Assembly: GCA_046327925.1 (NCBI GenBank) | Contig: JAXLXM010000001.1 | Coordinates: forward strand, 462,390-526,389 | Reading direction: 5' to 3' | Source: Candidatus Binatia bacterium | Lineage (GTDB): Bacteria > Desulfobacterota > Binatia > HRBIN30 | DNA length: 64,000 bases | Part shown: positions 1-64,000 of the stretch, piece by piece | How positions within the stretch are numbered: the first letter of the stretch is position 1 | Layout of the letters: each line of letters begins with the position of its first letter | Program-made: the position numbers and the translations under genes | Notes under the pieces: model-generated | The model's input: only the letters and a program-made list of their open reading frames with translations | Databases searched by the model: none | What the model was told of the DNA's origin: nothing

Positions 1-543
1 GTTACCGCTGTGCGGCTGGGCACTGACGACGATCTCGAAGGTGCCGTCCGGATTGACCTGCAGCCGAGTAAGGTCAAGCGCATCGATCGAACGGCCAAGC
101 GACCCTTCACCGGGTGTACCGGCCATGACCTGGAACGCGAGGTACGCAGCGGTCCCACGGGTCCCACTGACGAGATACTCGCCTCGATCGTCGATCTCGG
201 CATTGGCATAGAGGTTATCTGGGTTGTCCAAGCCCCACTTGGTGAAGGTGTCCTGGGTACGACTGAACGACGGATGGTCAACGTCCGAGTTTGCCAGTTT
301 GCGCTCGAGCGCCCAGCGGACCAGACCGGCGAGGTACCGGTAACCCTCGGCACGGTCTTGCTCGGAGAGGTTCGGGACCTGCCTCACCAACGCCTCCGCT
401 TCCGCCACCGATGACGTGAAGCGTTCCATCGCCGAATGCAACGCGCCGTCCGGATCTCCCGAAACGGGTGCGTTGCGGCATGCGGCCAACGCCAGCACTG
501 CGGCGGTGCAGACCGCCGTGCGTTGCGCCACCAGCCGGCGCAT
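1..543 (-). CDS. DUF1214-like exported lipoprotein, 5' part only (gene runs off the left edge)
   Basis: Not in ORF track (no stop in window). Manual minus-strand translation from ATG 543..541 gives MRRLVAQRTAVCTAAVLALAACRNAP (lipobox LAAC) ... FTKWGLDNPDNLYANAEIDDRGEYLVSGTRG ... LQVNPDGTFEIVVSAQPHSGN, open to base 1. AGGGAGCGGGG purine run lies just upstream of the ATG. Paralog of 3855..5177. Confidence 0.6.
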   Translation of the reverse strand, partial: MRRLVAQRTAVCTAAVLALAACRNAPVSGDPDGALHSAMERFTSSVAEAEALVRQVPNLSEQDRAEGYRYLAGLVRWALERKLANSDVDHPSFSRTQDTFTKWGLDNPDNLYANAEIDDRGEYLVSGTRGTAAYLAFQVMAGTPGEGSLGRSIDALDLTRLQVNPDGTFEIVVSAQPHSGN

Positions 544-658
544 CACCCCGCTCCCTGTACCCGGGTCGGCGTCGTTGACATTCGCGGTGGATCCTTGTCG
601 TGATGTCCCAAACGCGCGTGCGGTACCGATCGTGACACCCGTAATCGAGCGGTCAAGC

Positions 659-682
659 GGAAGGCGCCACGGGCCGCCTTCC
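659..682 (-). terminator. GC-rich hairpin 4 nt downstream of the TBDR-OmpA stop (candidate terminator or 3' stabiliser)
   Basis: GGAAGGCG-N8-CGCCTTCC, perfect 8-bp stem. No U-tract follows on the minus strand, so intrinsic-terminator status is uncertain. Confidence 0.3.
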
Positions 683-686
683 ACCG

Positions 687-3548
687 CTACTTGACGTGAA
701 GTTCCACCCTGCGGTTCTGTGCCCGCCCGCCCGCGGTGTCATTCGACGCCACCGGCTTCGATTCGCCCAGCCCTTCCGCCGTGATGCGCCCGGACGCCAC
801 ACCGTGCTCCACGAGGTAGCGACGGACGGTCTCGGCACGCCGCCGGGACAGGCGCAGGTTGTACTGCTCGGTGCCGACGCTGTCGGTGTGACCTTCGACG
901 ACAATGTCCACGCTCCCTTCCTGTTTCAGGACCTGGACCGCCTCATCGAGGATCGGCTTCGCCTCCGCTTTCAGGGTGGCCTTGTCGAAGTCAAAGTGGA
1001 CGCTGCGCAGCACGATCTTCTTTTTCGGCGCCGTTGGCGGTGCTGGCGCCTGGGCGACCGGTGCCGGCGGGGGCGCGATGGGCTCGGCGCCAGCCGTGAG
1101 GTTGTACGCTAGCTGCAGGCCGAAGGTGCGCGGTGCGCCATAGAAATTGGTCGACCAGCCGATCGTCTGCCCGAAGTCGACGCCTGCGATGCGATATTTC
1201 TTATCGAACAGGTTACGGCCAAACACCGAGAGGTCGAGGCTGCCCATCTGCAATGGGATGTCCACAAACTGCAGGCGCCCGGAGACCACGGCATAATTGG
1301 GGGCCTTCATCGCCTGGGCTCCGGGAGTACGGTCGTTCGCCAAGAACGTTTGCTGATCCTGCCAGAACACGTTCAGGTGCGCCGAGAAGGTTCCGCTACC
1401 CGTCGGCGGAGCTGTATAGCCAAGATCGAGACCGGCCTGGTGTTGTGGCGTGAACGCGAAAGAGCGCTGGTCGGCGACATTTTCCAGAACCGGGTTGCCG
1501 TCCGGACCGAAGATCGGCTGATTATTGGCGTCGAATTTTTGATCGAACCACTCCAGGAACTTCGGCAGTGTCGCCCCATAGGTTGCAGTCACCTCGACGC
1601 CGCGGATTGGGACCGCCGTCACCTCCACCTCGGTGCCCCAAACCTCCGCCGAATCGACATTGGAGAGGAGGCTGAGCACCCCTCCGGTCGAACTGGCGCG
1701 AAAGATGCTCTGCTGCAAATCCTTGTAGTCGCTGTAATAGCCCGCGGCATTGACGCGCAGGCGATTGTCGAGCCACTGCGACTTGAAGCCCAGTTCGTAC
1801 TGCAGCAGTCTTTCTGGATCGAATGGGATGGCAAACGCACGTGGATCGTTGCTGGTCCCGTTGAACCCACCGCCCTTGTAGCCGCGGGCGACGCGGAAGT
1901 AGGCCATCAACTCGTCGGTAGCCTGGAAGGCAATGTTCGCCATGGGTGAAAGGCCTGGAGCCCCCGCGCCGTGAATCCCGAAGGCCGTGCCCCGCGAAGA
2001 CGTCCAGTTTTTTAGCGCGGGCGACGGGATGGCCGCGTTGTTGCAGAAATTGATGCCACCGGGACCGGTCACTCGGACGCAATTGAAGGTCTTGTCCATA
2101 TGGACTTGGTCGTGCGTATAGCGGATGCCGGCCGTCACACTGAGCCGGTCGCGGAGGATCGGCGGGGTCACGGTAAACTGACCGAATGCCGCCAGGGACT
2201 CCGTCTCGACGGCAACGTCGTATGGCAGCACCGTAGCGCGGTTCATGAATGACTGGCCTTGGAACATATCCGAGTGCTCGCCGTAATAGTACCCACCGAG
2301 GACGTAGTGCACCCGCGGCGCAGTGCCGACCACTTGCAGCTCTTCGCTCCAATGCTTGATGTTGTTGTCCGATCCGAACTCCGCCCCATGCAGCGGGCTG
2401 CCGTCGATATCCTGACGGATATCTTGGAAGAGGCTACGATACGCGGAGATGGACTTGACCGTCACTTGACCGAGCGGTCCCACTTGGCCGAGATCGTACG
2501 CGCCGGTCAGGATATGCATGCGGTGGTTGCCGTCGTCGTAGAGCCGGGAGCAGTTCGTCGGGTCTTTCGCATCGACGCAGCTCACGTTGTTGCCCCATGA
2601 ATCCACCCGGTTCTTGCGGAGGTACGGCGTCAAATCGAACGGGCGGCCCGCCGAGGCCGGCGAGTTCGGATAGATGAATGTGAGTTGGTACGACCATGGG
2701 AAAGTACGAATCCGATGGTACTCGAACGCATAGTCGATCGTGAGGGGTTGGATCGGCTGCCAGCGCAGGGAGGTCATGGTGAAGATCCGGTTCAGGTTGG
2801 CAAAGCCGGCGCTGCCACTGGACGGGACGCTCGTCGGGGAGCTGTTCGTGAAGTAGCCGTCGTGGTGCTTATACATGACGGTCTGGCGCAGGCTGAGCGT
2901 CCCCAAGGCGTCGGACTGCCAGAAGCCATTCTTGCCGATCAGCGGTACGTTGGCGGTGACGCGGCTGCGGAACGTGTTGTAGTTCCCCACCTCCGTCTGC
3001 AACGTCACGGTGCGCTCCTCGGTCGGCTTCTTGGTGATGAAGTTGATTGCGCCGCCGATGGTATTGCGACCGTACAAGGTGCCCTGCGGCCCGCGCAAGA
3101 CCTCGACGTGATCGAGATCTTCCAAATCCAGGTTGGTGCCCTGCAGTTTCGGGATATAGACGCCGTCCACGTACAGTCCGGCCGCGGGTTCGAATGAAAG
3201 ATTCGGGTTGGCGGTGGCGATGCCGCGGATGCCGACGACGGTGGCTGACGCGCTCCCGCCGCCGATCGTGATGCGCACGTTCGGCGCCGTCTCACCGATA
3301 TCCGTAACGCTTTTCACACCGCGCGCGGCCAGATTTTCGCTGGTGAGCGCGGTGACGGAGATCGGCACCTCCTGAATGCTCTCCTCGCGCTTCTGCGCCA
3401 CCACGGTGATCGATTCGATTTCCGTTTCCAGCTTCGGCGCGGCCTTCCCCTTCGCCGCCTGCGCCCAGCCCGTTCCCGGCACGGCCCACGCAATACCGGC
3501 GATGAGACCGATGCCGAGCCACCCCGCGATTTTCATTCCTCTTGTCAT
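687..3548 (-). CDS. TonB-dependent receptor with C-terminal OmpA-like peptidoglycan-binding domain
   Basis: ORF 687..3626 trimmed to ATG 3548 (MTRGMKIAGWLGIGLIAGIAWAVPGTGWAQA signal peptide, G-run RBS). Plug region ETEIESITVVAQKREESIQEVP, motif VEVLRGPQGTLYGRNTIGGAINF, last barrel strand RTFGLQLAYNL. This is followed by the Pro-rich linker APPPAPVAQAPAPPTAPKKK and the OmpA_C motif GHTDSVGTEQYNLRLSRRRAETV...NRRVELHVK. Confidence 0.9.
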   Translation of the reverse strand: MTRGMKIAGWLGIGLIAGIAWAVPGTGWAQAAKGKAAPKLETEIESITVVAQKREESIQEVPISVTALTSENLAARGVKSVTDIGETAPNVRITIGGGSASATVVGIRGIATANPNLSFEPAAGLYVDGVYIPKLQGTNLDLEDLDHVEVLRGPQGTLYGRNTIGGAINFITKKPTEERTVTLQTEVGNYNTFRSRVTANVPLIGKNGFWQSDALGTLSLRQTVMYKHHDGYFTNSSPTSVPSSGSAGFANLNRIFTMTSLRWQPIQPLTIDYAFEYHRIRTFPWSYQLTFIYPNSPASAGRPFDLTPYLRKNRVDSWGNNVSCVDAKDPTNCSRLYDDGNHRMHILTGAYDLGQVGPLGQVTVKSISAYRSLFQDIRQDIDGSPLHGAEFGSDNNIKHWSEELQVVGTAPRVHYVLGGYYYGEHSDMFQGQSFMNRATVLPYDVAVETESLAAFGQFTVTPPILRDRLSVTAGIRYTHDQVHMDKTFNCVRVTGPGGINFCNNAAIPSPALKNWTSSRGTAFGIHGAGAPGLSPMANIAFQATDELMAYFRVARGYKGGGFNGTSNDPRAFAIPFDPERLLQYELGFKSQWLDNRLRVNAAGYYSDYKDLQQSIFRASSTGGVLSLLSNVDSAEVWGTEVEVTAVPIRGVEVTATYGATLPKFLEWFDQKFDANNQPIFGPDGNPVLENVADQRSFAFTPQHQAGLDLGYTAPPTGSGTFSAHLNVFWQDQQTFLANDRTPGAQAMKAPNYAVVSGRLQFVDIPLQMGSLDLSVFGRNLFDKKYRIAGVDFGQTIGWSTNFYGAPRTFGLQLAYNLTAGAEPIAPPPAPVAQAPAPPTAPKKKIVLRSVHFDFDKATLKAEAKPILDEAVQVLKQEGSVDIVVEGHTDSVGTEQYNLRLSRRRAETVRRYLVEHGVASGRITAEGLGESKPVASNDTAGGRAQNRRVELHVK

Positions 3549-3684
3549 GATCCCCCCGTTCTCGGTGGCCGTGATTTCCAGCCTCCCGACGCCGATACCG
3601 CCCTCCGCGATCAGCGCACGGCACATTTCAGTTGCGCCGCAGGCTGGCTCGCTCCCGTCCTTTTGCCTTGGGTTGACCCCAGCA

Positions 3685-3713
3685 AGTAGAACGAGTTTTT
3701 CTAATTAAGTCAA
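3685..3713 (-). promoter_or_regulatory. Candidate sigma-70 promoter for the TBDR-OmpA gene
   Basis: Minus strand reads TTGACT (3713..3708), 17 nt, TCTACT (3690..3685), inside a locally AT-rich island in otherwise GC-rich DNA. Same TTGACT-N17-T.TA.. architecture at 7903..7931 and 15560..15588. Confidence 0.4.
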
Positions 3714-3854
3714 TCAGGTTTTCTTAAGATATCGGGCGCCGGCGCACACCGTCCACCGACTGCTCCTGCACGCAGACGTTGCCTTGGACAAACTCGGCAT
3801 CCGGTTTCAGGCGCGCCAAACCGCACCAGTGGTCCGGGGCGGACCCATCATCAT

Positions 3855-5177
3855 CTACAGGTTAAACCGCCGCTGGACATGGCGCCGTCGTTCCCTGATG
3901 GCCGCGTCACGTTGGGCCGGGGTGATCGTAGGCGTGTCCTTGGGAATCGCCCGTCGCAACCGAGCCAACTTGATTTTCTTGGCAACGGGCATCCGATTTC
4001 GGGGAAGTTGGTCGATTCTCAGGCCATCGTACCGGATGATGATTCCCCCCTGCCTCAGCCCCATCGTGTCCAGCCAGTTTTGGACGCCAGGATCGCGGTG
4101 GGCGATGACGAAGTGGTACGCGCCGTCGCTGCTCAGATACGCTTGATCCAGAGTCAGGCTGGTCTGACGATTGGCGTATTCGAGCGACGCCATCCAGTCA
4201 TCCATCAACTGGATGCCTTGACAGGTCGCCGGCGAGGGCCACATCGTCACCACCAGCGCGTCATCGTCCGCCAGCTCGAAACTGCCTTCGGACATGGGCC
4301 TGCCGGGTCTTCCGCCGTGTGCCGATCGATCGCGTGCCGGTGAAAGCGTGTTCACCGGCTGTGCCTTCACCGTCCGCTCCAGGAAAAAGTTCGGCCACAA
4401 CCGGCACTCCATCTTGAATTCCTCGGCGGCGGCGGCGATACGGCGCGCCACCTCCGCGGTCGTCATGGCGGGCTTGAGTCGGCCCTCGTACCCGACTCGA
4501 TCGATATGCACCTCGCCGGGCAGCTCGTTGCGCCAATCGCAAAAGATCTGGCGAACGAGCACCGATGTGCCGTCAGGAGGATTCTCTAGCCAGTTCCCCC
4601 GTGTCCGCTCCGGGCTCAGCGCGATTTCGAACGTCCCATCGGCATTGAACTGCATCTCCTCCATCGTCAGTACCGATGCCGACCGCCCGGTTCCGGACTT
4701 CCAGGGCGTACCCGCATATACCTGCGCATCGAGGCCCCGCTGGGTGCCTCTGGTACCCCAAATTCGATATTGCTCGCCTCCGCGGAGGTCGGCCATGAGG
4801 TACCGTTGGTATGGACAATCGCCACCCGCGCGAACGTTGAAGTCGACGACACGAAAAAACGGATAATCCGCGTCGCCATTCACTTTTTGCTGAAGCGCCC
4901 ACAACAACATGCGCGACAGGAACGTCATGCCAGCCGCACGGTTGAGGTCGTCGGTGTAGAACGGGTGCCGGCGGATGAAATCGGCGGACTCCGTTATCGC
5001 GGTGGCGAGGTTTTGGGCAGCCCACTGCAGTGCGTCACCGGTCTCCTGGCTCGGTTTCCACGTCGAATCGGACGAGGCGCCAGCCGCTGGCGGGCGCATC
5101 TCCTCTGCCAAGGCCATCCAGGCCCGCGCATTCACGCCGGCCAAGCCGAGAACTGCCATGAAATCGCGGCGCTTCAT
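3855..5177 (-). CDS. Tat-signal DUF1214-like exported protein
   Basis: ORF 3855..5348 trimmed to ATG 5177 (GAGGCAGGA RBS). N-terminus MKRRDFMAVLGLAGVNARAWMALA has a twin-arginine motif. Body motifs FFRVVDFNVRAGGDCPYQRYLMADLRGGEQYRIWGTRGT and FNADGTFEIALS parallel the 1..543 protein. Confidence 0.7.
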   Translation of the reverse strand: MKRRDFMAVLGLAGVNARAWMALAEEMRPPAAGASSDSTWKPSQETGDALQWAAQNLATAITESADFIRRHPFYTDDLNRAAGMTFLSRMLLWALQQKVNGDADYPFFRVVDFNVRAGGDCPYQRYLMADLRGGEQYRIWGTRGTQRGLDAQVYAGTPWKSGTGRSASVLTMEEMQFNADGTFEIALSPERTRGNWLENPPDGTSVLVRQIFCDWRNELPGEVHIDRVGYEGRLKPAMTTAEVARRIAAAAEEFKMECRLWPNFFLERTVKAQPVNTLSPARDRSAHGGRPGRPMSEGSFELADDDALVVTMWPSPATCQGIQLMDDWMASLEYANRQTSLTLDQAYLSSDGAYHFVIAHRDPGVQNWLDTMGLRQGGIIIRYDGLRIDQLPRNRMPVAKKIKLARLRRAIPKDTPTITPAQRDAAIRERRRHVQRRFNL

Positions 5178-5184
5178 TCCTGCC

Positions 5185-5319
5185 TCACGACTCGCTGAGA
5201 TTGTACGTGAGCGGCGAACCAAAGGTGAGTGGCGCCCCGCGGAAGTCGGCCGACCAACCGAACGATTGGCCGAAATCCACGCTACCAACGCGATACTTCT
5301 TGTCGAACAGCAGACGGCC
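5185..5319 (-). pseudogene. Relic of a TonB-dependent receptor (last ~44 codons only)
   Basis: Tail of ORF 5185..5994 reads GRLLFDKKYRVGSVDFGQSFGWSADFRGAPLTFGSPLTYNLSES-stop. It aligns to the C-termini of both intact TBDRs in the window (NLFDKKYRIAGVDFGQTIGW..., NLFDRKYRISGVDFGQALGW...). Upstream residues are not TBDR-like. Confidence 0.75.
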
Positions 5320-5404
5320 AACCAGGGCCGGCAGGGCCCAGATCGCAACGGGTAGAAGACCGCGGCCGCGACCCGCCGTGTTGCTGACGGCTCCCATCAT
5401 CGCC

Positions 5405-7540
5405 TCACCTTTTCTCGGTAGTTCCGCGGTCGGCAACCGCGACGCGCCATCGGGAGTCGCCCGCCGCCGCGCGCGCCACGTAGCGGTCGACATCTTCGCC
5501 CAATAAGAAGCCTTCGTCGCGCAGGGACGCGGCGGCCTGCCGCACCTTGTTGATGTAATCCGCCTTGCCCGCGTAGCGCTCTGCAAGCGAGAGTCGGGGG
5601 TCGCCATCCCTGCTGCGCGTAGCGGCGTCCGCGGCGAATGGCTTGAAGCTGCCGACGACCAGGCAGAGTTCACCTTCCGCATAGCCCTTCCTGCGGACGT
5701 TCCAGCCCAGATAGGTACCGACGGGTGCGGCGATATCCGGTAGCCGAATACCACCAATGTCGTTGCCGTCGGCATCGGTGGTCGGCACCAGTATCTTCCA
5801 GCTCCGGCTATAGTCCGCCTGTGGCGGCACGTTGGTGTAATCGGCCACCTCCACGCCATTGACCACCGGACTGTATGGCATCCCGATGCCGAAGAGATCC
5901 GGGAAACCGACCGCCGCCTGCGATGCCGGATCGGCAAGCGTACCGCCGGCAATCGACGGCCATCGGCTGGGCGGCGGTTGCGTTCTGCCGGCAACCCAAT
6001 CCGTCATGGCGACCAGCGCCGCCCTCAACGGCGCGCCGCGTTGCATCGGGTTTGCCTGATACTGGCACGCTGGCAGTGTGCCGCCTGGGTAATGGGTGCC
6101 GCTCGCGATCATGTAGGCGCGAACGTTCTCGGGGAAGGCGACGTCGCGACCCGCGCCATCGGTGCCGACCAGTGCCGCCCCCGCAGTGCGGAACTCGGCG
6201 GCGGTATCGATATGAAAGAGCCTTGGACAGGTTTGATTCGCCGAACACCTTGCAAGTATCCCATCGCGCTTGCCGGTCACGGGATCGGTGGTCGTGGCGT
6301 ACGTAAAGGGAAACTGGTTGCCATAGACCAGATGTTCTTCGTGCTGTCGGGAAAAGCGTCCCGGCTGCGCCCAGCGGACATTGGTGAAGGTCTGGCGCGC
6401 TCCGGCAACAATCGGAATCATGCCGTCGAATACACGCCGCCCGCTACCGTCCGCGTTGAACCCCTGCCATGTGAAGTCCCGCAAGTAGCGCCCGGATTGC
6501 GAGGCACCGATGGCGATCGCCAGATCGACCGGCGCGCCGGCCAGGGCACAGCGACCGCTCGAACCGTTCACCTCACACGGGGCTTGACTCAAATCGGCCA
6601 GGGGACTGGGATTGCCAGCAGAGTCCTTCTGCTCGTACCGCAGAAAGGAAACCAGGTCGCGTGTTACGGCAAAACCCAGTCCCATCACAATCGGGTCGCG
6701 CGCCCGATACACGAATTCGTAAATGGCGCCGGCATCCATGTCGGCGGGACGATCGAGTTGCACGCTCCGGTCATTCACGTAACGCCAATGATCACGGGCG
6801 ATTTCGCGTTTGACGTCGCGCTGTCGGGCGCGCACAGTCAACGTGGCCTGTGTCTGGTCCAGTGTCGCCGCAGGGTAGACCAGTGAAATTGTTGTCGGGG
6901 TGATCAGGTTATCGAACACCACCTCGGTCTGCGTCATGCCGACGATCGACCGTTTGCCATTCCGGGCAACCGGCAGATGGGCCTTGATGAGCGGCACGTT
7001 GCCGAACATCTCCCGCATCCGCGGATCGGCGCTGGCATCCAGATCGCCCTGCCAGCCGCTAAAGACCACCGTATAGCCTTGGCGCATGAGAAAGCCTTGC
7101 CCGCTCTCCTCCGCCGTCATCAGCTCGCCGGGTCTGGCCACGTCGTTGAGCATCTGCAGCAACACCTTGGTACCGCGATTGGCAACCTCGAACACCAGGA
7201 CGCGGCGCGCCTTGGCCCCGTCAATGGGCCGCAGAATGACCAGGTCCGTTGAGTACGAAACCCAGCCGTTATGGCGCGGCGCCTTGTCGAGATCGACGAT
7301 GCCGGCATTGGCGGGATGTCGGGGATCGATCTTGAGGTACGCAACGGCGTCGATGCGCTCATAGACGCCGATGTTGCCGAAGCTCGCGCCGCCGAAGGCG
7401 GGCTGCCGTTTGACGACCTCGATGCGCTCGACAGCGCCTGCGGCCTTCAGCGGCGCTTCGGCCGCACCTGTTTCTGTCGCGCGGCACAGCGCAAACAACA
7501 CGACCGCGAGCGCCCACCGGGCGTGCTTCCGCGCTTTCAT
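5405..7540 (-). CDS. Secreted alpha/beta-hydrolase-domain-like protein (large, uncharacterised family)
   Basis: ORF 5405..7753 trimmed to ATG 7540 (MKARKHARWALAVVLFALCRATETGAAEA signal peptide). N-terminal signature RIEVVKRQPAFGGASFGNIGVYERIDAVAYLKIDPRHPANAGIVDLDKAPRHNGWVSYSTDLVILRP...VLVFEVANRGTK resembles proteins annotated as alpha/beta hydrolase domain-containing. The family assignment is from memory. Confidence 0.6.
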   Translation of the reverse strand: MKARKHARWALAVVLFALCRATETGAAEAPLKAAGAVERIEVVKRQPAFGGASFGNIGVYERIDAVAYLKIDPRHPANAGIVDLDKAPRHNGWVSYSTDLVILRPIDGAKARRVLVFEVANRGTKVLLQMLNDVARPGELMTAEESGQGFLMRQGYTVVFSGWQGDLDASADPRMREMFGNVPLIKAHLPVARNGKRSIVGMTQTEVVFDNLITPTTISLVYPAATLDQTQATLTVRARQRDVKREIARDHWRYVNDRSVQLDRPADMDAGAIYEFVYRARDPIVMGLGFAVTRDLVSFLRYEQKDSAGNPSPLADLSQAPCEVNGSSGRCALAGAPVDLAIAIGASQSGRYLRDFTWQGFNADGSGRRVFDGMIPIVAGARQTFTNVRWAQPGRFSRQHEEHLVYGNQFPFTYATTTDPVTGKRDGILARCSANQTCPRLFHIDTAAEFRTAGAALVGTDGAGRDVAFPENVRAYMIASGTHYPGGTLPACQYQANPMQRGAPLRAALVAMTDWVAGRTQPPPSRWPSIAGGTLADPASQAAVGFPDLFGIGMPYSPVVNGVEVADYTNVPPQADYSRSWKILVPTTDADGNDIGGIRLPDIAAPVGTYLGWNVRRKGYAEGELCLVVGSFKPFAADAATRSRDGDPRLSLAERYAGKADYINKVRQAAASLRDEGFLLGEDVDRYVARAAAGDSRWRVAVADRGTTEKR

Positions 7541-7902
7541 CTCGCCCTGGCGCCGCACCCGTTGCCCGATGTGCCGGACCCGGCCGTCCGCCGCCGCATC
7601 AATCGGCCCGTCGCCCGCGACACCGGCACGCTGAGCATCGCGACAATCACGTCGACGAGGTCGACGGCCAGCGCCGCGGTCGACAGCACCGGACCGTATG
7701 GCGACTCCAGGTCGCCCTCCTGGTCGGCCATCTTCCGGATCCACAGCATCCACGCGCCGCGCAGGCGCGGTGGGTGCGGATCCGCTCGGGGAGTTCGTGC
7801 AGCACCGCCTGCAAGCGCGCGTTCACCAAACGCGCCCCTTCCTGTGCGTCCAATGAATAGTCGAAAAGAAAATGGCGATACGCCGGATCGGCATGTGCCC
7901 GG

Positions 7903-7931
7903 CTTAAATCAAAGCAATTTACTTCAGTCAA
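7903..7931 (-). promoter_or_regulatory. Candidate sigma-70 promoter facing the hydrolase-like gene
   Basis: Minus strand reads TTGACT (7931..7926), 17 nt, TTTAAG (7908..7903) in an AT-rich island. This would give a long (~360 nt) leader, so confidence is low. Confidence 0.3.
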
Positions 7932-7984
7932 TCGAATTGCTAATGCTCGATCGTCTTTCGCTAATGCGACCAGCGCGCTAATCG
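7913..7984. promoter_or_regulatory. Operator-like repeats in the divergent hydrolase/arylsulfatase control region
   Basis: Inverted repeat AGCAATT (7913..7919) / AATTGCT (7935..7941) brackets the TTGACT box. Three direct GCTAAT repeats follow: GCTAATGC 7939..7946, GCTAATGC 7960..7967, GCTAATCG 7977..7984, the last ~25 nt before the arylsulfatase ATG. Confidence 0.4.
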
Positions 7985-8007
7985 GCACGGAGAGAACGGA
8001 GCAGGTC

Positions 8008-10395
<2,388 letters not shown>

Positions 10396-10523
10396 GGTCC
10401 CGATGTAGCGCTTCGCTGCCTCGAGAAGGTGAACTGTGGTGAAGCAGTCCTTACCCGACAATCCGGAAGTTGGCCGTCACCCTCGGATGCCATGGCCGCG
10501 GCCACTTCCGGACGATGCCCGCG

Positions 10524-12878
10524 TCACAACCCCTTCGGTCGCGTGCCGATGACCTCGGCCGTCTCCAGCGCCGCGATTTCCTCCGCAGACAGTCCGAGGA
10601 GATCGCCGAGAATCTCGTGGTTGTGTTGCCCCAGCGTGGGCGCGGCGCAACGCAGCCAGTGCGCGACGCTCGCAAAGCGGAAGGGGACGGTGGGCAGCGG
10701 ATGTGTGCCGGCCACCGGGTGCGCACACGGCTCGAACAGGCGTCGCGCAACCATCTGCGTCTGGCGGCTGCTCATCCGCGGATCGATTGGAACCGCGGCT
10801 GGAACGCCGGCACGGATCAACCGCTCGACCGCCGCCGCCGCATCCTGGTCCGCGGCCCAACGGCTGAGTGCGGCGTCAATACGGTCGTGATGCGCCCAAC
10901 GACCCGCCAGCGTCTCTAGCGCCACATCGTCCGCCCATGCCGGATGCCCGAGAACATCCTTCAGCAACCCCCACTGCCGATCCGTGGCGATCGAAAGCGC
11001 CAGCCATTGCTCGCTGCCGCGACATGCGTACACCCCTTGCGGCGCAGCAGCGGGGGAGCGGTTTCCCATCCGTTGCAGGAGACGACCGTAGGCGGTGAAC
11101 TCGATGACTTGCTCCGCCGCGACATTGAGGGCGCTCTCCACCATGGGCACCTCGACGTGCTGGCCGACGCCAGTGGCCTCACGCACGCGCAACGCCACCA
11201 GCAGCGCGAAGGCGGCATGCATGCCGGCCAACGGATCGCACGGACCGCGCGGCACCAGCGGCGCCTCGTCCGGCCAGCCGTTGACCCACGCCAGGCCGGT
11301 CATTTGCTCCATCGTCTGCGCAAAGCCAACGCGATCGCGCCACGGCCCGGTCAGGCCAAACGCCGGCATACGCACCATGATGGCGCGCGGATTGCGCGCG
11401 TGGACGGTCTGCCAACCGAGTTCGAAGTGCTCCAGCACGCGCGGACTGAAATTCTCCACCACGGCGTCGCCCCAGTCGATGAGGCGCTTGAGCAGGGCCC
11501 GGCCCGCGGGATCGCTCAGATTGAGCGTCACACCCCGTTTGTTGGCGTTCGCGGCGAGGAAAACCTGACTGTACTCCCACCACCGCTCGCGGTCGGTGAT
11601 CCATCCGGCGAAGCGCATGCCGTCGGGATGTTGGATGGATTCGACGTGGATGACATCGGCGCCTAGGGTGGCGAGCAGATGCGCCGCCGACGGTCCCGCC
11701 CACCAACTCGTCATGTCGACAATGCGGACGCCGGCGAGCGGCAGCGTTTGTACCGTGGCGGCGGCGGCAGTCGGACACGCACGCGGCTGGATGCTGCCGC
11801 TATGTTCGCCCAACCGGGGGGCTGGCCGCGACGCGTGTGGGCGCCGGCCATCTATAAGGTAGGGACCGCAGGGATACGTAAACGTGTCGGCTGCGTCGCG
11901 GACGAACACCTGACGGTCCACCAGGTGTTCGTGCCGGCGCACGGTGTCCCCGTTGTCGATCGGCGCCACCGGGATGCGCAACGCCGCCGCGCGCTCGACG
12001 ATCTCGGCGGTGGTATGCCGGGTGGTCCATGCGCGAACGATGGCGGTCCACTCGTCGAATCGCACCTGGCGTCCGGCCGCACTGGCCAACTCGGCATCGT
12101 CGACGAGATCCGGCCGTTCGATGAGCAGCAGGAAATCGCGGAACTGTTGTCCCGAGTTGGTGCAGAAGCCGACCCAGCCGTCGGCCGTCGGCTCCACGGA
12201 TGGGGTTTCGATATTGCGCATCGGCGCAACAATCTCGGGACGGCCGGACACGCTCCAGAAGAGGTCGAGAAACGCCGTAAAGGCGATGTTGGTAGCGTCC
12301 AACAACGACAGATCGATGTGTTCGCCCCGCCCCGTCCGGCGCGCCCGGTAGATCGACGCCAGGGCAGGCGCGGCCGCCGCCGCGCCGCCGACCCATTCGC
12401 TCAGGCGGCCGCCCACCTGCACGGGCAGGCCGCCAAGCCGGCCGCGGCAGGCCAACGCACCGGACTCGGCCTGCAGCGTGAATTCCGTGACCGGGCGCCC
12501 GCTCCACGGACCGCCGCGGCCGAAGGGTGTGACCGACAGCCAAGTGAGCGAAGGGAACCGGCCGCACAGGTCCAAGGCATCGACGACGCCGATGGCCAGA
12601 TCCTCGACTAACAAATCCGCGCCGGCGATCAGATCGAGAAAACGCGCATCCTCCGGTTGGCAGACAACGGAGCGCTTCCCCGCGTTCAGAAATCGGAAGA
12701 GCGCGCCGTCTCGGTCCCCGAGGTCGGCACCAGTCGCCGACCAGCGCCGCAGCGGGTCTCCGGCCGGCGGTTCGACCTTGATGACCTCGGCGCCGGCGTC
12801 GGCGAACAGCTTGCCGCAGTACGGCCCCGGGATCCCGCTGCACAGCTCGATCACCCGCAAGTCATGCAACCAGGGCAT
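10524..12878 (-). CDS. Tandem-domain family III CoA-transferase (two CaiB/BaiF domains in one chain)
   Basis: 784 aa. N-half LRVIELCSGIPGPYCGKLFADAGAEVIKVEPPAGDPLRRW. Second half LAGVRIVDMTSWWAGPSAAHLLATLGADVIHVESIQHPDGMR. Each half also has the ...TG.GQ/E.I/V... segment. Confidence 0.9.
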   Translation of the reverse strand: MPWLHDLRVIELCSGIPGPYCGKLFADAGAEVIKVEPPAGDPLRRWSATGADLGDRDGALFRFLNAGKRSVVCQPEDARFLDLIAGADLLVEDLAIGVVDALDLCGRFPSLTWLSVTPFGRGGPWSGRPVTEFTLQAESGALACRGRLGGLPVQVGGRLSEWVGGAAAAAPALASIYRARRTGRGEHIDLSLLDATNIAFTAFLDLFWSVSGRPEIVAPMRNIETPSVEPTADGWVGFCTNSGQQFRDFLLLIERPDLVDDAELASAAGRQVRFDEWTAIVRAWTTRHTTAEIVERAAALRIPVAPIDNGDTVRRHEHLVDRQVFVRDAADTFTYPCGPYLIDGRRPHASRPAPRLGEHSGSIQPRACPTAAAATVQTLPLAGVRIVDMTSWWAGPSAAHLLATLGADVIHVESIQHPDGMRFAGWITDRERWWEYSQVFLAANANKRGVTLNLSDPAGRALLKRLIDWGDAVVENFSPRVLEHFELGWQTVHARNPRAIMVRMPAFGLTGPWRDRVGFAQTMEQMTGLAWVNGWPDEAPLVPRGPCDPLAGMHAAFALLVALRVREATGVGQHVEVPMVESALNVAAEQVIEFTAYGRLLQRMGNRSPAAAPQGVYACRGSEQWLALSIATDRQWGLLKDVLGHPAWADDVALETLAGRWAHHDRIDAALSRWAADQDAAAAVERLIRAGVPAAVPIDPRMSSRQTQMVARRLFEPCAHPVAGTHPLPTVPFRFASVAHWLRCAAPTLGQHNHEILGDLLGLSAEEIAALETAEVIGTRPKGL

Positions 12879-12917
12879 GGCGTCACCGGCAACCGACCGT
12901 CTGTGGACTCGTGCCGC

Positions 12918-15431
12918 TCAACCCTCCGCGAAGTTATACGTCAACTGCAGTCCGAAGGTGCGCGGGAAGCCGTACGAGTTTTGCGCCCACCCGAGCGCCT
13001 GCCCGAAATCGACGCCGGAGATCCGGTATTTGCGATCGAACAGGTTGCGGCTGAAAACGGCAACGTCGAGACTGCCCTTCTGCAGCGGGATGCCGGCGAA
13101 CTGGATCCGGCCATCGACCACGGCGTAGTTCGGGGCTTTCATCGCTTGGGCGCCACGGGTCTGATCGTTGGGGATGAACGTTTGCTTGTCCTGCCAGAAC
13201 ACGTCGAGCTGCGACGACAACGTTCCGGTGGTGGTGGGCGGTGCCGTATACGAGAGGCTGAGTGCCGCCTGGTGATCCGGGGTAAACGCGAACGCGCGCT
13301 TGCTGGCGACGTTCTCGGTCACCGGCACGCAGGGGGGTGCGGGGGCCGGGCACTGCGGGCCGTTCTCGAAGACGGGTTGATTGCTGGCGTCGAACTTCTG
13401 GTCGTTCCATTCGAGGAACTTGGGCAACGTCAAGCCGTACGTCGCCGTCACCTCGAGGCCACGGAACGGCACCGCCGTCAATTCCAGCTCGCTGCCCCAG
13501 ATCTCCGCCGAATCGACGTTCGAGACGAAGCTGAGCACACCCGCTTGCGGGCTGGCACGGAACACCCCTTGTTGCAGATCCTTGTAATCGCTGTAGTAGC
13601 CGGCGGCATTGAAGCGCAGCCGGTTGTCGAACCACTGCGACTTGAAGCCCAATTCGTACTGCAGCAGCTTCTCCGGCTCGAAAGGAATGGCGAAGGCGCG
13701 CGGATCGGTGGTGGCGCCATTGAAGCCGCCGCTCTTGAAGCCGCGCGCGATGCGGCCGTAGATCATGAGCTCGTCGGTCGCCTGGTAGGTGATGTTCGCC
13801 ATCGGTGAGATCCCCGGCGCGCCAGAGCCATGAATGCCGCCAAAGGCCTTACCGCGTTCCGACCGCCACGTCTGCAACTGCGGGAATGCGCTGGCAGGCA
13901 GGAGTGGATTGTTGCACACGTTCACCGGCCGGCCCCCAATCAGCGAGGTGATCGTGACGCACCGGGAGTAGCGGTCCATATGCACCTGCTCTTGCGAGTA
14001 GCGAATGCCGGCCGTCACGCTGAGTTTGTCGTTGAGGATGGGGGGCGTGACGGTGACCTGACCGAACGGTGCGTACGAATCGGTGCTCACGTTAATGGTG
14101 GAGGGCAGATTCGTCGCCCCCGCCATGAACACTTGAAACTGATCCTGGTCCGCGTGTTCGCCGTAGTAATAGCCCCCGAGCACGTAATGGACGCGGGGTG
14201 CGGTGCCCACCAATTGCAGTTCTTCACTCCACTGCTTGACCGTGTTCACCGATCCAAAGTCGGCGATATGCAGGGGGCTGCCGTCCGAATCCTGCGCCTG
14301 TTGATGGAAGAAGTGGCGATACGACGAGACCGAGCGCACCGTCACATTGCCGAGCATGCCCACCTCGCCGACATCGTAGGTCGCGGTCAGGATGTGCATA
14401 CGATGATTGCCGTCATCCATCCGCCGCGAACATTTCGTAATGTCCGCTAGATTGCAGACGACGTTGTTGCCGATGGCATCCACACGATTCGTCCGCACAT
14501 AGGGCGTCAGATCGAACGGTTTTCCCGGCGAGACCGGCGAACCGGGGTAGATGTAGGTGGCTTGCACCTTGGAGACGCCCTGCCGGTAACGGTGATACTC
14601 GCCGGAATAGTCCACCGTCAGCGGCGCGATCGGCTGCCAGCGCACGGCGGTCATGGTGAACACCCGGCTCAGATCGTCCAACCACTTGCTGCCGGTCGCC
14701 GGGACACTCGTGGGAGAGCGATTGGTGGAATACCCGTCGTGGGACTTGTACATCACGTTCTGCCGCAGGCTGAGAGTTCCAAGCGCCTCGGATTGGAAGA
14801 ATCCGTTCTTGCCGACGATGGGCACGTTCGCGGTGATGCGGCCCTTGAAATAATCGAAATTGCCCACCTCGGTTCGGGCAGTGATGGCACGTTCCTCCGT
14901 GGGCTTCTTGGTGATGAAGTTGATCGCGCCGGCGATGGTGTTGCGGCCGAACAAGGTGCCCTGCGGCCCGCGCAGGACTTCGACCCGCTCGAGGTCCTCG
15001 AGATCCAGGTTCGATCCCTGGATCTTCGAAATATAAGCGCCGTCGACATACATTCCGGCAGCCGTTTGGAACGACATGTTCGGATTGGCCTGTCCGACGC
15101 CGCGGATGGCGATCGACGTTCCCGAATCGCTCCCCGAATTGGTCTGGATGCGCACGTTCGGCGCCATCTGCCCGATGGCCGCCACATCGGTCACGTTGCG
15201 CGCATCCAACGCTTCGCTGGTGAGGGCAGTGACCGAAACCGGAACCTCCTGGATGTTCTCCTCGCGCTTCTGGGCCACCACCGTGATCTCCTCGATCTCG
15301 GTCTCGACTTTCGGCGCGGCGCCCTTTCCCCCTCTGGCCGCTTGCGCCGACGTCGTCGAAGGCACGACAAGCGCGCCAACGACCACCAGGCCAACGGCGG
15401 CACGTATCGAGTTCCTGATTCTCCCCGTCAT
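12918..15431 (-). CDS. TonB-dependent receptor
   Basis: ORF 12918..15506 trimmed to ATG 15431 (MTGRIRNSIRAAVGLVVVGALVVPSTTSAQA signal peptide). Collinear paralog of 687..3548 (ETEIEEITVVAQKREENIQEVP, VEVLRGPQGTLFGRNTIAGAINF) but ends ...FGLQLTYNFAEG-stop with no OmpA tail. Confidence 0.92.
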   Translation of the reverse strand: MTGRIRNSIRAAVGLVVVGALVVPSTTSAQAARGGKGAAPKVETEIEEITVVAQKREENIQEVPVSVTALTSEALDARNVTDVAAIGQMAPNVRIQTNSGSDSGTSIAIRGVGQANPNMSFQTAAGMYVDGAYISKIQGSNLDLEDLERVEVLRGPQGTLFGRNTIAGAINFITKKPTEERAITARTEVGNFDYFKGRITANVPIVGKNGFFQSEALGTLSLRQNVMYKSHDGYSTNRSPTSVPATGSKWLDDLSRVFTMTAVRWQPIAPLTVDYSGEYHRYRQGVSKVQATYIYPGSPVSPGKPFDLTPYVRTNRVDAIGNNVVCNLADITKCSRRMDDGNHRMHILTATYDVGEVGMLGNVTVRSVSSYRHFFHQQAQDSDGSPLHIADFGSVNTVKQWSEELQLVGTAPRVHYVLGGYYYGEHADQDQFQVFMAGATNLPSTINVSTDSYAPFGQVTVTPPILNDKLSVTAGIRYSQEQVHMDRYSRCVTITSLIGGRPVNVCNNPLLPASAFPQLQTWRSERGKAFGGIHGSGAPGISPMANITYQATDELMIYGRIARGFKSGGFNGATTDPRAFAIPFEPEKLLQYELGFKSQWFDNRLRFNAAGYYSDYKDLQQGVFRASPQAGVLSFVSNVDSAEIWGSELELTAVPFRGLEVTATYGLTLPKFLEWNDQKFDASNQPVFENGPQCPAPAPPCVPVTENVASKRAFAFTPDHQAALSLSYTAPPTTTGTLSSQLDVFWQDKQTFIPNDQTRGAQAMKAPNYAVVDGRIQFAGIPLQKGSLDVAVFSRNLFDRKYRISGVDFGQALGWAQNSYGFPRTFGLQLTYNFAEG

Positions 15432-15559
15432 CTCTTCACCCCTTCCCGCGAGCGGCTGCGGCCATCGATCGGTCCACGTCCACCACGCGCTGCGCGGACG
15501 CCGCACGCGAACCGCGGCGCAGCACGCCTGTTGTGCTCTCTTTGAATGGCCTGGCGCCG

Positions 15560-15588
15560 CCTAAATCATAGCGGTCTTAGGTAGTCAA
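15560..15588 (-). promoter_or_regulatory. Candidate sigma-70 promoter for the second TBDR
   Basis: Minus strand reads TTGACT (15588..15583), 17 nt, TTTAGG (15565..15560), preceded by an A6 run. The -10 match is weak. Confidence 0.3.
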
Positions 15589-15824
15589 TTGGTTTTTTCG
15601 CGCCGGTGCGTGCGGCCGCACGCGCACGGCTCCGCGGCTCGGAGCCGGTTCTGAGGGGCCGGTAGTGAGACATCCATGTTACGCACCCACGTCGCCCGCG
15701 CACGGGAGCGGTAGTTCTTGGCTTAACGTGGGTGTCTCAGCAGGCCCACGGACCTCGTCCGCGCCGGTTCCGCCGGCTTCGTGTCGATGCTCCCCCGTTT
15801 CTCCCGCCCGCTGGATACCCACAC

Positions 15825-16634
15825 TCAGTTCACGTACCCGGCACCGCCGCCATCCACGCGCAGCGACGCGCCGGTGATGTAGGCAGCATGTTCCGACACG
15901 AGGAAGCAGGCTGCGGCGGCTACCTCTTCCACCTTGGCGGCCCGCCCCAGTGTGATCGTGGAGCGCCACACGTCGCGCAGTACGCGGCGTTCGAGCGCCG
16001 TACCGGTCTCGGTGATCCCGTGCGCCTGGGCCGCGCTCCGTATCGTGGCCTGCGTGTTGGCCGTCATCACCAGACCGGAAATCAGCGTATTGACCGTCAC
16101 GCCGCAATCGCCGAGCTCGCGCGACAGCGAGCACGCCACCGTATGTAGCGCCAGCTTTGCGGCCGAATACTCGGGATGCATCGCCATCGGCTTGAATGCC
16201 CCGCCGGTACTGATGTTCAGCACTCTGCCCCAGTGACGCGCGCGCATGGCGGGGACCAGGGCGCGGATCAACTGCACCGCATAGATCGTCGAGAACTGGT
16301 ACTGTCGCACCCAGTTCTCGATCGGGACGTCGAACCAGTTGTGGACGGATAGCGTCGCGCCGGCACTGTTGATCAGGATATCGATCGGACCCGTACCGAG
16401 CGCCTGCGCGGCGAGCCGTTCGACCTCCCGCGGATCGTCCAACGCGCCGATCAGTGGGGACGCCTTGCCGCCGCTGGCGCGGATTCGCTCGACGACCGCG
16501 TCGGCGTTCTTCGCGCTGCGGCCGTGCACAATCACCTCGACCCCTTCGTTCGCGAGCATCGCGGCGACGCCGGCGCCAATGCCGCTGCTCGATCCGGCAA
16601 TCAGTGCCCGGCGGCCCTCAATCCCCAGTTTCAT
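15825..16634 (-). CDS. SDR-family oxidoreductase
   Basis: 269 aa. N-terminal Rossmann motif RRALIAGSSSGIGAGVAAMLANEGVEVIVHGR, YSAAK catalytic motif, GGAGGAGA RBS. Confidence 0.9.
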   Translation of the reverse strand: MKLGIEGRRALIAGSSSGIGAGVAAMLANEGVEVIVHGRSAKNADAVVERIRASGGKASPLIGALDDPREVERLAAQALGTGPIDILINSAGATLSVHNWFDVPIENWVRQYQFSTIYAVQLIRALVPAMRARHWGRVLNISTGGAFKPMAMHPEYSAAKLALHTVACSLSRELGDCGVTVNTLISGLVMTANTQATIRSAAQAHGITETGTALERRVLRDVWRSTITLGRAAKVEEVAAAACFLVSEHAAYITGASLRVDGGGAGYVN

Positions 16635-16652
16635 TTCACCGTCTCCTCCCCG

Positions 16653-19118
16653 CTAGTAAATCACCTGTCGCTCGATCAGCTCGCGGTAACGAGCCTCCGA
16701 CAGACCGAGCAAGTCCTTGAACACGCGCTCGTTATCGCAACCGCGGGCCGGCCCCGGCCGGACGCGCGGCTCGCTGCGGCTGCACTTCACGTACGCCCCA
16801 TAGATGGTTTCCGCGAATCCGAGCGGGTGCGTCACGTCGATGAAGGTCCCGCGCGCCCGGAAGTGGATGTCATTTCGCAGATCCGCGACGTCGAGGACCG
16901 GCGTGGCCGCCACACCGTGCTCTTGGAGGCGCCGGGCCAGCTCGTAGTCGTCGCCATCCTTTGTCCACGCTGCCAGATGCGCATGAAGCGCGTCGATGTC
17001 GCGCAGCCGGCCCGGGGCCTCCAGCAGCGTCGGAGCCAGCGCCCAGGCGGGACGCCCCAGCGCGGCCACGAGTCCCCGCCATTCCTCGTCCGTGTGGACC
17101 GCAATGGCAATCCAGCGGTCCTCGCCGCGGCAGCGGAAGAGGCCGTGCGGCGCCGCAACCCGCAGCGGATGCCGGTTACCGATCGGTCCGGCCACGCGCC
17201 CATTCCAAAAGTAGTCCATGAAGGCCGGCCCGACCACGTGCATGAAGAATTCCTGCTGCGAGCATTCGATGTGCTGGCCCCGGCCGGTTAGCCGGCGATG
17301 GTGGTCCGCCAGCATCACGGCGAGGGCGCCAACGACCCCGCCGAGCATATCGGCCGGGGCGGTCTCCATTCCCTGCGGCCGGGACGAACCGCGATAACCG
17401 GTAACGGAGTCCAACCCCGAGATGCACGCCAGGCTATTGCCGTACGTGCGCAGCTTGTGCAGCGGGCCCGACAGTCCGGCGGCCGGCATCGAGAGCATGA
17501 TCAGATCCGGCCGCACCGATCGCAGCCGCTCGTAGTCGAGGTTCATCCGCCGCATGACCCCGGGACTGAAGTTCTCGAGCGCCACATCGCACCGCGCCAC
17601 GAACTGGAGGGCCAGTTGCTGCGCTTCGGGTCGCTTCAGGTTGAGGGTAATGCTCCCGTTTCCCGCCCAGCACGCATGGTTCTGAATGCTGCGGTCCGGG
17701 TGCGGTACGCCCCGATAAAATGGCGGGACCTTGCGCTGGAAATCGAGCTGCGCGTCGGACTCGATCTTGTACACCTCGGCACCGAGGAAGGACAGCAGTT
17801 GCCCCGCCATGGGGCCGACCAACCCCCAACCGAAATTCGCCACCCGCATGCCGCTGAGCGGGAGCCGAGCGCCATTCGGCGGCGCACAGGGCACGGCGAG
17901 GACAGGCGCCGAGGAAGACGCGGGCCGGCGCTCCGCGAACACCTCGGCGTTGTGCTCTCCGAGCAGCGGCGCCCCCGCTTGCGGCCCGCCCGGGCAGTCC
18001 GGCAGGCGCATGGGTGCGCCCAGGGTGCGGACGCGCCCCAGGGTGGGATGGCGCAGGTCCACCCAGTAACCGCGCTCTTCGAGATGGGGGAGACGGGCGA
18101 GATCGGCCATGTCGTAAAGCGCCGTCGCCGGGCATCCCTGAGCCTGACAGAGTTCCATGATCGCGTCTTTCGAGCGCGGCAGCGTCCACTGCTCGATCAT
18201 GGCGTCGATAAAGTCGCGGTTCTCGCCGCGGGAGCGGAGCTCGAAGAACAGCTCGGGCATGGCCCACTCGGGATCGCCCATGGCGCGGCAAAGCCCCTTC
18301 CATTGATGGGTCTCCAGCGCGATGATGAAGACCCAGCCGTCCTTGCACGGATAGATACGGGCCGGACAGGCCAACCCCATCCCGCGGCCGGTGCGGCGGT
18401 GGTAGACGCCGTCTTGCACATAGCCGCCGATGTTCAAGGAGCCGACGACGAGCGCGGCCAGGACCTCCGCCGAGGAGCAGTCGATGTGCTGTCCGCCGCC
18501 AACCTGCTCGCGTCCAAGGAGCGCGGCGAGCCCCCAGGCGGCGGCCGCGCAACCGCCCATGAAGTCCGCCAGGAACGTCCCGTTCGCCAGCGGCTCCCGG
18601 TCGGGAAGGCCGCAGTAGCGGCTGCCGGTACCGGAGAGATGGTAGGCATTCAAATCGTAACCGTTCCAGTCCGAATACGGTCCCGTCTGCCCGAAGGGCG
18701 TGCACGAAATCATCACCAGGTTCGGATTCAGGCGGGCGAGCGTGTCGTAGTCGAGTGCCCGCGCCCGTAGACGCCGCGGGCGGCTGCTGTCGATCAACAC
18801 GTCCGCCGCGCGCACCAGATCGAGCAGCCGTTCCCGGCCCCCTGGGGTGTCCACATCAAGAGCGACGCTGCGTTTGTTCGTATTGAGGAAGAAGAAGAGA
18901 CCGCTCTTCTCGAAGTCGGCCTGGTCGTTCGGGAACGGCCCCCAGCCGCGCGTCACATCGCCCGTTCCCGGCGGTTCCACCTTGATGACGTCGGCCCCGT
19001 AGTCGGCGAAGAGCTTCCCGCAGTACGGGCCGGCGACTCCCTGGGCCAGCTCGATCACGCGGATCCCATCCAGTGCGCCGCGACGCCGCGGTTTCCTTGC
19101 CTGCGAAATCTTGGTCAT
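16653..19118 (-). CDS. Tandem-domain family III CoA-transferase (second fusion paralog)
   Basis: ORF 16653..19178. Start chosen at ATG 19118 (MTKISQARKPRRRGALDGIRVIELAQGVAGPYCGKLFADYGADVIKVEPPGTGD); ATG 19178, 6 nt after the upstream stop, is an alternative. Second domain LSGMRVANFGWGLVGPMAGQLLSFLGAEVYKIES. Confidence 0.88.
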   Translation of the reverse strand: MTKISQARKPRRRGALDGIRVIELAQGVAGPYCGKLFADYGADVIKVEPPGTGDVTRGWGPFPNDQADFEKSGLFFFLNTNKRSVALDVDTPGGRERLLDLVRAADVLIDSSRPRRLRARALDYDTLARLNPNLVMISCTPFGQTGPYSDWNGYDLNAYHLSGTGSRYCGLPDREPLANGTFLADFMGGCAAAAWGLAALLGREQVGGGQHIDCSSAEVLAALVVGSLNIGGYVQDGVYHRRTGRGMGLACPARIYPCKDGWVFIIALETHQWKGLCRAMGDPEWAMPELFFELRSRGENRDFIDAMIEQWTLPRSKDAIMELCQAQGCPATALYDMADLARLPHLEERGYWVDLRHPTLGRVRTLGAPMRLPDCPGGPQAGAPLLGEHNAEVFAERRPASSSAPVLAVPCAPPNGARLPLSGMRVANFGWGLVGPMAGQLLSFLGAEVYKIESDAQLDFQRKVPPFYRGVPHPDRSIQNHACWAGNGSITLNLKRPEAQQLALQFVARCDVALENFSPGVMRRMNLDYERLRSVRPDLIMLSMPAAGLSGPLHKLRTYGNSLACISGLDSVTGYRGSSRPQGMETAPADMLGGVVGALAVMLADHHRRLTGRGQHIECSQQEFFMHVVGPAFMDYFWNGRVAGPIGNRHPLRVAAPHGLFRCRGEDRWIAIAVHTDEEWRGLVAALGRPAWALAPTLLEAPGRLRDIDALHAHLAAWTKDGDDYELARRLQEHGVAATPVLDVADLRNDIHFRARGTFIDVTHPLGFAETIYGAYVKCSRSEPRVRPGPARGCDNERVFKDLLGLSEARYRELIERQVIY

Positions 19119-19184
19119 TGCAGGTACGACGTCACTACCATGCGGTTCGCCGAATCGCATTCGGCGCTTCACCGGCATGACGCA

Positions 19185-20204
19185 TTACGTATGCAGCCGC
19201 GCGATCACCTTCGCGACTTCGACGTCGAGAGCGGGATCGTCAGGCAACGGGAAGGAAACATTGTCGGCAAGTCCGCTATAACGCTCCCGCAGCACGCCGG
19301 CAATCTCGCCGTAGGGCGCGGTGGCGATCAACACATCCAACATCTCGTCGGTGATGACGGGAGTCAGGTCCTGCCAGCGTCCGTCACGGACGAGTTGGTT
19401 CAAGCGCTTGCCGCGATCCTGCCAGCCATACAGCTCGAGGCTCGGCCAGTAGTTTGGGGTCGAGTACAAGATCGCCAGCGTCGCGCGCAGCTTTTCCCGG
19501 CTGTCTCGCGTCGCCCGCTCGTCCACGCCTGTCGCGCACAGGCAGTTGATGCGCAGCTCGACCGCGCTCAGGGGACGCCCGGCGCGCGCCGCGCCGCGCG
19601 CCAGATTCGGCAGCACCCGTTCGCGGAGGAAGCGCGGGGCGACGTTGGTCGGATGGGTGGCCAGCGCGTCGCCAACCTCGCCGGCCACGGCGGTGATGAA
19701 GGGCCCGATCCCGGCCAGGCTGATGGGAATATCGGGATGCTCGATGGGAGGGGGCTTGACGAAGTCCTGCATCCGCGTGAATCGATAGTCTTTGCCTTCG
19801 AAGTTGAGCGGCACATCGTTCTGCCAGCAGTTGAAGATCGCCCGCAGGGCGCGCACGTACTCGCGCATGCGCGGCGCCGGCGGCGTCCACCGCTCGCTGT
19901 AGCGGCGGATGATATTGCCGCGCACCTGCGGGCCGAGTCCAAGCTCGAAGCGCGTCCCGAACGCGCGTCGCAGATCCCACGCCGCGATGGCGACGATCAT
20001 CGGGCTGCGGGCGAAGGCCACCAGCGCGGGAATACTGACGGTGATGCGGCTGGTGGCACTGAGCGCGGCCCACGCACCCAGGAAGCCGTCCGCAACCTGG
20101 TCGGCGACCTTGAACCCGTCAAAGCCGAGCGCCTCGGCACGCCGGGCATAGGCGCCCAACTGCGTGACTGGCATGCGGAAATCGGTTGTGGTCCAGACCT
20201 TCAT
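19185..20204 (-). CDS. Luciferase-like monooxygenase family, probable F420-dependent oxidoreductase
   Basis: ORF 19185..20210, ATG at 20204 (MKVWTTTDF...). Motifs AEALGFDGFKVADQ, VAFARSPMIVAIAAWDLRR, FELGLGPQVRGNIIRRY and PRMREYVRALRAIF resemble the LLM class F420 subfamily as I recall it. Confidence 0.8.
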   Translation of the reverse strand: MKVWTTTDFRMPVTQLGAYARRAEALGFDGFKVADQVADGFLGAWAALSATSRITVSIPALVAFARSPMIVAIAAWDLRRAFGTRFELGLGPQVRGNIIRRYSERWTPPAPRMREYVRALRAIFNCWQNDVPLNFEGKDYRFTRMQDFVKPPPIEHPDIPISLAGIGPFITAVAGEVGDALATHPTNVAPRFLRERVLPNLARGAARAGRPLSAVELRINCLCATGVDERATRDSREKLRATLAILYSTPNYWPSLELYGWQDRGKRLNQLVRDGRWQDLTPVITDEMLDVLIATAPYGEIAGVLRERYSGLADNVSFPLPDDPALDVEVAKVIARLHT

Positions 20205-20219
20205 GAGCACGACTCTCGC

Positions 20220-20489
20220 CTATCGGCCGCGCGTTGAGGGAAGTCCCAGGCGTTTTCCTACCGCGTCGCTCGACAGCCCTCCTTCGGCCTCCTGCCGCTT
20301 TCGCGATCGCTCCAGGATCGCCCGGAACTTGGCGTTGACGCTCAGGAGCATGGTCTCGGCGTCGCGTTCGTCGCCGGGGACTATGGTCGCCACGACATGC
20401 CCGCGGTCGGTGAGTAAGAACGGCCGAACGGCGCCGCGCTTGAGGTGAGGAACCACGGCAGACACCTCCGGCAATTCAACGGCTTTCAT
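20220..20489 (-). CDS. Phd/YefM-type antitoxin-like protein (no adjacent toxin)
   Basis: 89 aa, strong GGAGGAAA RBS. MKAVELPEVSAVVPHLKRGAVRPFLLTDRGHVVATIVPGDE... followed by C-terminal NAKFRAILERSRKRQEAEGGLSSD, typical of Phd/YefM-like antitoxins. Confidence 0.65.
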   Translation of the reverse strand: MKAVELPEVSAVVPHLKRGAVRPFLLTDRGHVVATIVPGDERDAETMLLSVNAKFRAILERSRKRQEAEGGLSSDAVGKRLGLPSTRGR

Positions 20490-20588
20490 AATTCGATTTC
20501 CTCCATGCCGACCCGCCGCTCATTATGTCGCTCGATGCCGCCGGCCGCAATCTTGACTAGCGTCTCGGGCTCCTCTCACACCGCGTAG

Positions 20589-21045
20589 AACACCCGAATC
20601 TGGCCCAACCGGAGTTCTCAGGGAGCAATCGGATTCGGGGGGAGAAGCGGCGCAAGCGCGCGGAGCGTGCCGAGGCACTGGTGAAGGTCCCACTATTTCG
20701 GCATCAGCCACACCTACACGGGGTTGCGGGCACTGGAGGAGTGGGTGCGTCGAAGGGTGCGGGTGTACTCCTGGAAGCAGTGGCAACAGCCCCGGACTCG
20801 CCGCCATTTGATCGCCTTGGGTATCGCGCCCGCGAGGGTACTGGCGGATGAGTGCCAACAGCATCGTCCAACGCGCCCTGAATAACCGCCGGCTGCGCGC
20901 ACAGGGAGTTCCCGACAGGCGCACCTTACGGATTGGTCGTCACTACGGGCCCCACAGGCCCGTGTCCGATCGGAACCGCCGTATGCAGACCCGCACGTCC
21001 GGTGGTGTGGCAGCCCGGCTGGCCCTCACGGGTCAGTCCCGGCGA
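20589..21045 (+). mobile_element. 5'-truncated, frameshifted group II intron remnant (maturase C-terminus plus domains V/VI)
   Basis: Plus-strand translation gives (in-frame TGA) RSHYFGISHTYTGLRALEEWVRRRVRVYSWKQWQQPRTRRHLIALGI, then after a frameshift MSANSIVQRALNNRRLRAQGVPD. This is a typical maturase (GIIM) domain tail. 20975..21006 (AACCGCCGTATGC-AGACCC-GCACGTCCGGTGGT) matches the domain V hairpin pattern CCGUAUGC...GCACGU.CGG. An 11-bp bulged hairpin at 21015..21042 sits in the domain VI position. Boundaries are approximate. Confidence 0.7.
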
Positions 21046-21050
21046 GCCGA

Positions 21051-21389
21051 TTAGCTCCCGACTATCTCATTGAGGCCATCGACGAGCCGGTCCTGCTCCT
21101 CCGGCGTCACCCGGCCCAATTTCCGGCCGAGCCGGTCCACCGACAGGGAGCGGATCTGACTGATCTTGACCCACGAGCGTTTTGGCAGGCGCACCTTCTT
21201 CAGTTCCATCGTGAGCGGAAAGCTGGCGCGCTGCGGTTGGCTCGTCACCGCCATGGCGATCACCGTTCCGGATCGCTGATTGAAGATGTCATGGCTCAGC
21301 ACAACCACTGGCCGCAACCCGGCTTGTTCGTGACCCCGGGCAGGGTTCAAGTCGGCCCAAATGACATCACCTCTCAGTACGCCGGCCAT
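21051..21389 (-). CDS. mazF: MazF/PemK-family type II toxin (endoribonuclease)
   Basis: 112 aa. [45 protein letters not shown]...[16 protein letters not shown], a classic PemK/MazF pattern. Overlaps the antitoxin gene by 16 nt. Confidence 0.9.
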
Positions 21390-21616
21390 TCGGCCAACTC
21401 TCCGGACAACCCTTCATCCGCCAACGCCTTCTCGAACGCTGGGTCGAGCTTGGCGCACTCCCGGGCGAGGCGGGACCGATCAAGCCGTTCCAATTTTTCC
21501 TTTACAGCTTGTTCGATTGCCTTGCTCCGGTTCGGAAACGTCTGCTGCCTCACCAACCGATCGAGCTGTGCGAGAACGCCCTCGTCGAGAGAAATGGCCA
21601 CCTTTGCCGCTGCCAT
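21374..21616 (-). CDS. mazE: Ribbon-helix-helix (CopG-type) antitoxin paired with MazF
   Basis: ORF 21374..21709 trimmed to ATG 21616 (AGAGGTGAG RBS). [45 protein letters not shown], an RHH fold signature. Confidence 0.8.
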
Positions 21617-21628
21617 GCACTCACCTCT

Positions 21629-21649
21629 GGTATGATTCGTTATCATACC
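21629..21649. promoter_or_regulatory. Perfect palindrome upstream of mazE (candidate autoregulatory operator overlapping a -10-like TATGAT)
   Basis: GGTATGAT-TCGTT-ATCATACC lies 13 nt upstream of the mazE ATG. TA operons are classically autorepressed at palindromes in this position. Confidence 0.5.
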
Positions 21650-21695
21650 GCGGATCCGCGCCGCAACCTTGCGGACGGAGCTACCGTCGTGCGCC

Positions 21696-22013
21696 TCAAC
21701 CGCGCGCACGTCTCTTGCGCGGCGGCTGCAGGCGCTTGTTCGGCCGGGATCGACTCACGAGTGGAAAACGCTCTGGATGGTCGATTGAATCAACCGCCAC
21801 ATCGACGTCGAGATCGGGCCAATACAGATGGTGCGGATGCGGGAGCTCGACGTTGCAGAGTTTCCCGATCGGGACGTCGCGAAACCACGGGAACTGCTCG
21901 AAGGAGACAAAGCGCTCTCGACCCTCGAGCAGCAGCCAGAATCCATGTCGTGAGACGTTCGTGACCTCAACCGCCGAAGTGGGCTCTCCACGCATCGCGG
22001 ATTTCACCTTCAT
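21696..22013 (-). CDS. DUF2442 domain protein
   Basis: Tail of ORF 21696..22205 from ATG 22013 (alternative ATG 21995). [68 protein letters not shown] matches the DUF2442 pattern (L.WP.LD.D..V..L). Confidence 0.7.
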
Positions 22014-22365
22014 GCTCCGGAACAAGCCGCCGCGATTGAGGACGTGCGCGTACACCATCGTCGTGCGGACGTCCCCCCTGCACAGTGCGAATATCGTAGC
22101 CATCGCGCACCAGATCGGCGGCGAACGAATGCCGGAATGTGGGGCAGCCGACGTGCGCCAGGGCATCCGGGAGGTACACCGCCCCGACCCTCCTGGCGCA
22201 CCCACTCCTCATACGTCGCCCGCAGCTGCGCTACGGGCGTGCGCAAGGGCTCTCTTACTGCCGCCGGCAAGGCTTGCAACGATCCGTGGCGCGCCGCCTG
22301 CGCGATGCGCCGGCGACAATTGCAACGTTCGCCGACAGCTCGTGCGTCGGTGAAATTCGCATACG
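22014..22365 (-). pseudogene. Integron-integrase-like tyrosine recombinase relic (N-terminally truncated, internal deletions, two frameshifts)
   Basis: Three minus-strand frames concatenate. The first gives LPAAVREPLRTPVAQLRATYEEWVRQEGRGGV. After a shift near 22177 comes [33 protein letters not shown]. After a shift near 22077 comes [17 protein letters not shown]. This is collinear with the IntI1 segments LPESLAPSLREQL...[42 protein letters not shown] and DVSTTMIYTHVLKVGG. Confidence 0.75.
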
Positions 22366-22374
22366 AAAAGACGC

Positions 22375-22923
22375 TCAGGTTGTTGTCGACCACTCCCGAA
22401 TGACCTCAATCGTCTTGTCCGTGTACTCCTTCTTGTCCGGCAACGGCCGCCCCAGCCACTCGGTATAGAAGGTATCGAGGTCGGGCAGGAAATCGAAATC
22501 CGGCGGACACCCGCGCGGCACCGCTTCGACTTCGAGTTGGCTGCCGCACCCTGGGCAGTAGTATTCCCGCACCTGGATCCAGTCGGGATCCGGTTGTTCC
22601 ATGCCACGATAGATTTCCGCCAGTTGCTCGGCGGTCTCGCGGACATAGATCAGCGACTCCAGCTTCCAGTTGACCCGATAATCGCAGAATTCGTGGCCGC
22701 AACGGCATTTGACGATGCGGTCGCGGTCTTTCTGTACGATAAACAGGTTCGGGCCCAGCGGCAGCAGGATCCGCTCCTTCCACGCCACGCGCCCTTGCAG
22801 AATGTCGATCCACTTATCGAAGCGATCGGTATCCTTGGCCTCCTTCATGATGTCCTGGACCTGGGTCCAGGGCAGTTTCCCGTCCACGAGTTTCTCGATT
22901 TCGCTGATGTCGTAGGTTGGCAC
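22375..22923 (-). CDS. acxC: Acetone-carboxylase-like gamma subunit
   Basis: ORF 22375..23115 trimmed to GTG 22923 (AAGGAGA RBS 7 nt upstream). Cys motifs KCRCGHEFCDYRVNWK and YYCPGCGSQLEVEAVPRGCP are typical of the gamma subunit. Confidence 0.8.
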   Translation of the reverse strand: MPTYDISEIEKLVDGKLPWTQVQDIMKEAKDTDRFDKWIDILQGRVAWKERILLPLGPNLFIVQKDRDRIVKCRCGHEFCDYRVNWKLESLIYVRETAEQLAEIYRGMEQPDPDWIQVREYYCPGCGSQLEVEAVPRGCPPDFDFLPDLDTFYTEWLGRPLPDKKEYTDKTIEVIREWSTTT

Positions 22924-22964
22924 GCTCGATCTCCTTGCAATTCCGATCTTGTGGCCGCATACCT

Positions 22965-25307
22965 CTAGAAGGTAAAGTCTTCGGGCAGATTCCAGAACTC
23001 CGTCAGTTCCTTCCCGTAGTCCGGCGACAACTGCGCGGACGAGCGCCACATGTCGAGGACGGGCGCGGCCATGCGTTCCTTGTTGAGGACCTTTTGCCGC
23101 TCGTGCTGCCACCATTGTTTGAACGGCACGCCACGTTGCTTGCGCGCGGCGCGGATCTCGGCGCGCTTAGCCTCCGTTGCCGCCTCGTCCACCGTCCACT
23201 CGCGCGTCGCCTCGTTATAGGTTGCCGCCACGCCGTGAATCGACTCCGCCACGCGTGGCCGCGTCCAGGCATTGTCGAGATCGCCCTTGACCAGCGCGGG
23301 GCTGCGCTCGATCGGATCGCCGAGCGCTTCGGCGCCGGTGATCGGATTGACGATGATATCGTATTCGTGCAGCAGCGCTTTACTCACAAACGGAGCCACC
23401 TCATTCGGCAGCATGATGTCCGCTTTGACGTTCTTGACCAGGTCCGGTTGTTCCGGGTCGCCAATGGCGTGCACCAGCGGCTGCCGGCCGTCGATCAACT
23501 CCTTGACGTTGGTCCTGCTGGCATATCCCGCGCGGTCCGGGAATTTCGGATAGGCGCCGAACATCCCGTGGTTCGACAGGATCTTGCTGCGCAGACCGGC
23601 ACAGGCGCACATGTACTCGACGCCCGGCGTACCTTTGACCATCCACACCGCGGTATGGCCGAGACCGCCGCGGAACTTGCCGTAGCCGCCGGAATCCGGC
23701 CACGCGTTCCGCCCGAGATACATGATCGGGTAGAAGAGCTCGTTGACCTCGGCGTTGCCGAAGTCGGCGATCGGCGTATAGATCGACCAGGCGCTATTCT
23801 CGCCGTCCCCCATACCGCGCGCCGGCGCCCCGTTGCTCGCTTGCTCGAGCGTCATGCCAACCGAATACAAACCGTACTGGTTGACACCGGCAAACTCGCC
23901 GCACATGGTCGTGCCCGGACCGGCGGCGACCTCCTCGATGAAGCCGCGGGCCCAGTACAGCCGGCCGAACGATTCGTACAACGAGCCGAGCCACATGACC
24001 GCCGGCGCCCAGGCGACGCCGGAGGCCGCAAAGTAATTCGCCGGAAACGGATTACCCCAGGAGCCCGGCGGCGGCGTCTCGAGTTCCCATGCGGCCGCCG
24101 AACCCCAGTTAAACATGTCGAACCCGACCATATGGGAGAAGCCGTTCATCATGGCCGAAATCAGGGCCTTGGGCGTGATGTTCTGGCCGAACGGCACCCA
24201 ACCGCTAGCGCCACGCATCGAGAAACGTGTCTTGCCGTCACCGCCGATGACGATCTCCATCGGCTCGTTGAAAATGATATCGACGTCCTGTTCCGGCCTG
24301 ATGACCCGCTTGCCGCGCATGGCCAGATCTTTGAAATTGGACTTGCGGATACGCCCCGGCACGGCCTGGGTCTTGATCCGGCTGACGGCATAGCGCCGGC
24401 TGTCCTCAACGAACTCGCGCGTCACGTCCGCGAAGAAGTCGAGCCCGTACTTGTCGATCATCTTGATGACGCGGTCGCGGATAGTCAGGCAGCCGGCGAG
24501 CCGGCCACGGGCGTCGCCAATCACCCACTCGGGCTGGCGGGTGCGCGAGCGCATGAGCCGATCGTACCACGGGTAGTGCGCGTCCTTCTCGCCCACACGC
24601 TCCATCGTGAGCGGCACGCCGTCACTGAAGCAGTCCGGGTTCAGGAAACCGATCGAGCCAGGCAGGATCATCCCCGCGTCCATGACGTGGCTCACCGAGC
24701 TCGCCCAGCCCACCAATTCGCCCCGATAGTGGATCGGAATGCTGGTCTGGAAGTCGGGGGAATGTAGTCCGCCGTAGTGCGGATCGTTGTTTTCGAAGAT
24801 GTCGCCCGGCCGAAAGCCGGGGTTCACTTCGTAATCGTTTTCGATGTAGGAGCGGATCAACTGCGAGAGCAGGCCAGGGTGCGAAATAATGCCTCGTGAG
24901 GTGCACACGGCTTCCCCGGTCGGCAGGTGCAGCACCCACACGGCATCGCCGCCCTCGACCGCAGCCGGCGACGAGGAGACCTTGCAGCCGACGACCCAGC
25001 CGGTGTTGCAGATATTGAGTAGGATGTGCCAGGCGGCCTCATAGGTGCCCGGATCCGCTTGCTTGCGCTTCAATTTGGACAGGCCGAAGAGGTGACCAGT
25101 ATCGCTAAACAGCTTGTCGTTCAGGGCCACTCGTTGCTTGAGCGACAAGGCCGGTTTGGCGGCCTTCGGCTTGGCGTTGGCGGCCGCCGCACGCTTGCCC
25201 ACCGCTGCCGGTCGCGACGGCTTTCGTGCACGCGCGGCAGCGCCCTTCCCCGTGGCCTTGATGGCTTTCGTCTTCGTCTTGGCGGTTGCGGCTTTCGTGG
25301 GACTCAT
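22965..25307 (-). CDS. acxB: Acetone-carboxylase-like alpha subunit (hydantoinase B/oxoprolinase family) with Lys/Ala-rich N-terminal tail
   Basis: 780 aa. Motifs DIFENNDPHYGGLHSPDFQTSIPIHYRGELVGWASSVSHVMDAG and GGYGKFRGGLGH. ATG overlaps the upstream stop (TAATG). Confidence 0.88.
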   Translation of the reverse strand: MSPTKAATAKTKTKAIKATGKGAAARARKPSRPAAVGKRAAAANAKPKAAKPALSLKQRVALNDKLFSDTGHLFGLSKLKRKQADPGTYEAAWHILLNICNTGWVVGCKVSSSPAAVEGGDAVWVLHLPTGEAVCTSRGIISHPGLLSQLIRSYIENDYEVNPGFRPGDIFENNDPHYGGLHSPDFQTSIPIHYRGELVGWASSVSHVMDAGMILPGSIGFLNPDCFSDGVPLTMERVGEKDAHYPWYDRLMRSRTRQPEWVIGDARGRLAGCLTIRDRVIKMIDKYGLDFFADVTREFVEDSRRYAVSRIKTQAVPGRIRKSNFKDLAMRGKRVIRPEQDVDIIFNEPMEIVIGGDGKTRFSMRGASGWVPFGQNITPKALISAMMNGFSHMVGFDMFNWGSAAAWELETPPPGSWGNPFPANYFAASGVAWAPAVMWLGSLYESFGRLYWARGFIEEVAAGPGTTMCGEFAGVNQYGLYSVGMTLEQASNGAPARGMGDGENSAWSIYTPIADFGNAEVNELFYPIMYLGRNAWPDSGGYGKFRGGLGHTAVWMVKGTPGVEYMCACAGLRSKILSNHGMFGAYPKFPDRAGYASRTNVKELIDGRQPLVHAIGDPEQPDLVKNVKADIMLPNEVAPFVSKALLHEYDIIVNPITGAEALGDPIERSPALVKGDLDNAWTRPRVAESIHGVAATYNEATREWTVDEAATEAKRAEIRAARKQRGVPFKQWWQHERQKVLNKERMAAPVLDMWRSSAQLSPDYGKELTEFWNLPEDFTF

Positions 25308-27454
25308 TACTTTTTGCCCTTCCTCGTCAGCCAGTAAATCTGGTACTCGTCGATGCGAACATGCCAGCCTTCCGGCACGAACAAGGTCGTGTTCGGCGCC
25401 TCGATCACCGCCAGTCCGTCGATTTCGTTGCCGGGACGCAGTTCTCCCATCTCCCAGATACTCCCCACCGACCAGCGGCCTCTCTGGAAGATTTTGCGCG
25501 TCCCCTTCGAGGCGGTCTTCGGCGGCTTCTTGCCTTCAAGCGTGTGGCGCTGGAGCTTCGGCTTCACCGTGTCCACCTGCGCGATCACACTGACCTCGGT
25601 GAACTGATAGGTCGGCTCGGCCGGCTTTCCCGCAAGCGTGAACATCTTGGTAAACAGGTCCGAGTGCCGCGCGAGCAGCTTTGTCATGTCGGCCTCGGTA
25701 TTGAGGCGCGCCACCGGGGACTCCACCTCCACGTCCTCGAGTTGCCCATAGAAACGCACGTACACGACCTGCCGCAGGGCGATCTGCTTGCGCTTGAACC
25801 CTTCCGCCATCAGTTCGCCGAGGAGTTCCTTTTCCAGTTCCTCCCAGGTCGCGCTGACCACTTCGCCGGCAGCGCGTTTGGTCGCACCGTCCGCACCGTA
25901 GGGAATGACCGCGGCGATGCTCTTGTGGCGACGATGCGCATAGTCCATGCACGCGCCGCCCCAGGCCGAGAAGGCGCCGGCGTGCGGCACCGTGGCAACG
26001 GCCTTCCACGGATAGTCGCCGGCATAGCCCAGCAGATGCACCGGCCCGCCGCCGCCGTAACCGAGCAGCACGTAATCGCGCAGGTCATGACCGACCATGA
26101 GGCTGCGCACAAGGTGTTCGCGCATGAGCACGTTGACCAGGTCGACGCATTGCTCGGCGGCGACATACACGTCGAGCCTCAGCGGTTCGGCAACCTTCTC
26201 CTTGAAGATCCGGTGGGACTTCTCCACGTTCACCTTGATGCGCCCGCCGAGGTAGTAGTCTTTATTGAGGATCCCCAGCAGCATATTGGCGTCGTTGATG
26301 GTGGGAATCTCGTTGCCGGTCTCCTGGAACACCGGGCCCGGGGTACCGCCCGCGCTATCGGGACCGAGTTTGATGCGATTGGTTTGCGGATCGAGGCGGA
26401 TGTAGGTCCCCGTACCGGCACCGATCGAGCGGATGTCGAGCATGGGCACGTTGACGTACATCTGTTGGAACGGCGGCTCGCGATCGATCGGCAGGACACC
26501 GGCGGTGATGGCGCCGGCATCGAAGCTCGTGCCGCCGACGTCGGAGCACACGATGTTGTCCTCTGCGATCACCCGCGACAGATACTTCGCCCCCATGATG
26601 CCGCCGACGGGGCCGGACATCACGGTCTCGAACAAGCGGGGGTAGCGGATGTTGGTCACGCCACCGTAGCAGAGCACCGTCTTGAGTGAATGCGTGTAGC
26701 CGTGCTGCGCCAGCTTGGCTTCGACACCCAGCAACTGCTTGCGGGCGGGCGCGGTGGCGTAGGCCTGGATGATCGTCGCATTGGCACGCGACATCTCGCG
26801 CATGGTCGGCGCGACGTCGCTCGATATCACGACCGGGATCTCGACGCCGGCGCGTGCCAACTCCGCACGCACCATCTCGGCCGCTCGTTGTTCGTGCGCC
26901 GGATTCCGGAACGAGTTGAGGAAGAGGATGGCCAGCGACTGAATGCGCTCCGCCACCAGGGCGCGTGCGGCGGCGACCACTTCATGCTCGTACAGCGGAA
27001 TGACGACGTTGCCGAACATGTCGATGCGCTCGGTCACGCCGAACGTCAGACGCCGCGGCACCAGGGGGACGCGGTGCTTGCGGTACTGCATGTGGGTGAT
27101 CTCCGACCACTGGCAGTCGATGAAGGTCTCGCGGCCGCGCCCCTGCACGATCATGTCCTCGAAACCCTTCGTCAGGATCAGGCCCGTCTTGAGCCCGGAG
27201 AGGTTGATCAGGGCGTTCAGCATGCTCGTGCCGGTGTAGATGGCGGTCTCGATGCTCTTGCAGAACTGCCGACCGTCCCGCGCCATGTCCAGGTTCATGT
27301 AATGGAGCGCCTCTTCCAGCGACTCCCAGTATCCGACGCTCTCGTCGTACGGTGTCGTCGGCGCTTTCCCGATGACGGATCGTCCGTTCTCGTCGACGAC
27401 GATCACGTCGGTCATCGTACCGCCGGCATCGCATGCTACCAGGTACCGAGCCAT
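25307..27454 (-). CDS. acxA: Acetone-carboxylase-like beta subunit (hydantoinase A/oxoprolinase family)
   Basis: 715 aa. N-terminal ATPase motif YLVACDAGGTMTDVIVVD, SDVGGTSFDAG, strong GAGGAGGTGGA RBS. Confidence 0.88.
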   Translation of the reverse strand: MARYLVACDAGGTMTDVIVVDENGRSVIGKAPTTPYDESVGYWESLEEALHYMNLDMARDGRQFCKSIETAIYTGTSMLNALINLSGLKTGLILTKGFEDMIVQGRGRETFIDCQWSEITHMQYRKHRVPLVPRRLTFGVTERIDMFGNVVIPLYEHEVVAAARALVAERIQSLAILFLNSFRNPAHEQRAAEMVRAELARAGVEIPVVISSDVAPTMREMSRANATIIQAYATAPARKQLLGVEAKLAQHGYTHSLKTVLCYGGVTNIRYPRLFETVMSGPVGGIMGAKYLSRVIAEDNIVCSDVGGTSFDAGAITAGVLPIDREPPFQQMYVNVPMLDIRSIGAGTGTYIRLDPQTNRIKLGPDSAGGTPGPVFQETGNEIPTINDANMLLGILNKDYYLGGRIKVNVEKSHRIFKEKVAEPLRLDVYVAAEQCVDLVNVLMREHLVRSLMVGHDLRDYVLLGYGGGGPVHLLGYAGDYPWKAVATVPHAGAFSAWGGACMDYAHRRHKSIAAVIPYGADGATKRAAGEVVSATWEELEKELLGELMAEGFKRKQIALRQVVYVRFYGQLEDVEVESPVARLNTEADMTKLLARHSDLFTKMFTLAGKPAEPTYQFTEVSVIAQVDTVKPKLQRHTLEGKKPPKTASKGTRKIFQRGRWSVGSIWEMGELRPGNEIDGLAVIEAPNTTLFVPEGWHVRIDEYQIYWLTRKGKK

Positions 27455-27491
27455 TGCCGAGATCCACCTCCTCTAACGCCGTGAAAACGAT

Positions 27492-27507
27492 GGCCTGCTG
27501 GGTACCA
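27492..27507 (-). promoter_or_regulatory. Candidate sigma-54 (-24/-12) promoter for the carboxylase operon
   Basis: Minus strand reads TGGTACCCAGCAGGCC, with GG and GC at the canonical GG-N10-GC spacing, ~38 nt upstream of the ATG and an AT-rich tract immediately upstream. Other consensus positions (TGGCAC-N5-TTGC) match only partially. Confidence 0.3.
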
Positions 27508-27582
27508 CAGGCGCATTAATCTAACAAGCGATATATTTGGCGAAACGGATCGGGCGTGCCCGCCGCGGCTACCGCCGGAGCG

Positions 27583-28725
27583 TCATTTCACGACGGCGGC
27601 GGCGCGCAGGCGCGCAATCGCGGCGGCGTCGTACCCCAGCATGACGAGAATCTCGTCGGTCTGCTGTCCCACCGCCACCGGCGGTCCCTGGATGTCCCCC
27701 GGCGTGCGGCTCAAGCGCGGCGCTGGCGCCGGCTGCACGACGCCGTCGCGCGTGACGAAGCTCCCGCGCGCGCGGTTGTGCGGGTGGTCCGGCGCCTCGT
27801 CCATCGACAGGACCGGTGCGAAACACACGTCGGTGCCCTCCATGAGCGCGCACCACTCGGCACACGTCCGCGTGCGAAACACGGCGGCCAGACGCTCCTT
27901 GAGGGCCGGCCAGCGGGCGGGCGTGAGATGGGCATCAAGCCCGGCTTCCGCCATCGGCACGCCGATCTTCTCCAGCAGCAGCGTGTAGAACTGGGGCTCG
28001 ATGGAACCGACACTGATCCATCGACCGTCGGCGCATTCGTAGGTGTCGTAGTAGTGCGCTCCGCCGTCCAGCATATTGTGCTGCCGCTCAGCGCTCCACA
28101 ACCCCAGGGCGCGCTGTGTCAGGTGGTAGGCAAGCAGGGAGACCACGCCGTCGGTGATCGCGGCATCGACCACCTGGCCTTTTCCGGACACGTCCCGTTC
28201 GACGAGTGCGGCAAGCACGCCGAGCAGCAGGTACATCGTACCGCCGCCGTAGTCGCCCAGCAGGTTCAGCGGCGGCACCGGACCGCCCTGGCGCCGGCCG
28301 ATGGCGGCGAGCGCGCCGGTGATGGCGATGTAGTTGATATCGTGGCCGGCGGCATGGGCAAGCGGTCCATCTTGCCCCCACCCCGTCATACGGCCGAAGA
28401 TCAGACGCGGATTACGTGCCAGGCAGACGTCGGGGCCCAGACCGTTCTTCTCCATCACGCCCGGCCTGAACCCCTCGAGCAGCACATCGGCCCAATCGAC
28501 GAGGCGCAACACCGCTTCGACCCCCGCGGGCTGCTTCAGGTCGACGGCAATCGACCGGCGGCCGCGGCCGGTAACGTCCGCCGGGTTATCGCCCAAGCTC
28601 GAACCGCCCTTGGTACGATCGACACGGACGACATCGGCACCGAGATCGGACAGCAGCATGCCGGCAAGCGGCACCGGGCCGATGGCGGCCATCTCGATGA
28701 TACGAATACCGTTGAGCGGTCCCAT
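27583..28725 (-). CDS. Alpha-methylacyl-CoA racemase-like family III CoA-transferase
   Basis: ORF 27583..28875 trimmed to ATG 28725 (AAGGAGGAA RBS). [46 protein letters not shown] and [24 protein letters not shown] closely parallel mycobacterial MCR motifs. Confidence 0.85.
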
Positions 28726-28899
28726 GGCTTCCTCCTTGTCGCAGCGACCGTGTGGTGTCTCAGAAGTTCGGACAACAACGTCGCCGGCGAATTTGCCGTC
28801 ATTCCCGCGAAGGGAATCCATCTCTGCAACCGGCACCTCCCCTACCTTGGACGCCCGCTCTGGCGGGCATGACAAGTCTCTTGAGACGCGGGCTGGCGT

Positions 28900-30186
28900 T
28901 CAACGCTTCGGACGGCGGATGTTTGCGGCGGTACCGACGGCGGCGGCGCGCACCAGATTCGCAATCTCCTCGGGTTCGTAGCCCAGCTCGGCAAGCAGCT
29001 CGCCGGTATGTTGACCGAGTGTTGGCGGCGCCTTGGAAACCCGGCCGGGCGTCCGATGGAACTTGATCGGCACCCCGGTGACCTTGACGGGCCCAATGCT
29101 CGCGTGTTGCGTGGCGACGATCATCTGGTTGTGATGGATCTGGGGATCGTCCGCTGCCTCCGTCACCTCATTTACGGGCGCGGTCAGCACGTCGGCGGCG
29201 ATCAGGCGCGCGACCAACTCATCGCGGGTAAAGTCCTTGCAGCGCGCATCGATCGCCCGCTCGAGTTCGTCCTCATTTGCCAGGCGGTGCTCGATGTCGC
29301 GGAAGCGAGCGTCCTCCACCCACTTGACGCCGAGACCCGCGCACAAGTTGCCGAAGAATTTCTCCGAGGGGCAGGTAATGACCGCTTTCTTACCATCCTT
29401 ACAAGTGAAGATCCCCGACGGTGCGAAGTACTGACTGCGGTTGCCGGTCTTCGGGGTCACCTCTCCGCAGGTCAGGTACGGTCCCAGGCCCGTGCACTGG
29501 GCATGCATGAGCGCATCGAGCAGGCAAATGTCGATGCGCTGGCCTTCGCCGGTCTGATCGCGCACGCGCAAGGCCGTGAGCGCGGCGATGGTTACGTGCA
29601 GCGACGTCATGACGTCGATTGCGGGAATACCCAGTCGCACCGGGGGCGCACCCGGATGTCCGTTGATTGCCAGCACCCCCGCGTACCCTTGCGCCAGGAA
29701 ATCGATGCCCCCACGCCCGGCGTACGGACCGTCCGCCCCAAATGCCGTCACGCCGATCCAGATGATGTCCTTGCGATGCTTGCGCACCGAGTCGTAATCC
29801 ATACCGAGGCGCGATAATGCCGGCTCACGCACGTTGGTGATCAATACGTCGGTAGTCGTCAGCAAGCGGGCAAACACCTGCTGCGCCGGCTCGCGCTTGA
29901 GGTCGAGGACCACATCGCGCTTGCTGCGGTTCAGACTGAGATATGCCGAGCGCTCCCCGTCGCGCGCCGGCCCGAGGTGCCGGCTCTCGTCGCCGTAGAA
30001 CGACTCGACCTTGATGACGTCGGCGCCAAGGTCTCCCATCAACGTGGCGCCATACGGCCCAGCCATCATGGTCGCCATGTCGAGCACGCGAATGCCCGCA
30101 AGGGGCCCGGCGCCATGCGCGGCCGTCCGGGGGCTCGTATCTCCGACGTTGGTCTTTGGACTTTGGACTTTGGGCCGTTCGCTCAC
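28900..30186 (-). CDS. Family III CoA-transferase (CaiB/BaiF)
   Basis: ORF 28900..30477. No ATG precedes the conserved LAGIRVLDMATMMAGPYGATLMGDLGADVIKVE, so GTG 30186 (GTGA overlap with the upstream stop) is proposed. The start is uncertain. Confidence 0.8.
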   Translation of the reverse strand: MSERPKVQSPKTNVGDTSPRTAAHGAGPLAGIRVLDMATMMAGPYGATLMGDLGADVIKVESFYGDESRHLGPARDGERSAYLSLNRSKRDVVLDLKREPAQQVFARLLTTTDVLITNVREPALSRLGMDYDSVRKHRKDIIWIGVTAFGADGPYAGRGGIDFLAQGYAGVLAINGHPGAPPVRLGIPAIDVMTSLHVTIAALTALRVRDQTGEGQRIDICLLDALMHAQCTGLGPYLTCGEVTPKTGNRSQYFAPSGIFTCKDGKKAVITCPSEKFFGNLCAGLGVKWVEDARFRDIEHRLANEDELERAIDARCKDFTRDELVARLIAADVLTAPVNEVTEAADDPQIHHNQMIVATQHASIGPVKVTGVPIKFHRTPGRVSKAPPTLGQHTGELLAELGYEPEEIANLVRAAAVGTAANIRRPKR

Positions 30187-31394
30187 GGTATCGCTCCCTG
30201 CTCCTTGAAGACGCCCACATCCTCCCACGAGTAGCCGAGGGTTTCGGTGAGGACCATTTCGGTGTCCTGTCCGAGTTCCGGACCCAGGCTGCGCACTGCG
30301 CCGGGAGTCTTGCTCAGGCCGATGGGAAGGCCGCGGACCTTCACTTGACGCTGGACTTCTTCGCAATAGGTCTCGACGAAGTAGTTGTTCGCCCAGGCTT
30401 GCGGATCCGCCGCCAGATCGGCGAGGGTTTGAACCGGGCTGGCGGCGATACCCGCGGCCGTCCAGCGCGCCATCCACTCGTCCGCGTTCCGCCTCTTGAC
30501 GATCTTATCGAGCTGGGCGATGAGACGCTTGGCGTGCTTGCGTCGTTTGTCCGCGCCATCGAAGCGCGCGTCGTTGAGCAATTCCGTCGCCTCGAGGCTC
30601 TGGCACAGGCGGGCCCAGTCCGTGTCGGTATTGGGCACACAGAGAAACACCCACTTGTCTTTGGCCCGATAGAGGTTCCACAGCGGATTTTCCGCCGTCT
30701 TCCGCGACTGCTGCTTGGCGTATTTCTCGTCGCCGGTCGCCAGATACGCTTGCAGCGTCGGCGCGGTCAGAAACAACTGCGCCCCATACAGGGAGGCATC
30801 GAGCATCTGCCCCTTGCCGGTACGATTGCGGTGATGCAGGGCCAGCATGATGCCGAACGCGGATAGCAGTCCGCCGTAGGCGTCGCCGGACCCCATACCG
30901 AGATAGATCGGCGGCTGGCTCGGCTCGCCGAGGCGCGCCATCAGACCCGTCAGCGCCTGCACGGTCATGTCGAAGGACGGCCGGTTGACCTGTCCGAGGC
31001 GCCCGTACCCGGTGTTAGTGGCGTAGATGAGCCGCGGGTTGACTGCGCTGAGCTTGGCGTAGCCGAGATCCCAACTCTCCAGGAGATCCAGGCCCATATT
31101 GGAGAGGAACACGTCGGACTTCTCCACCAGGCGGTACATGATCTCCCGGCCGGTTGGCTTCTTCAAATCGAGCGCCACGCTCTTCTTGTTGCGGTTGATG
31201 ACCAGAAAGTACTGGTTCCACTCCCCGACCGGCACGTTCTTGATGCTGCGCACGCCACGGGCTTGATCGCCACCCTGCGGACGCTCGACCTTGATGACCT
31301 CGGCGCCGAAATCGGCCAGGTGCTGCGCGGCAACCGGCCCTTGAAACCACACCGTCAGATCGATGACCCGAATTCCTTCCAATGCGCTGGCCAC
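30183..31394 (-). CDS. Family III CoA-transferase (CaiB/BaiF)
   Basis: 403 aa, GTG start with GAGGGAGG RBS. LEGIRVIDLTVWFQGPVAAQHLADFGAEVIKVERPQGGD, GSGDAYGGLLSAFGIMLAL. Confidence 0.88.
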   Translation of the reverse strand: MASALEGIRVIDLTVWFQGPVAAQHLADFGAEVIKVERPQGGDQARGVRSIKNVPVGEWNQYFLVINRNKKSVALDLKKPTGREIMYRLVEKSDVFLSNMGLDLLESWDLGYAKLSAVNPRLIYATNTGYGRLGQVNRPSFDMTVQALTGLMARLGEPSQPPIYLGMGSGDAYGGLLSAFGIMLALHHRNRTGKGQMLDASLYGAQLFLTAPTLQAYLATGDEKYAKQQSRKTAENPLWNLYRAKDKWVFLCVPNTDTDWARLCQSLEATELLNDARFDGADKRRKHAKRLIAQLDKIVKRRNADEWMARWTAAGIAASPVQTLADLAADPQAWANNYFVETYCEEVQRQVKVRGLPIGLSKTPGAVRSLGPELGQDTEMVLTETLGYSWEDVGVFKEQGAIP

Positions 31395-31417
31395 GTCGCC
31401 TCCCTCTTTCCGTCACC

Positions 31418-32608
31418 CTACCAGGCGACGACCCCTCTTGCCTGCAGGTCGCCGATGCGATCCTCGGAATACCCCAGCATGTCGTGGAGGATCTCGGCGG
31501 AATGCTGCCCGCGACACGGGGCGGTGCGGTTGAGGCGGCCCGGGGTCTCGCTCATGAAGAGGGGGAATCCGAGGGTCTTGACCCGCCCCACGCCGGGACG
31601 CTCCAGATCCAGGATGTAGCGATTGCGCACCGTCTGCGGATCGTTCGCCGGATAATCGAACTGCTCGATGATGTCCGCCGAAAGCTGCCGTTCGGTCAGT
31701 TCGCGTTTCCAATGCGCCGCTGGTTGCCGTTGGAAGATCTCCTCCAGGACGCGTAGCATCTCCAACCGCGATTCGCCGCAGCGCTTCTCGTGCGTGTCGA
31801 ATCGTGGATCGTTCTGGTCCAAGCCAACCATGGCGGCAAAGCCCGGCCACCAGCGGTCGGTATCCGGCATGGTCACGCACACCCAGCGCCCATCGCTCGA
31901 CGGGTAGAGCACCCCGCTCATGGGGTTGCCGGCCTCCAGTCGAGACGCCGGATGCAGAAAGCGTTCCCCGCCCATAGCCAGGAAGGCCTGGAGGTCCAAG
32001 CTCGCGCCGTACATATTGCCGGCAAGCAGCGAGACATCCACCTCCTGGCCCTCGCCGCTCGCCTGGCGATGCTGGAGCGCGATGGAGACGCCGAGGGCGA
32101 GCATGACCGCGACGTACAGCGGTCCGGTGCCCGCATAGACGGGCGGCTGACCGGGCTGAGGGAGAATCGGCATCATACCCGTGCGCGCCGCCGCAAGTTC
32201 ATCGAGGACCGGCAAATCGCGGTCCGGCCCTTGCGGACCGAAGCCGGTCTCCCGCGCGTAGATGATCGCGGGCTTCAGGGCGCACACCGCTGCGTAGTCC
32301 AACCCCCGCTGCTCGAGCGCCAGGCGCGGCCAGTCGGTCAGCAGCACGTCCGCCTTGCCGAGGAGTTCCCGCAGGATCCCCCGCCCCATGTCGCTGTCGA
32401 GGTCGAGGGCGAGGCTCAGCTTGTTGCGGTGCGCCAGCTCCGCCTCGTAATCCCACGCGGCATCGCCGCGCTGCGCCACGGACTCCTGGGACACGCATTC
32501 GATGCGAATCACCCGGGCGCCGAAATCCGCCAACAGGGCGCTGGCGACCGCGGCGCCAAAGGTAGTGGTCAGTTCTACAACAACAACGTCATCGAGCGCT
32601 TTCGACAT
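31418..32608 (-). CDS. Family III CoA-transferase paralog lacking the usual catalytic Asp
   Basis: ORF 31418..32632 (TTG) trimmed to ATG 32608 (GAGG RBS). LDDVVVVELTTTFGAAVASALLADFGARVIRIE. The active-site-equivalent segment reads YAGTGPLYVAVMLALGVSIALQHRQASGEGQEVD. Confidence 0.8.
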   Translation of the reverse strand: MSKALDDVVVVELTTTFGAAVASALLADFGARVIRIECVSQESVAQRGDAAWDYEAELAHRNKLSLALDLDSDMGRGILRELLGKADVLLTDWPRLALEQRGLDYAAVCALKPAIIYARETGFGPQGPDRDLPVLDELAAARTGMMPILPQPGQPPVYAGTGPLYVAVMLALGVSIALQHRQASGEGQEVDVSLLAGNMYGASLDLQAFLAMGGERFLHPASRLEAGNPMSGVLYPSSDGRWVCVTMPDTDRWWPGFAAMVGLDQNDPRFDTHEKRCGESRLEMLRVLEEIFQRQPAAHWKRELTERQLSADIIEQFDYPANDPQTVRNRYILDLERPGVGRVKTLGFPLFMSETPGRLNRTAPCRGQHSAEILHDMLGYSEDRIGDLQARGVVAW

Positions 32609-32741
32609 CGGCGATGACCTCGGGTTCGTCAATCAATAGGTGCGGCGCCCGCCATTCCCGCCGCCGCACCGGTGCGGCGGGCAACCCCGGTCGCCCGCCA
32701 TACGGTGGCTATCCGTCGTCGCTCCACCCATCGGTGGGCGA

Positions 32742-34733
32742 TTAAATCCCCAACCCGATCATGGCGCCATGTTCGGTCGACTCCGCCATACGGCGCGGGG
32801 TCCAGGCCGCGCCGGCCAGGTAGAGCTTGGCGACGCCACCTTCGGCCTTGAGGCGATCGTACAGCGCATGCTGCGGGACTGCCCCGTAGACCAGGACCAC
32901 GTTGTCGAAGCCATCCTTACGGTAGGTATGCCCACCGTACGACGACACGAACTCGAGACCGTCGGCCTTGATTTCGGTGAGAATGAGGTTCGGATGCACG
33001 ATGACGCCGCAGTCTTCCATACGGCGTGCGACCATCCCGATCGAATATCGGGCAATCTCGACACCTAGGTGGAGCGATTTGTGGAACACCTCCACCTGCT
33101 TGCCCTGCTCGGCGAGATATTCCGCCACGCAGGGTGTTTCGTAGTAGTCTTCTTGCGAAATGAGGGCCACTCGCTTTCCGGCGACCGTCGCCTTGCCCTG
33201 CATGACGTCCCAGCCCTGAGCCACGTGCGGCAGATCGATCCCGGGCACCTCCAGGGGTACGCGCGGGGTCGCGCCGGTGGCAATCACCACGGCGTCCGGC
33301 GACAGCGCCCTGATGGCGGCGATATCCGCCGTGGTCTGCAGCCGTACATCGACGCCGACCCGCTCCATTTCGTTTTCTTCGAAATACACCTGGTCTTCGA
33401 AATCGTCGCGCCCGGGGGCCTTCATGGCGATCAGCAACTGGCCACCCAGGCGCTTGCCCTGCTCGAGCAGGGTCACCTTGTGGCCGCGCATCGCCGCTAC
33501 CCGCGCGGCCTCACAGCCGGCTAGCCCGCCGCCGATAACCACCACGTGTTTCGTCGTCTCCGCCGGCCGGTACTGCTGTCTCCAGCGAACCTCGTTACCG
33601 CAGAGCGGATTGATCGAGCACCGCGGTTTGTAGGGTAGCGTCAGCGGCTCCGACGCCTCATCGATGCAGCGCGTGCAACTGATGCAGCGGCGAATCTCGC
33701 TCAGCCGACCTTCGCGCGCCTTCTTGGCGAATTCGGGATCGGAGATGCCGGCGCGCGCCATGCCCACCAGATCGCAGTATCCGTCCTTGAGGAGATCCTC
33801 GGCCACAACCGGGTCGTTGACGCGTCCGGTGAACATGACCGCGATTTTCCGGTCCAGGTCGGTGCGCGCCGCCTTGCCGGCCTCGCGAAACTGGGCATGA
33901 CTGTAGTACGACGACGGCACATAGGACGGCGCCCCCCAGCAGTGGCCGACATCGATATCGACGAAGTTGATCAGGCCGGTTTCGCCGATGTTATACAGCA
34001 TCTCTCGCATTTCCAGCAGGTCGTAGCCGCCCTGCCGGAACTCGAAGCCGCTGATGCGAATGCCGAGCCCTAGTTTGTCGCCGATCGTCTTACGGACGCG
34101 TTGCAGCACTTCCACGACGAAACGGATACGCTCCTGCGGGCCACCGCCCCAGCGGTCGGTGCGCCGATTGGTTACCGGGGACAGGAAGCAGTAGCACAAC
34201 GTCTCGTGCGCACAGTGAATTTCGATGCCGTCCGCTCCCGCGTTCTTGGCCACGGTGGCCGCCTTGGCGTAGCTGTTGATGAAGAATTCGATCTCCTCTT
34301 CGCCGACGGCATGCGGGGTGTAGTCCTGCGCCCCGATCACCGGAATTTCCGACGGCGACCACACCGCACTCAGGTGGGTCAATTGCGCGATAGCGACCGC
34401 GCCGGCGCGGTGCACTTCGGCGTAGAATTTCGCCAGGGTCTCGGCGAAGCCGGGACCTTCATAGATGGGGAAATGCGCGGCAAACCCCACGGGAAGGCCG
34501 ATCTCATCGGCTGCCTCCGGTGGAAACGGCGAATCGAGTAGCCAGGTTTCACTGCCGATCCAGCCGGTGCCGCCCCAGGCCTTGCCGGCATGGTGCGCGA
34601 TAAAGTTGTCGTCGAAGATACCCGGGGTCATCGACGCATTGATGGAATTGGTGGGCTCGCAGATCCGGTTGGGCACCAGCATGGGCCCGACCTGCAAGGG
34701 CGAAAAGAGGTGTTCGAACTTTACCTTAGCCAT
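32742..34733 (-). CDS. OYE-family NADH:flavin oxidoreductase fused to FAD/NAD(P) domain (2,4-dienoyl-CoA reductase-like)
   Basis: 663 aa. FSPLQVGPMLVPNRI, HCAHETLCYCFLSPVTNRRTDRWGG, Fe-S Cys cluster RRCISCTRCID...CSINPLCG, Rossmann motif HVVVIGGGLAGCEAA. Confidence 0.88.
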   Translation of the reverse strand: MAKVKFEHLFSPLQVGPMLVPNRICEPTNSINASMTPGIFDDNFIAHHAGKAWGGTGWIGSETWLLDSPFPPEAADEIGLPVGFAAHFPIYEGPGFAETLAKFYAEVHRAGAVAIAQLTHLSAVWSPSEIPVIGAQDYTPHAVGEEEIEFFINSYAKAATVAKNAGADGIEIHCAHETLCYCFLSPVTNRRTDRWGGGPQERIRFVVEVLQRVRKTIGDKLGLGIRISGFEFRQGGYDLLEMREMLYNIGETGLINFVDIDVGHCWGAPSYVPSSYYSHAQFREAGKAARTDLDRKIAVMFTGRVNDPVVAEDLLKDGYCDLVGMARAGISDPEFAKKAREGRLSEIRRCISCTRCIDEASEPLTLPYKPRCSINPLCGNEVRWRQQYRPAETTKHVVVIGGGLAGCEAARVAAMRGHKVTLLEQGKRLGGQLLIAMKAPGRDDFEDQVYFEENEMERVGVDVRLQTTADIAAIRALSPDAVVIATGATPRVPLEVPGIDLPHVAQGWDVMQGKATVAGKRVALISQEDYYETPCVAEYLAEQGKQVEVFHKSLHLGVEIARYSIGMVARRMEDCGVIVHPNLILTEIKADGLEFVSSYGGHTYRKDGFDNVVLVYGAVPQHALYDRLKAEGGVAKLYLAGAAWTPRRMAESTEHGAMIGLGI

Positions 34734-34799
34734 GGAGCGCTTCTCCTGATGGATTTGACGAAATCTCGCGCCCGACTCTTCGGGCGGCCGCGACGATAC

Positions 34800-35372
34800 T
34801 TACTGATCCGGAGTGATGAGAATGACGGGGAACTCCCGCGTCGTGAACATCTGAAAATACGCCCACAGCGCCTGACCGTCCTTCAGCAGGCGCGGCCACA
34901 ACCGGGCCTTTTCCTCCCGACTCAGTCGGCGCGCCGTCGCCGGGGTCTTCTTGTCCTTCTCCTGCACCCACACGCGCGGGTTCTTCTCCAGGTTCAGGTA
35001 CCATTGGGGATAGATATCGTAGCCGCCGAGCGAGGCCACGATGTAATAGCCGTTGCCTTCGCGCACGACGTTGACGGGAGTGGTAAACTGTTTTCCCGAC
35101 TTGCGGCCGGTGGTGGTCAACAACACCGTGGACGTATCCCCTAATTGGGTCGATTCCTGCCCAGCGGTTTCCAGAAGTTTCTCCCGATCGCCCACCGCGT
35201 CGGCCTTGATACGCCCGAGGGAGGTGACCTTGTCACCCACCGCCGCCCAGACGTCGTCCGGCAACGTCCGGTTCAACATGGCGATGGTTTCCCGTGTCAC
35301 CTGCCACTCCGCCTCCGTCATGAAATCGGGCTTCGTGAGCTTGTCGATGTCGAGTTTTTCACCCCTCTTCAT
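34800..35372 (-). CDS. Deazaflavin (F420H2)-dependent nitroreductase/quinone-reductase family protein
   Basis: ORF 34800..35843 trimmed to ATG 35372 (GGAGGGA RBS). LLTTTGRKSGKQFTTPVNVV...YPQWYLNLEKNPRVWVQ is the DDN-family signature. It carries an unusual ~70 aa N-terminal extension. Confidence 0.75.
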   Translation of the reverse strand: MKRGEKLDIDKLTKPDFMTEAEWQVTRETIAMLNRTLPDDVWAAVGDKVTSLGRIKADAVGDREKLLETAGQESTQLGDTSTVLLTTTGRKSGKQFTTPVNVVREGNGYYIVASLGGYDIYPQWYLNLEKNPRVWVQEKDKKTPATARRLSREEKARLWPRLLKDGQALWAYFQMFTTREFPVILITPDQ

Positions 35373-35530
35373 TATCCCTCCATTTTCGGGACGACGCCCG
35401 CCTGCTCGCGGCACGACCGGGTCCGTAGCACTTCTGCGCGCTTCGTTCGAACGGACCGGTGCGGCTGTACGGATGAAGATTACTATTCCTGTTCCCGGAT
35501 TAAAAGCGGTGCTCCCGCGCCAGCGCAGCG

Positions 35531-36433
35531 CTAACGGCACTTCGCGATCATGCCCTCCGCATACCGTTTGATGGCCTCCAGCTTCACCGCCAGTGGAGGC
35601 TGTTGTCGCATGATTTCGCCCACGCCCATTTCGGCGAGGATGCCGGGGACACTCCACGGCGTGATCTGCAAATCGGTGACTCCCAGATCCTCCAAGCGAC
35701 GGATGTCGTCCACAGTTTCGGCATCGGGGCAATGCATCATGACATCGAACGGCTCGTTCTCGCGTCCAAACTCTCGGCGGTAGCCGTTCAACTCCGCCAG
35801 CACCCCAGCGACCTGGTCCTTGTTGTGAATGACACTGACCCAACCGTCGCCGAAGCGCGCCGCCCGTCGCAACGCCGGTTTCGAGGTTCCACCCACGTAA
35901 ATCGGAACGGGCTTCTTGGGGACGGGCGCCATGATCAACCGGTCGAAATCGAAGTACTTGCCGTGGAACTCCTGCATACCGCCTTTCATGAGGAGGCGAA
36001 GGATTTGAATCGCCTCATTCTGGCGAGCCCCGCGCGTCTTCATGTCCTGGTGCAGCCACTTGAACTCTTCGGGCATCCACGCCAGACCGACGCCCAAGGC
36101 GACCCGGTCGTTGGAGATCGCCGCCACCGAAAAGAGCGCTTTGGCCTCGAGCAGCGGCTGGCGGATGGCCAGCCTGAGTACGGAGGGCAGGAAGCGAATG
36201 CGCTTGGTCACCGTGGCCATGTGGGTGATGGCCACCCAGGGGTCGAGGACGGGAACATCGAGGGGCCAGAAGCGGCTGCCATCGGGCGTGTAGGGGTAGG
36301 GAACGGCGGTCACCTCGGGGAAGAAAGGAGCATCCGCCACCTGAATGCTGTCCCAGCCGCACGCATCGGCCGTGCGCGCGATATCGAGAAACTCCGAAGG
36401 GTCGACCATGAACATATGAAACCCAAACCGCAT
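35531..36433 (-). CDS. Luciferase-like monooxygenase family, probable F420-dependent oxidoreductase
   Basis: 300 aa, AAGGAGAAAA RBS. MRFGFHMF..., RVALGVGLAWMPEEF, PKKPVPIYVGGTSKPALRRAARFGDGW. Confidence 0.8.
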   Translation of the reverse strand: MRFGFHMFMVDPSEFLDIARTADACGWDSIQVADAPFFPEVTAVPYPYTPDGSRFWPLDVPVLDPWVAITHMATVTKRIRFLPSVLRLAIRQPLLEAKALFSVAAISNDRVALGVGLAWMPEEFKWLHQDMKTRGARQNEAIQILRLLMKGGMQEFHGKYFDFDRLIMAPVPKKPVPIYVGGTSKPALRRAARFGDGWVSVIHNKDQVAGVLAELNGYRREFGRENEPFDVMMHCPDAETVDDIRRLEDLGVTDLQITPWSVPGILAEMGVGEIMRQQPPLAVKLEAIKRYAEGMIAKCR

Positions 36434-36517
36434 GGCTTTTCTCCTTAGGATGAGATGCGTATCGAGCTGAGAGCGAGAACCACCTATGGTACGGGCCTAG
36501 CGAACACCGCTTGCCAA

Positions 36518-37141
36518 TCAGGCCGGCGGGGACGGACCACCGAACAGGCGTCGAAAGAAATTGCCGATCGCCGACCAGATGACTTTGAAGACGATGGGGA
36601 GGATGCGCAGCGGTGGCGGTTCGCCAGCCGTTGCCGGCGCGGGGGCCGGCGGTCCGGATTCGCTGGATGCCGGTGGCGCTTGCGCCTCGGTGGGTTCCAG
36701 CTGGCCTTTCACCCGGGCGACAAATTGGAGGAACAGTTGGTGCGCCACGCCTTGAATCATGCCCCGGCCCACCTGCATGATGCGTCCGGTCAGATCCACG
36801 TTGGCTTCCACCACCATCTCGGTTGTCGCCGCGGACAGCGGCCGCAGCCGGACCGCAATCGTTCCCTTGGCCATACCCCCGCCGGTCTCGCGCCCGTCCG
36901 CTGCCATCCGCACGACATGGGCCTGTTCGTCCACCTGCGTGAACTGGACGCGCCCTTTGTAACTCGTCGTAATGGCGCCAACCTTGATTTTGACGGTCCC
37001 CAAGAAGGTGCTCGCGTCGACGACCTCGTCGAGTTGCGCCCCGGGCATGCACGTGACCACCCTGTGCGGATCGATGATGAAGGGCCATACCTTCTCCACT
37101 GGGACCCGCACCTCAACCTGCTCTCGAATCTCGATCGCCAT
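36518..37141 (-). CDS. CoxG-like SRPBCC protein with C-terminal Pro-rich linker and hydrophobic helix
   Basis: 207 aa. VEKVWPFIIDPHRVVTCMPGAQL...GTVKIKVGAITTSYKGRV...DLTGRIMQVGRGMIQGVAHQL, then LRILPIVFKVIWSAIGNFFRRLF. Confidence 0.8.
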   Translation of the reverse strand: MAIEIREQVEVRVPVEKVWPFIIDPHRVVTCMPGAQLDEVVDASTFLGTVKIKVGAITTSYKGRVQFTQVDEQAHVVRMAADGRETGGGMAKGTIAVRLRPLSAATTEMVVEANVDLTGRIMQVGRGMIQGVAHQLFLQFVARVKGQLEPTEAQAPPASSESGPPAPAPATAGEPPPLRILPIVFKVIWSAIGNFFRRLFGGPSPPA

Positions 37142-37161
37142 CCGCGTCGTCCTGGACTCGT

Positions 37162-37809
37162 CTACGATAGAGCCCTTATCTTCTCGTCCCGCATCATGTC
37201 AACGACCCGTTCGTAGTCATCGACGGTATCGATGTCGGCGGGCGCCTCCCCGTCGACGGGAACATCCGTCAACCACTCCGGATGCGTTGCTATCAGTGCC
37301 CGCGCACCTGCGTCTCCTACAAGGCAGCCGACCGCCGGCCAGATCTCGCGCGCCAGGAATACCGGGTGGCCCGGTACGCGACCGGCCACGCCCGTGTAGA
37401 CCGGACGCACGATCGGTGTCGTCGCCTCCAGAAAGGCCTCCGCCACCCGGTCGATCAGGGCGGCCGCGATCTGGGGCTGATCGCCGAGCAGGATCGCGGC
37501 GGCGACCGAACGCGGGTCAGCGGCGCCCAACCCGGTGCGTAGGGAACTGCTCTGCCCCTGGGCGTAGTCCGGGGTGACGACCACCCGGGCGGCCAGGCCA
37601 GCGGGCAGGCGGACCGCGGCGCGAATCTCGTCCGCGCGACAACCGAGAACGAGAACGAGTTCGTTCAGGCGCGACGCACCGACGGTATCCAACGCGTGCT
37701 GCAGCAGACACCGGCCCCTGAGCGTCAGGAGCTGCTTGGGTCGGCCCATGCGTACGGACGCACCGGCGGCGAGAACAATGGCGGAGAGGAAGGGCTCAGC
37801 TGGCCGCAT
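37162..37809 (-). CDS. MobA/MocA-like nucleotidyltransferase (molybdenum cofactor cytidylyl/guanylyl-transferase family)
   Basis: ORF 37162..38001 trimmed to ATG 37809 (14-nt overlap with xdhC-like stop). AIVLAAGASVRMGRPKQLL, LLGDQP. Confidence 0.8.
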   Translation of the reverse strand: MRPAEPFLSAIVLAAGASVRMGRPKQLLTLRGRCLLQHALDTVGASRLNELVLVLGCRADEIRAAVRLPAGLAARVVVTPDYAQGQSSSLRTGLGAADPRSVAAAILLGDQPQIAAALIDRVAEAFLEATTPIVRPVYTGVAGRVPGHPVFLAREIWPAVGCLVGDAGARALIATHPEWLTDVPVDGEAPADIDTVDDYERVVDMMRDEKIRALS

Positions 37810-38878
37810 GGATGGCGCCGTGCTTGGCGGCCAGAGCACGTCCGTCCGCCCCGTACTTCGCCGCGACCATCTCGGCGAGGATCGAGAGCGCCATTTCCTC
37901 GGGCGTACGCGCCCCGATGTCCAAACCGATGGGTGCGCGGATACGCGCGAGGTCCGCCGGCCCGAAGCCCTCTTCCACCAGCCGCTCGCGGCGGCGTGCA
38001 TGCGTCGACCGGCTGCCCATCACCCCGATATACCGTGCGGGCGAACGTAGCGCCTGGGTCAAGGCGGGAATGTCGAACTTTGGATCGTGCGTCAGCACCA
38101 CGATGTACGAGGACGGGTCGAGCGTGGCACTCGCCAATACGGGACCGGGCTGGGACCGCACCAGGACATCCGCCTCCGGAAAGCGCTCGCGGGTGGCGTA
38201 CGTGCCGCGGGCATCGACCACGGTAACCTGGAATCCAAACCCTTTCGCGATGCGGCAGAGTGCCGCGGCCGCATGGGTGGCACCGATGACAAATAACCGC
38301 TCCGGCGGTGGCAGGGACTCGACGAAGACCGTTGCCACGTGCGTGTGCCAAGGAACGTCGATTGCCGTGGTCCCGCCCTTGGACAACAAACGCAACGCCT
38401 CCGCCGTCACCGCCTCGTCCAACTCCGGTGCCAGAGAACCGCGGCGGCGGCGGTCCGCCAACACCACCAGTTTTCGCCCGAGCAACTCCGCGGGCGCCAG
38501 CCCGATGCACAGCACCGCCGGACGCTGCCCATCCACGGCCTGACGGAGGGCCTGCCACACCGCGTCGGGCACGAAGGGCTCGATGAGCACGTCAAGCGAA
38601 CCGCCACAACTCAATCCGATCTCGAAGCCCAATTCGTCGGCGATCCCGTAGGTCGCGATGGTGGGCCGCCGGCTATCGAGCACGTCGATCGCCCGATCGC
38701 AGACGTCGTTCTCCACACAACCGCCACTGACGGACCCCGCCATTTTCCCGCTGCGGGTCACGCACAGCCGTGCCCCGGGCAACCGTGGCGCCGAACCGCG
38801 GACACGAACCAGCGTCGCCATGGCGATGTCTTCCTCGGCTGCGGACCAGCGGTCAAGATCGGTCAATATCTCTCTCAT
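37796..38878 (-). CDS. XdhC/CoxI-family molybdoenzyme maturation factor
   Basis: 360 aa. IAMATLVRVRGSAPRLPGARLCVTRSGKMAGSVSGGCVENDV, LSCGGSLDVLIEP, second Rossmann-like half LFVIGATHAAAAL. Confidence 0.88.
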   Translation of the reverse strand: MREILTDLDRWSAAEEDIAMATLVRVRGSAPRLPGARLCVTRSGKMAGSVSGGCVENDVCDRAIDVLDSRRPTIATYGIADELGFEIGLSCGGSLDVLIEPFVPDAVWQALRQAVDGQRPAVLCIGLAPAELLGRKLVVLADRRRRGSLAPELDEAVTAEALRLLSKGGTTAIDVPWHTHVATVFVESLPPPERLFVIGATHAAAALCRIAKGFGFQVTVVDARGTYATRERFPEADVLVRSQPGPVLASATLDPSSYIVVLTHDPKFDIPALTQALRSPARYIGVMGSRSTHARRRERLVEEGFGPADLARIRAPIGLDIGARTPEEMALSILAEMVAAKYGADGRALAAKHGAIHAAS

Positions 38879-39012
38879 GTTCGCTCATCCCCTACCCTAC
38901 ACGGCGGTAGCGACGGGAGCAAAGCGCTCCGGCCTCGCCGCGGACGCCCCGCAGCCCCTCGACCTCCGATGGCAGACACGGTAGCCTCCTCCCATCGCGT
39001 CTTGGAGGAACC

Positions 39013-40227
39013 ATGGCGAACGCGCTCAACCACTGGAAGGAGGTCGCCTGCCGCACGGTCGACGCGCAGCGCGAGGCCCTGGTCGGGCTGAGTCGCCGCA
39101 TCCATCATTGTCCCGAACTCAAGTTCGAGGAACACCGGGCGGCGGCGTGGTTGGCCGAGTACCTCCAATCGGTGGGTTTCACCGTCGAACGCCGGGCGTA
39201 CGGCCTGCCGACAGCCTTCGCCGCGCGCATCGGAAGCGGTGCGCCCCAGGTGGCCGTGCTGTGCGAATACGACGCGTTGCCCGGCATCGGCCACGGGTGC
39301 GGGCATAACCTGATCGCCGCCGCGGGCGCCGGGGCTGGTGCGGCGCTCGTCCCGGTGATCGGCGCGATCGGCGGCAGTGTGGTTGTCCTGGGAACCCCGG
39401 CGGAAGAAGGGGGTGGGGGCAAAGTGCTGATGGCGCGGGAAGGCGCGTTCCAGCATGTCACGGCGGCGATGATGGTGCATCCCGCCGGCAGGGATCTGGC
39501 GGGCATGCACGTGCTGGCACTCAGCCAGATCGAGGTGGAGTTCAAGGGCCGAGCCGCGCACGCCTCGGCAGCCCCCCATTGCGGCATCAACGCGCTCGAT
39601 GCGCTCATCACGGCGTACAATGGTATTGCGCAGTTGCGACAACACATTCGCGCAACCGAGCGCATCCATGGCATCATCACCGACGGTGGGCAGGCGCCGA
39701 ATATCGTCCCCGAGCGTGCGGCCGGCATCTTCTGCGTCCGCAGTGGGACGGAATCGGGGTTAGCGGAACTCAAGGAACGGGTGCTGGCGTGTTTCCAGGC
39801 GGGAGCGCTGGCGACAGGGGCGCAGCTAGAACTGCGGACGATGGGCGAAGACTATGCGGACATGTGGACCAATCAGCCGCTAATCGAGGCCTACGCGGCT
39901 AATCTGCAACGCTTCGGCCGACGACTCGCCGAGAGCACGGCCGGCACGAACGCGATTGCCGGCAGCACCGACATGGGAAACGTGAGCAAGCTCGTTCCCG
40001 CGATTCATCCGATGATCGCCGCCGCACCGCCGGCGATTCCGCTACATTCGGTCGAATTCGCGCACTGGGCCGGCGAGGAGATCGGCCATCGCAGTATCAT
40101 CGACGGCGCCAAGGCTCTGGCACTGACGGCGCTGGACGTGCTCGGCAACCCAACGTTGGTGGCGGCAATGGAAGCCGCGTTTGCCGGGGCACGTGCCGGC
40201 ACGCACGGCCGAGGGGCCGGCGCATAG
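39013..40227 (+). CDS. M20-family amidohydrolase/peptidase
   Basis: 404 aa. HHCPELKFEEHRAAAWLAEYL, EYDALPGIGHGCGHNLIAAAG, GTPAEEGGGGKV. Confidence 0.85.
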   Translation: MANALNHWKEVACRTVDAQREALVGLSRRIHHCPELKFEEHRAAAWLAEYLQSVGFTVERRAYGLPTAFAARIGSGAPQVAVLCEYDALPGIGHGCGHNLIAAAGAGAGAALVPVIGAIGGSVVVLGTPAEEGGGGKVLMAREGAFQHVTAAMMVHPAGRDLAGMHVLALSQIEVEFKGRAAHASAAPHCGINALDALITAYNGIAQLRQHIRATERIHGIITDGGQAPNIVPERAAGIFCVRSGTESGLAELKERVLACFQAGALATGAQLELRTMGEDYADMWTNQPLIEAYAANLQRFGRRLAESTAGTNAIAGSTDMGNVSKLVPAIHPMIAAAPPAIPLHSVEFAHWAGEEIGHRSIIDGAKALALTALDVLGNPTLVAAMEAAFAGARAGTHGRGAGA

Positions 40228-40349
40228 CGGACCGGCGCCGCAGCGCCCGTGCAGCGGCGCCGACAGTGCGTTCGTCAACTACGCCGCTACCGCGGTGACG
40301 GGTTCGTGTCACGGTTGCCACACGCTGATCGCTGTGCTTTGAAGCCGGG

Positions 40350-40724
40350 GTGTTGCGTGCTGCTCTCGTGGGGTTGGGCGGTCTGATCGGATCGCTTGCG
40401 CGCTATTGGCTGGCGGGTACCGTACAGGGCCTCACCGACTCGGGGTTCCCGTTCGGCACACTGACGGTAAACGTGGTCGGCAGCTTGATCGTGGGGCTGG
40501 TGATGGCGTTATCGCTCGAGCGTGGCCTGCTCAATGCCGAGATGCGGCTGCTGCTCGCCGTTGGCCTGTGTGGCGGTTTCACCACGATGTCCACATTCAG
40601 CTACGAAACGATGGCGCTGTTGCGCGACGGCGAAGCGATGTTGGCGTTCGGTAATGTGGGCGTGACGATTGTGGTATGCTTCTCGGCAGTCTGGCTCGGC
40701 ACCCTCATCGGTCGCCTGCTGTAG
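40350..40724 (+). CDS. crcB: Fluoride ion channel CrcB/FluC
   Basis: 124 aa, GTG start. GGLIGSLARYWL, FPFGTLTVNVVGSLIVG, GLCGGFTTMSTFSYE. Confidence 0.92.
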   Translation: MLRAALVGLGGLIGSLARYWLAGTVQGLTDSGFPFGTLTVNVVGSLIVGLVMALSLERGLLNAEMRLLLAVGLCGGFTTMSTFSYETMALLRDGEAMLAFGNVGVTIVVCFSAVWLGTLIGRLL

Positions 40725-40733
40725 GACGATGCT

Positions 40734-41084
40734 ATGAAAATCACCGGCAGCGGCAAACTCCTCCGTATCTTCATCGGCGAGTCCGACCGCTACCACGGCC
40801 GGCCGTTGTATGAGGCGATCGTGCACCGGTCGCATGAACTCGGGCTTGCGGGCGCCACCGTCTGGCGCGGGATCGAAGGCTACGGCGCCAATAGCCGCAT
40901 CCACACCGCGAAGATCCTCCGCTTGTCGGAGGATTTGCCCGTTCTCATCGAGATCGTCGATGCCGAGGAGAAGATCCGCGCCGCGCTGCCGGAGTTCGAC
41001 GCCATGATGGAAGCCAGCGGCGGCGGAGGTATGGTTACCCTGGAACATGCGGAAATTATCAAGTACTCGCAGGGCCGGTCGTAA
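40734..41084 (+). CDS. DUF190 (PII-like) protein commonly linked to crcB
   Basis: 116 aa. LLRIFIGESDRYHGRPLYEAIVHRSHELGLAGATVWRGIEGYG...LPVLIEIVD. Confidence 0.85.
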   Translation: MKITGSGKLLRIFIGESDRYHGRPLYEAIVHRSHELGLAGATVWRGIEGYGANSRIHTAKILRLSEDLPVLIEIVDAEEKIRAALPEFDAMMEASGGGGMVTLEHAEIIKYSQGRS

Positions 41085-41099
41085 TTCCACAGGGAGCAC

Positions 41100-41561
41100 A
41101 TGCCCATGGAAGAGCATTTCAAGCGCATCCTGGTGACCACGGACTTTTCCGACGCCGGGGATCATGCCGTGGGTCACGCCTTTCGCATGGCCGCCGATCA
41201 CGGCGCGCGGGTTCTGCTGCTGCACGTGCTCGAGCTGATCGTCACACCAAGCCCGCTCTATGCGCCGTATTACCCCACGGAACTGCTCAGCCCCAGCGTT
41301 CGTGCCCGCGCCGAACGCGATGCCCGCGGCGCCCTCGATGAGCGGGTACCGCGCCGCGGTCCACTCGCGGCGGTGCCGTATGAGCTGCTGGTCGTCCACG
41401 GTATGCCCGCGGAGGAGATCATCCGGACGGCGGAGCAGCACGACGCCGACCTGATCGTGATTTCGACGCACGGTCGCACCGGCCTCACGCATTTCTTCCT
41501 CGGCAGCACGGCCGAACGGGTCATCCGCCACGTGCACTGCCCTGTCCTCGTCGTACGCTAG
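41100..41561 (+). CDS. Universal stress protein (UspA family)
   Basis: 153 aa. FKRILVTTDFSDAGDHAV, DLIVISTHGRTGLTHFFLGSTAERVIRHVHCPVLVV. Confidence 0.9.
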   Translation: MPMEEHFKRILVTTDFSDAGDHAVGHAFRMAADHGARVLLLHVLELIVTPSPLYAPYYPTELLSPSVRARAERDARGALDERVPRRGPLAAVPYELLVVHGMPAEEIIRTAEQHDADLIVISTHGRTGLTHFFLGSTAERVIRHVHCPVLVVR

Positions 41562-41671
41562 GCAACGACAGCCGCTGCGAGTTGCGGACGACGCTCCAGG
41601 TAGCCTGCCGGCACAAGCCACGGGGGCAGCGTATCGCGCCCCGGCCGCCAGCGCGCCTTGGGGAAGAGCCG

Positions 41672-42481
41672 CTATTTCTGGCAGCGCGGGCAGTAGAAAC
41701 TGCTGCGGCCGGCGTGCACCATGCGGCGGATCGGCGTCTGGCAGCGGGCGCAGGGCCGACCGGCACGGTCATACACCCGCAGGTGCAACTGAAAATACCC
41801 GGGTCTCCCGTCGCTGTCCCGATAATCGGAGATCGAGCTGCCGCCAAGCCGAACGGCGCTGCGGAGCACGCTACGGATGGCGCGGAGCAGCGCCGCCAGC
41901 TGACGACGGGTGAGTCGCCGGGATTGGCGCCCCGGCCGGATACCGGCGCGAAAGAGGATCTCGTTCGCATAGATGTTGCCGATCCCGCCGAGCGCGCGTT
42001 GATCCATCAACAGAGTTTTCACCGGCCGCTTCCGCCCCCGCGCCAGGCGCACCAGCTGCTCCAGCGACACCGCGTTCGACGACGGATCGGGACCGACATT
42101 CCGCAACTCGGCGAACTCGGAGTCGGCGCCGACACGCAACAGCCCGAAGCGGCGCGGATCGTTGAAGGTCAGCTGCCGACCTCCGGACAGCCGCAGGCGG
42201 ACATGATCGTGCGGCCGCGACGGCACTCCGTGGGGCTGCAAGAGCAGCGCGCCGCTCATGCCGAGATGGGCCAGCAGACACCGTCCACCGGATAGGCGAA
42301 AGAGGAGATATTTTCCGCGCCGCTCGATCGCGGTAATCGTTCGGCCGGTCAACGCCGGCGCGAAGTCGTCGCCGATGCGTTGCCGCAATCGCGGCTCGCG
42401 GACCTCGACCCCTTCGATCCGCTGTCCCACAATGGGTTCGAGGGAACGTCGAACGGTTTCGACTTCAGGGAGTTCGGGCAT
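41672..42481 (-). CDS. mutM: Formamidopyrimidine-DNA glycosylase
   Basis: 269 aa. MPELPEVETVRR N-terminus, C-terminal zinc finger CARCQTPIRR...FYCPRCQK. Confidence 0.95.
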   Translation of the reverse strand: MPELPEVETVRRSLEPIVGQRIEGVEVREPRLRQRIGDDFAPALTGRTITAIERRGKYLLFRLSGGRCLLAHLGMSGALLLQPHGVPSRPHDHVRLRLSGGRQLTFNDPRRFGLLRVGADSEFAELRNVGPDPSSNAVSLEQLVRLARGRKRPVKTLLMDQRALGGIGNIYANEILFRAGIRPGRQSRRLTRRQLAALLRAIRSVLRSAVRLGGSSISDYRDSDGRPGYFQLHLRVYDRAGRPCARCQTPIRRMVHAGRSSFYCPRCQK

Positions 42482-42655
42482 CCCATGACACTTCAGAGTC
42501 GACAGCCGAGAGTCAATAGTTCCCGGAGGACCGATGACCGCCTTTCACCGGCCAATCCAGCGCTTCGAAATAGTCCGAAAGCTTACAGACAACAGACTTG
42601 GAGATGACCTACAACGGACGCAACCCCATGATCCACTTAGACTTGGATCTGCCGT

Positions 42656-43552
42656 CTATCTGTCCGTTGTCTGTTGTTCCGCGGGCTCTGAACCCGTCTC
42701 GTGCGCTGCCAGTGCGTTGCTCAGCGTCGCGAACTCGACGAGGCTCAAGGTCTCGGGACGCCGGGTCGGTTCGATGGACGCATGCAGCAACACGTCAGTC
42801 GCGTCCGTACACAGCGCCCGTAAGCTATTGCTTAACTGCTTACGCCGCTGGCTGAACACCGTCTTGATCAGGCGGCGAAATAGCGCCGGGTCCACCACCG
42901 CGACCGGCGGCTCGCGGTAGGGTTCGACGATGGCGACTTCAGACTCCACTTTGGGCCGCGGCACAAACGCCTCCGGCCCGACGCGTAGCGCCGGACGCAC
43001 CCGGGCCGCGTACTGGGTGAGCACCGACAACGCGGCGTACGCCTTGCCGCCCGGCGACGCCACCAGCCGCTGCACTACTTCGCGCTGCAGCATCAGCACC
43101 ATGCGCGCAATGCGAGCCGACTGTCGCAACAACGCCGCCAGCACCGGCGTCGCCACGTTGTACGGGAGATTGGCCACGACCACGGCGGGCGCACCCGTCC
43201 CGAGCAGCGCCACGTAGTCGACCGTCAGGGCATCGGCTTCGACGACGTGGACCTGCGGCGACGCCGCGTACTTGGACCGTAGGCGCCCCGCCAGATCGCC
43301 GTCGACCTCGATCAGCCACAGCGCCCCCACGCGCTCAACCAGCAGGTCCGACAGCACACCGAGGCCGGGCCCGATTTCAACCGCCCGGTCCGTTGGCTGC
43401 AACGCCGCCAGATCGACAATCCGTCGGGCGATCTGGGTGTCAGCTAGGAAGTGCTGGCCGAGGCGCTTGCGCGGGTACCGCCCGAGGGCCGCCAACTCGC
43501 GGCGGATGGGAGAGATTGCCGAGTGCTTCCGCCTCGGTCCGGCCTGCTTCAT
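42656..43552 (-). CDS. rsmA: 16S rRNA (adenine1518/1519-N6)-dimethyltransferase
   Basis: ORF 42656..43597 trimmed to ATG 43552. PRKRLGQHFLADTQIARRIV, VEIGPGLGVLSDLL, NLPYNVATPVL. Confidence 0.92.
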   Translation of the reverse strand: MKQAGPRRKHSAISPIRRELAALGRYPRKRLGQHFLADTQIARRIVDLAALQPTDRAVEIGPGLGVLSDLLVERVGALWLIEVDGDLAGRLRSKYAASPQVHVVEADALTVDYVALLGTGAPAVVVANLPYNVATPVLAALLRQSARIARMVLMLQREVVQRLVASPGGKAYAALSVLTQYAARVRPALRVGPEAFVPRPKVESEVAIVEPYREPPVAVVDPALFRRLIKTVFSQRRKQLSNSLRALCTDATDVLLHASIEPTRRPETLSLVEFATLSNALAAHETGSEPAEQQTTDR

Positions 43553-43745
43553 CGGGACACCGCGACATAGTTTGCAAGTCGGCGGAGCCGAAAGCAAACC
43601 TGCGTGCGGCAGCGCGTCTCAGACGCCCCGGCACCGCCTCTGCGCACTGACTCGATCCCATGATCGCCGGGCGGCGCCGCCGGACGGGAATGGCTTGCGC
43701 CACACGTTGACCGCCAAGCGCAACCGGCTATCATGCGCAACGGTC

Positions 43746-44081
43746 ATGCGAGCCATCCGACACCTCATCGTGTGGTCATTGCTCATCGCCGCGGGAAGCG
43801 GGTGGATCGCCGCGATTCCTCGTTGCGGCGGCGCGGCGCACGCGTCGGCCGCCGCAACCCCATGGGAGTCAACCTATGACATCGACGCACCGGCGATCCC
43901 GCGGGCCCTTTCCATTGTCCTAGGCCGCCCCCATACCGGCGTACTCGCCGTCAGCGTCGCGAGCATCCGCGACGCTGCGCGTCCACCGCATCCCCCGATA
44001 CGCGGCGTCGTGGCGCGGTCGGGAGACTCCCGCCACTCGCGCATCGCCCTCCACGATCTCCTCCGCATCTACCGCATTTAG
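43746..44081 (+). CDS. Hypothetical small exported protein
   Basis: Part of ORF 43272..44081 from ATG 43746. MRAIRHLIVWSLLIAAGSGWIAAIP is a hydrophobic N-terminus. No recognisable family, and the coding status is uncertain in this GC-rich context. Confidence 0.3.
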   Translation: MRAIRHLIVWSLLIAAGSGWIAAIPRCGGAAHASAAATPWESTYDIDAPAIPRALSIVLGRPHTGVLAVSVASIRDAARPPHPPIRGVVARSGDSRHSRIALHDLLRIYRI

Positions 44082-44175
44082 GTCCGGGCTCTCGCCTCGC
44101 CCGTCGCCGATTACCCCGGGCGGCCGTCGGCCACACGGGGAGGGCGTCTCATGCACGGACACAAGGAGACTCGGA

Positions 44176-46488
44176 ATGGGCAATCTCTACGCTCGATGGT
44201 TGGCAATCGTTTCCCTCGTCACCCTGGCGCTGCTGGCGCTGTACCCGTCGTTCGAATGGTATCGCCATCCCAGCGGCGACCGCGGTCGCGACGACGGCTC
44301 CCGTACCGTACGGACCGGAGTGTTGAACCTGGGCCTCGACCTCACCGGCGGCACGCAGTTGTTGATGGAGGTGGAGACCGACAAATTGCCGTCGGACATC
44401 GATGTTCCCGACGCCATCAATCGGGCCATCGAGGTGATCCGCAATCGTGTCGATCATTTCGGCATCGCGGAACCGCACATTGCCCGTCAAGGCGAGCGCT
44501 GGATCGTTCTGCAATTGCCGGGGGTCGGCGACTCCGCACAGGCGAAGGCGTTGGTCGGCAAGACCGCCTTGTTGGAGTTCCGCATCGTGGATGACTCCGC
44601 GGCGGCTCGCGCCGCGCTGCCCACGATCCTCGCACTCGGCCGGCCCTTCGAAAATGGGAAGGCGACGTCGGCGGCAGCGGCCGCCTTGCCGCCCGGCACC
44701 CTCCTGTTGCCCGGGCGCGAGGAGTCCGCCTACATCGTCCGCGCCGCCGTACCACTGACCGGTGCGGCGCTCGAGACGGCGCGCGTCGAAACCGACGAGT
44801 ACAGTCAGCCGATCGTCGCGTTCCGATTCGATCGCGAGGGCGGTGGGGTCTTCGACGAGCTCACCGCCGCCAACGTCGGCAAGCAACTCGCGATCGTATT
44901 GGATGGCGTGGTCTACTCGGCGCCGGTGATCCGGAGCCGCATTTCGGGCGGCTCCGGCATCATCGAGGGGAATTTCGAGATGAAGGAGGCGCGCCATCTC
45001 GCCATCGTCCTGCGCGCCGGCGCGTTGCCGGCACCGGTACGCATCGTCGAGGAGCGGACGGTCGGTGCCAGCCTGGGCGAGGACTCGATACGCACCGGCC
45101 TGACGGCGTGCGCCATCGGAATCGGGCTGGTGTTCGTCTTTTTTGCTGCGTACTACAAGCTGCTCGGCCTGTTCGCCGTGGCGGCACTCGCCTTGAACCT
45201 CTTGCTGCTGCTGGCCGCGATGGCCTACTTCGGCGGGACCTTAACGCTCCCAGGGATCGCGGGGATCAGCCTGAACGTGGCGATGGCCGTCGACGCGAAT
45301 ATCTTGATCCTCGAGCGCATCCGCGAGGAACTGCGCCGCGGCAAGTCGATGCGCCAGGCGATCCAAGCCGGGTACGACCTATCCGCAAGCGCGATCTTCG
45401 ACTCCAATCTGACCGTCCTCGCGGCCTCGCTTCTCCTGTTTCAGTTCGGCACCGGCCCAATCAAAGGATTTGCGATCACGCTCACCCTCGGCAACCTCAT
45501 CAGCATGTTCACGGCGACGGTCGCCACCCGCCTCATGGCCAGCACGTGGCTGACAGTTGGCGTGGCAAGGAAACTGCGGTGGCACCCGCTCTCCATCGTT
45601 CGCGCCGGCAACATCGATTGGGTCGGTCGCCGCCGCTGGGGGTTTGCAGTCTCCGGGCTCGTGCTCGCCGCAAGCCTTGCGAGCGTGCTCGTGCGCGGCC
45701 TGAACTACGGCATCGACTTCACCGGCGGCACGCTGCTCGAGGTGGCGTATGCCGCGCCCAAGTCGCTGGCGGACCTGCGCGGCGATCTCGTCCGCGCCGG
45801 TTATGCGGATGCCGAGTTGCAGAGCTTCTCGGGCACCAACGCGTTTGCCATTCGCGTGAAGGGTACCGAGACGCTGGACGCGCAGTCGATCGAGCGCCTG
45901 ATCGCAACCCTGCAGGCGGCGGATCCCGCGAACACGATCCGCGTGGACCGCAAGGAGTATGTCGGTCCCGCCGTTGGACGACACCTCAAGCATCGCGCGG
46001 TGGTGGCGATCGTCCTCGCAATCGCCGCGATCATCGTCTACGTGGCATTCCGGTTCAAGAATCCGCTCTGGGGCGCCGCCGGTGTCGCGGCCTTGCTCCA
46101 TGACGTCCTGGCCACGGTCGGCTTGGTCTCCATCACGCAGATGGAGGTCGATATTGTCATCGTGGCCGCGATCCTCACGATCGCCGGCTATTCGATCAAC
46201 GACACGATCGTGATCTTCGACCGCATGCGTGAGCGGCAGCGCTCGTCGACCCGCGAGCCGCTGAGCACCGCCATCAACGCCAGCGTCAACGAAACGCTGT
46301 CGCGGACGCTGTTGACGAACGGCACCGTGCTGGCGGTGGTCGCCGTGCTCTATGTCTTCGGCGGCAAGGTCATCCACGACTTCGCCCTGGTGATGATCGC
46401 CGGCAGCCTGATCGGAACGTACTCGACCGTCGCCATCGCTACGCCGCTGATCTTCGAGCGCCAGCTGCACCGCGGCGGCGCCGCCTGA
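44176..46488 (+). CDS. secDF: Fused protein translocase subunit SecDF
   Basis: 770 aa, AAGGAGA RBS. SecD motifs LGLDLTGGTQLLMEV and GKQLAIVLDGVVYSAPVI, followed by SecF half GIDFTGGTLLEV...INDTIVIFDRMRE. Confidence 0.93.
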   Translation: MGNLYARWLAIVSLVTLALLALYPSFEWYRHPSGDRGRDDGSRTVRTGVLNLGLDLTGGTQLLMEVETDKLPSDIDVPDAINRAIEVIRNRVDHFGIAEPHIARQGERWIVLQLPGVGDSAQAKALVGKTALLEFRIVDDSAAARAALPTILALGRPFENGKATSAAAAALPPGTLLLPGREESAYIVRAAVPLTGAALETARVETDEYSQPIVAFRFDREGGGVFDELTAANVGKQLAIVLDGVVYSAPVIRSRISGGSGIIEGNFEMKEARHLAIVLRAGALPAPVRIVEERTVGASLGEDSIRTGLTACAIGIGLVFVFFAAYYKLLGLFAVAALALNLLLLLAAMAYFGGTLTLPGIAGISLNVAMAVDANILILERIREELRRGKSMRQAIQAGYDLSASAIFDSNLTVLAASLLLFQFGTGPIKGFAITLTLGNLISMFTATVATRLMASTWLTVGVARKLRWHPLSIVRAGNIDWVGRRRWGFAVSGLVLAASLASVLVRGLNYGIDFTGGTLLEVAYAAPKSLADLRGDLVRAGYADAELQSFSGTNAFAIRVKGTETLDAQSIERLIATLQAADPANTIRVDRKEYVGPAVGRHLKHRAVVAIVLAIAAIIVYVAFRFKNPLWGAAGVAALLHDVLATVGLVSITQMEVDIVIVAAILTIAGYSINDTIVIFDRMRERQRSSTREPLSTAINASVNETLSRTLLTNGTVLAVVAVLYVFGGKVIHDFALVMIAGSLIGTYSTVAIATPLIFERQLHRGGAA

Positions 46489-46509
46489 GTCGCCCGTGAG
46501 CGTCGGAAT

Positions 46510-47145
46510 ATGGACCGCGACCTATTGTTGTACGGCATAACCGCCTTCGCCACGTTGTTTTCGATCGTCGATCCGTTTGCGGCCGCGCCGATCTTTATCG
46601 CGATGACGCCGCACGAGACCGACGACGAACGGCGGGGGATCGCCCGCTCCGCCTCCCTGGTATGCGGCGGCGCACTGTTGGTCTTCGCCGTGGCGGGCAA
46701 CCGTATTTTCGCCTTCTTTGGCATTTCGACGCCGGCGTTTCAGGTAGCCGGAGGGATTCTCCTCCTGGTGATCGCATTGGACATGCTACGCGCCGGCGAG
46801 GGCCCAACCCGGCAGTCGCCGGAAGAAACGGAAGAGGGAATCGGCAAGGCCGATGTGACGATCACACCCATCGCCATTCCGCTGCTTGCCGGCCCGGGGG
46901 CGCTTTCCACGGTGACGCTGCTGGCCAGCCGAGCGGGAACCTGGACCCATCTGCTTGCTCTAGCGTTGGCCGTGGCACTCACCTCGTTGCTCACCTGGAT
47001 CATCCTGGCCAACTCGGTGCGCCTTATCCGTTTTGTCGGGCAGATCGGCATGAAGATTATCACCCGGCTCATGGGGCTCCTCCTCGCCGGCATCGGGGCG
47101 CAGTTCATTCTCAGCGGCACCAAGCAGTTCTGGCAAACCCCGTGA
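46510..47145 (+). CDS. MarC-family (UPF0056/NAAT) membrane protein
   Basis: 211 aa. FATLFSIVDPFAAAPIFIAMT, multiple TM segments, ITPIAIPLLAGPGA. Confidence 0.85.
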   Translation: MDRDLLLYGITAFATLFSIVDPFAAAPIFIAMTPHETDDERRGIARSASLVCGGALLVFAVAGNRIFAFFGISTPAFQVAGGILLLVIALDMLRAGEGPTRQSPEETEEGIGKADVTITPIAIPLLAGPGALSTVTLLASRAGTWTHLLALALAVALTSLLTWIILANSVRLIRFVGQIGMKIITRLMGLLLAGIGAQFILSGTKQFWQTP

Positions 47146-47303
47146 GCTCGGCCGGCGGCGTTTGTTGCAAGCGCGTCGGCGGCTGTGTACGCTGGCGCGC
47201 CTGTGGACGTGGCCGCGAGTCACGCGGCGCGCGGGTAGTTTTCTCGAGCGCGTGGCCGCGCGGCACGAGGTGACGGCCATGGCGGCGCACGGGGGAGATC
47301 CGA

Positions 47304-48110
47304 ATGTCGGACAGCGTACTCTTCGAGCAGCGGGGTGCCGTCGGCCTCGTCACGTTCAATCGTCCGGAGGCACTCAACGCGCTGAGCGCCGACCTCGTCG
47401 AAGGCATGCGCGCCGTGGTCGCGCGCGTGGCCGCCGACCGCTCCGTGCGGGCCCTGGTGCTCACCGGAGCCGGCCGCGCCTTTTGCGCGGGCGCCGACCT
47501 GTCGCCGGCCATGTTCGCGACCTTCGGGGTCGGCGATGGCAACGGGGGCGACCAGACGGCCCAAATGATGGAGCGTGCGTTCAATCCGATGATGCGCGAG
47601 CTCTACCGCCTGGAGAAGCCTACCGTGGCCGCGGTCAACGGCGTGGTGGCCGGCGGCGGCGTGGGGGTCGCCCTGGTTTGCGATATCGTGCTGGCCGCCC
47701 GTGCCGCCACGTTCTACCTGCCGTTCGGGCAGCGGCTCGGGATCGTCCCCGATCTGTGCTCCGCGTGGCTGCTGGTGCGCAACGTCGGACGGGCGCGCAC
47801 CCTCGGCCTGGCGTTGCTCGGCGACAAGATTTCGGCGGAGCAGGCCGAGCAGTGGGGCATCATCTGGCGTTGCGTGGACGATACGCGCTTGATGGAGGAG
47901 GCCCTCGGAGTCGCGCAACGTCTCGCCGACGGTCCCACCGAGGCGCTGGTGTGGACTCGGCGCGCAATCGACGCCGCGGATTTCAATACCTACGACGAGC
48001 AACTGGACTCCGAACGCGAGGCGCAGCGAGTGCTCGGCAATCGTCCCGCCGTCGTCGAAGGCTTCCTGGCTTTCCGCGAGAAGCGCAAGCCTCGCTTTCA
48101 CGAAGACTGA
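47304..48110 (+). CDS. Enoyl-CoA hydratase/isomerase (crotonase family)
   Basis: 268 aa. VGLVTFNRPEALNALS, VLTGAGRAFCAGADL, PTVAAVNGVVAGGG. Confidence 0.9.
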   Translation: MSDSVLFEQRGAVGLVTFNRPEALNALSADLVEGMRAVVARVAADRSVRALVLTGAGRAFCAGADLSPAMFATFGVGDGNGGDQTAQMMERAFNPMMRELYRLEKPTVAAVNGVVAGGGVGVALVCDIVLAARAATFYLPFGQRLGIVPDLCSAWLLVRNVGRARTLGLALLGDKISAEQAEQWGIIWRCVDDTRLMEEALGVAQRLADGPTEALVWTRRAIDAADFNTYDEQLDSEREAQRVLGNRPAVVEGFLAFREKRKPRFHED

Positions 48111-48216
48111 AGCGCGAGGCGCACGCACCGACGGCCACCCGTCCTCCCGCCCTGGACTTCATGGCGAAAGTCGACCAGCATACGGTCACCTACACATCGG
48201 CCGAAAGGAGCGGAAA

Positions 48217-48822
48217 ATGAAGCTATACTACGCGGCGCAGACGCGGGCGACCAGACCGCGCTGGTTGTTAGAGGAACTCGGCGTACCGTACGCCTTGGAG
48301 CGCCTCGACATGAGCAAGAAAGAACACAAGTCGCCGGAGTACCTACGTATCCATCCCGGCGGCCAGGTGCCGGCGTTCCAGGATGGCGATGTGACGCTCT
48401 TCGAATCGGCGGCGATCTGCGCGTACCTGGCCGACAAGTTTCCGGAGAAACACATGGCCCCGGCGCCCGGGACACCCGAGCGTGGTCTCTATTATCAGTG
48501 GCTGGTCTACTCGATCGCGACACTCGAGCCGCCGATCGTGCAGGTGATTCTCCACACCGTCATGTTGCCGGAAGCGCAACGTTCGGCCACCCAGGCCGAC
48601 GACGGGCGCAAGAATTTCGCCGCGGTGGCGCAGGTGCTGGAAAGGGCGCTGGACGCGCAGCAGTTCCTGGTCGGCAACCGCTTCTCGGCCGCCGATATCA
48701 TGATCGGCTCGACGCTCGGTTGGGCGCAAATGCTCGGCTTGTCGGGCGCGCACCCGACGCTCGAGGCCTACGTGGGAGCGCTGGCGGCTCGGCCAGCGTT
48801 CCAGCGCGCCCACGCCGATTGA
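48217..48822 (+). CDS. Glutathione S-transferase
   Basis: 201 aa, AAAGGAG RBS. EYLRIHPGGQVPAFQDGDVTLFESAAICAYLA. Confidence 0.88.
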   Translation: MKLYYAAQTRATRPRWLLEELGVPYALERLDMSKKEHKSPEYLRIHPGGQVPAFQDGDVTLFESAAICAYLADKFPEKHMAPAPGTPERGLYYQWLVYSIATLEPPIVQVILHTVMLPEAQRSATQADDGRKNFAAVAQVLERALDAQQFLVGNRFSAADIMIGSTLGWAQMLGLSGAHPTLEAYVGALAARPAFQRAHAD

Positions 48823-48960
48823 AGCCTGCCGTCTACCGGCGGTCGAAGCCGCGGCGCCAACGAGCCCCACCTCATCTCCGTAGACGCCCGCGCCACGGCC
48901 GCTGCCGACAGCGGCGGCGGTCGTCTGCCGGGAGCGGCGTCGTGCGGCCCGGCGGTAACG

Positions 48961-49284
48961 TTAGTGCTTGGCAGAACTCGGTGCGGCAGGCGCCGCCGGG
49001 ACGGCGGCGCCGAGAGTCAGTTGGGGCCGCACCTTGACCAACAACTTCTCCCCAATACCCCTGACTTGAACCAGGTCGTCGACGGACTTGAACGGTCCGT
49101 TCTGCGTTCGATACTCGACGATCGCCTGAGCCTTGACTTCTCCAAGACCCTTGACGGCGGCGAGATCCGCCGCCGTCGCCGTGTTGATATTGACCAGCTT
49201 GGATTCCGCGCCGTCGGCGTGCCGCGCGACGGATACCGCTCCAAGCAATGCAACCACCATCATTCCGAGAAACGCGTGCTTCAT
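48961..49284 (-). CDS. ComEA-family helix-hairpin-helix DNA-binding protein (exported)
   Basis: ORF 48961..49329 trimmed to ATG 49284 (GAGGAGG RBS). Signal peptide, then VNINTATAADLAAVKGLGEVKAQAIVEYRTQNGPFKSVDDLVQVRGIGEK. Confidence 0.85.
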   Translation of the reverse strand: MKHAFLGMMVVALLGAVSVARHADGAESKLVNINTATAADLAAVKGLGEVKAQAIVEYRTQNGPFKSVDDLVQVRGIGEKLLVKVRPQLTLGAAVPAAPAAPSSAKH

Positions 49285-49349
49285 ATGCTTACCTCCTCTG
49301 GCGTATCGACATAGAGCCGGGTACCGCACGACGCATACTGGTAATATAA

Positions 49350-49378
49350 TTGATCCTATTTGCTGTCAACAACATAAT
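49350..49378 (+). promoter_or_regulatory. Strong sigma-70-like promoter upstream of the ABC exporter
   Basis: TTGATC (49350..49355), 17 nt, CATAAT (49373..49378), in an AT-rich island ~85 nt upstream of ATG 49462. Confidence 0.5.
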
Positions 49379-49461
49379 GCCACTCTGTCGAGCCACGCGC
49401 GACGGGGTGTGGACCTCCACCGTTCGGACTGTCCAGGTTTCTTTTGTTCCCCTGAACTGGC

Positions 49462-51336
49462 ATGAGTATGCGGAAAGCACTCGCGGCAACTCCGATGGCG
49501 GCAAAGCACACCCCCATTCTTGCGCACGGCGCTGCGGACCCCGCCGCCCTGCTCGCCAGTGCGCGCTGGGCGCTTCACCTCGCATGGTCGACCAACGGTG
49601 GCCTGCTCGCCGGTGTCGCGGCGGTTGTGATGGCGCGCGGGCTGCTGCCGGCGGCGATGGCGGTCGCCGCACGCGGCATCGTCAACGCCACGGTGGCGGC
49701 GGTCAGAAGCACGGAACCGAGCGTCGCCACCGTGGTGCCGTGGCTGCTCCTCGGCCTGGCGTTGACCCTTGTCGACGGCGTCTCCAGCCTGGCCAGCAAG
49801 CTCTTCACCCAACGATTGCGCGACGATCTCAACTACCGCGTAACCGCGGACATTCTGTCGCACGCCGCACAGCTCGACCTGGCGTACTTCGAAGACCCCG
49901 GTTCGCAAGACGTGATCGAGCGCGCCAAGCACAACCCCGCCGAGCAGGTCGCCAGTTTCGTCACCGACACCTTGGCGTGTGTCGCCAGTGGGATTCAGAT
50001 CGCCTCGCTGCTCGGCATCCTGATCTTCATCGAGCCGCTCATTCTCCTCCTCGTCCTCCTGTTCGCGGCCCCATATCTGTGGTTCCAGTGGCACTTGGCG
50101 CTGCGGCAATACGCGCACGAGCATGCGCGCACAACCAAGCGGCGGTGGAGCAATTACTTCATCGCCTCCCTGACCAAACCGGCCTCCGTGGGCGAGGTGA
50201 AGATCCTGGGCCTCGCACCGTTGCTCATCGAGAAGTTCCGCTCGATCATGGCGGAGTTCCGCGACCAGGATCGCCTGCTCTACGTGCGCGGGTTCCGAGG
50301 CGGCTCGGTGTTCGTGATTGCCACCACGCTGGCGATCTACGCGATGTTTGTGCGCGTGGCGGTCCGCGTGGTTGGCGGCAGCTTGACGCTCGGCGATTTG
50401 GCCATCTTCGGGGGTGCCGCGACCCGGTTGCGCATCACGCTCGAAGGCTTCATCGCCTCGCTCACCGGCATCCTGCAGCGGACACTCCATATCGCGAACG
50501 TCACCGAGTTCCTTTCCGCGGCGCCGCAAGCCGCACATGGCGTGGGCTCCGGTGCGGTCGCCGGCGCGCGCGCTGATATCGTCTTCCGCGACGTGACGTT
50601 CACCTACCCGGGCGGCACGGAGGCGGCGCTGCAGGGCGTCTCGCTCCACATTCGGGCGGGCGAAACGGTCGCGTTTGTGGGTGAAAATGGGGCTGGCAAG
50701 AGCACGTTGGTGAAACTCATCGCGCGGCTCTACCACCCGGATGCGGGAGAGATTTTGCTCGACGGCGCCGACTTGCGCACCCTGGCGCGCGCGGCGGTGC
50801 ATGATCGAATTGCCTTCGTCTTCCAAAGTTTCGGCCGCTACGAAGCCACCGCCGCCGACAACATCGCCTACGGCGACTGGCGCCGGTTGCTAGACGATCC
50901 TGAGCGGATCCGGGAAATCGCGCGGCTGGCCGGTGTCCATGATATGGTGTCAGCGTTGCCCCAGGGCTACGACACGCTTCTCGGCCGCACCTTCGGGCAG
51001 GTCGACCTGTCTGGCGGCGAGTGGCAGAAAATCGCGGTCGCGCGCGCCTTCGCACGTAATGCGGCGCTGCTGATCCTCGACGAACCGACCTCCAACCTCG
51101 ACGCGCGCGCCGAATACGAGCTATTCTCGCGCTTCCGGCAACTGGCGCACGGCCGGACCACGATCATTGTCTCGCACCGTTTTTCCACGGTCAGCATGGC
51201 GGATCGCATCTTCGTCCTCGATCGCGGCCGCATCGTCGAATCGGGCACGCACCACGAACTCCTGACGCAAGCCGGCAGCTACGCCCAGCTCTACCGGCTG
51301 CAGCAGCGATCGATGTCGCCGCGCCCGTCGCCGTGA
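49462..51336 (+). CDS. ABC exporter, fused permease/ATPase (MsbA-like)
   Basis: 624 aa. Six predicted TM segments, then Walker A GENGAGKSTL, signature LSGGEWQKIAVAR, Walker B LLILDEPTSNLD. Confidence 0.92.
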   Translation: MSMRKALAATPMAAKHTPILAHGAADPAALLASARWALHLAWSTNGGLLAGVAAVVMARGLLPAAMAVAARGIVNATVAAVRSTEPSVATVVPWLLLGLALTLVDGVSSLASKLFTQRLRDDLNYRVTADILSHAAQLDLAYFEDPGSQDVIERAKHNPAEQVASFVTDTLACVASGIQIASLLGILIFIEPLILLLVLLFAAPYLWFQWHLALRQYAHEHARTTKRRWSNYFIASLTKPASVGEVKILGLAPLLIEKFRSIMAEFRDQDRLLYVRGFRGGSVFVIATTLAIYAMFVRVAVRVVGGSLTLGDLAIFGGAATRLRITLEGFIASLTGILQRTLHIANVTEFLSAAPQAAHGVGSGAVAGARADIVFRDVTFTYPGGTEAALQGVSLHIRAGETVAFVGENGAGKSTLVKLIARLYHPDAGEILLDGADLRTLARAAVHDRIAFVFQSFGRYEATAADNIAYGDWRRLLDDPERIREIARLAGVHDMVSALPQGYDTLLGRTFGQVDLSGGEWQKIAVARAFARNAALLILDEPTSNLDARAEYELFSRFRQLAHGRTTIIVSHRFSTVSMADRIFVLDRGRIVESGTHHELLTQAGSYAQLYRLQQRSMSPRPSP

Positions 51337-51651
51337 ACCGGAGGGCGGTCAACCCACCGAATTGCGGCGCCGCGCACGCTGACGCGGCTGCGGGATCATG
51401 CCCACACGGGCTCATTGGTGGAGCACCGATCGATCGTGGAAGAATTCAACGCGCGCGCACCCGCTTCCTGCGGTTCCAGGCTCGATTCCAGAAGACCCGC
51501 GGCACATTTCGCGCCGCCGCGGCGGCAAGTCCATTGGCGTTGGCCTCTGGTCCCACGGTTGCGAAGCCGAAGCGTGGTGGGGTAGTTCTTTGCGCTGCGG
51601 ACGCGGCATGCCAAGCGCGGTCGATAGAACCGGTATCGATAGGGGTCGAAG

Positions 51652-52371
51652 GTGCGCAGACCGAGCAACGAGTCGCCGATCGAGCCTCTCCATCGCCGGA
51701 TTGCCGCACACGGCGTGACACCGCTCGCGGTTGCGGGGCCGTATCGCAGCGGTACGTCGTTGGTGGCCGCCGTCTGCCACGCGCTTGGGGCCGACGTCGG
51801 TGCGCTGGCGAACAGAGCGACGCCGCGCAACCCAATCGGATCTTTCGAGGCGCCCCTGCTCGCCGAGCGCTGCCGGCAGATGTATACGGAGCCCTGGCTT
51901 GTGGAATCGGTCAACCGCACACAGCGCGTGACGTCGCTGGCTGCGTGGCTGAGCATGGCCATGACCGCCGCGGGTGGAGCGCAGATCATCGGCGGGAAAC
52001 ACCCGATCCTCTGTCTGTTGAGCGACGAGCTCCTGGAAGCCTGGGGCGAGCGGACGAAGTTTCTGTTCGTCAGGCGGCCGGTCGACGAAGCGATCGCATC
52101 CCTCAGAAAGACGAACTGGCTGCCATGGCGCGCCAACCCCGGATCGCATGAGCAGGCGATCGAGCGGCTCGCGGCGGCTCGCGACCGCGCCATCGAGCGG
52201 CTCGGCGCGCGATCTCTCGTCATCGACTATCACGAGATGCTCAGACGTCCGGAGAGCGCGGTCGACCGCATCGCCAGGTTCCTCGGCACAGGCTCCCCGG
52301 CGGGTGTGGCGCAGGCCATCGCACTGATCCAGCCGGCGCTGTACCGCACGAAAATAGAGCGCACGCGGTGA
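51652..52371 (+). CDS. Sulfotransferase-family protein
   Basis: 239 aa (GTG start; the true start may be nearer the P-loop-like PAPS motif AVAGPYRSGTSLV). KFLFVRRPVDEAIASL resembles the 3'-PB region. Confidence 0.55.
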   Translation: MRRPSNESPIEPLHRRIAAHGVTPLAVAGPYRSGTSLVAAVCHALGADVGALANRATPRNPIGSFEAPLLAERCRQMYTEPWLVESVNRTQRVTSLAAWLSMAMTAAGGAQIIGGKHPILCLLSDELLEAWGERTKFLFVRRPVDEAIASLRKTNWLPWRANPGSHEQAIERLAAARDRAIERLGARSLVIDYHEMLRRPESAVDRIARFLGTGSPAGVAQAIALIQPALYRTKIERTR

Positions 52372-52391
52372 GCGAGAAGCGGGCCGCTGCG

Positions 52392-53465
52392 CTACGCACC
52401 GCGCGGCGCGGACGGCCCGGACTCGGATGACGCGCCCTCCTGCCGGGCGTGGTCTGCACGACTCGCGGTGTGGCCGGAAGCGGCGCGCTCGCGCATCGCG
52501 GCTCGTACGCCCAGGCAAAAGTAATAGTACACGGCGCGGTGGTAGTAGCAGAGCGGCGGCCCCAGCGTGCGCCGCCGCTCCCAGCGCTCCGTCAGTGTGG
52601 CGATCCCATCGGGAATGCAGGGCAGCCGTTCGCTGAGCGCCAGCACGGCGCCGCGGAAGAGTCGCCGGGCCAACGGGCCTTGATCGAAACGCGCCAGCGG
52701 CGCCAGGTCGCCGACCTCGGCGGCGGGCTTCCGGACAAGCGCCGGGTGCTTCTCCGCCAGCAGCACGGCCGTCCGCCCGCGCGCCACGCTGTTCCTGGCC
52801 AGCGCGCAGAACGGTCTCAGATAGCGGTGGTGCGCAACTGCGGCGGCGCAAAAAGCGACGACAACGCCCGCCGAACGCAACCGCAAAAACAGCTCGCGAT
52901 CCTCATGGCCGTAGATTTGAAAGGATTCGTCGAACCCTCCTGTCCTGCTGAGCGATCCGGGGCGGATGGACATGTTCATGGTGTAGAAGTCAATCATTCG
53001 GAACACGTATCCGGGCTCCGCTAGGAGCGTCAACTTCCGTCCCCATCGAGCCGCGGTGTAGCGCACGTAGGGAGTCGACGTCGGATCGCAAACCATCGGG
53101 ACAGGCCCAAGGACGGCGAGATTCGACTGTCCGTGGTGCGCCCGCAGGTGGGCGGCAAGCAACCTCGGCGTGGCCTCCATGTCATCGTCCAGAAAGACGA
53201 TCACCTCGCCGCGCGCCTCCCGCGTGGCGGCGTTGCACGCCGCCGCCCTGCCGCGGTTAGGCTGCCAGAGGCGACGGAGCGTGTACGGCGCCGCAAAGCT
53301 GTCGACGAGCTCACGTGTCCCGTCCTCGGAGCCATCGATGGCCACGACCACCTCGTACGCCGAAGCCGGCAACTGCTGGGTCGCCAGTGCGGTCAGCGCG
53401 CGCCGCACCGCCTCGCGGCGGCCGTACGTCGGAATGACCACGCTGAGGTGCGGACGTTCGTTCAC
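52392..53465 (-). CDS. Family 2 glycosyltransferase
   Basis: ORF 52392..53621 trimmed to GTG 53465 (GTGA overlap with upstream stop). LSVVIPTYGRREAVRRAL, VVVAIDGSEDGT, VIVFLDDDM. Confidence 0.85.
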   Translation of the reverse strand: MNERPHLSVVIPTYGRREAVRRALTALATQQLPASAYEVVVAIDGSEDGTRELVDSFAAPYTLRRLWQPNRGRAAACNAATREARGEVIVFLDDDMEATPRLLAAHLRAHHGQSNLAVLGPVPMVCDPTSTPYVRYTAARWGRKLTLLAEPGYVFRMIDFYTMNMSIRPGSLSRTGGFDESFQIYGHEDRELFLRLRSAGVVVAFCAAAVAHHRYLRPFCALARNSVARGRTAVLLAEKHPALVRKPAAEVGDLAPLARFDQGPLARRLFRGAVLALSERLPCIPDGIATLTERWERRRTLGPPLCYYHRAVYYYFCLGVRAAMRERAASGHTASRADHARQEGASSESGPSAPRGA

Positions 53466-54604
53466 CGCCGCGCTCCCGCGGCGGCCGTTTCCATGAGCGC
53501 CACGAGCTGCGTCTTCAGCTCCCCTGCCGGATCGGGCGGTACCAATTCCCTGATCCGCTTCGCGCACAGGCCTCCCATGCGTTCCCATTGGTCCCGCTGC
53601 CGCCAGGCTCTCTCCAGGCACGCATCGAGGCTTCGCGTGGTTGGGGCCTCAGCGACGAACCCTGTGGAGGAATCCTCAATAAGCTCCGTCATGCCGGCGA
53701 CATCGGTGACCAGTGCGGGCCGGCCACACAACATGGCTTCGACCAGGGCCAAGGGCAGGCCCTCTTCCCGTGAAGGAAGGATGAGCATGTGGTTCTCTTC
53801 CCAGATCTTTTCGACATCCTCCGTTCTGCCACAGAGCTTCACGCTCGTGAGCCCGAGAGCCTGACGATGCCGATTGACCGTCTCTCGACAGCGCCCGCTC
53901 CCATAGAGATTGACCGCGAGCGCCCGCTGACGCCATTTCTCCATGGACAGGACTTGGAACAACACATCCTGGCCTTTCGCACCAGGATCCAATCGGCCCA
54001 CCAACGCCATCCGATACTCGCCTTGGTCCTGCGGCCAGCGGGGAGCACTGGCGTAGTCAACATTGAACGGATTCCGAACCACCCGTGCGTTTCGGAGGCG
54101 AAAGCCGAGCTTCGCGTTCATCAACGCGACACTTGCCTGAGACACAAACAGGCACGCCTGCGCCGCCGAGAGGTATTTCACGTAGTCTTTGGCCTGCAAA
54201 TCGTCCGGCCACATGACCTCCGAGACGACGTGAATGAGAACCGCGAACGGTACTCCCGTGTCGTAAACGCTTTTCAGTAAATTCAAGGAAGGACGGTCTT
54301 CCGCGGAGGAAATGAGCAGGAAATCGGGCCGCCACCGTCCACTCCAGTGCGGCAATGCTTCCCGGATCAAGTGACGCAGCCGTTGGGAATAGCTGCTCGC
54401 GGGCAGTCTCCAAACGATGCGGGCGCCCTTTCGTTGAAGCTCAGCGATGGCACGCACGGGGTCGGGCCATCGCCTCACCTCGGCGGTCACGGCATGACCA
54501 TCGTCCAACAACCGTGCTGCCGTCCGGCTCCAGAGTTCCTCGCTCCCGCCCCAAGGCCCGCGGTTGAGCGTCGAAATGAACGCCACTCGTTTCCGATCCG
54601 TCAT
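53462..54604 (-). CDS. Family 4 (GT-B) glycosyltransferase
   Basis: 380 aa. LPSREEGLPLALVEAMLCGRPALVTDVAGMTELIEDSSTGFV (E-x7-E region). Confidence 0.88.
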   Translation of the reverse strand: MTDRKRVAFISTLNRGPWGGSEELWSRTAARLLDDGHAVTAEVRRWPDPVRAIAELQRKGARIVWRLPASSYSQRLRHLIREALPHWSGRWRPDFLLISSAEDRPSLNLLKSVYDTGVPFAVLIHVVSEVMWPDDLQAKDYVKYLSAAQACLFVSQASVALMNAKLGFRLRNARVVRNPFNVDYASAPRWPQDQGEYRMALVGRLDPGAKGQDVLFQVLSMEKWRQRALAVNLYGSGRCRETVNRHRQALGLTSVKLCGRTEDVEKIWEENHMLILPSREEGLPLALVEAMLCGRPALVTDVAGMTELIEDSSTGFVAEAPTTRSLDACLERAWRQRDQWERMGGLCAKRIRELVPPDPAGELKTQLVALMETAAAGARR

Positions 54605-54610
54605 CAGCGG

Positions 54611-55771
54611 CTACGGTATCCCGTCCGCGGCAAGGGCATGGTCTTCGCACCCACCGTCTTTGGGGTGGAGCATGTGCCGGTAAACGGCTTCATGGCAGGC
54701 GAGAAAGCGCTCCATCCCGAAGATCGTGGTCACGCGCACTCTGCCGGCACGGCCCATCGCGGCACGCCGCGATTCATCCCCAAGCACGGCGAGAATGGCG
54801 GCGCCGAGAGCCGCCACATCTTTCGGAGGCACGAGAAGACCCGTCTCGCCGTCCGCCACCTCTTCCGGAATGCCTCCGACCCGCGAGGCGACGACCGGGA
54901 TTTCACAGGCCATCGCCTCCAGGACAGTATAGGGGAGATTATCCGCAACGGTTGCCGCCACGAACACATCCGCCGCCGAGTAGTACAGCGATAGCCGATC
55001 ATTGGGCACAAGTGCCATCGGTCGGACGGCGGGGTGGTTGGGAACCAGGCCTTCGCCGGCGACCATCAAGAGGGCGTCCGGATATCTCGCCAAGACCAGC
55101 TTCACAAAAGCCTCCGCAAGGTAGTTCATTCCCTTACGTGGGTTCCAATTCCACGGCCGCGCCTCGTACGCGACGTGCAAGACAACCTTCTTGTCCTCGG
55201 GCAGCCCCAATGCGCGACGCGCCCCGCCGACGTGATGGAACTTGCCGGCATCGATTCCATACGGGACGTGATGCATGCGAAACCTCTTGAGCTCGGTATT
55301 CCGCAGTCGCGCTTCCAACCATTTGCTCGAGATAATGAGCTGGGTCGACGAATGGGTGAGGTAGTGCACGATCTGCTTCTTGGACCGCATGCGAAAATAT
55401 CGGTTCAGGAGTCCACTGTACCGAATTGCGGACGGTAGCAGTGGACAATCGAAACACGTCCGGTTGCGGGAACAGTCCCAACACGCATCCTGAAAGGTGC
55501 CGATCGGCCGGGGATCGTGCGGCGTAAAGCAGGTCGGATACCTTTGGGAGATGAGCGCGAGCAGATGATACGGGAATTGACCGTAATAGGAATGGCAATG
55601 GACGAGGTGGGGATCGTACTCGCGCAACCCGGACAGCAGGGTGCCGACGGTGTCACTCCTTGCCTCAGGAAAATAGCGGACCTGATGTCTGCCGCGTAAA
55701 CCCGCCTCGAGGTCCCGCGCACAACGCGTCGCGCCTGCCTCAAACAATTCGTTCACGATCGCGAGCTTCAT
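54611..55771 (-). CDS. Family 4 (GT-B) glycosyltransferase
   Basis: ORF 54611..56656 trimmed to ATG 55771 (ATGA overlap with upstream stop). MKLAIVNELF..., NLPYTVLEAMACEIPVVASRVGGIPEEVADGETGLLV. Confidence 0.85.
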   Translation of the reverse strand: MKLAIVNELFEAGATRCARDLEAGLRGRHQVRYFPEARSDTVGTLLSGLREYDPHLVHCHSYYGQFPYHLLALISQRYPTCFTPHDPRPIGTFQDACWDCSRNRTCFDCPLLPSAIRYSGLLNRYFRMRSKKQIVHYLTHSSTQLIISSKWLEARLRNTELKRFRMHHVPYGIDAGKFHHVGGARRALGLPEDKKVVLHVAYEARPWNWNPRKGMNYLAEAFVKLVLARYPDALLMVAGEGLVPNHPAVRPMALVPNDRLSLYYSAADVFVAATVADNLPYTVLEAMACEIPVVASRVGGIPEEVADGETGLLVPPKDVAALGAAILAVLGDESRRAAMGRAGRVRVTTIFGMERFLACHEAVYRHMLHPKDGGCEDHALAADGIP

Positions 55772-56754
55772 GTCCGCAGGCGCTCGACCGCGGACTGACG
55801 CGGCGGAGCACCGCGCCCGAGGTGCTCCGCCTCCCGCAGCCAGATCTCGGCGCGCCCAGGCTCGATGCGGCAGAGTTCGCGCAGGCTGTCGCGGTACTGC
55901 TGGGCGAGGGCCTTGCGGATGTCCGTGGGTATTTCCACGGGCACCGACGCATTCACCCGCCGGTACACGTCGGCGGGGCATGGATCGCTGCGCGCGCCGA
56001 GGAATTGGAGAATGGAACGTAGCAGCGTTTCCGGATCCTCGACCAAGTCCTCGTAATACGCGAGATGGAAACGCTCTGGCCCGAAATACCGGCGCCAGCG
56101 CCGCAGGATCGAGGCGTAGTCTCCTCGCTGGAACACCGCGGACTTGCTGAAGAAACGACGCGCGGCGCGCTCGTCGGTCAGCGAAAACCCGTAAAATTGT
56201 GCGTTCAGCTTGAAGTTCGACCACGCACGCTCGATCGGATTCCTGAGCACCATGACGATGCGGGCTTCCGGGAGCAGTTCGCGCGCCACGGCCACATCCT
56301 CGTCCGCGAGCAGGGAGTACCCAGGCGTGAGATCGCCGGTAATCTTGTCGCCTCCGAACATGAACAGACGCCGGTACCAGTCCGGACCGATGTTCGAAAG
56401 CAAATAGCTCAGGGAGAACCAGAGCGCCGCCCAGCGATCGGTCTCGGCCTTCCGGTACCACGTCAGCGGCTTGAGGTATCGTCGCACCATCTTCTGACTG
56501 GGTGACGGGGTGAAGATCACGGACAGGCGCCTCCACCCTGGCGGCAACGCATGGTGGCTCGGAGTGGCGTATTGTGGGGAGCGATCGAAGAAGTGGATCT
56601 CCTTGACTGGTGCCAACCAGAAGTCGGGGTGCCGATTGAGATTCCGGTACAGCCAACTGGTTCCGGACCGCTGCGCCCCAATGACCAGAAAGTGGCGGGC
56701 CAGGCCGAGCGACTTGCCGGCCGCTACGCCGTGAGCCGGCGCGCTTGGCGCCAT
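55768..56754 (-). CDS. Sulfotransferase-family protein
   Basis: ORF 55768..56979 trimmed to ATG 56754 (TAATG overlap). FLVIGAQRSGTSWLYRNLNRHPDF (5'-PSB motif), IVMVLRNPIERAWS (3'-PB motif). Confidence 0.85.
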   Translation of the reverse strand: MAPSAPAHGVAAGKSLGLARHFLVIGAQRSGTSWLYRNLNRHPDFWLAPVKEIHFFDRSPQYATPSHHALPPGWRRLSVIFTPSPSQKMVRRYLKPLTWYRKAETDRWAALWFSLSYLLSNIGPDWYRRLFMFGGDKITGDLTPGYSLLADEDVAVARELLPEARIVMVLRNPIERAWSNFKLNAQFYGFSLTDERAARRFFSKSAVFQRGDYASILRRWRRYFGPERFHLAYYEDLVEDPETLLRSILQFLGARSDPCPADVYRRVNASVPVEIPTDIRKALAQQYRDSLRELCRIEPGRAEIWLREAEHLGRGAPPRQSAVERLRT

Positions 56755-57689
56755 TAGCGCTCCTCCCCGCGGTCGCCGCGGAAACGTTCGACCCACGCGT
56801 CGGTCTTGGCGTCCGCGATCTTGACGTACTTGGAGCGGACGCCGTCCAGCCGTTCGCGGCTGCCTGCGAGGCCGAGCCGCTCGAGCACCCGGCCGACGGC
56901 GTCTGGAAGGCTCGTGCAGACCTCCTCGTAGGTCAGGTGCAATGGCTCGATCGCATTCGACCGAAAGAAGCCGCGCCACGCCTGCTCCGATCTCCTGATC
57001 CGTTCCAAGGCCGCTTCGAGTGCCGGGCGATCGTACCCCGGTTCGATGCGGGCCGGCCGTGGAGTCACGTAGAGGTGCCCGCGGTCATCGCGGTGCCAGA
57101 CGCGAGATCCGGCGGCCCGATAGAAGGAGATGGCCTGCCGCAGCTTGTCCGTGCGGGTCAGAAACAGGAACGTCGGCGCCGGGAATACGGATCGCAAGAT
57201 GTCGAGATCGCTCCCGCCTCGGAAGTCGGGGATCCGGCGCAGTCGGCGCAGCACCGGGAGAAAGTCTGCCCACATCACCTTGGTCCCGAAGATCCCCTGC
57301 CGATTGGCTTCCCCGTCGATCAGATGGTCGAGGAATGCGAGCAGGCCCCGCCCGCGGAGTACGGCCCCCAGGGATGCCTGCTGTGGATTGAGGTAAAATC
57401 GCTCGCGAGAGAGATCCAGGTCGGCCACGGTGCGCACGGCGTCGCCGAGAAACGTGCTGCCACTTCTCCAGGTGGTGCACAAGAAACACGATCGGCGGGT
57501 TCCCGTAGTGGGCCGGAATTCGCGCGGCTTATGGAACAACAGCCCGCGAACTTCCCAGCCGAGCCGCAACGTCGCACGAGAGAACACCGCTCGGGCTGTC
57601 GAGTGCAATCGCTGGGGAAGGTTCACTCTTTGTGGAACTTGTGGAACGGACGAGCAGTCCGCCCTTGCGTCGCTCCAACAATGTTGCAT
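56754..57689 (-). CDS. Stf0-type sulfotransferase
   Basis: ORF 56754..57698. CFLCTTWRSGSTFLGD, GIFGTKVMW, FLFLTRTDKLRQAISFYRA and LHLTYEEV match the Stf0 (trehalose 2-sulfotransferase-like) pattern. The start is uncertain and may lie downstream at a GTG/TTG. Confidence 0.75.
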   Translation of the reverse strand: MQHCWSDARADCSSVPQVPQRVNLPQRLHSTARAVFSRATLRLGWEVRGLLFHKPREFRPTTGTRRSCFLCTTWRSGSTFLGDAVRTVADLDLSRERFYLNPQQASLGAVLRGRGLLAFLDHLIDGEANRQGIFGTKVMWADFLPVLRRLRRIPDFRGGSDLDILRSVFPAPTFLFLTRTDKLRQAISFYRAAGSRVWHRDDRGHLYVTPRPARIEPGYDRPALEAALERIRRSEQAWRGFFRSNAIEPLHLTYEEVCTSLPDAVGRVLERLGLAGSRERLDGVRSKYVKIADAKTDAWVERFRGDRGEER

Positions 57690-58901
57690 GATGAGCACGT
57701 GCCAGCGTCATCGGAAAGTGTCAAGCAAGCGGTTGTCCTATGGATGGGCGCCGAGGACGGTATGTACGAGGTCTCGGGCCTGCGTCTGCCCTTTTTTCTC
57801 GGTGGGGCACAAAAGAGCATCGCCGAGAACATCAAGATCCTACAGCGCGACTACGCAGTGACACTGGCGTTGATGGGGCTGCGGCGGGTGCCGGACGGGT
57901 GCCGTGCCCCTGGAGTGCGGATCGTCCCGATCCCGCCGCTGTTCAGGGCGGCGCTGCCCTCGGCCAGTCTCCTACGGACCCTGGGGTGCGCATGTCCCTT
58001 CGGCCTGCCCGGATCCCGACGCGAAGCCGGCCTCGTGCTCGTCCACAGCCACTTCCTGTCGGCGGTACTGTGCAGGCTGCTGCTGCCCAGATGGCGAGTC
58101 TGTGTGGTCATCGAGGGCCGTTTCCGCAGCCTCGCGTGGTCCCCTTATGTCCCGCTCGCGCTACGCTGCATCTACTTCCTTCTTGCACTGCTATCGGTCC
58201 TCATCGTGAACCGGGTAGTGATCGACAGCATGCAGACCTGGCCGATGACGTCGCGGATCCGGCGGCTGCGCCGCAAGACCCGCTATGTTGCGAACTCAGT
58301 GGATCTAGATCTGTTCCGGCCCGAAGGCCGGCGCTGGCAGCCAGCGCCGCTACGCCGCGGTGCTACCGCACGCGTGCTGCTTTACGTCGGACGGCTCGAC
58401 TTCGAGGTGCAGAAGGATCCGGGACTGCTCTTCCGAGCCTTTCGCGCGGTGCGCGAGCGTTACCCGGAACTCCACCTCGTAGTGGTGGGCGTCGCACGCC
58501 GGCAGTTCCGCACGTTGCTGCGGCGGCACAATGGCGGACGCCGCGAACACGTTCACCTGGTCGCCCCCCTCGCCAATGACGCCCTGCCCCGCGTATTCCG
58601 CGGGGCGGACCTGACCGTGCTCACTTCGCGCTATGAGGGTACCCCGTACGCGGTGCTCGAATCGCTCGCTTGCGGCACACCCGTGGCGACCACCCCGGTT
58701 GTCGAACCTGGACTCATTGAGGACGGCATCAACGGCTTCGTATCGCGGTGCCATACCCCCGAGCGGTTCGCGGACGCGCTCGCCAGGGGACTGGAGTTGT
58801 CGGAACGCTTACGCCAAAGGGGGGGACGCGACGGCCTCCTCCCCTCCCGCTACCGCCTCGCCATGCGCGCGGAGAACCTGCGGAGAGCGCTCGCGACCTG
58901 A
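57681..58901 (+). CDS. Family 4 (GT-B) glycosyltransferase, opposite strand to its neighbours
   Basis: C-terminal part of ORF 56745..58901, ATG 57681 or 57744. VLLYVGRLDFEVQKDPGLL, LTSRYEGTPYAVLESLACGTPVATTPVVEPGLIEDGINGFV. Confidence 0.8.
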   Translation: MLHDEHVPASSESVKQAVVLWMGAEDGMYEVSGLRLPFFLGGAQKSIAENIKILQRDYAVTLALMGLRRVPDGCRAPGVRIVPIPPLFRAALPSASLLRTLGCACPFGLPGSRREAGLVLVHSHFLSAVLCRLLLPRWRVCVVIEGRFRSLAWSPYVPLALRCIYFLLALLSVLIVNRVVIDSMQTWPMTSRIRRLRRKTRYVANSVDLDLFRPEGRRWQPAPLRRGATARVLLYVGRLDFEVQKDPGLLFRAFRAVRERYPELHLVVVGVARRQFRTLLRRHNGGRREHVHLVAPLANDALPRVFRGADLTVLTSRYEGTPYAVLESLACGTPVATTPVVEPGLIEDGINGFVSRCHTPERFADALARGLELSERLRQRGGRDGLLPSRYRLAMRAENLRRALAT

Positions 58902-59855
58902 CGAATGCTCCTGTGTCAGGGCGCGCTCGCCGGCGATAAAGCCCGCCACCCAGAAGCTGTGGAACAGCACGAGAACGGGGGAGAGGATCAGGATCTTTGC
59001 AAAGCCGATCCACGACAGATTCCGCAGCTCGTGCCAAAGCAGGTGCCCGAGCATCAGCACCGGTGCCCCGATCATGAGGACCGGCCAGCGCATGACCCAG
59101 CGGCTACCGGTCTCCGAACAGCGACGCCAGCGCCAGCCGCCAATGCCGAGCTGATACTGGTAGCGGGCGACCCGACGGAATCCACGCTTGTTCACGTGCC
59201 GAACCACCGGCACTGGGGAGTAGCGCAGCGTGCGGCCGGCAGCGGCCAGACGGTGATTCACGATCACGTCCTCGCCCAGGCCGGAAACGAATCGCACCCC
59301 GTTGAGTGCGTCGCGGCGATACCCCGCATTCGCGCCCGCGAAGAAGGGCCACCCGCGACGCGTGCACCTCCACCGTCGCGGCAGCAGGCGGCAGAATTCG
59401 AGGTAGTAATTCACCGTCCCCGTCAGGCTCCAAGGCGTGCCGTTCTCGATCGGCCCGCCAACGGCGTCGGCCTCCTCCAGCCCTTGGGCCAGCAACCGGA
59501 CCCAATCCGGGGGAACCCGAACGTCGGCGTCGGTGAACAGGATCCTGCTCCCGCGGGCGTAGCGCAGGCCCAAGTTGCGGGCCGCACCACAGCTCAGCCG
59601 GCCGTTGCGCCGGACCAACACCACGGAGGGGAAGCCATCACGCACGACGCCGGCAGACCGGTCAGTGGAGCTGTCCACCACGACGACCTCGTAGGGCAAG
59701 GCGACGTCCTGCCGCAGCAGAGAGGTTAGGGCCGCGGCGATATGATCCTGCTCGTTGTAACAGGGAAGAATGACGCTCACGACCGGTGCGTACGTCGCGG
59801 CGGCACACCCTCCCGGAGCGCTGCCCACCCTCACCCGATCACGGTCTACGATCAT
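58809..59855 (-). CDS. Family 2 glycosyltransferase (membrane-associated)
   Basis: ORF 58809..59894, ATG 59855 or 59894. VSVILPCYNEQDHIAAAL, VVVVDSSTDRS, ILFTDADV, C-terminal TM helices. The last ~30 aa overlap the convergent gene and look like read-through. Confidence 0.82.
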   Translation of the reverse strand: MIVDRDRVRVGSAPGGCAAATYAPVVSVILPCYNEQDHIAAALTSLLRQDVALPYEVVVVDSSTDRSAGVVRDGFPSVVLVRRNGRLSCGAARNLGLRYARGSRILFTDADVRVPPDWVRLLAQGLEEADAVGGPIENGTPWSLTGTVNYYLEFCRLLPRRWRCTRRGWPFFAGANAGYRRDALNGVRFVSGLGEDVIVNHRLAAAGRTLRYSPVPVVRHVNKRGFRRVARYQYQLGIGGWRWRRCSETGSRWVMRWPVLMIGAPVLMLGHLLWHELRNLSWIGFAKILILSPVLVLFHSFWVAGFIAGERALTQEHSSGRERSPQVLRAHGEAVAGGEEAVASPPLA

Positions 59856-59871
59856 GCCAGGCAAACCGCCC

Positions 59872-60426
59872 TCAGCCTGAAGAAGCCGGGCCATCGACGT
59901 CTGCGTCGAGGCCAGGCGAGGCGGCCGCGCTCAAGGACTGGAGGAACGCCGCCGCCACACCAGGACTCTGAAACTCGAACGCCGCCAGATGCGGATACCG
60001 CATTTGCATCCGATGCACCCGATCCCGCCATTGCCGGCCGCGGTCAGCGATTCGCGCAACCCAGCCGAGCCGTTCCAGGACGAGCCGCAATGAACGACCT
60101 TTCCGGCGACGAACCCAGCACAGCGTACGCTTGAGACGGCGCCAGAATATCGTGTGAACGGGGTAGTTCAGCAGGATGACGGTCGTGGCTCGCGGCCAGG
60201 CCAGAGCGAGAACGTTGCGGCGGTTTCCATCGAGGACCCATTGGCTCCTGCCGACCGATTGCGCGGCACGCTCCGGGAGGTCCTCGATTTTATTGTCCGC
60301 CTGCCGACGTAGCGCGTCGACTTCCACGTGCGGGACGGCCAGGATGACGGCGAGGCGGCGTGCGAACGTGGTCTTTCCCACCCCACTTGGGCCGATCACC
60401 AGAATACGCGCCGGATCATACTTCAC
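59872..60426 (-). CDS. P-loop NTPase, adenylate-kinase/topology-modulation-protein-like
   Basis: ORF 59872..60558. Start proposed at GTG 60426 (VKYDPARILVIGPSGVGKTTFARRLA). WVLDGN motif. Confidence 0.65.
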   Translation of the reverse strand: MKYDPARILVIGPSGVGKTTFARRLAVILAVPHVEVDALRRQADNKIEDLPERAAQSVGRSQWVLDGNRRNVLALAWPRATTVILLNYPVHTIFWRRLKRTLCWVRRRKGRSLRLVLERLGWVARIADRGRQWRDRVHRMQMRYPHLAAFEFQSPGVAAAFLQSLSAAASPGLDADVDGPASSG

Positions 60427-60845
60427 GGCGCGCCAGCGACTCCCATCGTGTCGGTTGGTGTTCTCAGGTCCGGCGAGCACGTGCGCACCGGCCACCGATG
60501 GCGCCGCTACGACACCACGGACCGCGGCGGCAGGTTCAACGTGTTCGGTCCTTGACACTCACGTCACACCCCTACGTGACCGACGCTCACTTACGTCAGT
60601 TCATGACGTGGGTCAAGCGACAAACGGCCGGAGGATACCACACCCGTAGCGACTCCGCTGACGCAGTCTTGCGGAGTATTTCTCGCCGCCAACAACCGAC
60701 GAGGATGCCGACGCCCGACGCTCGAAGTTTGCGGCGGACACGGACGGCTTTTCTACTTCTTCGACGGACGAGAGCCGCGTGGTGTTCTCCGGCGATTCCA
60801 CGATCGTACGGCACGGCGCACCGGGCAACGTCACCGCGGATCTTC

Positions 60846-61295
60846 CTAGCTACCAAGCTTCGTCTTTAGATACTCGCCGATCAAGAGTGCCGTTGGATAC
60901 AGCACCTGCTCCTCGGTCTGTGTATGCAAGACCAGCTTCTCGGCAAACCGCTCGTACTCTCGCTTGCGCTCCTGCTTTGCCGCGGCAGCGAGCTCCTGCA
61001 GCGCGCCTACGATCGCTTTGTGCTCCTCCAGCATCTCGGCAAGCTCCGCCTGCAACCGATCGGTCATCGCCAGGGCGTCTCGCATCTCCGGCGTGATTTT
61101 CCCTTCCGCCAGCGCGGACAGCAGACCGAGCGGCGGTAAGGCGACTGCCTCCTCTTTCACAAAATGGGGATGCAGGAGCTTGGCGACCGCTTGTGCAGCA
61201 CTTCCGATCCTGCCGGCCGCTTTGGTGGCCTTCGCCAATTCTACGTGAAGCTCCTCATGCTCCAGTACCAACGGCAGCGGAATCCTGAATTCCAT
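60846..61295 (-). CDS. Hemerythrin-like domain protein
   Basis: 149 aa. His/Glu spacing LEHEELHVEL, HPHFVKEE, EEHKAIV, LHTQTEEQVLYP is typical of hemerythrin-like metal sites. Confidence 0.65.
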   Translation of the reverse strand: MEFRIPLPLVLEHEELHVELAKATKAAGRIGSAAQAVAKLLHPHFVKEEAVALPPLGLLSALAEGKITPEMRDALAMTDRLQAELAEMLEEHKAIVGALQELAAAAKQERKREYERFAEKLVLHTQTEEQVLYPTALLIGEYLKTKLGS

Positions 61296-61372
61296 ACCCT
61301 GTCCTCCTTACGCGATGCGGCAGGTACTCCCGTGCGCCCTTACCGGCTGTAGCCAGCCCCGGGGGGACGCCG

Positions 61373-61987
61373 CTACTCGGTGTGGGCCGCGGACACCTGC
61401 TCTTGGTGGGACGGACCATGTGCGGGCGCCTTCGTCGCCTCGTAGATGTGCTCCACATAGTGAAGGTAGGAGACGTAGGCTCGCACATAGGTCCGGCCCG
61501 CCTCGACATCGTTCTTATCGAAGGTTTTCTTGGCGTTGGCTGCGGCGAAACGTTCGCGCACCCCATGCTGCACGGCGTCGGTGAGCAGCGTCACCAGCCG
61601 CTCGTCGGTTGCGTGTTTCAGCGCGGTGTCGGCCGCGGAGATGGCGGGCCCCAGGTCTCGCCCAGCCGGCTTGAGACCGGTGTACGGGGCTCCTTCTCCA
61701 GCGCGATGCACCCGAACGAGGGTCTCGAAGAAATACCTATCCGCCAGTTCCTTGGCCTCAGGGTTCAGCTTTCGAACCGCAAGCGTTTGCTCGAAGGCCT
61801 TCTTGATGTCCGTCTCGTCTCCCTTCTGCACCCAGATGAGCACCAGGTTGACGTTGCCGGAGTCCAGCGCCGCACGCGCAGCCGTGACCACTGGACCATC
61901 CAGACGGTCACAGTGCGCGAACACCGGCGCGGGGCCACACGCGAGAATCGTCAAGAGAGCAACTGTGCGGACGAGCGATACCTTCAT
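61373..61987 (-). CDS. DUF6448-like exported protein
   Basis: 204 aa. Signal peptide ending VFA, then HCDRLDGPVVTAARAALDSGNVNLVLIWV, the N-terminal signature I associate with DUF6448 proteins. Confidence 0.55.
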   Translation of the reverse strand: MKVSLVRTVALLTILACGPAPVFAHCDRLDGPVVTAARAALDSGNVNLVLIWVQKGDETDIKKAFEQTLAVRKLNPEAKELADRYFFETLVRVHRAGEGAPYTGLKPAGRDLGPAISAADTALKHATDERLVTLLTDAVQHGVRERFAAANAKKTFDKNDVEAGRTYVRAYVSYLHYVEHIYEATKAPAHGPSHQEQVSAAHTE

Positions 61988-62015
61988 GATCCTTCCTCCT
62001 TCGCCCGGGTAGTTC

Positions 62016-64000
62016 CTATGCCGTGGACCGGGGTTGCGGCAACACGGCGGCGCCGGTGCGCTTGGCGGCTGGCGTGCCTACCAACACCGGGCGGCCAATA
62101 CGCCAATTCCGAAGATCTTCGAACAGCGAGTAGGCCACCGGCGTGAGCAGGAGGGAAATCAGCAGGCACAGGCTCTGGCCACCCATCACCACGATGCCGA
62201 TCGAACGGTTGGTCATGTCCCCCTCGCCGCCCGAGAACACCAGCGGCAACATGCCCGCGACCAGCGAGATCGTGGTCATCAGAATCGGGCGCAAGCGCTC
62301 GCGGTTGGCGCGAATGATGGCTTCGGACATCGGCAGACCTGCGGCCCGCAGCCCGATGGTATGGTCGATCTGTAGAATGGCATTCTTTTTCACTACGCCG
62401 AAGAGCAGCAGGATGCCGAGGGCGCTGAACATATTGAGGGTCGCACCGATGGCCAGCAGGGAGATCAGGGCGAACGGAAACGCCAGCGGCAGGGAGAGCA
62501 TGATCGTGATCGGGTGCAGAAAGCTCTCGAACTGGCTCGCCAGAACCATGTACATGAAAATGATGGACATCAGGATCGCCAGTTGGAAACCCTCACCGGT
62601 TTGCTTGATCATCTTGCCATATCCGGTCACACCGGTGTGGTAGCCGGGCGGGATTTCGAGCTGTTGGACCCGCTTGTCGATCGCCTGCAGTGCGTCTCCC
62701 AGTGGGTAGCCGGGCGCCATATTCGCCAGCATGGTGATTTGGCGTTCCCGGTTGAGCCGATCGATCTCGGCCGGCCCGGTCCCGCGCACCGTATCCACGA
62801 CGCTGTCGAGTCGTACGCGCCCGAGCCTGGTCGACGGCACGAACAGTTGCCCCAGACGCTGCGCATCGGATCGATCCGCCTCCTCTAAGCGCAGACGCAC
62901 GTCGTAGAGATCGGTTCCGTCCTTGAACTTGGTCACCTTGTCGCCGTTGACCATCGTACGTAAGCTCAAGGCGATATCGGCCGGGGCGACCCCGAGATCC
63001 GCAGCCTTCGCCCGATTGATACGGACCTGGACTTCAGGTTTTCCGGGCTCTGACGTGCTGTCGATATCCACCACCCCCGGGGTCGTCGCCATGACGTTAC
63101 GCACCTGATCCGCCAGCTGTTCGAGGCGGTTCAGGTCGGGGCCGCGGATGTTATATTGCACCTCGGCGGAGCGCATGCCACCGCCGGAGAGGTACGGGAT
63201 ATTGTCCACGCTGGCACGAATCTCCGGGTAGCCCGCGACGACCCCACGCGCCTTCGTCATGAGGTCATACTGGCTGAGCGAGCGCTCCTTCATGTCCTTC
63301 AAGACCGCCGTGATCTTCGCCTCGGTGACCGATTCGGTTTCCACCGATCCGACGGTGACGGTTACATGCTCGACGCCCGGGAAGCGCCGGATTTCGTCCT
63401 CCACCTCGTGAACGACCGCATCCGTACGCGCCAGCGTATACCCCTGCGGGGTCTTGATGTTCACCTCGAAGCCGCCCTCGTCGTCGGCGGGCATGAAGGC
63501 GGTCCCGACAAAGGTAGCGATGAGCGGTATCGAGCCGATCGTCAACAGCGCGGCGAGCACGACCGCCCAGCGATGCGCCATCGCCCAGCGCAACAGTGTG
63601 GTGTAGCCGTGGTCGATGTGGCGGAAAATCCACAGGTCGCGGGATACCTGCCTGCGCATGTCGTGCCGGAGGAAGCGCGAGCACAGCATCGGCGTGAGGG
63701 TGAAGCTCACCACCCAGGACACCAGAATGGCGCACGCCATCGTGACGCCGAAACTTTTCAGGAAGGCGCCGATCGTCCCGGGGATGAACGCGACCGGCAG
63801 GAAGATGACCGCCAACGACAGGGTGGTGCTGCTGACCGCGAGGCCAACCTCCGCGGTGGCCGCGCGCGCGGCCTCGAAGGGCGACATGTCTTTCTCTTCC
63901 ACGAAGCGGAAGATGTTCTCCAAGACCACGATGGCATCGTCGATGACGATACCGACCGCGAGCGTCAGCGCCAGCAACGTCATCCAGTTCACCGTGAAGC
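62016..64000 (-). CDS. RND efflux permease (AcrB/CzcA family), C-terminal ~660 aa; gene continues beyond the right edge
   Basis: ORF 62016..63992 stays open to base 64000 (..FTVNWMTLLALTLAVGIVIDDAIVVLENIF). Second TM bundle ILLLFGVVKKNAILQIDH. Confidence 0.92.
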   Translation of the reverse strand, partial: FTVNWMTLLALTLAVGIVIDDAIVVLENIFRFVEEKDMSPFEAARAATAEVGLAVSSTTLSLAVIFLPVAFIPGTIGAFLKSFGVTMACAILVSWVVSFTLTPMLCSRFLRHDMRRQVSRDLWIFRHIDHGYTTLLRWAMAHRWAVVLAALLTIGSIPLIATFVGTAFMPADDEGGFEVNIKTPQGYTLARTDAVVHEVEDEIRRFPGVEHVTVTVGSVETESVTEAKITAVLKDMKERSLSQYDLMTKARGVVAGYPEIRASVDNIPYLSGGGMRSAEVQYNIRGPDLNRLEQLADQVRNVMATTPGVVDIDSTSEPGKPEVQVRINRAKAADLGVAPADIALSLRTMVNGDKVTKFKDGTDLYDVRLRLEEADRSDAQRLGQLFVPSTRLGRVRLDSVVDTVRGTGPAEIDRLNRERQITMLANMAPGYPLGDALQAIDKRVQQLEIPPGYHTGVTGYGKMIKQTGEGFQLAILMSIIFMYMVLASQFESFLHPITIMLSLPLAFPFALISLLAIGATLNMFSALGILLLFGVVKKNAILQIDHTIGLRAAGLPMSEAIIRANRERLRPILMTTISLVAGMLPLVFSGGEGDMTNRSIGIVVMGGQSLCLLISLLLTPVAYSLFEDLRNWRIGRPVLVGTPAAKRTGAAVLPQPRSTA

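Follow-up and report, generated by a model that had tools for sequence, protein, structure and literature searches.

A family of TonB-dependent transporters with a C-terminal OmpA-like domain, predicted to be tethered to peptidoglycan, in a Candidatus Binatia bacterium

TonB-dependent transporters (TBDTs) are, in the textbook account, free-standing barrels whose sole envelope link is a transient contact with TonB. The classical members FyuA, FhuA, FecA, FepA and BtuB consist of a signal peptide, a TonB box, a plug and a 22-strand barrel; to our knowledge, the chain in known TBDT structures stops at the last strand or a few residues later, and the extra domains known in TBDTs (the signalling domain, the SusC NTE and a carboxypeptidase-like domain) are all N-terminal. 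OmpA of E. coli and OprF of P. aeruginosa are built on an 8-strand porin/anchor barrel with an internal β-signal, followed by a Pro/Ala-rich hinge of about 20 residues and the OmpA_C domain. Pal, YiaD, YfiB, MotB, PorE and the CHU_0125 family have the same wall-binding domain, marked by the motifs GHTD...LSxRRA...NRRVE, and are anchored by lipid, an inner-membrane helix or a non-transporting barrel.

The window analysed here is a 64,000-nucleotide stretch of DNA from a Candidatus Binatia bacterium, and contains a minus-strand gene that combines a TBDT with an OmpA_C domain. The open reading frame is unbroken and encodes 979 aa counted from the first ATG; its domain order is signal peptide, TonB box, Plug, 22-strand TonB-dependent barrel, Pro/Ala linker and OmpA_C. 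This agrees with a preliminary description of the locus as a TonB-dependent receptor with a C-terminal OmpA-type domain, and the Plug, TonB_dep_Rec and OmpA matches each exceed the Pfam gathering threshold. The features of the gene and of its relatives in the window are as follows:

687..3626, minus strand: fused TonB-dependent transporter, whole ORF (continuous frame, Pfam domains)
3456..3548, minus strand: predicted signal peptide, residues ~27-57, ...GTGWAQA/A (sequence read directly; putative cleavage site)
3396..3422, minus strand: TonB box, residues 69-77, EIESITVVA (conservation across 40 homologues)
3048..3377, minus strand: Plug, residues 84-193 (Pfam PF07715, E 3.4e-19; AF2 pLDDT ~80-90)
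1089..3011, minus strand: 22-strand TonB-dependent barrel, residues ~206-846, last strand PRTFGLQLAYNLTAG (PF00593, AF2, Foldseek)
1026..1088, minus strand: Pro/Ala linker, residues 847-867, AEPIAPPPAPVAQAPAPPTAP (AF2 pLDDT < 50; like the linker of the resident porin)
690..1025, minus strand: predicted OmpA_C peptidoglycan-binding domain, residues 868-979 (PF00691, E 1.2e-26; OprF-like)
882..884, minus strand: predicted wall-binding Asp915 (invariant; GHTD motif)
837..839, minus strand: predicted wall-binding Arg930 (invariant; LSRRRA motif)
687..689, minus strand: stop codon of the fused gene
5185..5319, minus strand: relic of a third receptor of the same family, its last ~44 codons, ending ...LFDKKYRVGSVDFGQSFGWSADFRGAPLTFGSPLTYNLSES and a stop, of the unfused type (match C1:467580-467714)
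12918..15506, minus strand: nearest tail-less paralogue in the window, ending ...TYNFAEG and a stop (barrel 68% identical to that of the fused gene)

Translation likely starts at Met27 (3548) or Met31 (3536), since 40 aligned homologues start close to MKIAGW. Conservation across these homologues is complete or at least 90% for E71, E72, I73, V75, T76, A77 and Q78 in the TonB-box region. The TonB_dep_Rec match (PF00593) spans residues 328-806 with an E-value of 3.7e-36, and the C-terminal stretch reads ...PRTFGLQLAYNLTAG for the last strand, AEPIAPPPAPVAQAPAPPTAP for the linker, then KKKIVLRSVHFDFDKATL...GHTDSVGTEQYNLRLSRRRAETV...NRRVELHVK and a stop. The tail (linker plus OmpA_C) comprises 133 aa, 687..1088 with the stop included; the sequence is as previously quoted, with the linker counted at 21 residues here. 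PF00691 covers profile positions 2-98 of 98 at residues 878-972, the closest PDB match of the tail is the OprF C-terminal domain (5u1h, E 1.7e-26), and 49 PDB chains with OmpA_C match the tail at E <= 1e-10.

Structure prediction bears out the layout read earlier from the sequence: the AF2 model of the fused protein (pLDDT 81) displays a plug and a barrel, joined by a disordered linker to a distinct α/β domain. Residues 1-83 have pLDDT < 50, while the plug and barrel strands reach ~90; the linker is considered disordered because its pLDDT is below 50. Residues 869-978 follow a β-α-β-α-β-β pattern at pLDDT 58-89, giving the tail the α/β sandwich fold of OmpA_C at moderate confidence; the model is silent on where the tail would dock. 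The best Foldseek match is FyuA (4epa, E 8.6e-38, target-normalised TM-score 0.86), and the best 50 matches are all TonB-dependent transporters, none of which names an OmpA tail in its PDB title. Against the NCBIfam siderophore and heme subfamily profiles the fused protein scores below the cut-offs.

The protein shares with classical TBDTs the signal peptide, the Plug inside a TonB_dep_Rec barrel, the 22-strand fold and the TonB box, and TonB is encoded in the genome (three TonB_C, PF03544, matches over the cut-off and one borderline); it differs from them by its C-terminal periplasmic extension. As in OmpA, the barrel β-signal is internal, because the tail continues past the last strand, and the Pro/Ala hinge is followed by OmpA_C; however, the small 8-strand barrel of the OmpA/OprF family (OmpA_membrane / OMP_b-brl) is lacking, its place being taken by a plugged barrel of 22 strands with a TonB box, of the active-transporter type. 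The fused protein is presumably OmpA-like in its C-terminal working, yet lies outside the OmpA/OprF two-domain porin family. The earlier argument from topology holds: the last strand ends in the periplasm, where a wall-anchoring domain is possible. None of the 40 homologues, distant independent fusions included, departs from D915, R930 or the NRRV motif. The spacing of D915 and R930 (15 residues) is the same as in OmpA of A. baumannii (3TD5), whose Asp271 and Arg286 make contact with diaminopimelate in the stem peptide; the equivalence is drawn from motif offset, not from structural superposition.

The reading preferred here, at a probability of roughly 0.78, is that of a working TonB-dependent transporter whose periplasmic C-terminus is tethered non-covalently to peptidoglycan by a porin-derived OmpA_C tail spread by recombination. 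The C-terminus of the barrel would run on into a flexible Pro/Ala linker of ~21 residues and then into OmpA_C, which would grip the stem peptide non-covalently via Asp915 and Arg930; the plugged transporter barrel would thereby stand in for the small porin barrel of the OmpA/OprF layout.

The 687..3626 gene is one of 17 intact fused paralogues in its genome, which also encodes 16 unfused ones; the fused junctions share one layout. The tail-less paralogue in the window ends ...FGLQLTYNFAEG and a stop, soon after the last strand, as previously noted, and lacks an OmpA match in Pfam; its extent is 12918..15506 and not the shorter ..15431 first given. A DUF1214-like exported neighbour (a weak Pfam match) was considered as a partner of the fusion and rejected, as it adjoins 5 of 18 fused versus 5 of 16 unfused genes and is not fusion-specific. 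A mis-assembly, or a sequencing error that removed a stop, could in principle have joined a receptor to a separate OmpA-family gene, and a few members are frameshifted between barrel and tail (G000 C15:197401-200252; G303 L192, L182, L186); the probability of such an artefact is nevertheless negligible, as the 17 in-frame copies lie at distinct loci of one genome, at least 16 further copies are carried by the MAG of a congener of another species, and separate assemblies from JGI, ENA, NCBI and Logan yield about 40 fused homologues of full length. The tail by itself lacks a start codon, a signal peptide and a lipobox, which argues against two genes. Orthologues in independent metagenome assemblies are up to 91-93% identical, and one from the MAG of another species matches at 93% over the junction, inside a 973-aa frame; a chimeric join is excluded because of the in-frame paralogues, this orthologous junction and the ~40 homologues.

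The module of linker and OmpA_C is found again in the genome's 360-aa OmpA-like porin, whose AEPVAPPPRPAPVAPVPAP the linker AEPIAPPPAPVAQAPAPPTAP resembles; the ~350-aa OmpA-like proteins of relatives match query residues 44-188 at 55-70%. Besides this ordinary porin the genome encodes a Pal-like lipoprotein, and with both present the need for further tethers is not obvious. As judged from sequence comparison, the tail cassette is derived from the lineage's own OmpA-like porin and has been exchanged among paralogues. Fused and unfused copies are interleaved in the barrel tree (15 state changes, at least 12 of them forced), tail relatedness does not correlate with barrel relatedness, and tail state differs within two orthologue pairs, G303 L176 with G000 C17:83428 and G303 L179 with G000 C1:138371; two C15 tails are identical (306/306 nt) on barrels that are only 64% identical, and tails have undergone gene conversion. 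Behind the tail of the fused G303 L176 sits a remnant of an unfused 3' end. The tail thus moves from one paralogue to another, as the interleaved tree, the gene-converted tails and this relic show; among 29 fused genes examined, an unfused-type 3' relic was found at G303 L176 alone, so the insertion mechanism is documented once and not generally. The tail DNA tree is nearly star-like with two supported clades only, and gives no order of transfers.

Exchange of the tail would occur through recombination at PRTFGLxLTYNF, the conserved motif of the last strand; with the cassette passed on between paralogues in this way, roughly half of the ~35 receptors in the lineage-specific expansion carry it. 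For some receptors at least the tail is dispensable, because 16 paralogues are without it and two orthologues differ in tail state. The receptor family is essentially absent from G301, G302, G304 and other family members, so tail-less orthologues in other congeners give no root for gain versus loss.

Among fused copies the tail has a mean amino acid identity of 90% and the barrel one of 51%. Both are close to saturation at four-fold synonymous sites (0.57 and 0.47; chance level ~0.4), and recent copying is for this reason rejected as the cause of tail similarity in most copies; the exceptions, where it is accepted, are the C15 tandem array and one C11 pair. In four G000/G303 orthologue pairs the dN/dS of the tail is 0.04-0.13 at a dS of ~0.5, below that of the barrel (0.11-0.19); substitution rates thus place the tail under strong purifying selection. 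It is highly improbable that the tail is a functionless passenger of a chance fusion, neutral or decaying: tails are frameshifted in some copies and some orthologues are tail-less, as a passenger might be, but the dN/dS values, an amino acid identity retained despite near-saturated synonymous sites, the invariance of Asp915 and Arg930, and the independent expansion of the same design in Rhodospirillales MAGs all speak against it.

Among 60 relatives and a 300-genome sample of the phylum, the family is restricted to its own genome and one congener. Further TBDR-OmpA_C fusions occur in MAGs of uncultured Rhodospirillales/Alphaproteobacteria, at least 10 per genome (10-12 or more), and of Lysobacterales. 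These have the same architecture as the 687..3626 protein, but their barrels are only 24-32% identical, and their tails are of their own lineage's OmpA type, either alphaproteobacterial or, in Lysobacterales, with thrombospondin type 3 repeats; these fusions are of separate origin. The public entries of fused proteins are named only 'TonB-dependent receptor' or 'iron complex outermembrane receptor protein'. The preliminary description knew of no account of this architecture, and none was found in the open-access literature searched; the design recurs in other uncultured lineages. TBDT and OmpA_C are each known singly, and their combination, undescribed in that literature, is present in public databases. 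The 17 fused copies, the porin-derived exchanged cassette and the independent origins go beyond what was described before.

The independent fusions draw on different OmpA tails from their own lineages, in part with TSP3 repeats, and this fits a general wall-binding function better than one particular docking surface. This bears on a further hypothesis, in which the tail is functional but serves mainly in receptor dimerisation, or docks under the barrel and gates access of TonB to the TonB box. OmpA C-domains are able to dimerise, the flexible linker (pLDDT < 50) would let the domain reach the periplasmic face of the barrel, and the conservation of the tail exceeds what plain wall binding might need. 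Such a main role is unlikely nonetheless, as the invariant residues are the classical peptidoglycan-contacting ones and the cassette is common to the ordinary OmpA-like porin, which has no plug to regulate.

Very high copy number, and tails that are almost identical while the barrels diverge, could alternatively indicate proteins that are mainly structural tethers, the barrel being a large membrane anchor with transport secondary or lost. Conservation of the TonB box and of the plug motifs speaks against this, however, as does a barrel dN/dS in the range of purifying selection; barrel divergence is of the kind usual in substrate specialisation. Fused genes are moreover interleaved with unfused ones, and some are orthologous, which leaves this explanation quite improbable.

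For the preferred reading, a wall-tethered working transporter, the consequences would most likely be that abundant transporters double as outer-membrane-to-wall tethers and that their distance from the wall, to which the Ton motor is likewise anchored, is kept constant; recent work gives peptidoglycan a part in the Ton mechanism, anchoring ExbD (bioRxiv 10.1101/2023.08.11.552980). A bolder and rather doubtful extension holds that fastening to the wall alters transporter performance, the tail then being a 'performance module' on which selection acts and which passes from one receptor gene to another; a barrel fixed relative to the wall-anchored ExbBD-TonB motor might direct the pulling force into the plug, with less lost to membrane deformation or diffusion.

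A family of wall-anchored transporters would provide a handle on whether attachment to the wall has an effect on transport or on the stability of the outer membrane, and the natural pairs of fused and unfused orthologues are ready-made controls. The family also bears on how BAM deals with a barrel of 22 strands whose β-signal is internal and which is followed by a folded C-terminal domain, and it illustrates a domain cassette spreading through paralogues by recombination at a conserved strand. That the same design evolved and expanded independently in at least two uncultured soil/bog lineages suggests that it confers a real benefit.

The gene at 687..3626 (minus strand) forms a single reading frame of 979 codons, free of stops and frameshifts; the genome has 5.07 Mb in 18 contigs, and the window corresponds to C1:462390-526389. 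The preliminary description read it as a TonB-dependent receptor (TBDT) with an OmpA-type wall-anchor tail, and the observation is confirmed and this interpretation supported. The translated frame reproduces the barrel-to-tail junction given there, ...PRTFGLQLAYNLTAG / AEPIAPPPAPVAQAPAPPTAP / KKKIVLRSVHFDFDKATL...; the paralogue at 12918..15506, described as lacking a tail, indeed ends in ...TYNFAEG* and Pfam gives it no OmpA domain. The features of the fused protein are as follows:

Met27 or Met31, minus strand: probable true start
After Met27/Met31, minus strand: signal peptide, ...GWAQA/A
Residues 69-77, minus strand: TonB box, EIESITVVA, conserved across 40 homologues
Residues 84-193, minus strand: Plug (Pfam, far above curated threshold)
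Residues 328-806, minus strand: TonB-dependent receptor barrel (Pfam, far above curated threshold)
Residues 878-972, minus strand: OmpA (Pfam, far above curated threshold)

NCBIfam groups the final ~125 residues with wall anchors of the OmpA, Pal, YiaD and OprF type; the N-terminal part matches siderophore and heme TonB-dependent subfamilies with scores below the cut-offs.

A 189-aa query spanning the join finds 17 full-length in-frame fused copies at different loci of the same genome (open frames of 955-1064 aa), in every one of which the last strand is followed by ~20 Pro/Ala residues and then by AKKKIVLRSVHFDFDKATL...NRRVELHVK*. A second species of the genus (G303) carries at least 16 fused copies; its orthologue of the gene, a 973-aa frame, is 93% identical across the junction and 90% across the barrel. 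Searching with the C-terminal 340 residues retrieves ~40 full-length database homologues (57-91% identity over that span) with the same three Pfam domains; some are paralogues from the window's genome and the others belong to JGI, ENA, NCBI and Logan assemblies. Those that bear a name are called nothing more specific than 'TonB-dependent receptor' or 'iron complex outermembrane receptor protein'. A chimeric assembly join is ruled out by the 17 in-frame copies, the orthologue and further copies in G303, and the homologues from independent assemblies.

In the window's genome the receptor family has 17 fused members and 16 full-length unfused ones (without the OmpA_C tail), plus one frameshifted copy. 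Four fused-type receptors form a tandem array at C15:187937-200252, two of them 98% identical; the fourth (C15:197401-200252) is the frameshifted copy, whose reading frame breaks immediately past the linker (AKKKI) and whose OmpA_C part resumes in a different one. The whole family is essentially confined to the two species: barrel searches of the remaining three genus genomes and of sampled family and order members give 0-2 weak or fragmentary matches, and none of 60 relatives, nor any of 300 genomes sampled from the phylum as a whole, carries the fusion.

An AlphaFold2 model, built from an alignment of 40 fused homologues, has a mean pLDDT of 81 and a pTM of 0.75, with pLDDT ~90 over plug and barrel; the linker (847-870) falls below 50 and is therefore predicted to be disordered, and residues 870-979 form a separate α/β domain (pLDDT 58-89). 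All 50 Foldseek matches listed from the PDB are TBDTs, led by FyuA (4epa, E 8.6e-38), and none of these 50 names an OmpA-type tail in its title. In sequence comparison the tail's closest match is the domain by which P. aeruginosa OprF binds peptidoglycan (5u1h, E 1.7e-26). All 40 aligned sequences, distant independent fusions included, have Asp915 (GHTD motif) and Arg930 (LSRRRA motif). The 15-residue spacing of the two equals that between Asp271 and Arg286 in OmpA of A. baumannii, which contact diaminopimelate (3TD5), and by this spacing the pairs are probably equivalent.

Averaged over the 17 fused copies, amino acid identity is 51% for the barrel, 60% for the plug and 90% for OmpA_C. At four-fold synonymous sites the corresponding identities are 0.47, 0.50 and 0.57, against the ~0.4 expected from base composition, so most tails are old and alike through selection rather than recent copying. 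Across four orthologue pairs between the two species, dN/dS is 0.04-0.13 in the tail (dS ~0.5) and 0.11-0.19 in plug plus barrel. Judged by these rates, the tail is functional.

The same cassette occurs in OmpA-like proteins of the lineage, so the tail is the periplasmic half of a resident OmpA-type porin, joined to the barrel of a transporter. Such proteins in relatives (about 330-480 aa) match residues ~44-188 of the junction query, the span of last β-strand, Pro/Ala hinge and OmpA_C, at 55-70% identity; the genome's own 360-aa example (C13:237108-238190) ends ...GVGMHWSF AEPVAPPPRPAPVAPVPAPLAQSKKEKIVLRGVHFDFNKA....

Within the family the tail moves from barrel to barrel. In a maximum-likelihood tree of plug and barrel from the genome, fused and unfused receptors are interleaved; the tree requires 10 changes of state, of which well-supported branches force 8 or more, and the labels cluster no more than when shuffled; adding 19 G303 copies gives 15 changes, at least 12 of them forced. 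Tail and barrel relatedness are uncorrelated (Spearman -0.03); a Mantel test does give r 0.35 (p 0.001), a signal apparently driven by a few near-identical C15 pairs. The third receptor of the C15 array matches the 98% pair at just 64% in the barrel but at 306/306 nt in the tail (C15:191054 versus C15:194171); the tails at C11:712603 and C11:565225 cluster (90% nucleotide identity, support 98/95) with barrels in different clades. These shared tails on divergent barrels indicate gene conversion. Two orthologue pairs with branch lengths of 0.03-0.09 differ in state, L176 and L179 of G303 being fused and their counterparts in the window's genome, C17:83428 and C1:138371, unfused. Directly behind the stop of L176 (G303:C295:800-4200) lies a decayed duplicate of its own unfused-type 3' end (PGAKAMKGWGYALVNGRLQL...DYFTAS*), beyond which is the same downstream gene, MRILILGCGSVGG..., as behind the unfused orthologue. 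Accordingly, either L176 became fused by cassette insertion with 3'-end duplication, or the unfused orthologue lost its tail by recombination between the two repeats; under both scenarios one state can turn into the other. Tails with a frameshift or truncation (C15:197682; L192, L182 and L186 in G303) may be losses in progress or sequencing errors in the metagenome-assembled genomes (MAGs).

The surroundings of the fused gene include a sulfatase, an α/β hydrolase, CoA-transferases and DUF1214-like proteins, among them:

5405..7753, minus strand: Abhydrolase_10 protein
8008..10395, plus strand: sulfatase
10524..12878, minus strand: double-domain family III CoA-transferase

The context over 5405..12878 is catabolic, not iron-uptake. 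The neighbouring genes and the size of the receptor family suggest organic nutrients rather than iron as substrates; no neighbour gene specific to fused copies was found. On either side of the fused gene lies one of two paralogous exported proteins (1..684 and 3855..5348, both minus strand); a weak DUF1214 match is seen in the upstream protein, and the downstream fragment, the part within the window, has no Pfam match. There are 29 such genes in the genome, some adjoining fused and unfused receptors alike. Directly upstream of the DUF1214-like gene, 5185..5319 (minus strand) is a 44-codon 3'-end relic of a third, unfused-type receptor of the family (...TYNLSES*), the remainder of which is lost.

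More distant database matches have this architecture too, built with OmpA tails of other types. Lysobacterales fusions (L029, P0072) have a Pro-rich hinge and a thrombospondin-type-3 repeat ahead of OmpA_C, and their tail matches that of the lineage's ordinary ~360-390-aa OmpA-like proteins (cf. L027, L033), carried by the cultured Elongatibacter sediminis among others. Alphaproteobacterial-type tails occur in uncultured Rhodospirillales/Alphaproteobacteria MAGs (bog_932, RYN_452, co185_32, SMAG_U9915, OZ255631; L093-L123); the best sampled, bog_932 and RYN_452, each hold about ten or more fused frames of 900-1008 aa, most matching this barrel at 24-32% identity and all with OmpA motifs. This set is a convergent expansion in an unrelated lineage, with 10-12 or more full-length fusions per genome. 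The architecture is thus rare overall, has several separate origins, and has multiplied in two or more unrelated lineages from soil or bog. In other metagenomic proteins, of 1,000-1,600 aa (P0043-P0047, P0069-P0071), several OmpA-type domains occur together with OmpA membrane barrels, DUF748 or TolB-like repeats.

A 22-strand TBDT barrel has its N- and C-terminus on the periplasmic side, so the chain can extend into the periplasm, and the AlphaFold2 model is consistent with this. The ~21-residue Pro/Ala hinge, similar in length to that of OmpA, would allow OmpA_C to contact the wall and bind its stem peptides via the predicted contacts Asp915 and Arg930. The β-signal FGLQLAYNL is now internal, as in OmpA; BAM tolerates an internal β-signal. 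Given the conserved TonB box and plug, and the TonB genes of the genome, the transporter is probably still TonB-driven. Abundant fused receptors likely double as outer-membrane-to-wall tethers and would be kept in register with the wall-anchored Ton motor; the benefit may lie in transport, envelope stability or both. A full-text literature search found no paper describing the TBDT-OmpA_C architecture, the nearest relevant work concerning outer-membrane tethering systems (PMC12204202) and peptidoglycan as an anchor of ExbD in the Ton motor (bioRxiv 10.1101/2023.08.11.552980). The TBDT with an OmpA-type wall-anchor tail is real, selected, modular and recurrent, present in databases under generic names and uncharacterised as far as can be searched; its interest would be greater if wall attachment matters for TonB-dependent transport.

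Follow-up and report, generated by a model that had tools for sequence, protein, structure and literature searches.

The closest described relatives of the enzyme at the centre of this locus are the acetone carboxylases (Acx). Published criteria define an Acx branch of the Hyd family, distinct from hydrolase-type members whose clusters encode only two subunits and whose proteins are shorter (PMC5214803). Among the family's other members are lactamases of the 2-oxoindoleacetyl-CoA type (PMC5214803), and the indoleacetate operon includes a CoA-transferase, IaaL (PMC8360864). A literature search found no publication describing an operon that combines a carboxylase of the present kind with CoA-transferases, which agrees with the first-pass annotation of the route as possibly undescribed.

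The window analysed here, 64,000 nucleotides in length, comes from an uncultured soil or sediment bacterium of the Binatia. The gene inventory first proposed for it proves sound (Table 1). A Pfam survey finds eight CoA_transf_3 (PF02515) domains in exactly six minus-strand genes, two apiece at 10524-12878 and 16653-19178 and one each at 27583-28875, 28900-30477, 30183-31394 and 31418-32632 (coordinates of the survey). Since the scanned ORFs of the remaining 36 kb contain no such domain, this clustering is not due to chance. The Hydantoinase_A, Hydantoinase_B and Acetone_carb_G domains expected of a ketone carboxylase are all found, as are the dienoyl-CoA-reductase-like flavoenzyme (with OYE and Pyr_redox_2 domains) and the short-chain dehydrogenase, the two LLM proteins score above NCBIfam cut-offs for F420-type LLM families, and the DDN-type reductase scores above that of TIGR00026. 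Gene junctions are tight or overlapping, with ribosome-binding-site (RBS) motifs; the reported GTGA (30183-30186), where the GTG start of CoAT_2 overlaps the CoAT_3 stop, and TAATG (25307) are both real. The layout needs more correction. One TonB receptor described as flanking is internal to the cluster, the sulfatase is present but on the opposite strand and outside the range given for the cluster, and the rightmost 2.4 kb, encoding CoxG, a MocA-like cytidylyltransferase and XdhC, had been omitted.

Table 1. Features of the locus, in window coordinates. Starts of AcxG and of the DDN-type reductase follow the gene calls of L104 and L105, respectively, each with an RBS; that of the MocA-like gene follows the 99%-identical contig L105.
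Feature	Coordinates	Strand	Evidence and remarks
Left flank (membership in cluster uncertain)	687-7753	-	Pfam
TonB receptor with C-terminal OmpA domain	687-3626	-	Pfam
DUF1214	3855-5348	-	Pfam
Abhydrolase_10	5405-7753	-	Pfam
Sulfatase, convergent with CoAT2x_A	8008-10395	+	PF00884
Cluster (~28 kb)	10524-38878	-	CoA-transferase, carboxylase and reductase genes all on minus strand
CoAT2x_A, fused two-domain family-III CoA-transferase	10524-12878	-	2 x PF02515
TBDR2, internal TonB-dependent outer-membrane receptor	12918-15506	-	Plug + TonB_dep_Rec_b-barrel
SDR, short-chain dehydrogenase/reductase	15825-16634	-	PF13561/PF00106
CoAT2x_B, fused two-domain family-III CoA-transferase	16653-19178	-	2 x PF02515
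LLM1, F420-family luciferase-like oxidoreductase	19185-20210	-	PF00296; TIGR03617 303 bits (cut-off 278)
Window-specific insertion, mobile-element debris (2.1 kb)	20210-22306	.	Pfam
89-aa ORF in insertion	20220-20489
MazF in insertion	21051-21389		PemK 104 bits
RHH antitoxin in insertion	21374-21709		RHH_1 30 bits
DUF2442 in insertion	21696-22205		Pfam 52 bits
Tyrosine-recombinase 3' fragment in insertion	21967-22212		Phage_integrase E 0.0026
AcxG, small Cys-rich gamma subunit of carboxylase	22375-22923	-	PF08882 142 bits
HydB, Mn-site subunit of carboxylase	22965-25307	-	PF02538; start overlaps HydA stop (TAATG)
HydA, ATP-binding subunit of acetone-carboxylase-type ketone carboxylase	25307-27454	-	Hydant_A_N/Hydantoinase_A/Hydant_A_C
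CoAT_1, alpha-methylacyl-CoA racemase (AMACR/MCR) orthologue, 380 aa	27583-28725	-	1x74 373 bits, E 2e-110
CoAT_2, catalytic family-III CoA-transferase, core module	28900-30186	-	PF02515; 4ed9 217 bits
CoAT_3, catalytic family-III CoA-transferase, core module	30183-31394	-	PF02515; YfdE/SUGCT-like, 180-184 bits
CoAT_4, family-III CoA-transferase paralogue lacking catalytic Asp, core module	31418-32608	-	PF02515
OYE-family FMN/[4Fe-4S]/FAD reductase	32742-34733	-	PF00724 + PF07992
DDN-type (FDOR-A) deazaflavin-dependent reductase, 190 aa	34800-35372	-	PF04075; TIGR00026 95.8 bits (cut-off 46.35)
LLM2, F420-family luciferase-like oxidoreductase	35531-36433	-	PF00296; TIGR03619 187.9 bits (cut-off 166.9)
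CoxG/SRPBCC protein	36518-37141	-	PF06240
MocA-like molybdenum cofactor cytidylyltransferase, 215 aa	37162-37809	-	PF12804
Molybdenum-cofactor insertion chaperone of the XdhC family, at the head of the unit	37796-38878	-	XdhC_CoxI + XdhC_C

The best structural relatives of the carboxylase are the subunits of X. autotrophicus acetone carboxylase. HydA scores 525 bits against 5m45_B, compared with 330 against acetophenone carboxylase and 251 against oxoprolinase, and HydB matches 5m45_A at 349 bits with 32% identity. The Acx Mn ligands His150, Asp153, His175 and Glu89 align with H, D, H and D in HydB, the Cys-rich gamma subunit carries a CRC...CPGC motif, and the A-B-gamma gene order is also that of Acx. 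Subunit lengths are 715, 780 and 182 residues, against 717 and 776 for the two large Acx subunits. By the published criteria (PMC5214803), these predicted proteins fit the acetone-carboxylase branch, and they are far closer to Acx than to the hydrolases. Nevertheless, the characterised acetone carboxylase is not orthologous to the enzyme here: its Mn subunit is only 32% identical, while the present clade holds together at 65% or above across phyla (65-94% for HydA), so that a separate orthologous group is indicated.

The same likeness to Acx, in structure, Mn ligands and gamma subunit, would be expected if this were an ordinary carboxylase of acetone or short methyl ketones, serving propane or isopropanol metabolism among unrelated neighbours. 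In that scheme the SDR would oxidise the secondary alcohol, the carboxylase would form acetoacetate and a CoA-transferase would yield acetoacetyl-CoA; Binatota genomes are reported to encode propane-2-monooxygenase, a source of isopropanol (PMC8262859). We consider this unlikely, given the sequence divergence just described and the fact that acetone metabolism requires neither three dedicated CoA-transferases, of which one is Asp-less, nor an AMACR, nor the crotonase and molybdenum hydroxylase that relatives encode in the same operon (see below).

Of those three transferases, CoAT_3 and CoAT_2 have the marks of active enzymes: the former has a GMGSGDAYGG-type motif with its Asp kept in 46/46 orthologues, and the latter keeps Asp in 36/36. 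CoAT_4 is more divergent, its top PDB match reaching just 96 bits, and its Asp column is deleted both here and in all 49 orthologues aligned. It ends 23 nt before CoAT_3 begins, and the two are probably partners. The adjoining CoAT_1 is indeed AMACR-like, as had been claimed, with His126, Asp127 and Asp156 aligned with the catalytic H/D/D of M. tuberculosis MCR (1x74), but its presence in this locus is confined to the window's close relatives.

Synteny was counted in 49 loci, drawn from several phyla, that had adequate flanks. HydB and the gamma subunit are present in 48, at least two of CoAT_4, CoAT_3 and CoAT_2 follow HydA-HydB-gamma in 37, and all three do so in the same order in 30. This joint synteny bears out a functional link between carboxylase and CoA-transferases. 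With XdhC-MocA-CoxG ahead, the unit is found again in Binatia, Chloroflexota, Myxococcota and Gammaproteobacteria; the core operon is common to several uncultured phyla, although the 28-kb run as a whole is not conserved. In Acidimicrobiia, Hyd and CoxMSL are kept with no strong CoA-transferase match nearby, and a transferase neighbour is therefore no strict need of the carboxylase. Relatives also place beta-oxidation genes beside the core, including those for an Ltp-type thiolase with DUF35, acyl-CoA dehydrogenase (ACAD), ETF and MaoC, as well as TetR. The reported absence of thiolase and ACAD holds for 10524-38878 and for the other window ORFs scanned, but the lack of these genes and of a regulator is particular to the window. 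The RHH antitoxin of the insertion is a DNA-binding protein, albeit no pathway regulator.

At the right end, the XdhC protein matches the NCBIfam model XdhC_rel_AOR (232 bits) and the MocA-like protein TIGR03310 (136 bits), both under cut-off; the MocA-like ATG lies at 37809, giving a 14-nt overlap with the end of xdhC. Upstream, in divergent orientation, is a gene for an M20 peptidase. CoxG orthologues immediately precede HydA in 31/65 loci and XdhC orthologues lie ahead of CoxG-HydA in 15/65. In relatives the operon extends into a MenB/BadI-like crotonase (at least 23 loci) and a CoxMSL-type molybdenum hydroxylase (CoxM in at least 15), a connection that the first-pass annotation had not made. 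Both are missing from the window, leaving its cofactor-maturation genes orphaned.

The company of a molybdenum hydroxylase, a Hyd-family enzyme and a family-III CoA-transferase in those relatives recalls anaerobic indoleacetate degradation, with its Mo enzyme, 2-oxoindoleacetyl-CoA gamma-lactamase (PMC5214803) and IaaL (PMC8360864). Hyd might accordingly be an amidohydrolase that uses ATP to open the ring of a lactam, itself formed by the Mo hydroxylase from an N-heteroaryl-CoA, for which the M20 peptidase would be a fitting neighbour. This is distinctly unlikely: hydrolase-type clusters lack the third subunit found here and encode shorter proteins, the present enzyme has Acx-like subunit lengths and the Acx Mn site, HydA scores more than twice as high against Acx as against oxoprolinase, and the window has no Mo enzyme.

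Around the core, conservation differs from module to module. The OYE protein, with a CISCTRC...C motif, resembles 2-naphthoyl-CoA reductase (NCR, 6qkg; 231 bits) and 2,4-dienoyl-CoA reductase (FadH, 1ps9; 196 bits), reaching no NCBIfam equivalog cut-off. LLM2 occurs with DDN and OYE at two operon positions in sister lineages: in L102-L105, as in the window, the three lie between CoxG and CoAT_4, and in L001 they lie between HydA and HydB. In CoAT2x_B, the N and C domains resemble 9fn0_A and 9fn0_B, respectively, of benzylsuccinate CoA-transferase, and both have the Asp. LLM1 is linked with CoAT2x_B and SDR in L086-L093 and in L052/L059, the SDR orthologues (80-90% identical) lying 3' of CoAT2x_B directly or past one inserted gene. 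HydABG adjoins this module in two lineages, close relatives and Steroidobacteraceae-type contigs, the latter also holding a TonB-dependent receptor (TBDR). In the window, the 2.1-kb insertion parts the two halves of the cluster and may break co-transcription; in relatives, at 88% nucleotide identity, AcxG and LLM1 are joined over about 300 bp.

At the left end, CoAT2x_A has Glu in place of the catalytic Asp in its N domain and belongs to a very large family (5390 matches at E<=1e-80); its orthologues elsewhere have quite different neighbourhoods. Its adjacency to TBDR2 is seen in this species only: the nearest sequenced relatives do not share it, and L087, at 88% identity, lacks it. In L109, a sulfatase of 51% identity and a TBDR are found close to a 68% CoAT2x_A orthologue, the sulfatase adjoined by a 56% orthologue of the left-flank receptor. 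L110 and L111 give no clear repeat of this, since the only sulfatase in one of them is smaller and farther off and the other has none. An association of the sulfatase with the cluster is possible but weakly supported.

This uneven conservation and the mobile-element debris mean that the region is not the single 28-kb unit originally envisaged but a mosaic, even though the carboxylase/CoA-transferase link at its heart stands. They also suit the view that no one pathway is encoded, the co-oriented genes being a chance run from paralogue-rich families acting on several unrelated substrates. Such genomes carry massively expanded CaiB/BaiF, LLM and SDR families, comparable expansions are described in SAR202 (PMC5395668), and the surroundings of CoAT2x_A point the same way. 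Such a chance run is nonetheless improbable, since the linkages of carboxylase with transferases and of LLM1-CoAT2x_B-SDR with carboxylase each recur in independent lineages with differing gene orders, and LLM2-DDN-OYE sits inside the operon, even splitting HydA from HydB in one genome.

The AMACR, the TonB receptors, the sulfatase and a reductase of OYE/BaiCD-like type (313 bits with the BaiCD model) could alternatively denote a dedicated cluster for degrading steroids or bile acids, possibly sulfated, the more so as relatives have an Ltp-type thiolase with a ChsH2-type OB-fold, ACAD and MaoC genes nearby and Steroidobacteraceae MAGs are the source of some homologous loci. No hallmark steroid genes, however, turn up in the Pfam survey of the window (KstD-type, Rieske KshA-type, HsaA-D, IpdAB-type family-I transferase or steroid CoA-ligase), every NCBIfam match to BaiCD and EchA19 is far under cut-off, and the sulfatase association clearly recurs in one other genome only. 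A dedicated steroid or bile-acid role is thus very unlikely.

The core most likely carries out the ATP-dependent carboxylation of a ketone that is not acetone, with CoA transfer as the next step, an order of reactions that we infer from the encoded enzymes. The alpha-beta-gamma, Mn-site carboxylase would convert the ketone, perhaps alicyclic or branched and isoprenoid-like, to a beta-keto acid, and CoAT_4, CoAT_3 and CoAT_2 would turn the acid or a dicarboxylic product into its CoA thioester with no ATP spent. CoAT_3 would be catalytic within a probable BbsEF-like heteromer with CoAT_4, and CoAT_2 would act as a second catalytic transferase. In other phyla, the crotonase could cleave the beta-keto thioester by a retro-Claisen reaction and the Mo hydroxylase would add a further step. 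These two steps would be encoded elsewhere or replaced in the present organism, whose pathway may be incomplete or different. Its lineage would have spliced into the operon, or appended to it, modules of its own: AMACR for 2-methyl-branched acyl-CoA intermediates, LLM2-DDN-OYE and LLM1-CoAT2x_B-SDR for redox steps on enones, ketones and alcohols, both free and CoA-bound, and a TonB-dependent receptor for uptake. To this full picture, a mosaic catabolic island built around an uncharacterised multi-phylum operon and working as proposed, we would give about an even chance; the core operon itself probably degrades a ketone.

Genes were called as long open reading frames with high third-position G+C (the window has 61-68% G+C), annotated with Pfam and NCBIfam, and their starts refined from the gene calls of contigs 99.4% identical to the window; contigs of 99.4-99.98% identity are present in three public sequencing runs (SRR32910820, SRR32910792, SRR26348421). 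CoAT2x_A matches an annotated protein of a Candidatus Binatia MAG at 100% identity; an exact match to HydA was looked for and not found. All real genes between 38878 and 10524 lie on the minus strand, with GGAG-type ribosome-binding sites at most refined starts. A first-pass annotation had proposed that this row may encode an undescribed catabolic route, and its inventory stands. The PF02515 count agrees with the eight CoA_transf_3 domains in six genes that it listed, the overlapping junctions GTGA (CoAT_3/CoAT_2) and TAATG (HydA/HydB) are both real, and scanning of the range and of further window ORFs turned up neither a thiolase nor an acyl-CoA dehydrogenase. No pathway regulator is encoded in the range, as had been stated, but the claim that there is no transcription-factor gene needs one qualification, a ribbon-helix-helix antitoxin being the sole DNA-binding protein. 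The interpretation is supported in part: a core operon is indeed conserved and undescribed, but the window carries a derived form of it, a mosaic that is interrupted and lacks parts locally.

Features of the cluster and its surroundings (window coordinates)
Feature	Position	Strand	Remark
XdhC	38878-37796	minus	first in transcription order
MocA-like cytidylyltransferase	37809-37162	minus	
CoxG	37141-36518	minus	
LLM2, luciferase-like oxidoreductase	36433-35531	minus	
DDN-type reductase	35372-34800	minus	
OYE/Pyr_redox flavoenzyme	34733-32742	minus	
CoAT_4	32608-31418	minus	single-domain family-III CoA-transferase
CoAT_3	31394-30183	minus	single-domain family-III CoA-transferase
CoAT_2	30186-28900	minus	single-domain family-III CoA-transferase
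CoAT_1	28725-27583	minus	single-domain family-III CoA-transferase
HydA (Hydantoinase_A)	27454-25307	minus	
HydB (Hydantoinase_B)	25307-22965	minus	
Gamma (AcxG; Acetone_carb_G subunit)	22923-22375	minus	
2.1-kb stretch without catabolic genes	between gamma and LLM1		
MazF toxin	within 20210-22306		overlaps antitoxin
Ribbon-helix-helix antitoxin	within 20210-22306		PF01402, 30 bits
DUF2442 protein	within 20210-22306		
Tyrosine recombinase C-terminal fragment	within 20210-22306		frameshifted; PF00589, E 0.0026
Phd-like ORF, 89 aa	within 20210-22306		no Pfam match
LLM1, luciferase-like oxidoreductase	20210-19185	minus	
CoAT2x_B	19178-16653	minus	two-domain transferase
SDR	16634-15825	minus	
TonB-dependent receptor	15506-12918	minus	
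CoAT2x_A	12878-10524	minus	two-domain transferase; last in row
TonB-dependent receptor (TBDR) with OmpA domain	687-3626		
crcB, DUF190, universal stress protein	40350-41561		in a row
Sulfotransferase/glycosyltransferase locus	51652-59894		
Glycosyltransferase ORF	54611-56656		
ARAGORN tRNA-Pro(GGG), 88 nt	55149-55236	minus	inside the glycosyltransferase ORF

Scans for consensus sigma-70 promoters and terminators gave counts no higher than the shuffled expectation and are thus uninformative on transcription units. Inverted repeats in the six intergenic gaps searched share no common operator-like motif, and an Rfam scan of the entire window returned no RNA family, with no Moco riboswitch upstream of xdhC. 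Nor did Rfam find a fluoride riboswitch upstream of crcB, or back the tRNA-Pro(GGG) call, which is probably a false positive. The glycosyltransferases around the latter, of the GT2 and GT4 families and two of them unusually long (681 and 718 aa), adjoin a sulfotransferase-family gene; the locus probably serves to make a sulfated exopolysaccharide and has nothing to do with the cluster.

Acetone carboxylases (Acx) are characterised by the gene order A-B-gamma, longer subunits and a four-cysteine gamma, whereas the hydrolases have two genes and shorter subunits (PMC5214803). The cluster follows the former pattern, with HydA, HydB and a third, small-subunit gene downstream encoding 715, 780 and 182 aa; chain lengths in the PDB are 717 and 776 aa for Acx and 696 and 581 aa for the oxoprolinase/hydantoinase pair 6yra. 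The gamma subunit (PF08882, 142 bits) carries KCRCGHEFC ... CPGCGS in translation. The Mn ligands of Acx, alpha-subunit His150, Asp153, His175 and Glu89 (PMC5543143), align with H182, D185, H207 and D121 of the window ORF, so that three are identical and the fourth, Glu to Asp, stays acidic. The Acx enzymes of Xanthobacter autotrophicus and Rhodobacter capsulatus (5m45/5svb) are the best structural homologues: HydB scores 349 bits against its X. autotrophicus counterpart, while acetophenone carboxylase gives 330 bits with HydA and 131 with HydB, and 6yra 251 and 51 bits.

Orthology to the characterised acetone carboxylases is, however, not what the sequences indicate. HydA scores at least 1120 bits within its own clade against 525 bits with AcxA of X. 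autotrophicus, and the Mn subunit is 32% identical to AcxB. HydA orthologues are 65-94% identical, in MAGs labelled Binatia, Deltaproteobacteria, Chloroflexota/Dehalococcoidia, Myxococcota, Acidimicrobiia/Actinomycetes, Steroidobacteraceae, Halieaceae and others. Given this low identity to AcxB and a clade conserved at 65% or more across phyla, we conclude that HydABG, as predicted from sequence, forms an orthologous group of its own among carboxylase-type enzymes, with a ketone substrate that is probably not acetone. We know of only two substrates of ATP-dependent ketone carboxylases, acetone and acetophenone. Gene context differs too: the HydABG operon carries three family-III CoA-transferases and, in relatives, a MenB/BadI-like crotonase and a Mo hydroxylase, none of which, to our knowledge, belongs to the textbook acx operon. 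That HydABG simply carboxylates acetone, in the metabolism of propane or isopropanol, is therefore unlikely, although prmABC has been reported in Binatota (PMC8262859).

Conserved synteny, the check that had been proposed for the row, was assessed by fetching 80 HydA-homologous loci (L numbers below) and mapping all window proteins onto them by tblastn; downstream counts refer to the 49 loci in which 8.5 kb or more is available 3' of HydA, upstream counts to the 65 with at least 3 kb 5' of it. The core carboxylase-transferase row recurs in several phyla. HydB and gamma follow in the A-B-gamma order in 48 of the 49 loci, and some family-III transferase is present in 42; at least two of CoAT_4, CoAT_3 and CoAT_2 follow gamma directly in 37 and all three in 30, in the order CoAT_4-CoAT_3-CoAT_2. 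CoxG precedes HydA in 31/65 loci, with MocA (17/65) and XdhC (15/65) further upstream. Greedy longest-ORF clustering of neighbours was polluted by shadow ORFs in high-GC loci, and only clusters off the core genes and confirmed by Pfam were retained. Common neighbours in relatives include a thiolase of the Ltp type, which just passes the PRK06059 cut-off (424.5 bits; cut-off 424) and is accompanied by a ChsH2-type OB/Zn-ribbon protein, as well as acyl-CoA dehydrogenases, ETF-alpha, MaoC and nitronate monooxygenase; TetR and MFS genes, identified by eye only, are also common near the core.

XdhC, MocA and CoxG, unmentioned in the first-pass annotation, are intact and promoter-proximal in the window (36518-38878). 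Their families mark them as predicted maturation or accessory factors of a xanthine-oxidase-family molybdenum enzyme. The 64-kb window itself has no gene for a molybdenum hydroxylase and, included in the tblastn database, yielded no orthologue of the relatives' crotonase or CoxMSL. Gene calls of a Binatia contig place after CoAT_2 a 142-aa protein, an enoyl-CoA-hydratase-family protein, CoxM (FAD), CoxS (2Fe-2S) and CoxL (Mo). At least 23 loci have an orthologue of this crotonase (67-77% identical) and 15 or more one of CoxM; with flanks cut at 10 kb, both counts are minima. In L084 the crotonase lies at 18918-19784 and CoxMSL at 19781-22139. By score the crotonase comes nearest to MenB (233 bits) and to BadI, the 2-ketocyclohexanecarboxyl-CoA hydrolase (225 bits), reaching neither cut-off. 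The CoxL-like protein resembles the large subunits of glyceraldehyde dehydrogenase and CODH, below cut-off, and its active-site loop, SPYRGMGPP, presumably differs from that of CODH. 4-Hydroxybenzoyl-CoA reductase was tried as the identity of this Mo enzyme and rejected (386 bits against a cut-off of 995); the 293-aa FAD subunit is, we believe, shorter than HcrB, which carries an extra Fe-S insertion.

In eight Acidimicrobiia/Actinomycetes loci (L028, L032, L037, L039, L049, L050, L054 and L069) HydA-HydB-gamma is followed directly by CoxM-CoxS-CoxL, mostly with a second gamma-subunit gene too, and there is no strong CoA-transferase match in them, so that the link between carboxylase and Mo enzyme exists without transferases. 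The anaerobic indoleacetate (iaa) operon likewise includes a Mo hydroxylase and combines a Hyd-family ATP-dependent enzyme with the CoA-transferase IaaL and beta-oxidation-type enzymes acting on CoA esters. HydABG might by analogy be an ATP-dependent lactamase acting alongside the Mo hydroxylase, but the iaa enzyme falls in the two-subunit hydrolase branch and the window enzyme in the Acx branch, and the cluster has no B12 mutase genes; we consider this explanation quite unlikely.

The six transferases match PF02515 with whole-protein E-values of 2.6e-69 to 1.9e-189. The catalytic residue was read from an alignment of all eight domains at the column of Frc Asp169 and MCR Asp156. The nucleophile Asp is present in six of them (CoAT_1, CoAT_2, CoAT_3, the C domain of CoAT2x_A and both CoAT2x_B domains), the N domain of CoAT2x_A has Glu, and in CoAT_4 a two-residue deletion takes out the position altogether. 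This deletion is shared by all 49 orthologues examined, from several phyla (L001-L084), while a GMGSGDAYGG-type motif with its Asp is found in 46/46 orthologues of CoAT_3 and the Asp is kept in 36/36 of CoAT_2. CoAT_4 is 35% identical to its catalytic paralogue CoAT_3 and always lies just upstream of it, a few tens of nucleotides away in the loci inspected. The simplest reading is that the two may form a heteromer of one catalytic and one non-catalytic subunit. There is a likeness here to BbsEF, a heteromeric family-III CoA-transferase of two paralogous subunits; the SDR, ACAD, ECH and thiolase+DUF35 pair of the bbs operon also represent enzyme families found around the core in relatives, but similarity is low (96-180 bits) and the cluster has no benzylsuccinate synthase context. 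Each half of CoAT2x_B finds its best match in a different chain of benzylsuccinate CoA-transferase (9fn0), which suggests that the fused transferases may be covalent versions of two-subunit heteromers. Each with two PF02515 domains in 784 (CoAT2x_A) or 841 aa (CoAT2x_B), they share with DddD-type DMSP CoA-transferase/lyases a tandem CaiB/BaiF arrangement of about 800 aa, a likeness of architecture only; no homologue of the fused transferases is named DddD in any source.

CoAT_1, flagged earlier as AMACR-like, scores 373 bits (E 2e-110) against Mycobacterium tuberculosis MCR (1x74) and conserves His126/Asp127 and Asp156 in the motifs AGHDINY and LLGDYGGG, His126 and Asp156 being what we take to be the acid-base pair. 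Its prediction as an alpha-methylacyl-CoA racemase homologue is convincing. Earlier calls of a dienoyl-CoA-reductase-like flavoenzyme and of F420-type reductases are likewise borne out. The OYE protein (PF00724, PF07992, PF22620) is nearest among solved structures to 2-naphthoyl-CoA reductase (6qkg, 231 bits), then to Escherichia coli 2,4-dienoyl-CoA reductase (1ps9, 196 bits), and has the [4Fe-4S] motif CISCTRC-x16-C of the FMN/[4Fe-4S]/FAD class; it stays below every equivalog cut-off (BaiCD, 313 bits against 825; mycofact_OYE_2, 441 against 793). LLM1 (TIGR03617, 303 bits; cut-off 278), LLM2 (TIGR03619, 188; 167) and DDN (TIGR00026, 96; 46) all exceed the curated NCBIfam cut-offs of F420-associated families, F420 thus being the predicted cofactor; no F420 biosynthesis genes (cofC/D/E/G/H or fbiC) were seen within the window.

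These additions to the core behave as modules. LLM2-DDN-OYE is flanked by CoxG and CoAT_4 in the window and several independent assemblies but by HydA and HydB in a sister Binatia MAG, and with these two positions it is a mobile three-gene block that stays within the operon. The AMACR gene was found only in close relatives of the window. LLM1-CoAT2x_B-SDR directly follows AcxG in close relatives; in Steroidobacteraceae-type contigs it lies, at about 80% amino-acid identity and with a TonB receptor before it, a few kb upstream of HydABG. That two gene orders show this association with the carboxylase speaks for both a functional link and horizontal transfer. In L052, L059 and L088-L093, contigs labelled Steroidobacteraceae or unbinned, the three proteins are 74-83% identical and the adjacent HydA only 66%, which suggests that the module was transferred horizontally or that those contigs are mis-binned.

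In the window the module is separated from the gamma gene by mobile-element debris, missed in the first-pass annotation, including a recombinase fragment whose motifs RHSFA...DIRTVQ and TTMVYAHVLNRGG, read by eye, are integron-integrase-like. In relatives at about 88% nucleotide identity the debris is absent and some 300 bp separate AcxG from LLM1, which marks it as an insertion into a gene row that was once continuous.

Conserved synteny does not extend to the left end. Homology to the 88% relative ends exactly at the end of the SDR gene, and orthologues of CoAT2x_A have varied contexts, one (L109) having a TBDR, a TetR gene and a sulfatase of 51% identity nearby, two others (L110, L111) followed by a crotonase amid LLMs or unrelated genes. 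The receptor, CoAT2x_A, sulfatase and hydrolase are thus only loosely tied to the cluster. That the cluster genes as a whole have no common pathway, as this loose end might allow, we also think unlikely beside the recurrent core. The idea of a sulfated substrate was set aside, with one supporting neighbourhood (L109) and two not clearly supporting (L110, L111). The receptor outside the cluster is an unusual fusion, a single 979-aa ORF with plug, barrel and a C-terminal OmpA peptidoglycan-binding domain (residues 878-972); its 785-aa orthologue in L109, 56% identical, is annotated without the OmpA domain.

The mechanism we propose, to which we give an even chance, is one of ketone carboxylation and CoA transfer. 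An imported ketone would be carboxylated to a beta-keto acid at the expense of ATP, and dedicated transferases would put CoA onto it. In most lineages the MenB/BadI-type crotonase and Mo hydroxylase would act in the same pathway, with nearby beta-oxidation-type enzymes completing it. This particular Binatia lineage would have gained AMACR for 2-methyl-branched thioesters, the ene-/keto-reductase-type OYE, DDN, LLMs and SDR, a second fused transferase and a TonB receptor, and would have lost, at least locally, the crotonase and Mo enzyme. The predicted enzymes point to alicyclic or branched (isoprenoid-like) ketones or enones as substrate class, with no single compound identified. Steroid or bile-acid catabolism specifically, a part of the earlier interpretation, is very unlikely: comparison with steroid clusters brought out no hallmark genes, KstD, KshAB, HsaA-D, IpdAB, a steroid CoA-ligase and AtcABC/S25DH all being missing from the Pfam matches of the window ORFs scanned.

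Precedent for the first two steps comes from Aromatoleum aromaticum, where acetophenone carboxylase is encoded with benzoylacetate-CoA ligase, which makes the CoA ester of the beta-keto acid (PMC5214803). That carboxylase has five subunits, in the order apcABCDE, and is only weakly similar to HydABG; its operon activates by an ATP-dependent ligase, whereas the window operon is predicted to use CoA-transferases. The thn operon of anaerobic naphthalene degradation resembles the cluster in its NCR-type OYE reductases, and its ThnP is an intramolecular CoA-transferase on alicyclic dicarboxyl-CoA esters (PMC11659651). Against this, the top-scoring alignment leaves out the N-terminal third of the window OYE, no further thn genes were recognised, and the host lineage is described as aerobic (PMC8262859), unlike the anaerobic thn setting. 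The nearest published idea concerns SAR202, where CaiB/BaiF CoA-transferases (including DddD-like forms), F420/FMN LLMs and SDRs, the same families as here, co-expand and are proposed to oxidise recalcitrant alicyclic compounds, feeding acids into CoA pools (Landry et al. 2017, PMC5395668). That paper treats paralogue families rather than this operon and nowhere mentions a hydantoinase; the core operon occurs in MAGs of Dehalococcoidia and other Chloroflexota, and the link between ketone carboxylase, Mo hydroxylase and crotonase comes from the present synteny analysis. Searches of a literature library found no publication that joins acetone carboxylase to Binatota, or to steroids and CoA-transferases, or that describes the operon.

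A bolder proposal, speculative and in our view rather unlikely, is that several uncultured phyla (Binatia, Chloroflexota/Dehalococcoidia, Myxococcota, Acidimicrobiia and some Gammaproteobacteria) encode in the core operon an unrecognised oxygenase-independent route that degrades alicyclic or isoprenoid ketones and enones. The Mo enzyme would hydrate and oxidise the enone, as MhyADH and AtcABC reportedly do; the carboxylase would convert the ketone to a beta-keto acid, the transferases would make the thioester, and the crotonase would cleave ring or chain by a retro-Claisen reaction. The window would hold a lineage-specific, remodelled form, in which F420/OYE reductases and AMACR adapt the route to methyl-branched substrates.

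The feature is made of known kinds of system, a ketone carboxylase with CoA activation and family-III transferase operons, but its core operon is conserved, undescribed and worth experimental work. CoAT_4, lacking its Asp, poses a clean biochemical question, being either an obligate non-catalytic partner or the bearer of a new activity. A third carboxylase clade, deeply conserved over several phyla, wired to CoA-transferases and in many loci also tied to a crotonase of the ring-cleaving type and a Mo hydroxylase, would extend ketone carboxylation to new substrates. Binatia, Chloroflexota/Dehalococcoidia, marine Myxococcota and Acidimicrobiia are lineages invoked for the turnover of recalcitrant alicyclic organic matter, and the nine- to fourteen-gene operon would give that hypothesis a concrete, expressible target.

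Follow-up and report, generated by a model that had tools for sequence, protein, structure and literature searches.

Positions 20690-21051 of the window, by which we mean the whole stretch of 64,000 nucleotides that was analysed, very probably represent the non-functional 3' stub of a group IIC-attC intron, which was inserted at the attC site of a mazEF cassette and was later cut by a deletion. The relic lies within a decayed chromosomal integron, of which an integron-integrase (IntI) remnant and the DUF2442, mazEF, and parE-phd cassettes are left. The stub is the fossil of a well-described intron type at a textbook target, and as such it is real yet ordinary. Its value is that it marks, to the base, the former attC R'' box of the mazEF cassette and is thereby an aid in reading a decayed chromosomal integron.

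Identity and extent of the intron stub

A pairwise alignment with a full copy of 1863 nt from the related genome G017 placed the relic (20690-21051, plus strand, 362 bases) at nt 1472-1863 of the intron. [quoted passage not shown] The Rfam model Intron_gpII (RF00029), which covers domains V and VI, matched positions 20974-21051 (plus strand) with 29.9 bits, below the gathering score of 40, and the E-value of 0.001 for this match came from a permissive 1-kb search (20300-21300). When the whole window was scanned with Rfam at the gathering threshold, no match was obtained. The same model gave 40.2 bits for the C16 paralogue and 49.3 bits for a class 1 integron reference, and the sub-threshold score of the stub is due to the loss of two base pairs in domain V, one through a G>A substitution at 20987 and the other through an A>C substitution at 20999. 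The proposal of a sequence-only reading of this DNA, namely that a group II intron remnant is present, was borne out by the 86% identity to the full C16 intron, and the sub-threshold covariance match to domains V and VI points the same way.

Domain V is located at 20976-21005 (plus strand), as delimited by the RF00029 alignment and by comparison with active copies; its loop is GACC, and the position of the catalytic triad (20977-20979) is occupied by CGC, where the model has AGC. Domain VI and the 3' splice site occupy positions 21008-21051 (plus strand) in the Rfam alignment and end with ...GAGCCGAU, with the A at 21045 as the candidate bulged branch point. The final 34 nt of the stub are the same as those of the G017 copies, with no change, and its 3' end reads CGAU/UAG, as in a class 1 integron intron (here and below, a slash within a sequence or between two positions marks a junction). 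The domain V-like hairpin that had been noted from the letters alone was therefore found again, at 20976-21005, and the 11-bp hairpin with a 2-nt bulge that had been described at 21015-21042 proved to be the distal part of domain VI.

The sequence upstream of the two ribozyme domains (20690-20967, plus strand) aligned with the last ~98 codons of the RT/maturase, which comprise the end of domain X and the C-terminal tail. The alignment with the G017 protein runs from ...HYFGISHTY onward, and a weak Pfam GIIM match (E = 2e-4) was obtained for the same remnant. When the maturase remnant is compared with the active copies, 3 nt are missing after 20798, a net loss of 29 nt at 20827-20835 breaks the frame, and 2 nt are inserted at 20950-20951. 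The remnant is frameshifted and no longer has its original stop. The frameshift that had been suspected near 20848 is accounted for by the 29-nt deletion close by. Since the window aligns only to nt 1472-1863 of the 1863-nt intron, RT domains 0-7 and ribozyme domains I-III are missing, in agreement with what had been read from the letters. With domains I-IV and the RT gone and with two broken pairs in domain V, the stub is incapable of splicing or moving. Its effects today are structural only: as a result of the stub and the deletion, no attC accompanies mazEF, which is fixed in place beside a dead integrase, and the stub itself is now the sequence downstream of mazF. Neither a sigma-70-like promoter nor an intrinsic terminator was found in 20150-21800; the outward promoter that has been described for IIC-attC introns is located in the 5' part (PMC3001079), which is lost here.

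The left border of the relic had been placed at 20589, which is off by 100 nt: the relic begins at 20690, and positions 20589-20689 contain no intron sequence. Fused directly to the stub is a 48-nt internal scrap of an IS3-family orfA (20642-20690, plus strand), with 85-91% identity to orfA in four other genomes (G002, G016, G013, and G011), and the in-frame TGA at 20682, which had been assigned to the maturase, is located inside this scrap and outside the maturase. In other genomes, orfA matches HTH_Tnp_1 and is followed by a downstream frame with rve; the scrap terminates just 5' of the A8G frameshift site of the element. There is no close copy of this IS3 element in the assembly, in which only a 55%-identical orfA was found, on C11. 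A weak alignment to the C16 copy had made positions 20636-20690 a candidate for diverged maturase sequence, and this candidate was rejected because 48 nt match IS3 orfA at 85-91% in four genomes.

Farther to the left, a parE/relE-like toxin pseudogene (20486 to ~20650, minus strand) has 74% DNA identity to an intact pair in G006:C113, whose parE homologue matches Pfam ParE_toxin. The pseudogene has lost ~45 codons at its 5' end and contains two in-frame stops (W>stop and E>stop), and the 3' two-thirds of the gene survive. It is followed by an intact Phd/YefM-like antitoxin gene of 89 aa (20220-20489, minus strand). The homologue of this antitoxin in G006, which has a weak PhdYeFM match, overlaps its parE by ATGA, and the antitoxin in the window is, judging from this pair, the partner of the dead parE and no orphan. 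Upstream of the stub, no 5' exon, hairpin, or attC is left. The homology of parE-phd to the relatives ends at 20220-20224 (...TCGGCC), where the relatives read GTTCGGCC, a core-site-like box. A luciferase-like monooxygenase gene starts 10-15 nt away, and the island may thus have a cassette boundary at its left edge.

Class and target preference of the intron family

Full-length copies of the intron are present elsewhere in the genome, on C16, and also in relatives, at attC-type sites. The genome G017, a MAG labelled uncultured delta proteobacterium MFD01476.bin.1.163, contains at least nine near-identical copies of 1863 nt with intact ORFs, and its contig C31 carries two intron copies at most 9 kb downstream of a full-length intI; the intron family appears to be currently active in this genome. 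The C16 copy (C16:41105-46093; locus L004 4105-9001, minus strand) is a full IIC-attC intron that is interrupted just after the YADD motif of the RT by a different group II intron, which Rfam assigns to the D1D4-2 type (100 and 83 bits) and of which one complete and one partial copy are present in tandem, resulting in an intron nested within an intron.

The protein encoded by the G017 copies has 422 aa and consists of RVT_1 and GIIM without an endonuclease domain (Pfam), and the full copies gave Rfam D1D4-3 matches of 97-135 bits. The N-terminal half of the C16 protein (RT domains 0-5) matched the GsI-IIC RT with 279 bits, compared with 119 bits for LtrA and 108 bits for a T.el4h-type maturase. 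After the GsI-IIC RT, the C16 protein was closest to two other IIC RTs in PDB, and its C-terminal half matched only IIC RTs in PDB (106 bits for GsI-IIC). IIC introns have CGC rather than AGC at the catalytic triad of domain V. The similarity to the GsI-IIC RT, the lack of an endonuclease domain, and the CGC of domain V identify the family, at the level of sequence, as class C, with the protein evidence taken on full-length relatives and the window retaining only the last ~98 codons.

The target preference of the family was apparent from the exons. The 5' exon of the C16 copy ends with ...GCGCATGT and its 3' exon starts with TAGGTGCC, and the joined exons form a 100-nt imperfect hairpin, GGCTAAC...GT/TAGGT (z = -4.4). 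Five full copies, the one on C16 and four in G017, are all located after RYYYAAC-like...(T or A)TGT. When ~60 loci encoding RT relatives with 55-92% identity were compared, the 5' exon ended with TTGT in 50 of them and with TGGT or GTGT in nine more, and nearly all 3' exons started with T. An antisense ORF of at least 60 aa ended within 45 nt of the 3' junction at 19 of 26 distinct junctions, compared with 84 of 392 random positions (21%; p = 1e-7). According to published work, IIC-attC introns enter the bottom strand of attC at its R'' box, within TTGT/T and antisense to the cassettes (PMC7923331), and split a cassette gene from its attC (PMC3001079, PMC8876359). The target behaviour of the present family matches this published behaviour (see also PMC4424553). 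Of the two targets that had been proposed from the letters alone, an attC or a terminator stem, the attC type is supported by the full copies, which follow a long imperfect palindrome and then TTGT/T, and the geometry in the window, antisense and with the gene split from its attC, agrees with published IIC-attC cases (PMC3001079, PMC8876359, PMC7923331).

The MAGs with RT relatives are labelled Verrucomicrobiota or PVC, delta-proteobacteria, Desulfobacterales, Marinobacter, Halomonadaceae, and others. The stub leads to a large family of introns that carry the target signature of IIC-attC elements, with full 1863-nt copies in G017. This family ranges over MAGs labelled Verrucomicrobiota or PVC, delta-proteobacteria, and Desulfobacterales as well as marine Gammaproteobacteria, and it might be used to probe sedentary integrons for attC sites.

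Reference elements from known integrons have the same layout. For instance, a Klebsiella class 1 integron has the order intI1, blaGES-24, and an antisense intron, whose 5' exon ends with AATTGT, whose own end is CCCGAU, and whose 3' exon begins with TAGACGG, with the blaGES stop 14 nt off; introns are also found directly after aadA1 and fosE in a class 1 integron of P. putida. A copy on a Bradyrhizobium plasmid instead follows a short hairpin with a T run and is of the terminator type. When a tree was built from the N-terminal RT region, one clade (91/94 support) united the terminator-type introns with the IIC introns from PDB, another (96/92) comprised the gammaproteobacterial IIC-attC introns, and the present family was located on the backbone, outside the terminator-type clade and not placed as sister to the clinical IIC-attC clade. 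Common descent of the family with the clinical IIC-attC introns is compatible with this position.

The family shares many features with the IIC-attC introns of mobile integrons (S.ma.I2 and its relatives): the ribozyme ends (5' GTRCGCCCAGCATGGGC and 3' ...CGAU), the Rfam D1D4-3 and D5/D6 matches, a protein of ~420 aa without an endonuclease domain, the target TTGT/T after the attC stem, and the antisense position between a cassette gene and its attC. However, the RTs of the two groups are only 57-59% identical, the present host is an environmental bacterium, rich in GC, whose chromosomal integrons are sedentary and have intI in the same orientation as the array, and the copy in the window is a dead stub of 362 nt. 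A 5'-truncated IIC-attC intron has also been described in a cassette array from a soda-lake metagenome (UHB.F1; PMC7923331). Like the stub in the window, UHB.F1 is antisense to the neighbouring cassettes, and its array includes type II toxin-antitoxin cassettes (PMC7923331). In contrast to the copy in the window, in which only the last fifth of the intron remains and is joined to an IS3 scrap, UHB.F1 retains all RT domains. GsI-IIC from Geobacillus stearothermophilus, the closest solved protein, belongs to the same class C and its ribozyme is also small, but this intron and other terminator-targeting IIC introns are located after intrinsic terminators, are co-oriented with the upstream gene, and form a clade that is separate from the TTGT-type family in the tree.

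The mazEF junction and the integron context

The right border of the stub adjoins an intact mazF toxin gene of 112 aa (21051-21389, minus strand; Pfam PemK_toxin, E = 7.6e-30), next to which is a gene for a mazE-type ribbon-helix-helix antitoxin (21374-21617, minus strand; Pfam RHH_1, E = 3.6e-7) with a probable start at MAAAKV.... The sequence-only reading had placed the intron end, in antisense, within ~5 nt of the mazF stop codon; the adjacency and the position of the stop (21051-21053, minus strand) hold, but instead of a gap there is an overlap of one base at 21051, where the last U of the intron also serves as the final base of the mazF stop codon (TAA). The 3' exon, TAGCTCC (21052-21058, plus strand), is the retained half of the attC R'' box, which reads AGCTA/AC on the mazF strand, as read from the empty sites in six relatives and from the published target, TTGT/T at R'' (PMC7923331).

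The mazEF module is present in these six relatives (G006, G025, G007, G004, G001, and G002) with 78-88% identity, and in all six the homology to the window ends exactly at 21051/21052. At this position the relatives read GGGT/ (G006), TTGC/ (G025), ATAT/ (G007), CTGT/ (G004), TTGC/ (G001), and GTTGT/TAGCTCC (G002), and a long imperfect palindrome ends at the empty site in at least three of the six (G001, G002, and G006). The break of homology in the empty sites of the relatives fixes the intron end at 21051. Since a T is found at the third base of the stop in most empty sites as well, MazF was left unaltered by the insertion. The 5' exon of the stub itself is deleted; judging from the relatives and the paralogues, it would have consisted of an attC stem and TTGT.

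To the right of mazEF and on the same strand are a DUF2442 cassette gene (21696-22013, minus strand; Pfam DUF2442, E = 1.9e-14) and the IntI remnant (22014-22393, minus strand), for which a TIGR02249 match was obtained at C1:484446-484547 (30.9 bits, positions 257-290). The IntI remnant lacks its N-terminus, has an internal deletion, and is spread over three frames, with the ORF translations ...GGVYLPDALA, HSFA...GYDIRTVQ, and DVRTTMVYAHVLNRGG. It is the sole integrase trace in the window, and no intact attC was found around the stub, as judged from consensus boxes and folds, on which all attC calls here are based. The genome contains additional IntI genes and fragments. The best of these is located at C16:32972-33823 (plus strand; TIGR02249, 407 bits) and contains one in-frame TGA, which reflects either a recent pseudogene or a sequencing error; relative to the full intron, this gene lies 7 kb upstream, and the two are on different strands.

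The arrangement of intI followed downstream by introns on the opposite strand is found on C16, G017:C31, and G004:C28, and the IntI remnant and the stub in the window agree with it. This relation supports the minus strand as the top strand of the cassettes, with DUF2442, mazEF, and parE-phd as sense cassettes and the intron in the bottom strand. An assignment of the strands from the box consensus and bulges was also considered and was of no use, because the sites read alike on both strands, and the orientation of intI and the introns was used instead. An empty site of the whole island was sought by joining the luciferase and acxC flanks, which were adjacent in none of 25 relatives.

The 3' end of the DUF2442 gene overlaps a conserved 44-nt hairpin (21692-21735; fold with z = -2.95, minus strand). 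A 55-nt element over the DUF2442 stop (21685-21745), which begins with GCCGAAC on the gene strand, has 85-92% identity in a dozen related genomes, far above the conservation of its surroundings, and may be a conserved attC half-site. Positions 21679-21744 were considered as the attC of mazEF and rejected: they are partly the conserved 3' end of DUF2442 and have one other copy in the genome, and the hairpin was not called attC.

Origin of the stub and alternative explanations

For the sequence of events and the way in which the deletion arose, we infer the following. The mazEF pair would first have been a cassette in a chromosomal integron, with the mazF TAA stop located inside the attC R'' box (AGCTAAC on the mazF strand). 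An intron RNP would then have recognised the folded attC bottom strand and reverse-spliced after TTGT and before T, which would have placed the intron antisense to mazF, between the gene and its attC; the stop codon of mazF was preserved because the intron ends in U. At least one event of illegitimate recombination would later have removed nt 1-1471 of the intron, what remained of the attC, and ~45 codons from the start of parE in the next cassette, leaving the 48-nt IS3 orfA scrap at the junction, and point mutations and small indels would have followed. The deletion could have taken place either as two deletions around an IS3 insertion or as a single deletion with templated filler. The absence of a 5' exon hairpin, the internal IS3 fragment, and the truncated next cassette point to loss after the insertion. 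In this respect, the earlier description of the intron as 5'-truncated stands insofar as the 5' part is missing, but the IS3 scrap and the truncated parE fit a later deletion or rearrangement better than a simple truncation.

It is unlikely that the intron was instead truncated at the time of insertion, in which case the RT would have aborted at ~nt 1472, perhaps with a template switch to an IS3 transcript for 48 nt, and the product would have been joined through microhomology with loss of target DNA. The IS3 scrap is indeed sense-oriented like the intron and fused to its truncated end, as a template switch would give, and a few bases are shared at both junctions. Furthermore, the closest solved relative of the protein is the GsI-IIC RT, which is known for template switching. 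However, random deletion would produce this shared orientation in 50% of cases, more than 200 nt of target would have had to be lost at the same time, and the assembly has no close IS3 copy, the orfA on C11 being only 55% identical. In addition, the same facts are explained by an IS insertion followed by two deletions in turn, or by one deletion filled in from a template. The stub would be a chimeric retro-insertion in the more specific version of this scenario, with an RT stop at ~nt 1472, a jump to an IS3 transcript, 48 nt copied before the A8G slippery site, and the cDNA joined into the neighbouring cassette. We consider this version distinctly unlikely; if true, it would be a bacterial counterpart of the template-switch chimeras of eukaryotic LINEs. 

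The strands of the integron could also be the reverse of those adopted here, with the plus strand as the top strand of the cassettes, mazEF as an inverted cassette beginning with G/TTAGCTCC, and the intron located at the R' box in the attC of the cassette before it, on the top strand. The homology of mazEF between genomes stops sharply at T/TAGCTCC, as at a cassette boundary, an inverted copy, GGAGCTA(A or C)C, is found beyond mazE in the window, G006, and G007, and attC boxes read alike on both strands; for IIC introns, a single case of insertion into the top strand has been described (PMC7923331). Moreover, the attC-like flanks downstream of mazF differ among the relatives and are common to G001 and G002 only. 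Such differences would not be expected if every cassette took its attC along whenever it moved, and this counts against the explanation that we prefer; it is more natural with a cassette boundary at G/TTAGCTCC, and the inverted cassette was kept as an alternative for this reason. It is nevertheless an improbable one, because it needs the inversion of all three cassettes, because intI is followed by opposite-strand introns on C16, G017:C31, and G004:C28, with the IntI remnant and the stub likewise, and because antisense gene stops beside the 3' junction are the rule in the family. A stop codon within R'' is, in addition, a familiar feature of integron cassettes.

Two further explanations concern the target and the assembly. 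Most IIC introns insert after intrinsic terminators (PMC4424553), and no attC survives in the window, both of which would suit an ordinary terminator-targeting IIC intron that was inserted after the mazEF terminator with no integron site involved. However, the 5' exons of the family consist of TTGT after imperfect palindromes of 60-120 nt starting with an RYYYAAC-like sequence, and not of a short GC hairpin with a T run, as the contrast with the terminator-type Bradyrhizobium copy illustrates, and the family copies adjoin integron integrases. Sense use of the mazEF terminator would also give an intron that is co-oriented with mazF, whereas the stub is antisense, which makes this explanation very unlikely. 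An assembly artefact, in which the parE piece, the IS3 scrap, and the intron stub are a chimera of repeats, might be suspected in a MAG with 6.4% estimated contamination, particularly since introns and IS elements are repeats that confuse assemblers. This can hardly be the case here: the stub has deletions of its own and shares just 86% identity with the other copy in the assembly, so that the assembler had no identical repeat to jump through, the contig spans 966 kb, and the right junction matches the empty sites of the relatives to the base.

Insertion at the mazEF attC followed by deletion, the explanation that we prefer, illustrates how an intron insertion and a later deletion can give rise to a cassette without an attC and fix a toxin-antitoxin pair in the chromosome. 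A second and shorter stub was found in the same genome at C13:347625-347693 (locus L005 ~5625-5683). It consists of domains V and VI only (~70 nt), ends with ...CCGAT/TAGCTGG at 16 nt from the stop of an antisense ORF, and is located in an island with hicAB, a nucleotidyltransferase-type gene, and integrase fragments.

Follow-up and report, generated by a model that had tools for sequence, protein, structure and literature searches.

An accessory gene island predicted to make and export a sulfated glycoconjugate in an uncultured soil bacterium

An island of 11.4 kb in the genome of an uncultured soil bacterium is probably a self-contained cassette that directs both the synthesis and the export of a sulfated glycoconjugate, a reading to which we give a probability of about 0.55. 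Judged from the encoded proteins, the product is most likely a multiply sulfated sugar chain exported to the cell surface. A sulfated glycoconjugate is the best reading on account of the PAPS-binding motifs of three sulfotransferases, the supply of PAPS within the genome, and the linkage of glycosyltransferases to an exporter.

The island and its ten genes

The window, i.e. the whole stretch of 64,000 nucleotides that was analyzed, was compared by blastn with a genome of the same genus (G003, L030). Homology is found at positions 47158-48818, 48930-49351 and 60736-61309, and there is none between 49351 and 60736. In genome G002, 3.8 kb of different genes sit between GST and RND. Same-genus comparison thus places the island in a variable slot. 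It is present as a single copy, and within the genus it is confined to its source genome. Its GC content is 65.3%, against 64.9% genome-wide, it contains no mobility genes, and no repeats were found flanking it. The features are as follows.

49352..60735, no strand: accessory island of 11.4 kb with all ten genes inside, from same-genus genome comparison
49350..49378, plus strand: sigma-70-like promoter match, TTGATC-17-CATAAT, the only such match in the region
49462-51336, plus strand: G1, half-transporter of the ABCB/MsbA fold, TMD and NBD (Pfam ABC_tran 1.1e-31, ABC_membrane)
51337..51651, no strand: non-coding gap of 315 nt from G1 to G2, with stops in all three frames
51652-52371, plus strand: G2, small soluble PAPS-type sulfotransferase of 239 aa (Sulfotransfer_3 7.6e-10)
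52392-53465, minus strand: G3, GT2 glycosyltransferase, EpsD-like below cut-off (GT2 1.4e-24)
53462-54604, minus strand: G4, GT4 glycosyltransferase (GT4 1.5e-22)
54611-55771, minus strand: G5, GT4 glycosyltransferase (GT4 2.1e-26)
55768-56754, minus strand: G6, carbohydrate-type sulfotransferase, 3-OST-like (Sulfotransfer_3 3.9e-22, Sulfotransfer_1 2.8e-18)
56754-57698, minus strand: G7, Stf0-family sulfotransferase (PF09037 1.2e-33)
57744-58901, plus strand: G8, GT4 glycosyltransferase (GT4 3.8e-25)
58809-59894, minus strand: G9, membrane-anchored GT2 (GT2 6.4e-26)
59872-60558, minus strand: G10, P-loop NTPase, kinase-like and adenylate-kinase-like (AAA_33 1.6e-7)

Pfam profile searches agree with the gene content given in a preliminary description of this DNA: the ten genes at 49462-60558 comprise one ABC exporter, three sulfotransferases, two GT2 and three GT4 glycosyltransferases and one P-loop NTPase. 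None of the ten reading frames is disrupted, and they show coding GC3 bias. The strands of G1 to G10 run +,+ / -,-,-,-,- / + / -,-, and therefore the genes fall into at least four transcription units, which could be regulated separately. Of the eight consecutive genes described as joined, the short junctions stand but a single operon does not. The GTGA (53462-53465), ATGA (55768-55771) and TAATG (56752-56756) junctions are real, each on the minus strand; translational coupling joins G7, G6 and G5, and another coupling joins G4 and G3. The gaps of 6-20 nt that had been reported do not extend to G1 and G2, which are 315 nt apart; this gap has no Rfam match and is possibly a recombination junction. 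G8, whose start is ATG 57744 or 57762, is divergent from G7 and convergent with G9, which it overlaps by 93 nt. The sigma-70-like match lies at the edge of the island, some 85 nt upstream of G1. One such site is observed in the region against 1.7 expected by chance, and it is suggestive as a G1 promoter on its position only.

Three sulfotransferases and the supply of PAPS

The genome has 24 sulfotransferase genes in its 5.07 Mb. At that density three or more would fall within one stretch of 11.4 kb with a probability of ~2.5e-5, and their clustering in the island is not due to chance. Sequence motifs and modelled structure indicate that G2, G6 and G7 are bona fide sulfotransferase-fold proteins with PAPS-binding 5′-PSB and 3′-PB motifs. 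The PAPS-binding residues, singled out in the preliminary description as the point at issue, are kept in all three. A 19-residue hydropathy scan revealed no hydrophobic segment in any of them.

The Stf0-type enzyme recognized earlier is borne out, G7 scoring 117.1 bits against PF09037 (cut-off 22) and 113.5 bits in the genome scan. It matches 1TEX at 4.8e-22, with TTWRSGST aligned to the RSGST of 1TEX, and the 3′-phosphate-binding motif LTRTDKLRQAIS aligned to IHRPDVVSQAVS. CTTWRSGST and LTRxDKLRQAIS are conserved in the family, and R182 and S191 are invariant in seven members. The true start is likely to be near 57590. The characterized Stf0 enzyme acts on trehalose, a small free sugar. G7 is rejected as a trehalose 2-sulfotransferase equivalog (NF047724, 79.9 bits against a cut-off of 400), and the analogy drawn earlier with mycobacterial sulfolipid synthesis holds for the fold only. 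The gene is absent from all 40 relatives searched, and present in 2 of 301 genomes of the phylum.

G6 matches 3RNL (8.4e-18) and the heparan sulfate 3-O-sulfotransferases (3-OST-3, 1.2e-9) in the PDB. Its QRSGTS, KEIHFF (containing the Glu base) and RNPIERAWS sequences align to 3RNL and the 3-OSTs, so that the 5′-PSB loop, catalytic Glu and 3′-PB motif of a 3-OST-like enzyme are all present. A comparison with 185,579 species genomes revealed no close relative of it.

For G2 the family match (Sulfotransfer_3, 39.8 bits against a cut-off of 27), the PAPS motifs and the modelled fold all point to a PAPS-dependent sulfotransferase. PYRSGTS, K116-H117 and R142...S150 are invariant in five family members. 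A search of the PDB by sequence gave no match. The AF2 model (pLDDT 86) finds TPST2/TPST1 (9e-7), the CurM sulfotransferase, Stf9 and Stf1 as its best Foldseek matches, and the top 17 (E<=0.001) are sulfotransferases without exception. Given that tyrosylprotein sulfotransferases are the best structural matches of the model, G2 may have an acceptor other than sugar.

A genome search for the supply of PAPS located Sat (C18:159618), a standalone CysC (C11:764194) and a CysH-type gene (C2:100687), all outside the island. By Pfam there is no gene for PAPS synthesis, Wzx, Wzy or a priming transferase among the ten; for all but the priming transferase this agrees with what had been noted from the start. 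How unusual are the sulfotransferases themselves? The genome contains 21 Sulfotransfer_3 genes beyond the island, and every one of 25 relatives searched carries between 2 and 24. With these and the published loci considered below, the rarity claimed in the preliminary description was overstated; only the Stf0 type is rare.

Exporter, glycosyltransferases and the nature of the product

G1 is predicted to be a flippase or exporter. It has the layout of a type-IV exporter, and its PDB matches are MsbA (1.7e-66) and also ABCB1/ABCB4. The earlier designation of MsbA-like is upheld as regards the fold, but G1 is not MsbA itself, scoring 312 bits against a cut-off of 602 for TIGR02203 and 263 against 867 for NF008381. 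Orthologues of its TMD occur in just 9 of 40 relatives, marking an accessory rather than a housekeeping gene. Nor does it belong by sequence to the PglK/Wzk family (NF050066, 128.6 bits against 1000, with the NBD alone covered), though it may work in an analogous way, and it lies below the NCBIfam cut-off for HepA. Because its scores fall below the MsbA, PglK and HepA cut-offs, the substrate class is not readable from homology. The C39 peptidase domain of peptide exporters is absent from G1 by Pfam.

The TMD family has 155 relatives. Orthologues at 80% identity in two sister genomes (L118 and L119) adjoin unrelated glycosyltransferases, without sulfotransferases. Exporters of the family adjoin glycosyltransferases in five other contexts, where there is no Wzx, Wzy or priming transferase among the called genes; this fits an exporter of a fully assembled lipid-linked glycan. 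In one Binatia MAG the exporter adjoins a ketoacyl-synthase / B12-radical-SAM lipid cluster.

We propose that the five glycosyltransferases (G9, G3, G4, G5 and G8), working on the cytoplasmic side of the inner membrane, would assemble a short hetero-oligosaccharide attached to a lipid carrier. This carrier might be undecaprenyl phosphate, with the priming enzyme encoded outside the island, or else a membrane lipid to which G9 adds sugar directly. With PAPS provided by the chromosomal Sat and CysC enzymes, the soluble cytoplasmic G2, G6 and G7 would introduce as many as three sulfate esters. PAPS is cytoplasmic, and therefore sulfation must precede export. The finished anionic lipid-linked glycan would then be flipped to the periplasmic leaflet by G1, as MsbA, PglK and Wzk do for theirs, and could stay as a glycolipid or pass to a surface acceptor. 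The substrate, the order of the steps, the role of G1 as flippase and the place where the product ends up are all our inference.

Could the island contribute to a longer polymer? G3, G4, G5 and G8 find their best matches among EPS-type NCBIfam families (EpsD 5.7e-58, EpsE, PEP-CTERM stp2), though no score reaches its cut-off. At other loci (C14:254951-256849, C1:922423, C1:946600 and C11:464957) the genome encodes two Bac_transf priming enzymes and three Wzy_C genes, and one of these loci also carries a sulfotransferase. Published sulfated EPS/CPS loci likewise pair glycosyltransferases with sulfotransferases (PMC8205485, PMC11641403). The island might thus feed its glycosyltransferases and sulfotransferases to a sulfated polymer (EPS, capsule or O-antigen) that Wzx/Wzy/Wzy_C machinery elsewhere would prime, polymerize and export, with G1 accessory or exporting other cargo. 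We consider this rather unlikely, since the exporter is linked to homologues of G2-G4 on an independent contig, G1-family exporters recur with cassettes of glycosyltransferases only, and the island lacks Wzx, Wzy, PCP and OPX genes. An accessory island could lean on distant machinery, but this is the less parsimonious view.

For G4, metagenomes contain over 556 relatives (37-45% identity), in other gene contexts. G9 comprises a GT-A domain followed by two C-terminal hydrophobic helices, and a family of ~300 aa spans its residues 36-322. The AF2 model (pLDDT 88) has as its best full-length fold match the membrane mannosyltransferase PcManGT (6YV7). G10 is by its sequence a putative P-loop kinase-like partner of G9, and may start at 60426; it is not CysC-like.

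The membrane helices of G9, together with its weak Glyco_transf_21 and Glyco_trans_2_3 signatures, would suit a product made with no undecaprenyl carrier, either a free glycolipid or a secreted oligosaccharide, sulfated in both cases. A membrane lipid would be glycosylated directly by G9 with G10, lengthened by the GT4 and GT2 enzymes and sulfated by the sulfotransferases before G1 flipped it outward, by a logic analogous to that of the mycobacterial sulfolipid or sulfated Nod factors. No priming transferase occurs in the island or at any G1-family locus examined, one family member lies beside the Binatia lipid cluster, and the acceptor of the characterized Stf0 enzyme is a small free sugar. 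Yet there is no acyltransferase, PKS or lipid-synthesis gene in the island, the fold of G9 matches just generic GT-A (TM 0.45-0.57), and its score against NodC is 27.3 bits where 550 is required, much as G7 falls short of the Stf0 equivalog. On balance this route seems improbable.

The cassette has counterparts elsewhere. Homologues of G1 (51%), G2 (66%), G3 (74%) and G4 (71%) are found together in L034, which repeats on another contig the linkage of an exporter to G2-G3-G4. On a JGI contig a gene of 707 aa, cut at the contig end, lies 10 nt upstream of a G2 homologue; it has no Pfam record, and from its position we take it to be an ABC exporter. The juxtaposition of sulfotransferases, glycosyltransferases and ABCB-type exporter put forward earlier is genuine, and part of it is conserved elsewhere. 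L047 and L082 keep the G5-G4 pair (G5 48-49%, G4 40-41% identity). G10-G9 is repeated as a pair in L122, where AAA_33 and then GT2 follow in the same order (G9 68%, G10 36%). G7 is 59% identical to a homologue at a different locus (L003). The L034 cassette also has a PF01522 deacetylase.

The island is therefore a mosaic: G1 resembles the exporters of sister genomes, G2-G4 derive from a cassette of another lineage, and the G10-G9 pair is linked separately. Because of this, and of the 315-nt gap, a shared function of all ten genes is an assumption. The mosaic ancestry (80% identity for G1 in the sister genomes, 66-74% for G2-G4 and 59% for G7), the isolation of G6, the G1-G2 gap, the overlap of G8 and G9 and the tyrosylprotein sulfotransferase matches of G2 could also be found in a recombinational patchwork with no single product. 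Some genes would then be inactive or act on unrelated substrates, G2 and G1 for example sulfating and exporting a peptide. This is highly improbable in the face of intact frames with coding bias, conserved catalytic motifs, the translational coupling of G7-G6-G5 and G4-G3, and a G1 without a C39 domain; moreover surface-glycan loci are normally mosaic.

Returning to the exported sulfated glycoconjugate, we tentatively suggest, as a possibility still on the doubtful side, that G1 represents an undescribed family of ABCB-type glycan/glycolipid exporters in Binatia-like soil bacteria. The exporter would be conserved while the adjoining glycosyltransferase/modification cassette is swapped wholesale, giving serotype-like diversity of surface glycans without the need for Wzx, Wzy or a priming gene in cis. 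The island would be a sulfated variant whose product is an anionic, heparin-like oligosaccharide carrying three sulfates, made in a terrestrial host that is neither cyanobacterial nor actinobacterial.

Comparison with known systems

Animals and algae are rich in sulfated glycans; to our knowledge, few of those made by bacteria have been traced to their genes. If our reading is correct, this is a compact exporter-included cassette of 11.4 kb with three sulfotransferases of different subfamilies, and heterologous expression could reveal bacterial sugar-sulfation specificities and yield defined sulfated oligosaccharides. It would also mean that a widespread, sulfotransferase-rich soil lineage puts sulfate on its surface glycans, and provide a possible case in which the ABC exporter is conserved while the glycan cassettes joined to it are exchangeable. 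Such exchange would bear on surface variation and the evasion of phage and predators in uncultured soil bacteria.

The published gene-linked bacterial cases that we found are from cyanobacteria, marine isolates and Actinoplanes, with sulfated EPS/CPS loci described for cyanobacteria, Vibrio, Cobetia, Pontiella and Actinoplanes. They include the xss cluster for the sulfated exopolysaccharide synechan of Synechocystis PCC 6803 (PMC8205485) and the sulfated capsule loci of marine Vibrio and Cobetia (PMC11641403, PMC11766843). Like synechan and the marine capsule loci, the island has several glycosyltransferases and more than one PAPS-type sulfotransferase of distinct subfamilies, sulfation would be cytoplasmic and precede export, and PAPS would come from genes outside the cluster. 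In contrast to those loci it has three sulfotransferases, one of them Stf0-type, and its host is an uncultured soil bacterium rather than a cyanobacterium or marine gammaproteobacterium. While xss has Wzx, Wzy, PCP and a priming transferase, the island has an ABCB-type half-transporter instead; none of its ten proteins matches these four families, and it is rejected as a Wzx/Wzy-dependent cluster of the synechan type.

Among ABC exporters, MsbA flips lipid A-core, PglK the Campylobacter N-glycan and Wzk the Helicobacter O-antigen; PglK and Wzk are encoded with glycosyltransferases, without Wzx or Wzy. G1 shares with all three the TMD-NBD half-transporter architecture and type-IV exporter fold, and with PglK and Wzk its position beside glycosyltransferases where Wzx and Wzy are lacking. 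It differs in lying far under the curated MsbA and PglK cut-offs, in being accessory and in that its predicted cargo is sulfated.

G7 resembles mycobacterial Stf0 in Pfam family, alignment to 1TEX, RSGST loop and 3′-phosphate-binding motif, yet the island has no counterparts of Pks2, PapA or MmpL8 of the sulfolipid-1 pathway, the context being one of glycosyltransferases and an ABC exporter. G6 has the PAPS loop, catalytic Glu and 3′-PB motif of the heparan sulfate 3-O-sulfotransferases and bacterial 3RNL; identity is low, and this bacterial protein is cytoplasmic rather than a Golgi enzyme. A system of the Nod-factor type (NodABC, NodH, NodIJ) is ruled out by the NodC score of G9, the lack of a deacetylase or acyltransferase in the island, and an exporter that is ABCB-type, not ABC-2. 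This kind of locus is uncommon among bacteria, but it is not unprecedented.

Gene organization and limits of the island

The limits of the island are defined by comparison with the DNA of a second genome of the genus (G003). Homology runs up to 49351, where a small ComEA-like HhH gene ends; it picks up again at 60736, on the upstream side of a hemerythrin gene, and nothing between is common to both. The island is therefore 49352-60735, close to the 49462-60426 of the preliminary description. In G003 this slot holds a glucan phosphorylase gene, with NorBC-like genes further left, between the GST and ComEA-like genes; in another genome of the genus (G002) it holds a toxin-antitoxin (PIN/RHH) pair, a membrane protein and an alcohol dehydrogenase. 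The slot from the GST/ComEA-like genes (48823-49351) to the hemerythrin/DUF6448/RND genes (60736-61300) is thus a variable region in the genus. An origin as a mobile element was rejected: direct repeats were not found at the flanks, and the G+C of the island (65.3%) does not depart from that of the genome (64.9%); Pfam gave no match to integrase or transposase families among the ten island genes. All ten are single-copy in the genome. For SecDF the nearest named genome is the soil MAG 'Deltaproteobacteria bacterium CTSoil_040' (89% identity), and some relatives of the exporter carry the label Candidatus Binatia.

With G+C at ~65% in the window, reading frames were chosen by third-position GC and domain content. 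Frame calling and Pfam place ten genes between 49462 and 60558.

Genes of the island
G1, 49462-51336, plus strand, ABC half-transporter with transmembrane and nucleotide-binding domains
G2, 51652-52371, plus strand, Sulfotransfer_3 protein of 239 aa
G3, 52392-53465, minus strand, GT2
G4, 53462-54604, minus strand, GT4
G5, 54611-55771, minus strand, GT4
G6, 55768-56754, minus strand, Sulfotransfer_3/Sulfotransfer_1 protein
G7, 56754-57698, minus strand, Stf0-family (PF09037) protein
G8, 57744-58901, plus strand, GT4
G9, 58809-59894, minus strand, GT2
G10, 59872-60558, minus strand, P-loop AAA_33 protein

Every domain match exceeds its Pfam gathering score except ABC_membrane in G1 (22.7 bits versus 28). 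The overlaps noted previously, GTGA at 53462-53465, ATGA at 55768-55771 and TAATG at 56752-56756, are all present on the minus strand. The picture of consecutive genes joined throughout by short gaps or overlaps has to be given up. With a strand order of ++ / ----- / + / --, there must be four or more transcription units; a gap of 315 nt containing stops in every frame lies between G1 and G2; and the 3′ ends of G8 (plus) and G9 (minus) overlap convergently by 93 nt (58809-58901). As G9 is modelled with low confidence over its last 40 residues (pLDDT <50), this overlap may be a run-on tail. Alignment with relatives suggests that G7 starts near 57590, which would leave ~150 nt for divergent G7/G8 promoters. 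A single sigma-70-like site (49350-49378) has a favourable position, yet is within chance expectation, and no riboswitch or sRNA was found in the intergenic gaps (Rfam, E≤1). A small peptide gene in the G1-G2 gap, on the RaxX pattern, was discarded for want of a convincing ORF or coding bias.

The sulfotransferases and their sulfate donor

The PAPS-binding residues, on which the assignment of the three sulfotransferases hangs, are retained in G2, G6 and G7. G7 aligns with the Stf0 crystal structure 1TEX (E 4.8e-22), placing TTWRSGST on the 5′-phosphosulfate loop and LTRTDKLRQAIS on the 3′-phosphate motif, both of which are kept among its few relatives. It is of the Stf0 type as first proposed, but with 79.9 bits where the equivalog cut-off is 400 it is not the trehalose 2-sulfotransferase. 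No relative of this type turned up in 185,579 species genomes, and a search of 5.8 billion proteins yielded just six, of which the nearest useful one is 59% identical. The gene is missing from all 40 relatives searched; of 301 genomes from the phylum only two have the Stf0 family, and of 14 control genomes none does.

G6 aligns with the bacterial sulfotransferase 3RNL (8.4e-18) and with heparan sulfate 3-O-sulfotransferases (1.2e-9), matching QRSGTS, the catalytic Glu within KEIHFF, and RNPIERAWS. No close relatives were found in the 185,579 species genomes, the matches being at 27-29% identity only. G2 has no match by sequence in the PDB. Within its family (n=5) PYRSGTS, K116-H117 and R142...S150 are all invariant, and its AlphaFold model (pLDDT 86) gives only sulfotransferases as top Foldseek matches, led by TPST2/TPST1 at 9e-7 and followed by the CurM sulfotransferase, Stf9 and Stf1. 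In hhalign the G2 family and G6 align at the expected 3′-phosphate-binding and C-terminal motifs, at a statistically weak probability of 5.8%, a result counted for consistency only. None of the three proteins has a hydrophobic segment, and they are therefore cytoplasmic.

How unusual is sulfation in this lineage? The preliminary description called a multiply sulfated glycolipid or exopolysaccharide rare in non-marine, non-actinobacterial bacteria, which should be qualified. The genome has 23 Sulfotransfer_3 matches, two in the island and 21 outside, and in every one of the 25 relatives searched, from the genus, family and order, the count is 2-24, compared with 2 of 14 control genomes having any. 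Sulfation in itself is a trait of the lineage; what is out of the ordinary is that a gene of the Stf0 type is present and that the sulfotransferases cluster with glycosyltransferases and an exporter. At least three sulfotransferases would fall within 11.4 kb by chance with a probability of ~2.5e-5. The paralogues outside the window, of ~390-500 aa (E 1e-25 to 1e-45), represent a large expansion of Sulfotransfer_3, with examples at C13:378981, C3:60751, C4:66290-88976, C14:47263-250695 and C11:47810-850329 (contig:position). One region, C14:243000-262000, contains a sigma-54 two-component pair, a 317-aa Sulfotransfer_3 protein, a Wzy_C-family gene (C14:254951), a Bac_transf priming transferase, a TMEM260-like GT-C and a GT4, and may be a second sulfated-glycan locus.

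A search of the genome (5.07 Mb, 18 contigs) for PAPS supply found a Sat-type ATP sulfurylase (C18:159618-160319) and a standalone APS kinase CysC (C11:764194-764643), so that the donor is available; a CysH-type reductase lies at C2:100687. G10 was rejected as a local APS kinase, its similarity to CysC being noise and a PF01583 match absent.

The exporter family and conserved modules

The transmembrane domain of G1 defines a family, of which 155 members were retrieved. The exporter had been described as MsbA-like, and this is correct for the fold, with MsbA and ABCB transporters as relatives in the PDB. G1 is not the housekeeping MsbA, since orthologues occur in just 9 of 40 relatives; its scores for MsbA and PglK are below threshold. 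Orthologues 80% identical over their full length are found in G003 (contig L119) and on contig L118, beside a GT4, a GT2 and a GT11-like protein unrelated to the island glycosyltransferases, with no sulfotransferase adjacent. Two more distant family members directly follow a GT2. Wzx, Wzy and a priming transferase have no Pfam match among the called genes of five G1-family contexts, several of those genes lacking any Pfam match.

Other features of the family can be recorded. The sequence TTKRRW, within residues 223-229 of G1 (window ~50128-50148), is invariant or nearly so in 31 exporters; its probable place is the cytoplasmic loop that follows TM4, and we draw no inference about cargo binding by its basic residues. 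Several conserved proteins of 278-578 aa that match nothing in Pfam are encoded near the exporters (L118 3165-4901 and 5106-5942, L119 1637-2473, L120 5424-8881); any of them may be a novel glycan-modifying or acceptor protein. In L120 (11877-18845, Candidatus Binatia MAG GCA_035541895.1) the exporter adjoins four ketoacyl-synthase genes, together with two B12-binding radical SAM genes, a short-chain dehydrogenase, LPG_synthase_TM and ICMT, a cluster that may be an unusual lipid pathway tied to the exporter.

On sequence comparison, the island is a mosaic whose modules recur elsewhere. One assembled contig of 6 kb (L034) unites homologues of G2 (66%), G1 (51%), G3 (74%) and G4 (71%) with a polysaccharide deacetylase, and on another contig a 707-aa gene truncated by the contig end, which we take from its position to be an ABC exporter, lies 10 nt upstream of a G2 homologue. 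Thus the association of exporter, sulfotransferase, GT2 and GT4 is not limited to this genome. The G10-G9 pair recurs on contig L122 (G9 68%, G10 36% identity), and the G5-G4 pair at two metagenome loci. The nearest relative of G7 (59%) belongs to a different glycan locus (L003 9650-20343, GCA_044867785.1), beside a Sulfotransfer_4-like gene, a 1158-aa AMP-binding/PP-binding/GT92 fusion, a GT2, two GT4 and an IS1595 transposase; a frameshifted fragment similar to the G2 N-terminus lies at 15680-15869 of that locus. The modules could be read as a patchwork in which the cassettes share no single product, with a TPST-like G2 acting on a peptide; we regard this as very improbable.

A model for the product and its relation to known systems

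PAPS is cytoplasmic, as are the soluble G2, G6 and G7, and sulfation must therefore precede membrane crossing. MsbA, PglK and Wzk are flippases that move completed lipid-linked glycans; G1 has their fold, and its family accompanies glycosyltransferase-only cassettes. In the best model, to which we give a probability somewhat above one half, an oligosaccharide would be assembled on a lipid carrier at the inner face of the membrane by membrane-anchored G9 with G3, G4, G5 and G8, sulfated at up to three positions by G2, G6 and G7, and flipped by G1. The product might be kept as a glycolipid or passed to a surface acceptor. Outside the island the genome has two Bac_transf genes, candidate priming enzymes, and three Wzy_C genes, candidates of ligase/polymerase type. 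What the genes encode, their motifs, the source of PAPS, the extent of the island and the recurring linkages are observed directly; the carrier, sugars, sulfation sites and flipping step are all putative here, as is any role of G10.

A sulfated polymer could instead be made with machinery encoded elsewhere, which we think rather unlikely. Less likely again is a carrier-independent sulfated glycolipid begun by G9, whose fold, searched for polyprenyl-phosphate glycosyltransferase or processive synthase character, gave generic GT-A matches that favour neither.

The proposed carrier-linked, flipped oligosaccharide can be set beside known systems. The cluster for synechan, a cyanobacterial sulfated EPS, has two sulfotransferases, eight glycosyltransferases and Wzx, Wzy and PCP genes (PMC8205485). 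Clusters of glycosyltransferases and sulfotransferases for sulfated capsules are known in marine Vibrio and Cobetia (PMC11641403, PMC11766843), and glycosyltransferase-sulfotransferase clusters are likewise on record for Pontiella and Actinoplanes. In contrast to these, the island has an ABCB-type exporter in place of Wzx, Wzy and priming genes, unites three sulfotransferase subfamilies including the Stf0 type, and is found in an uncultured soil lineage.
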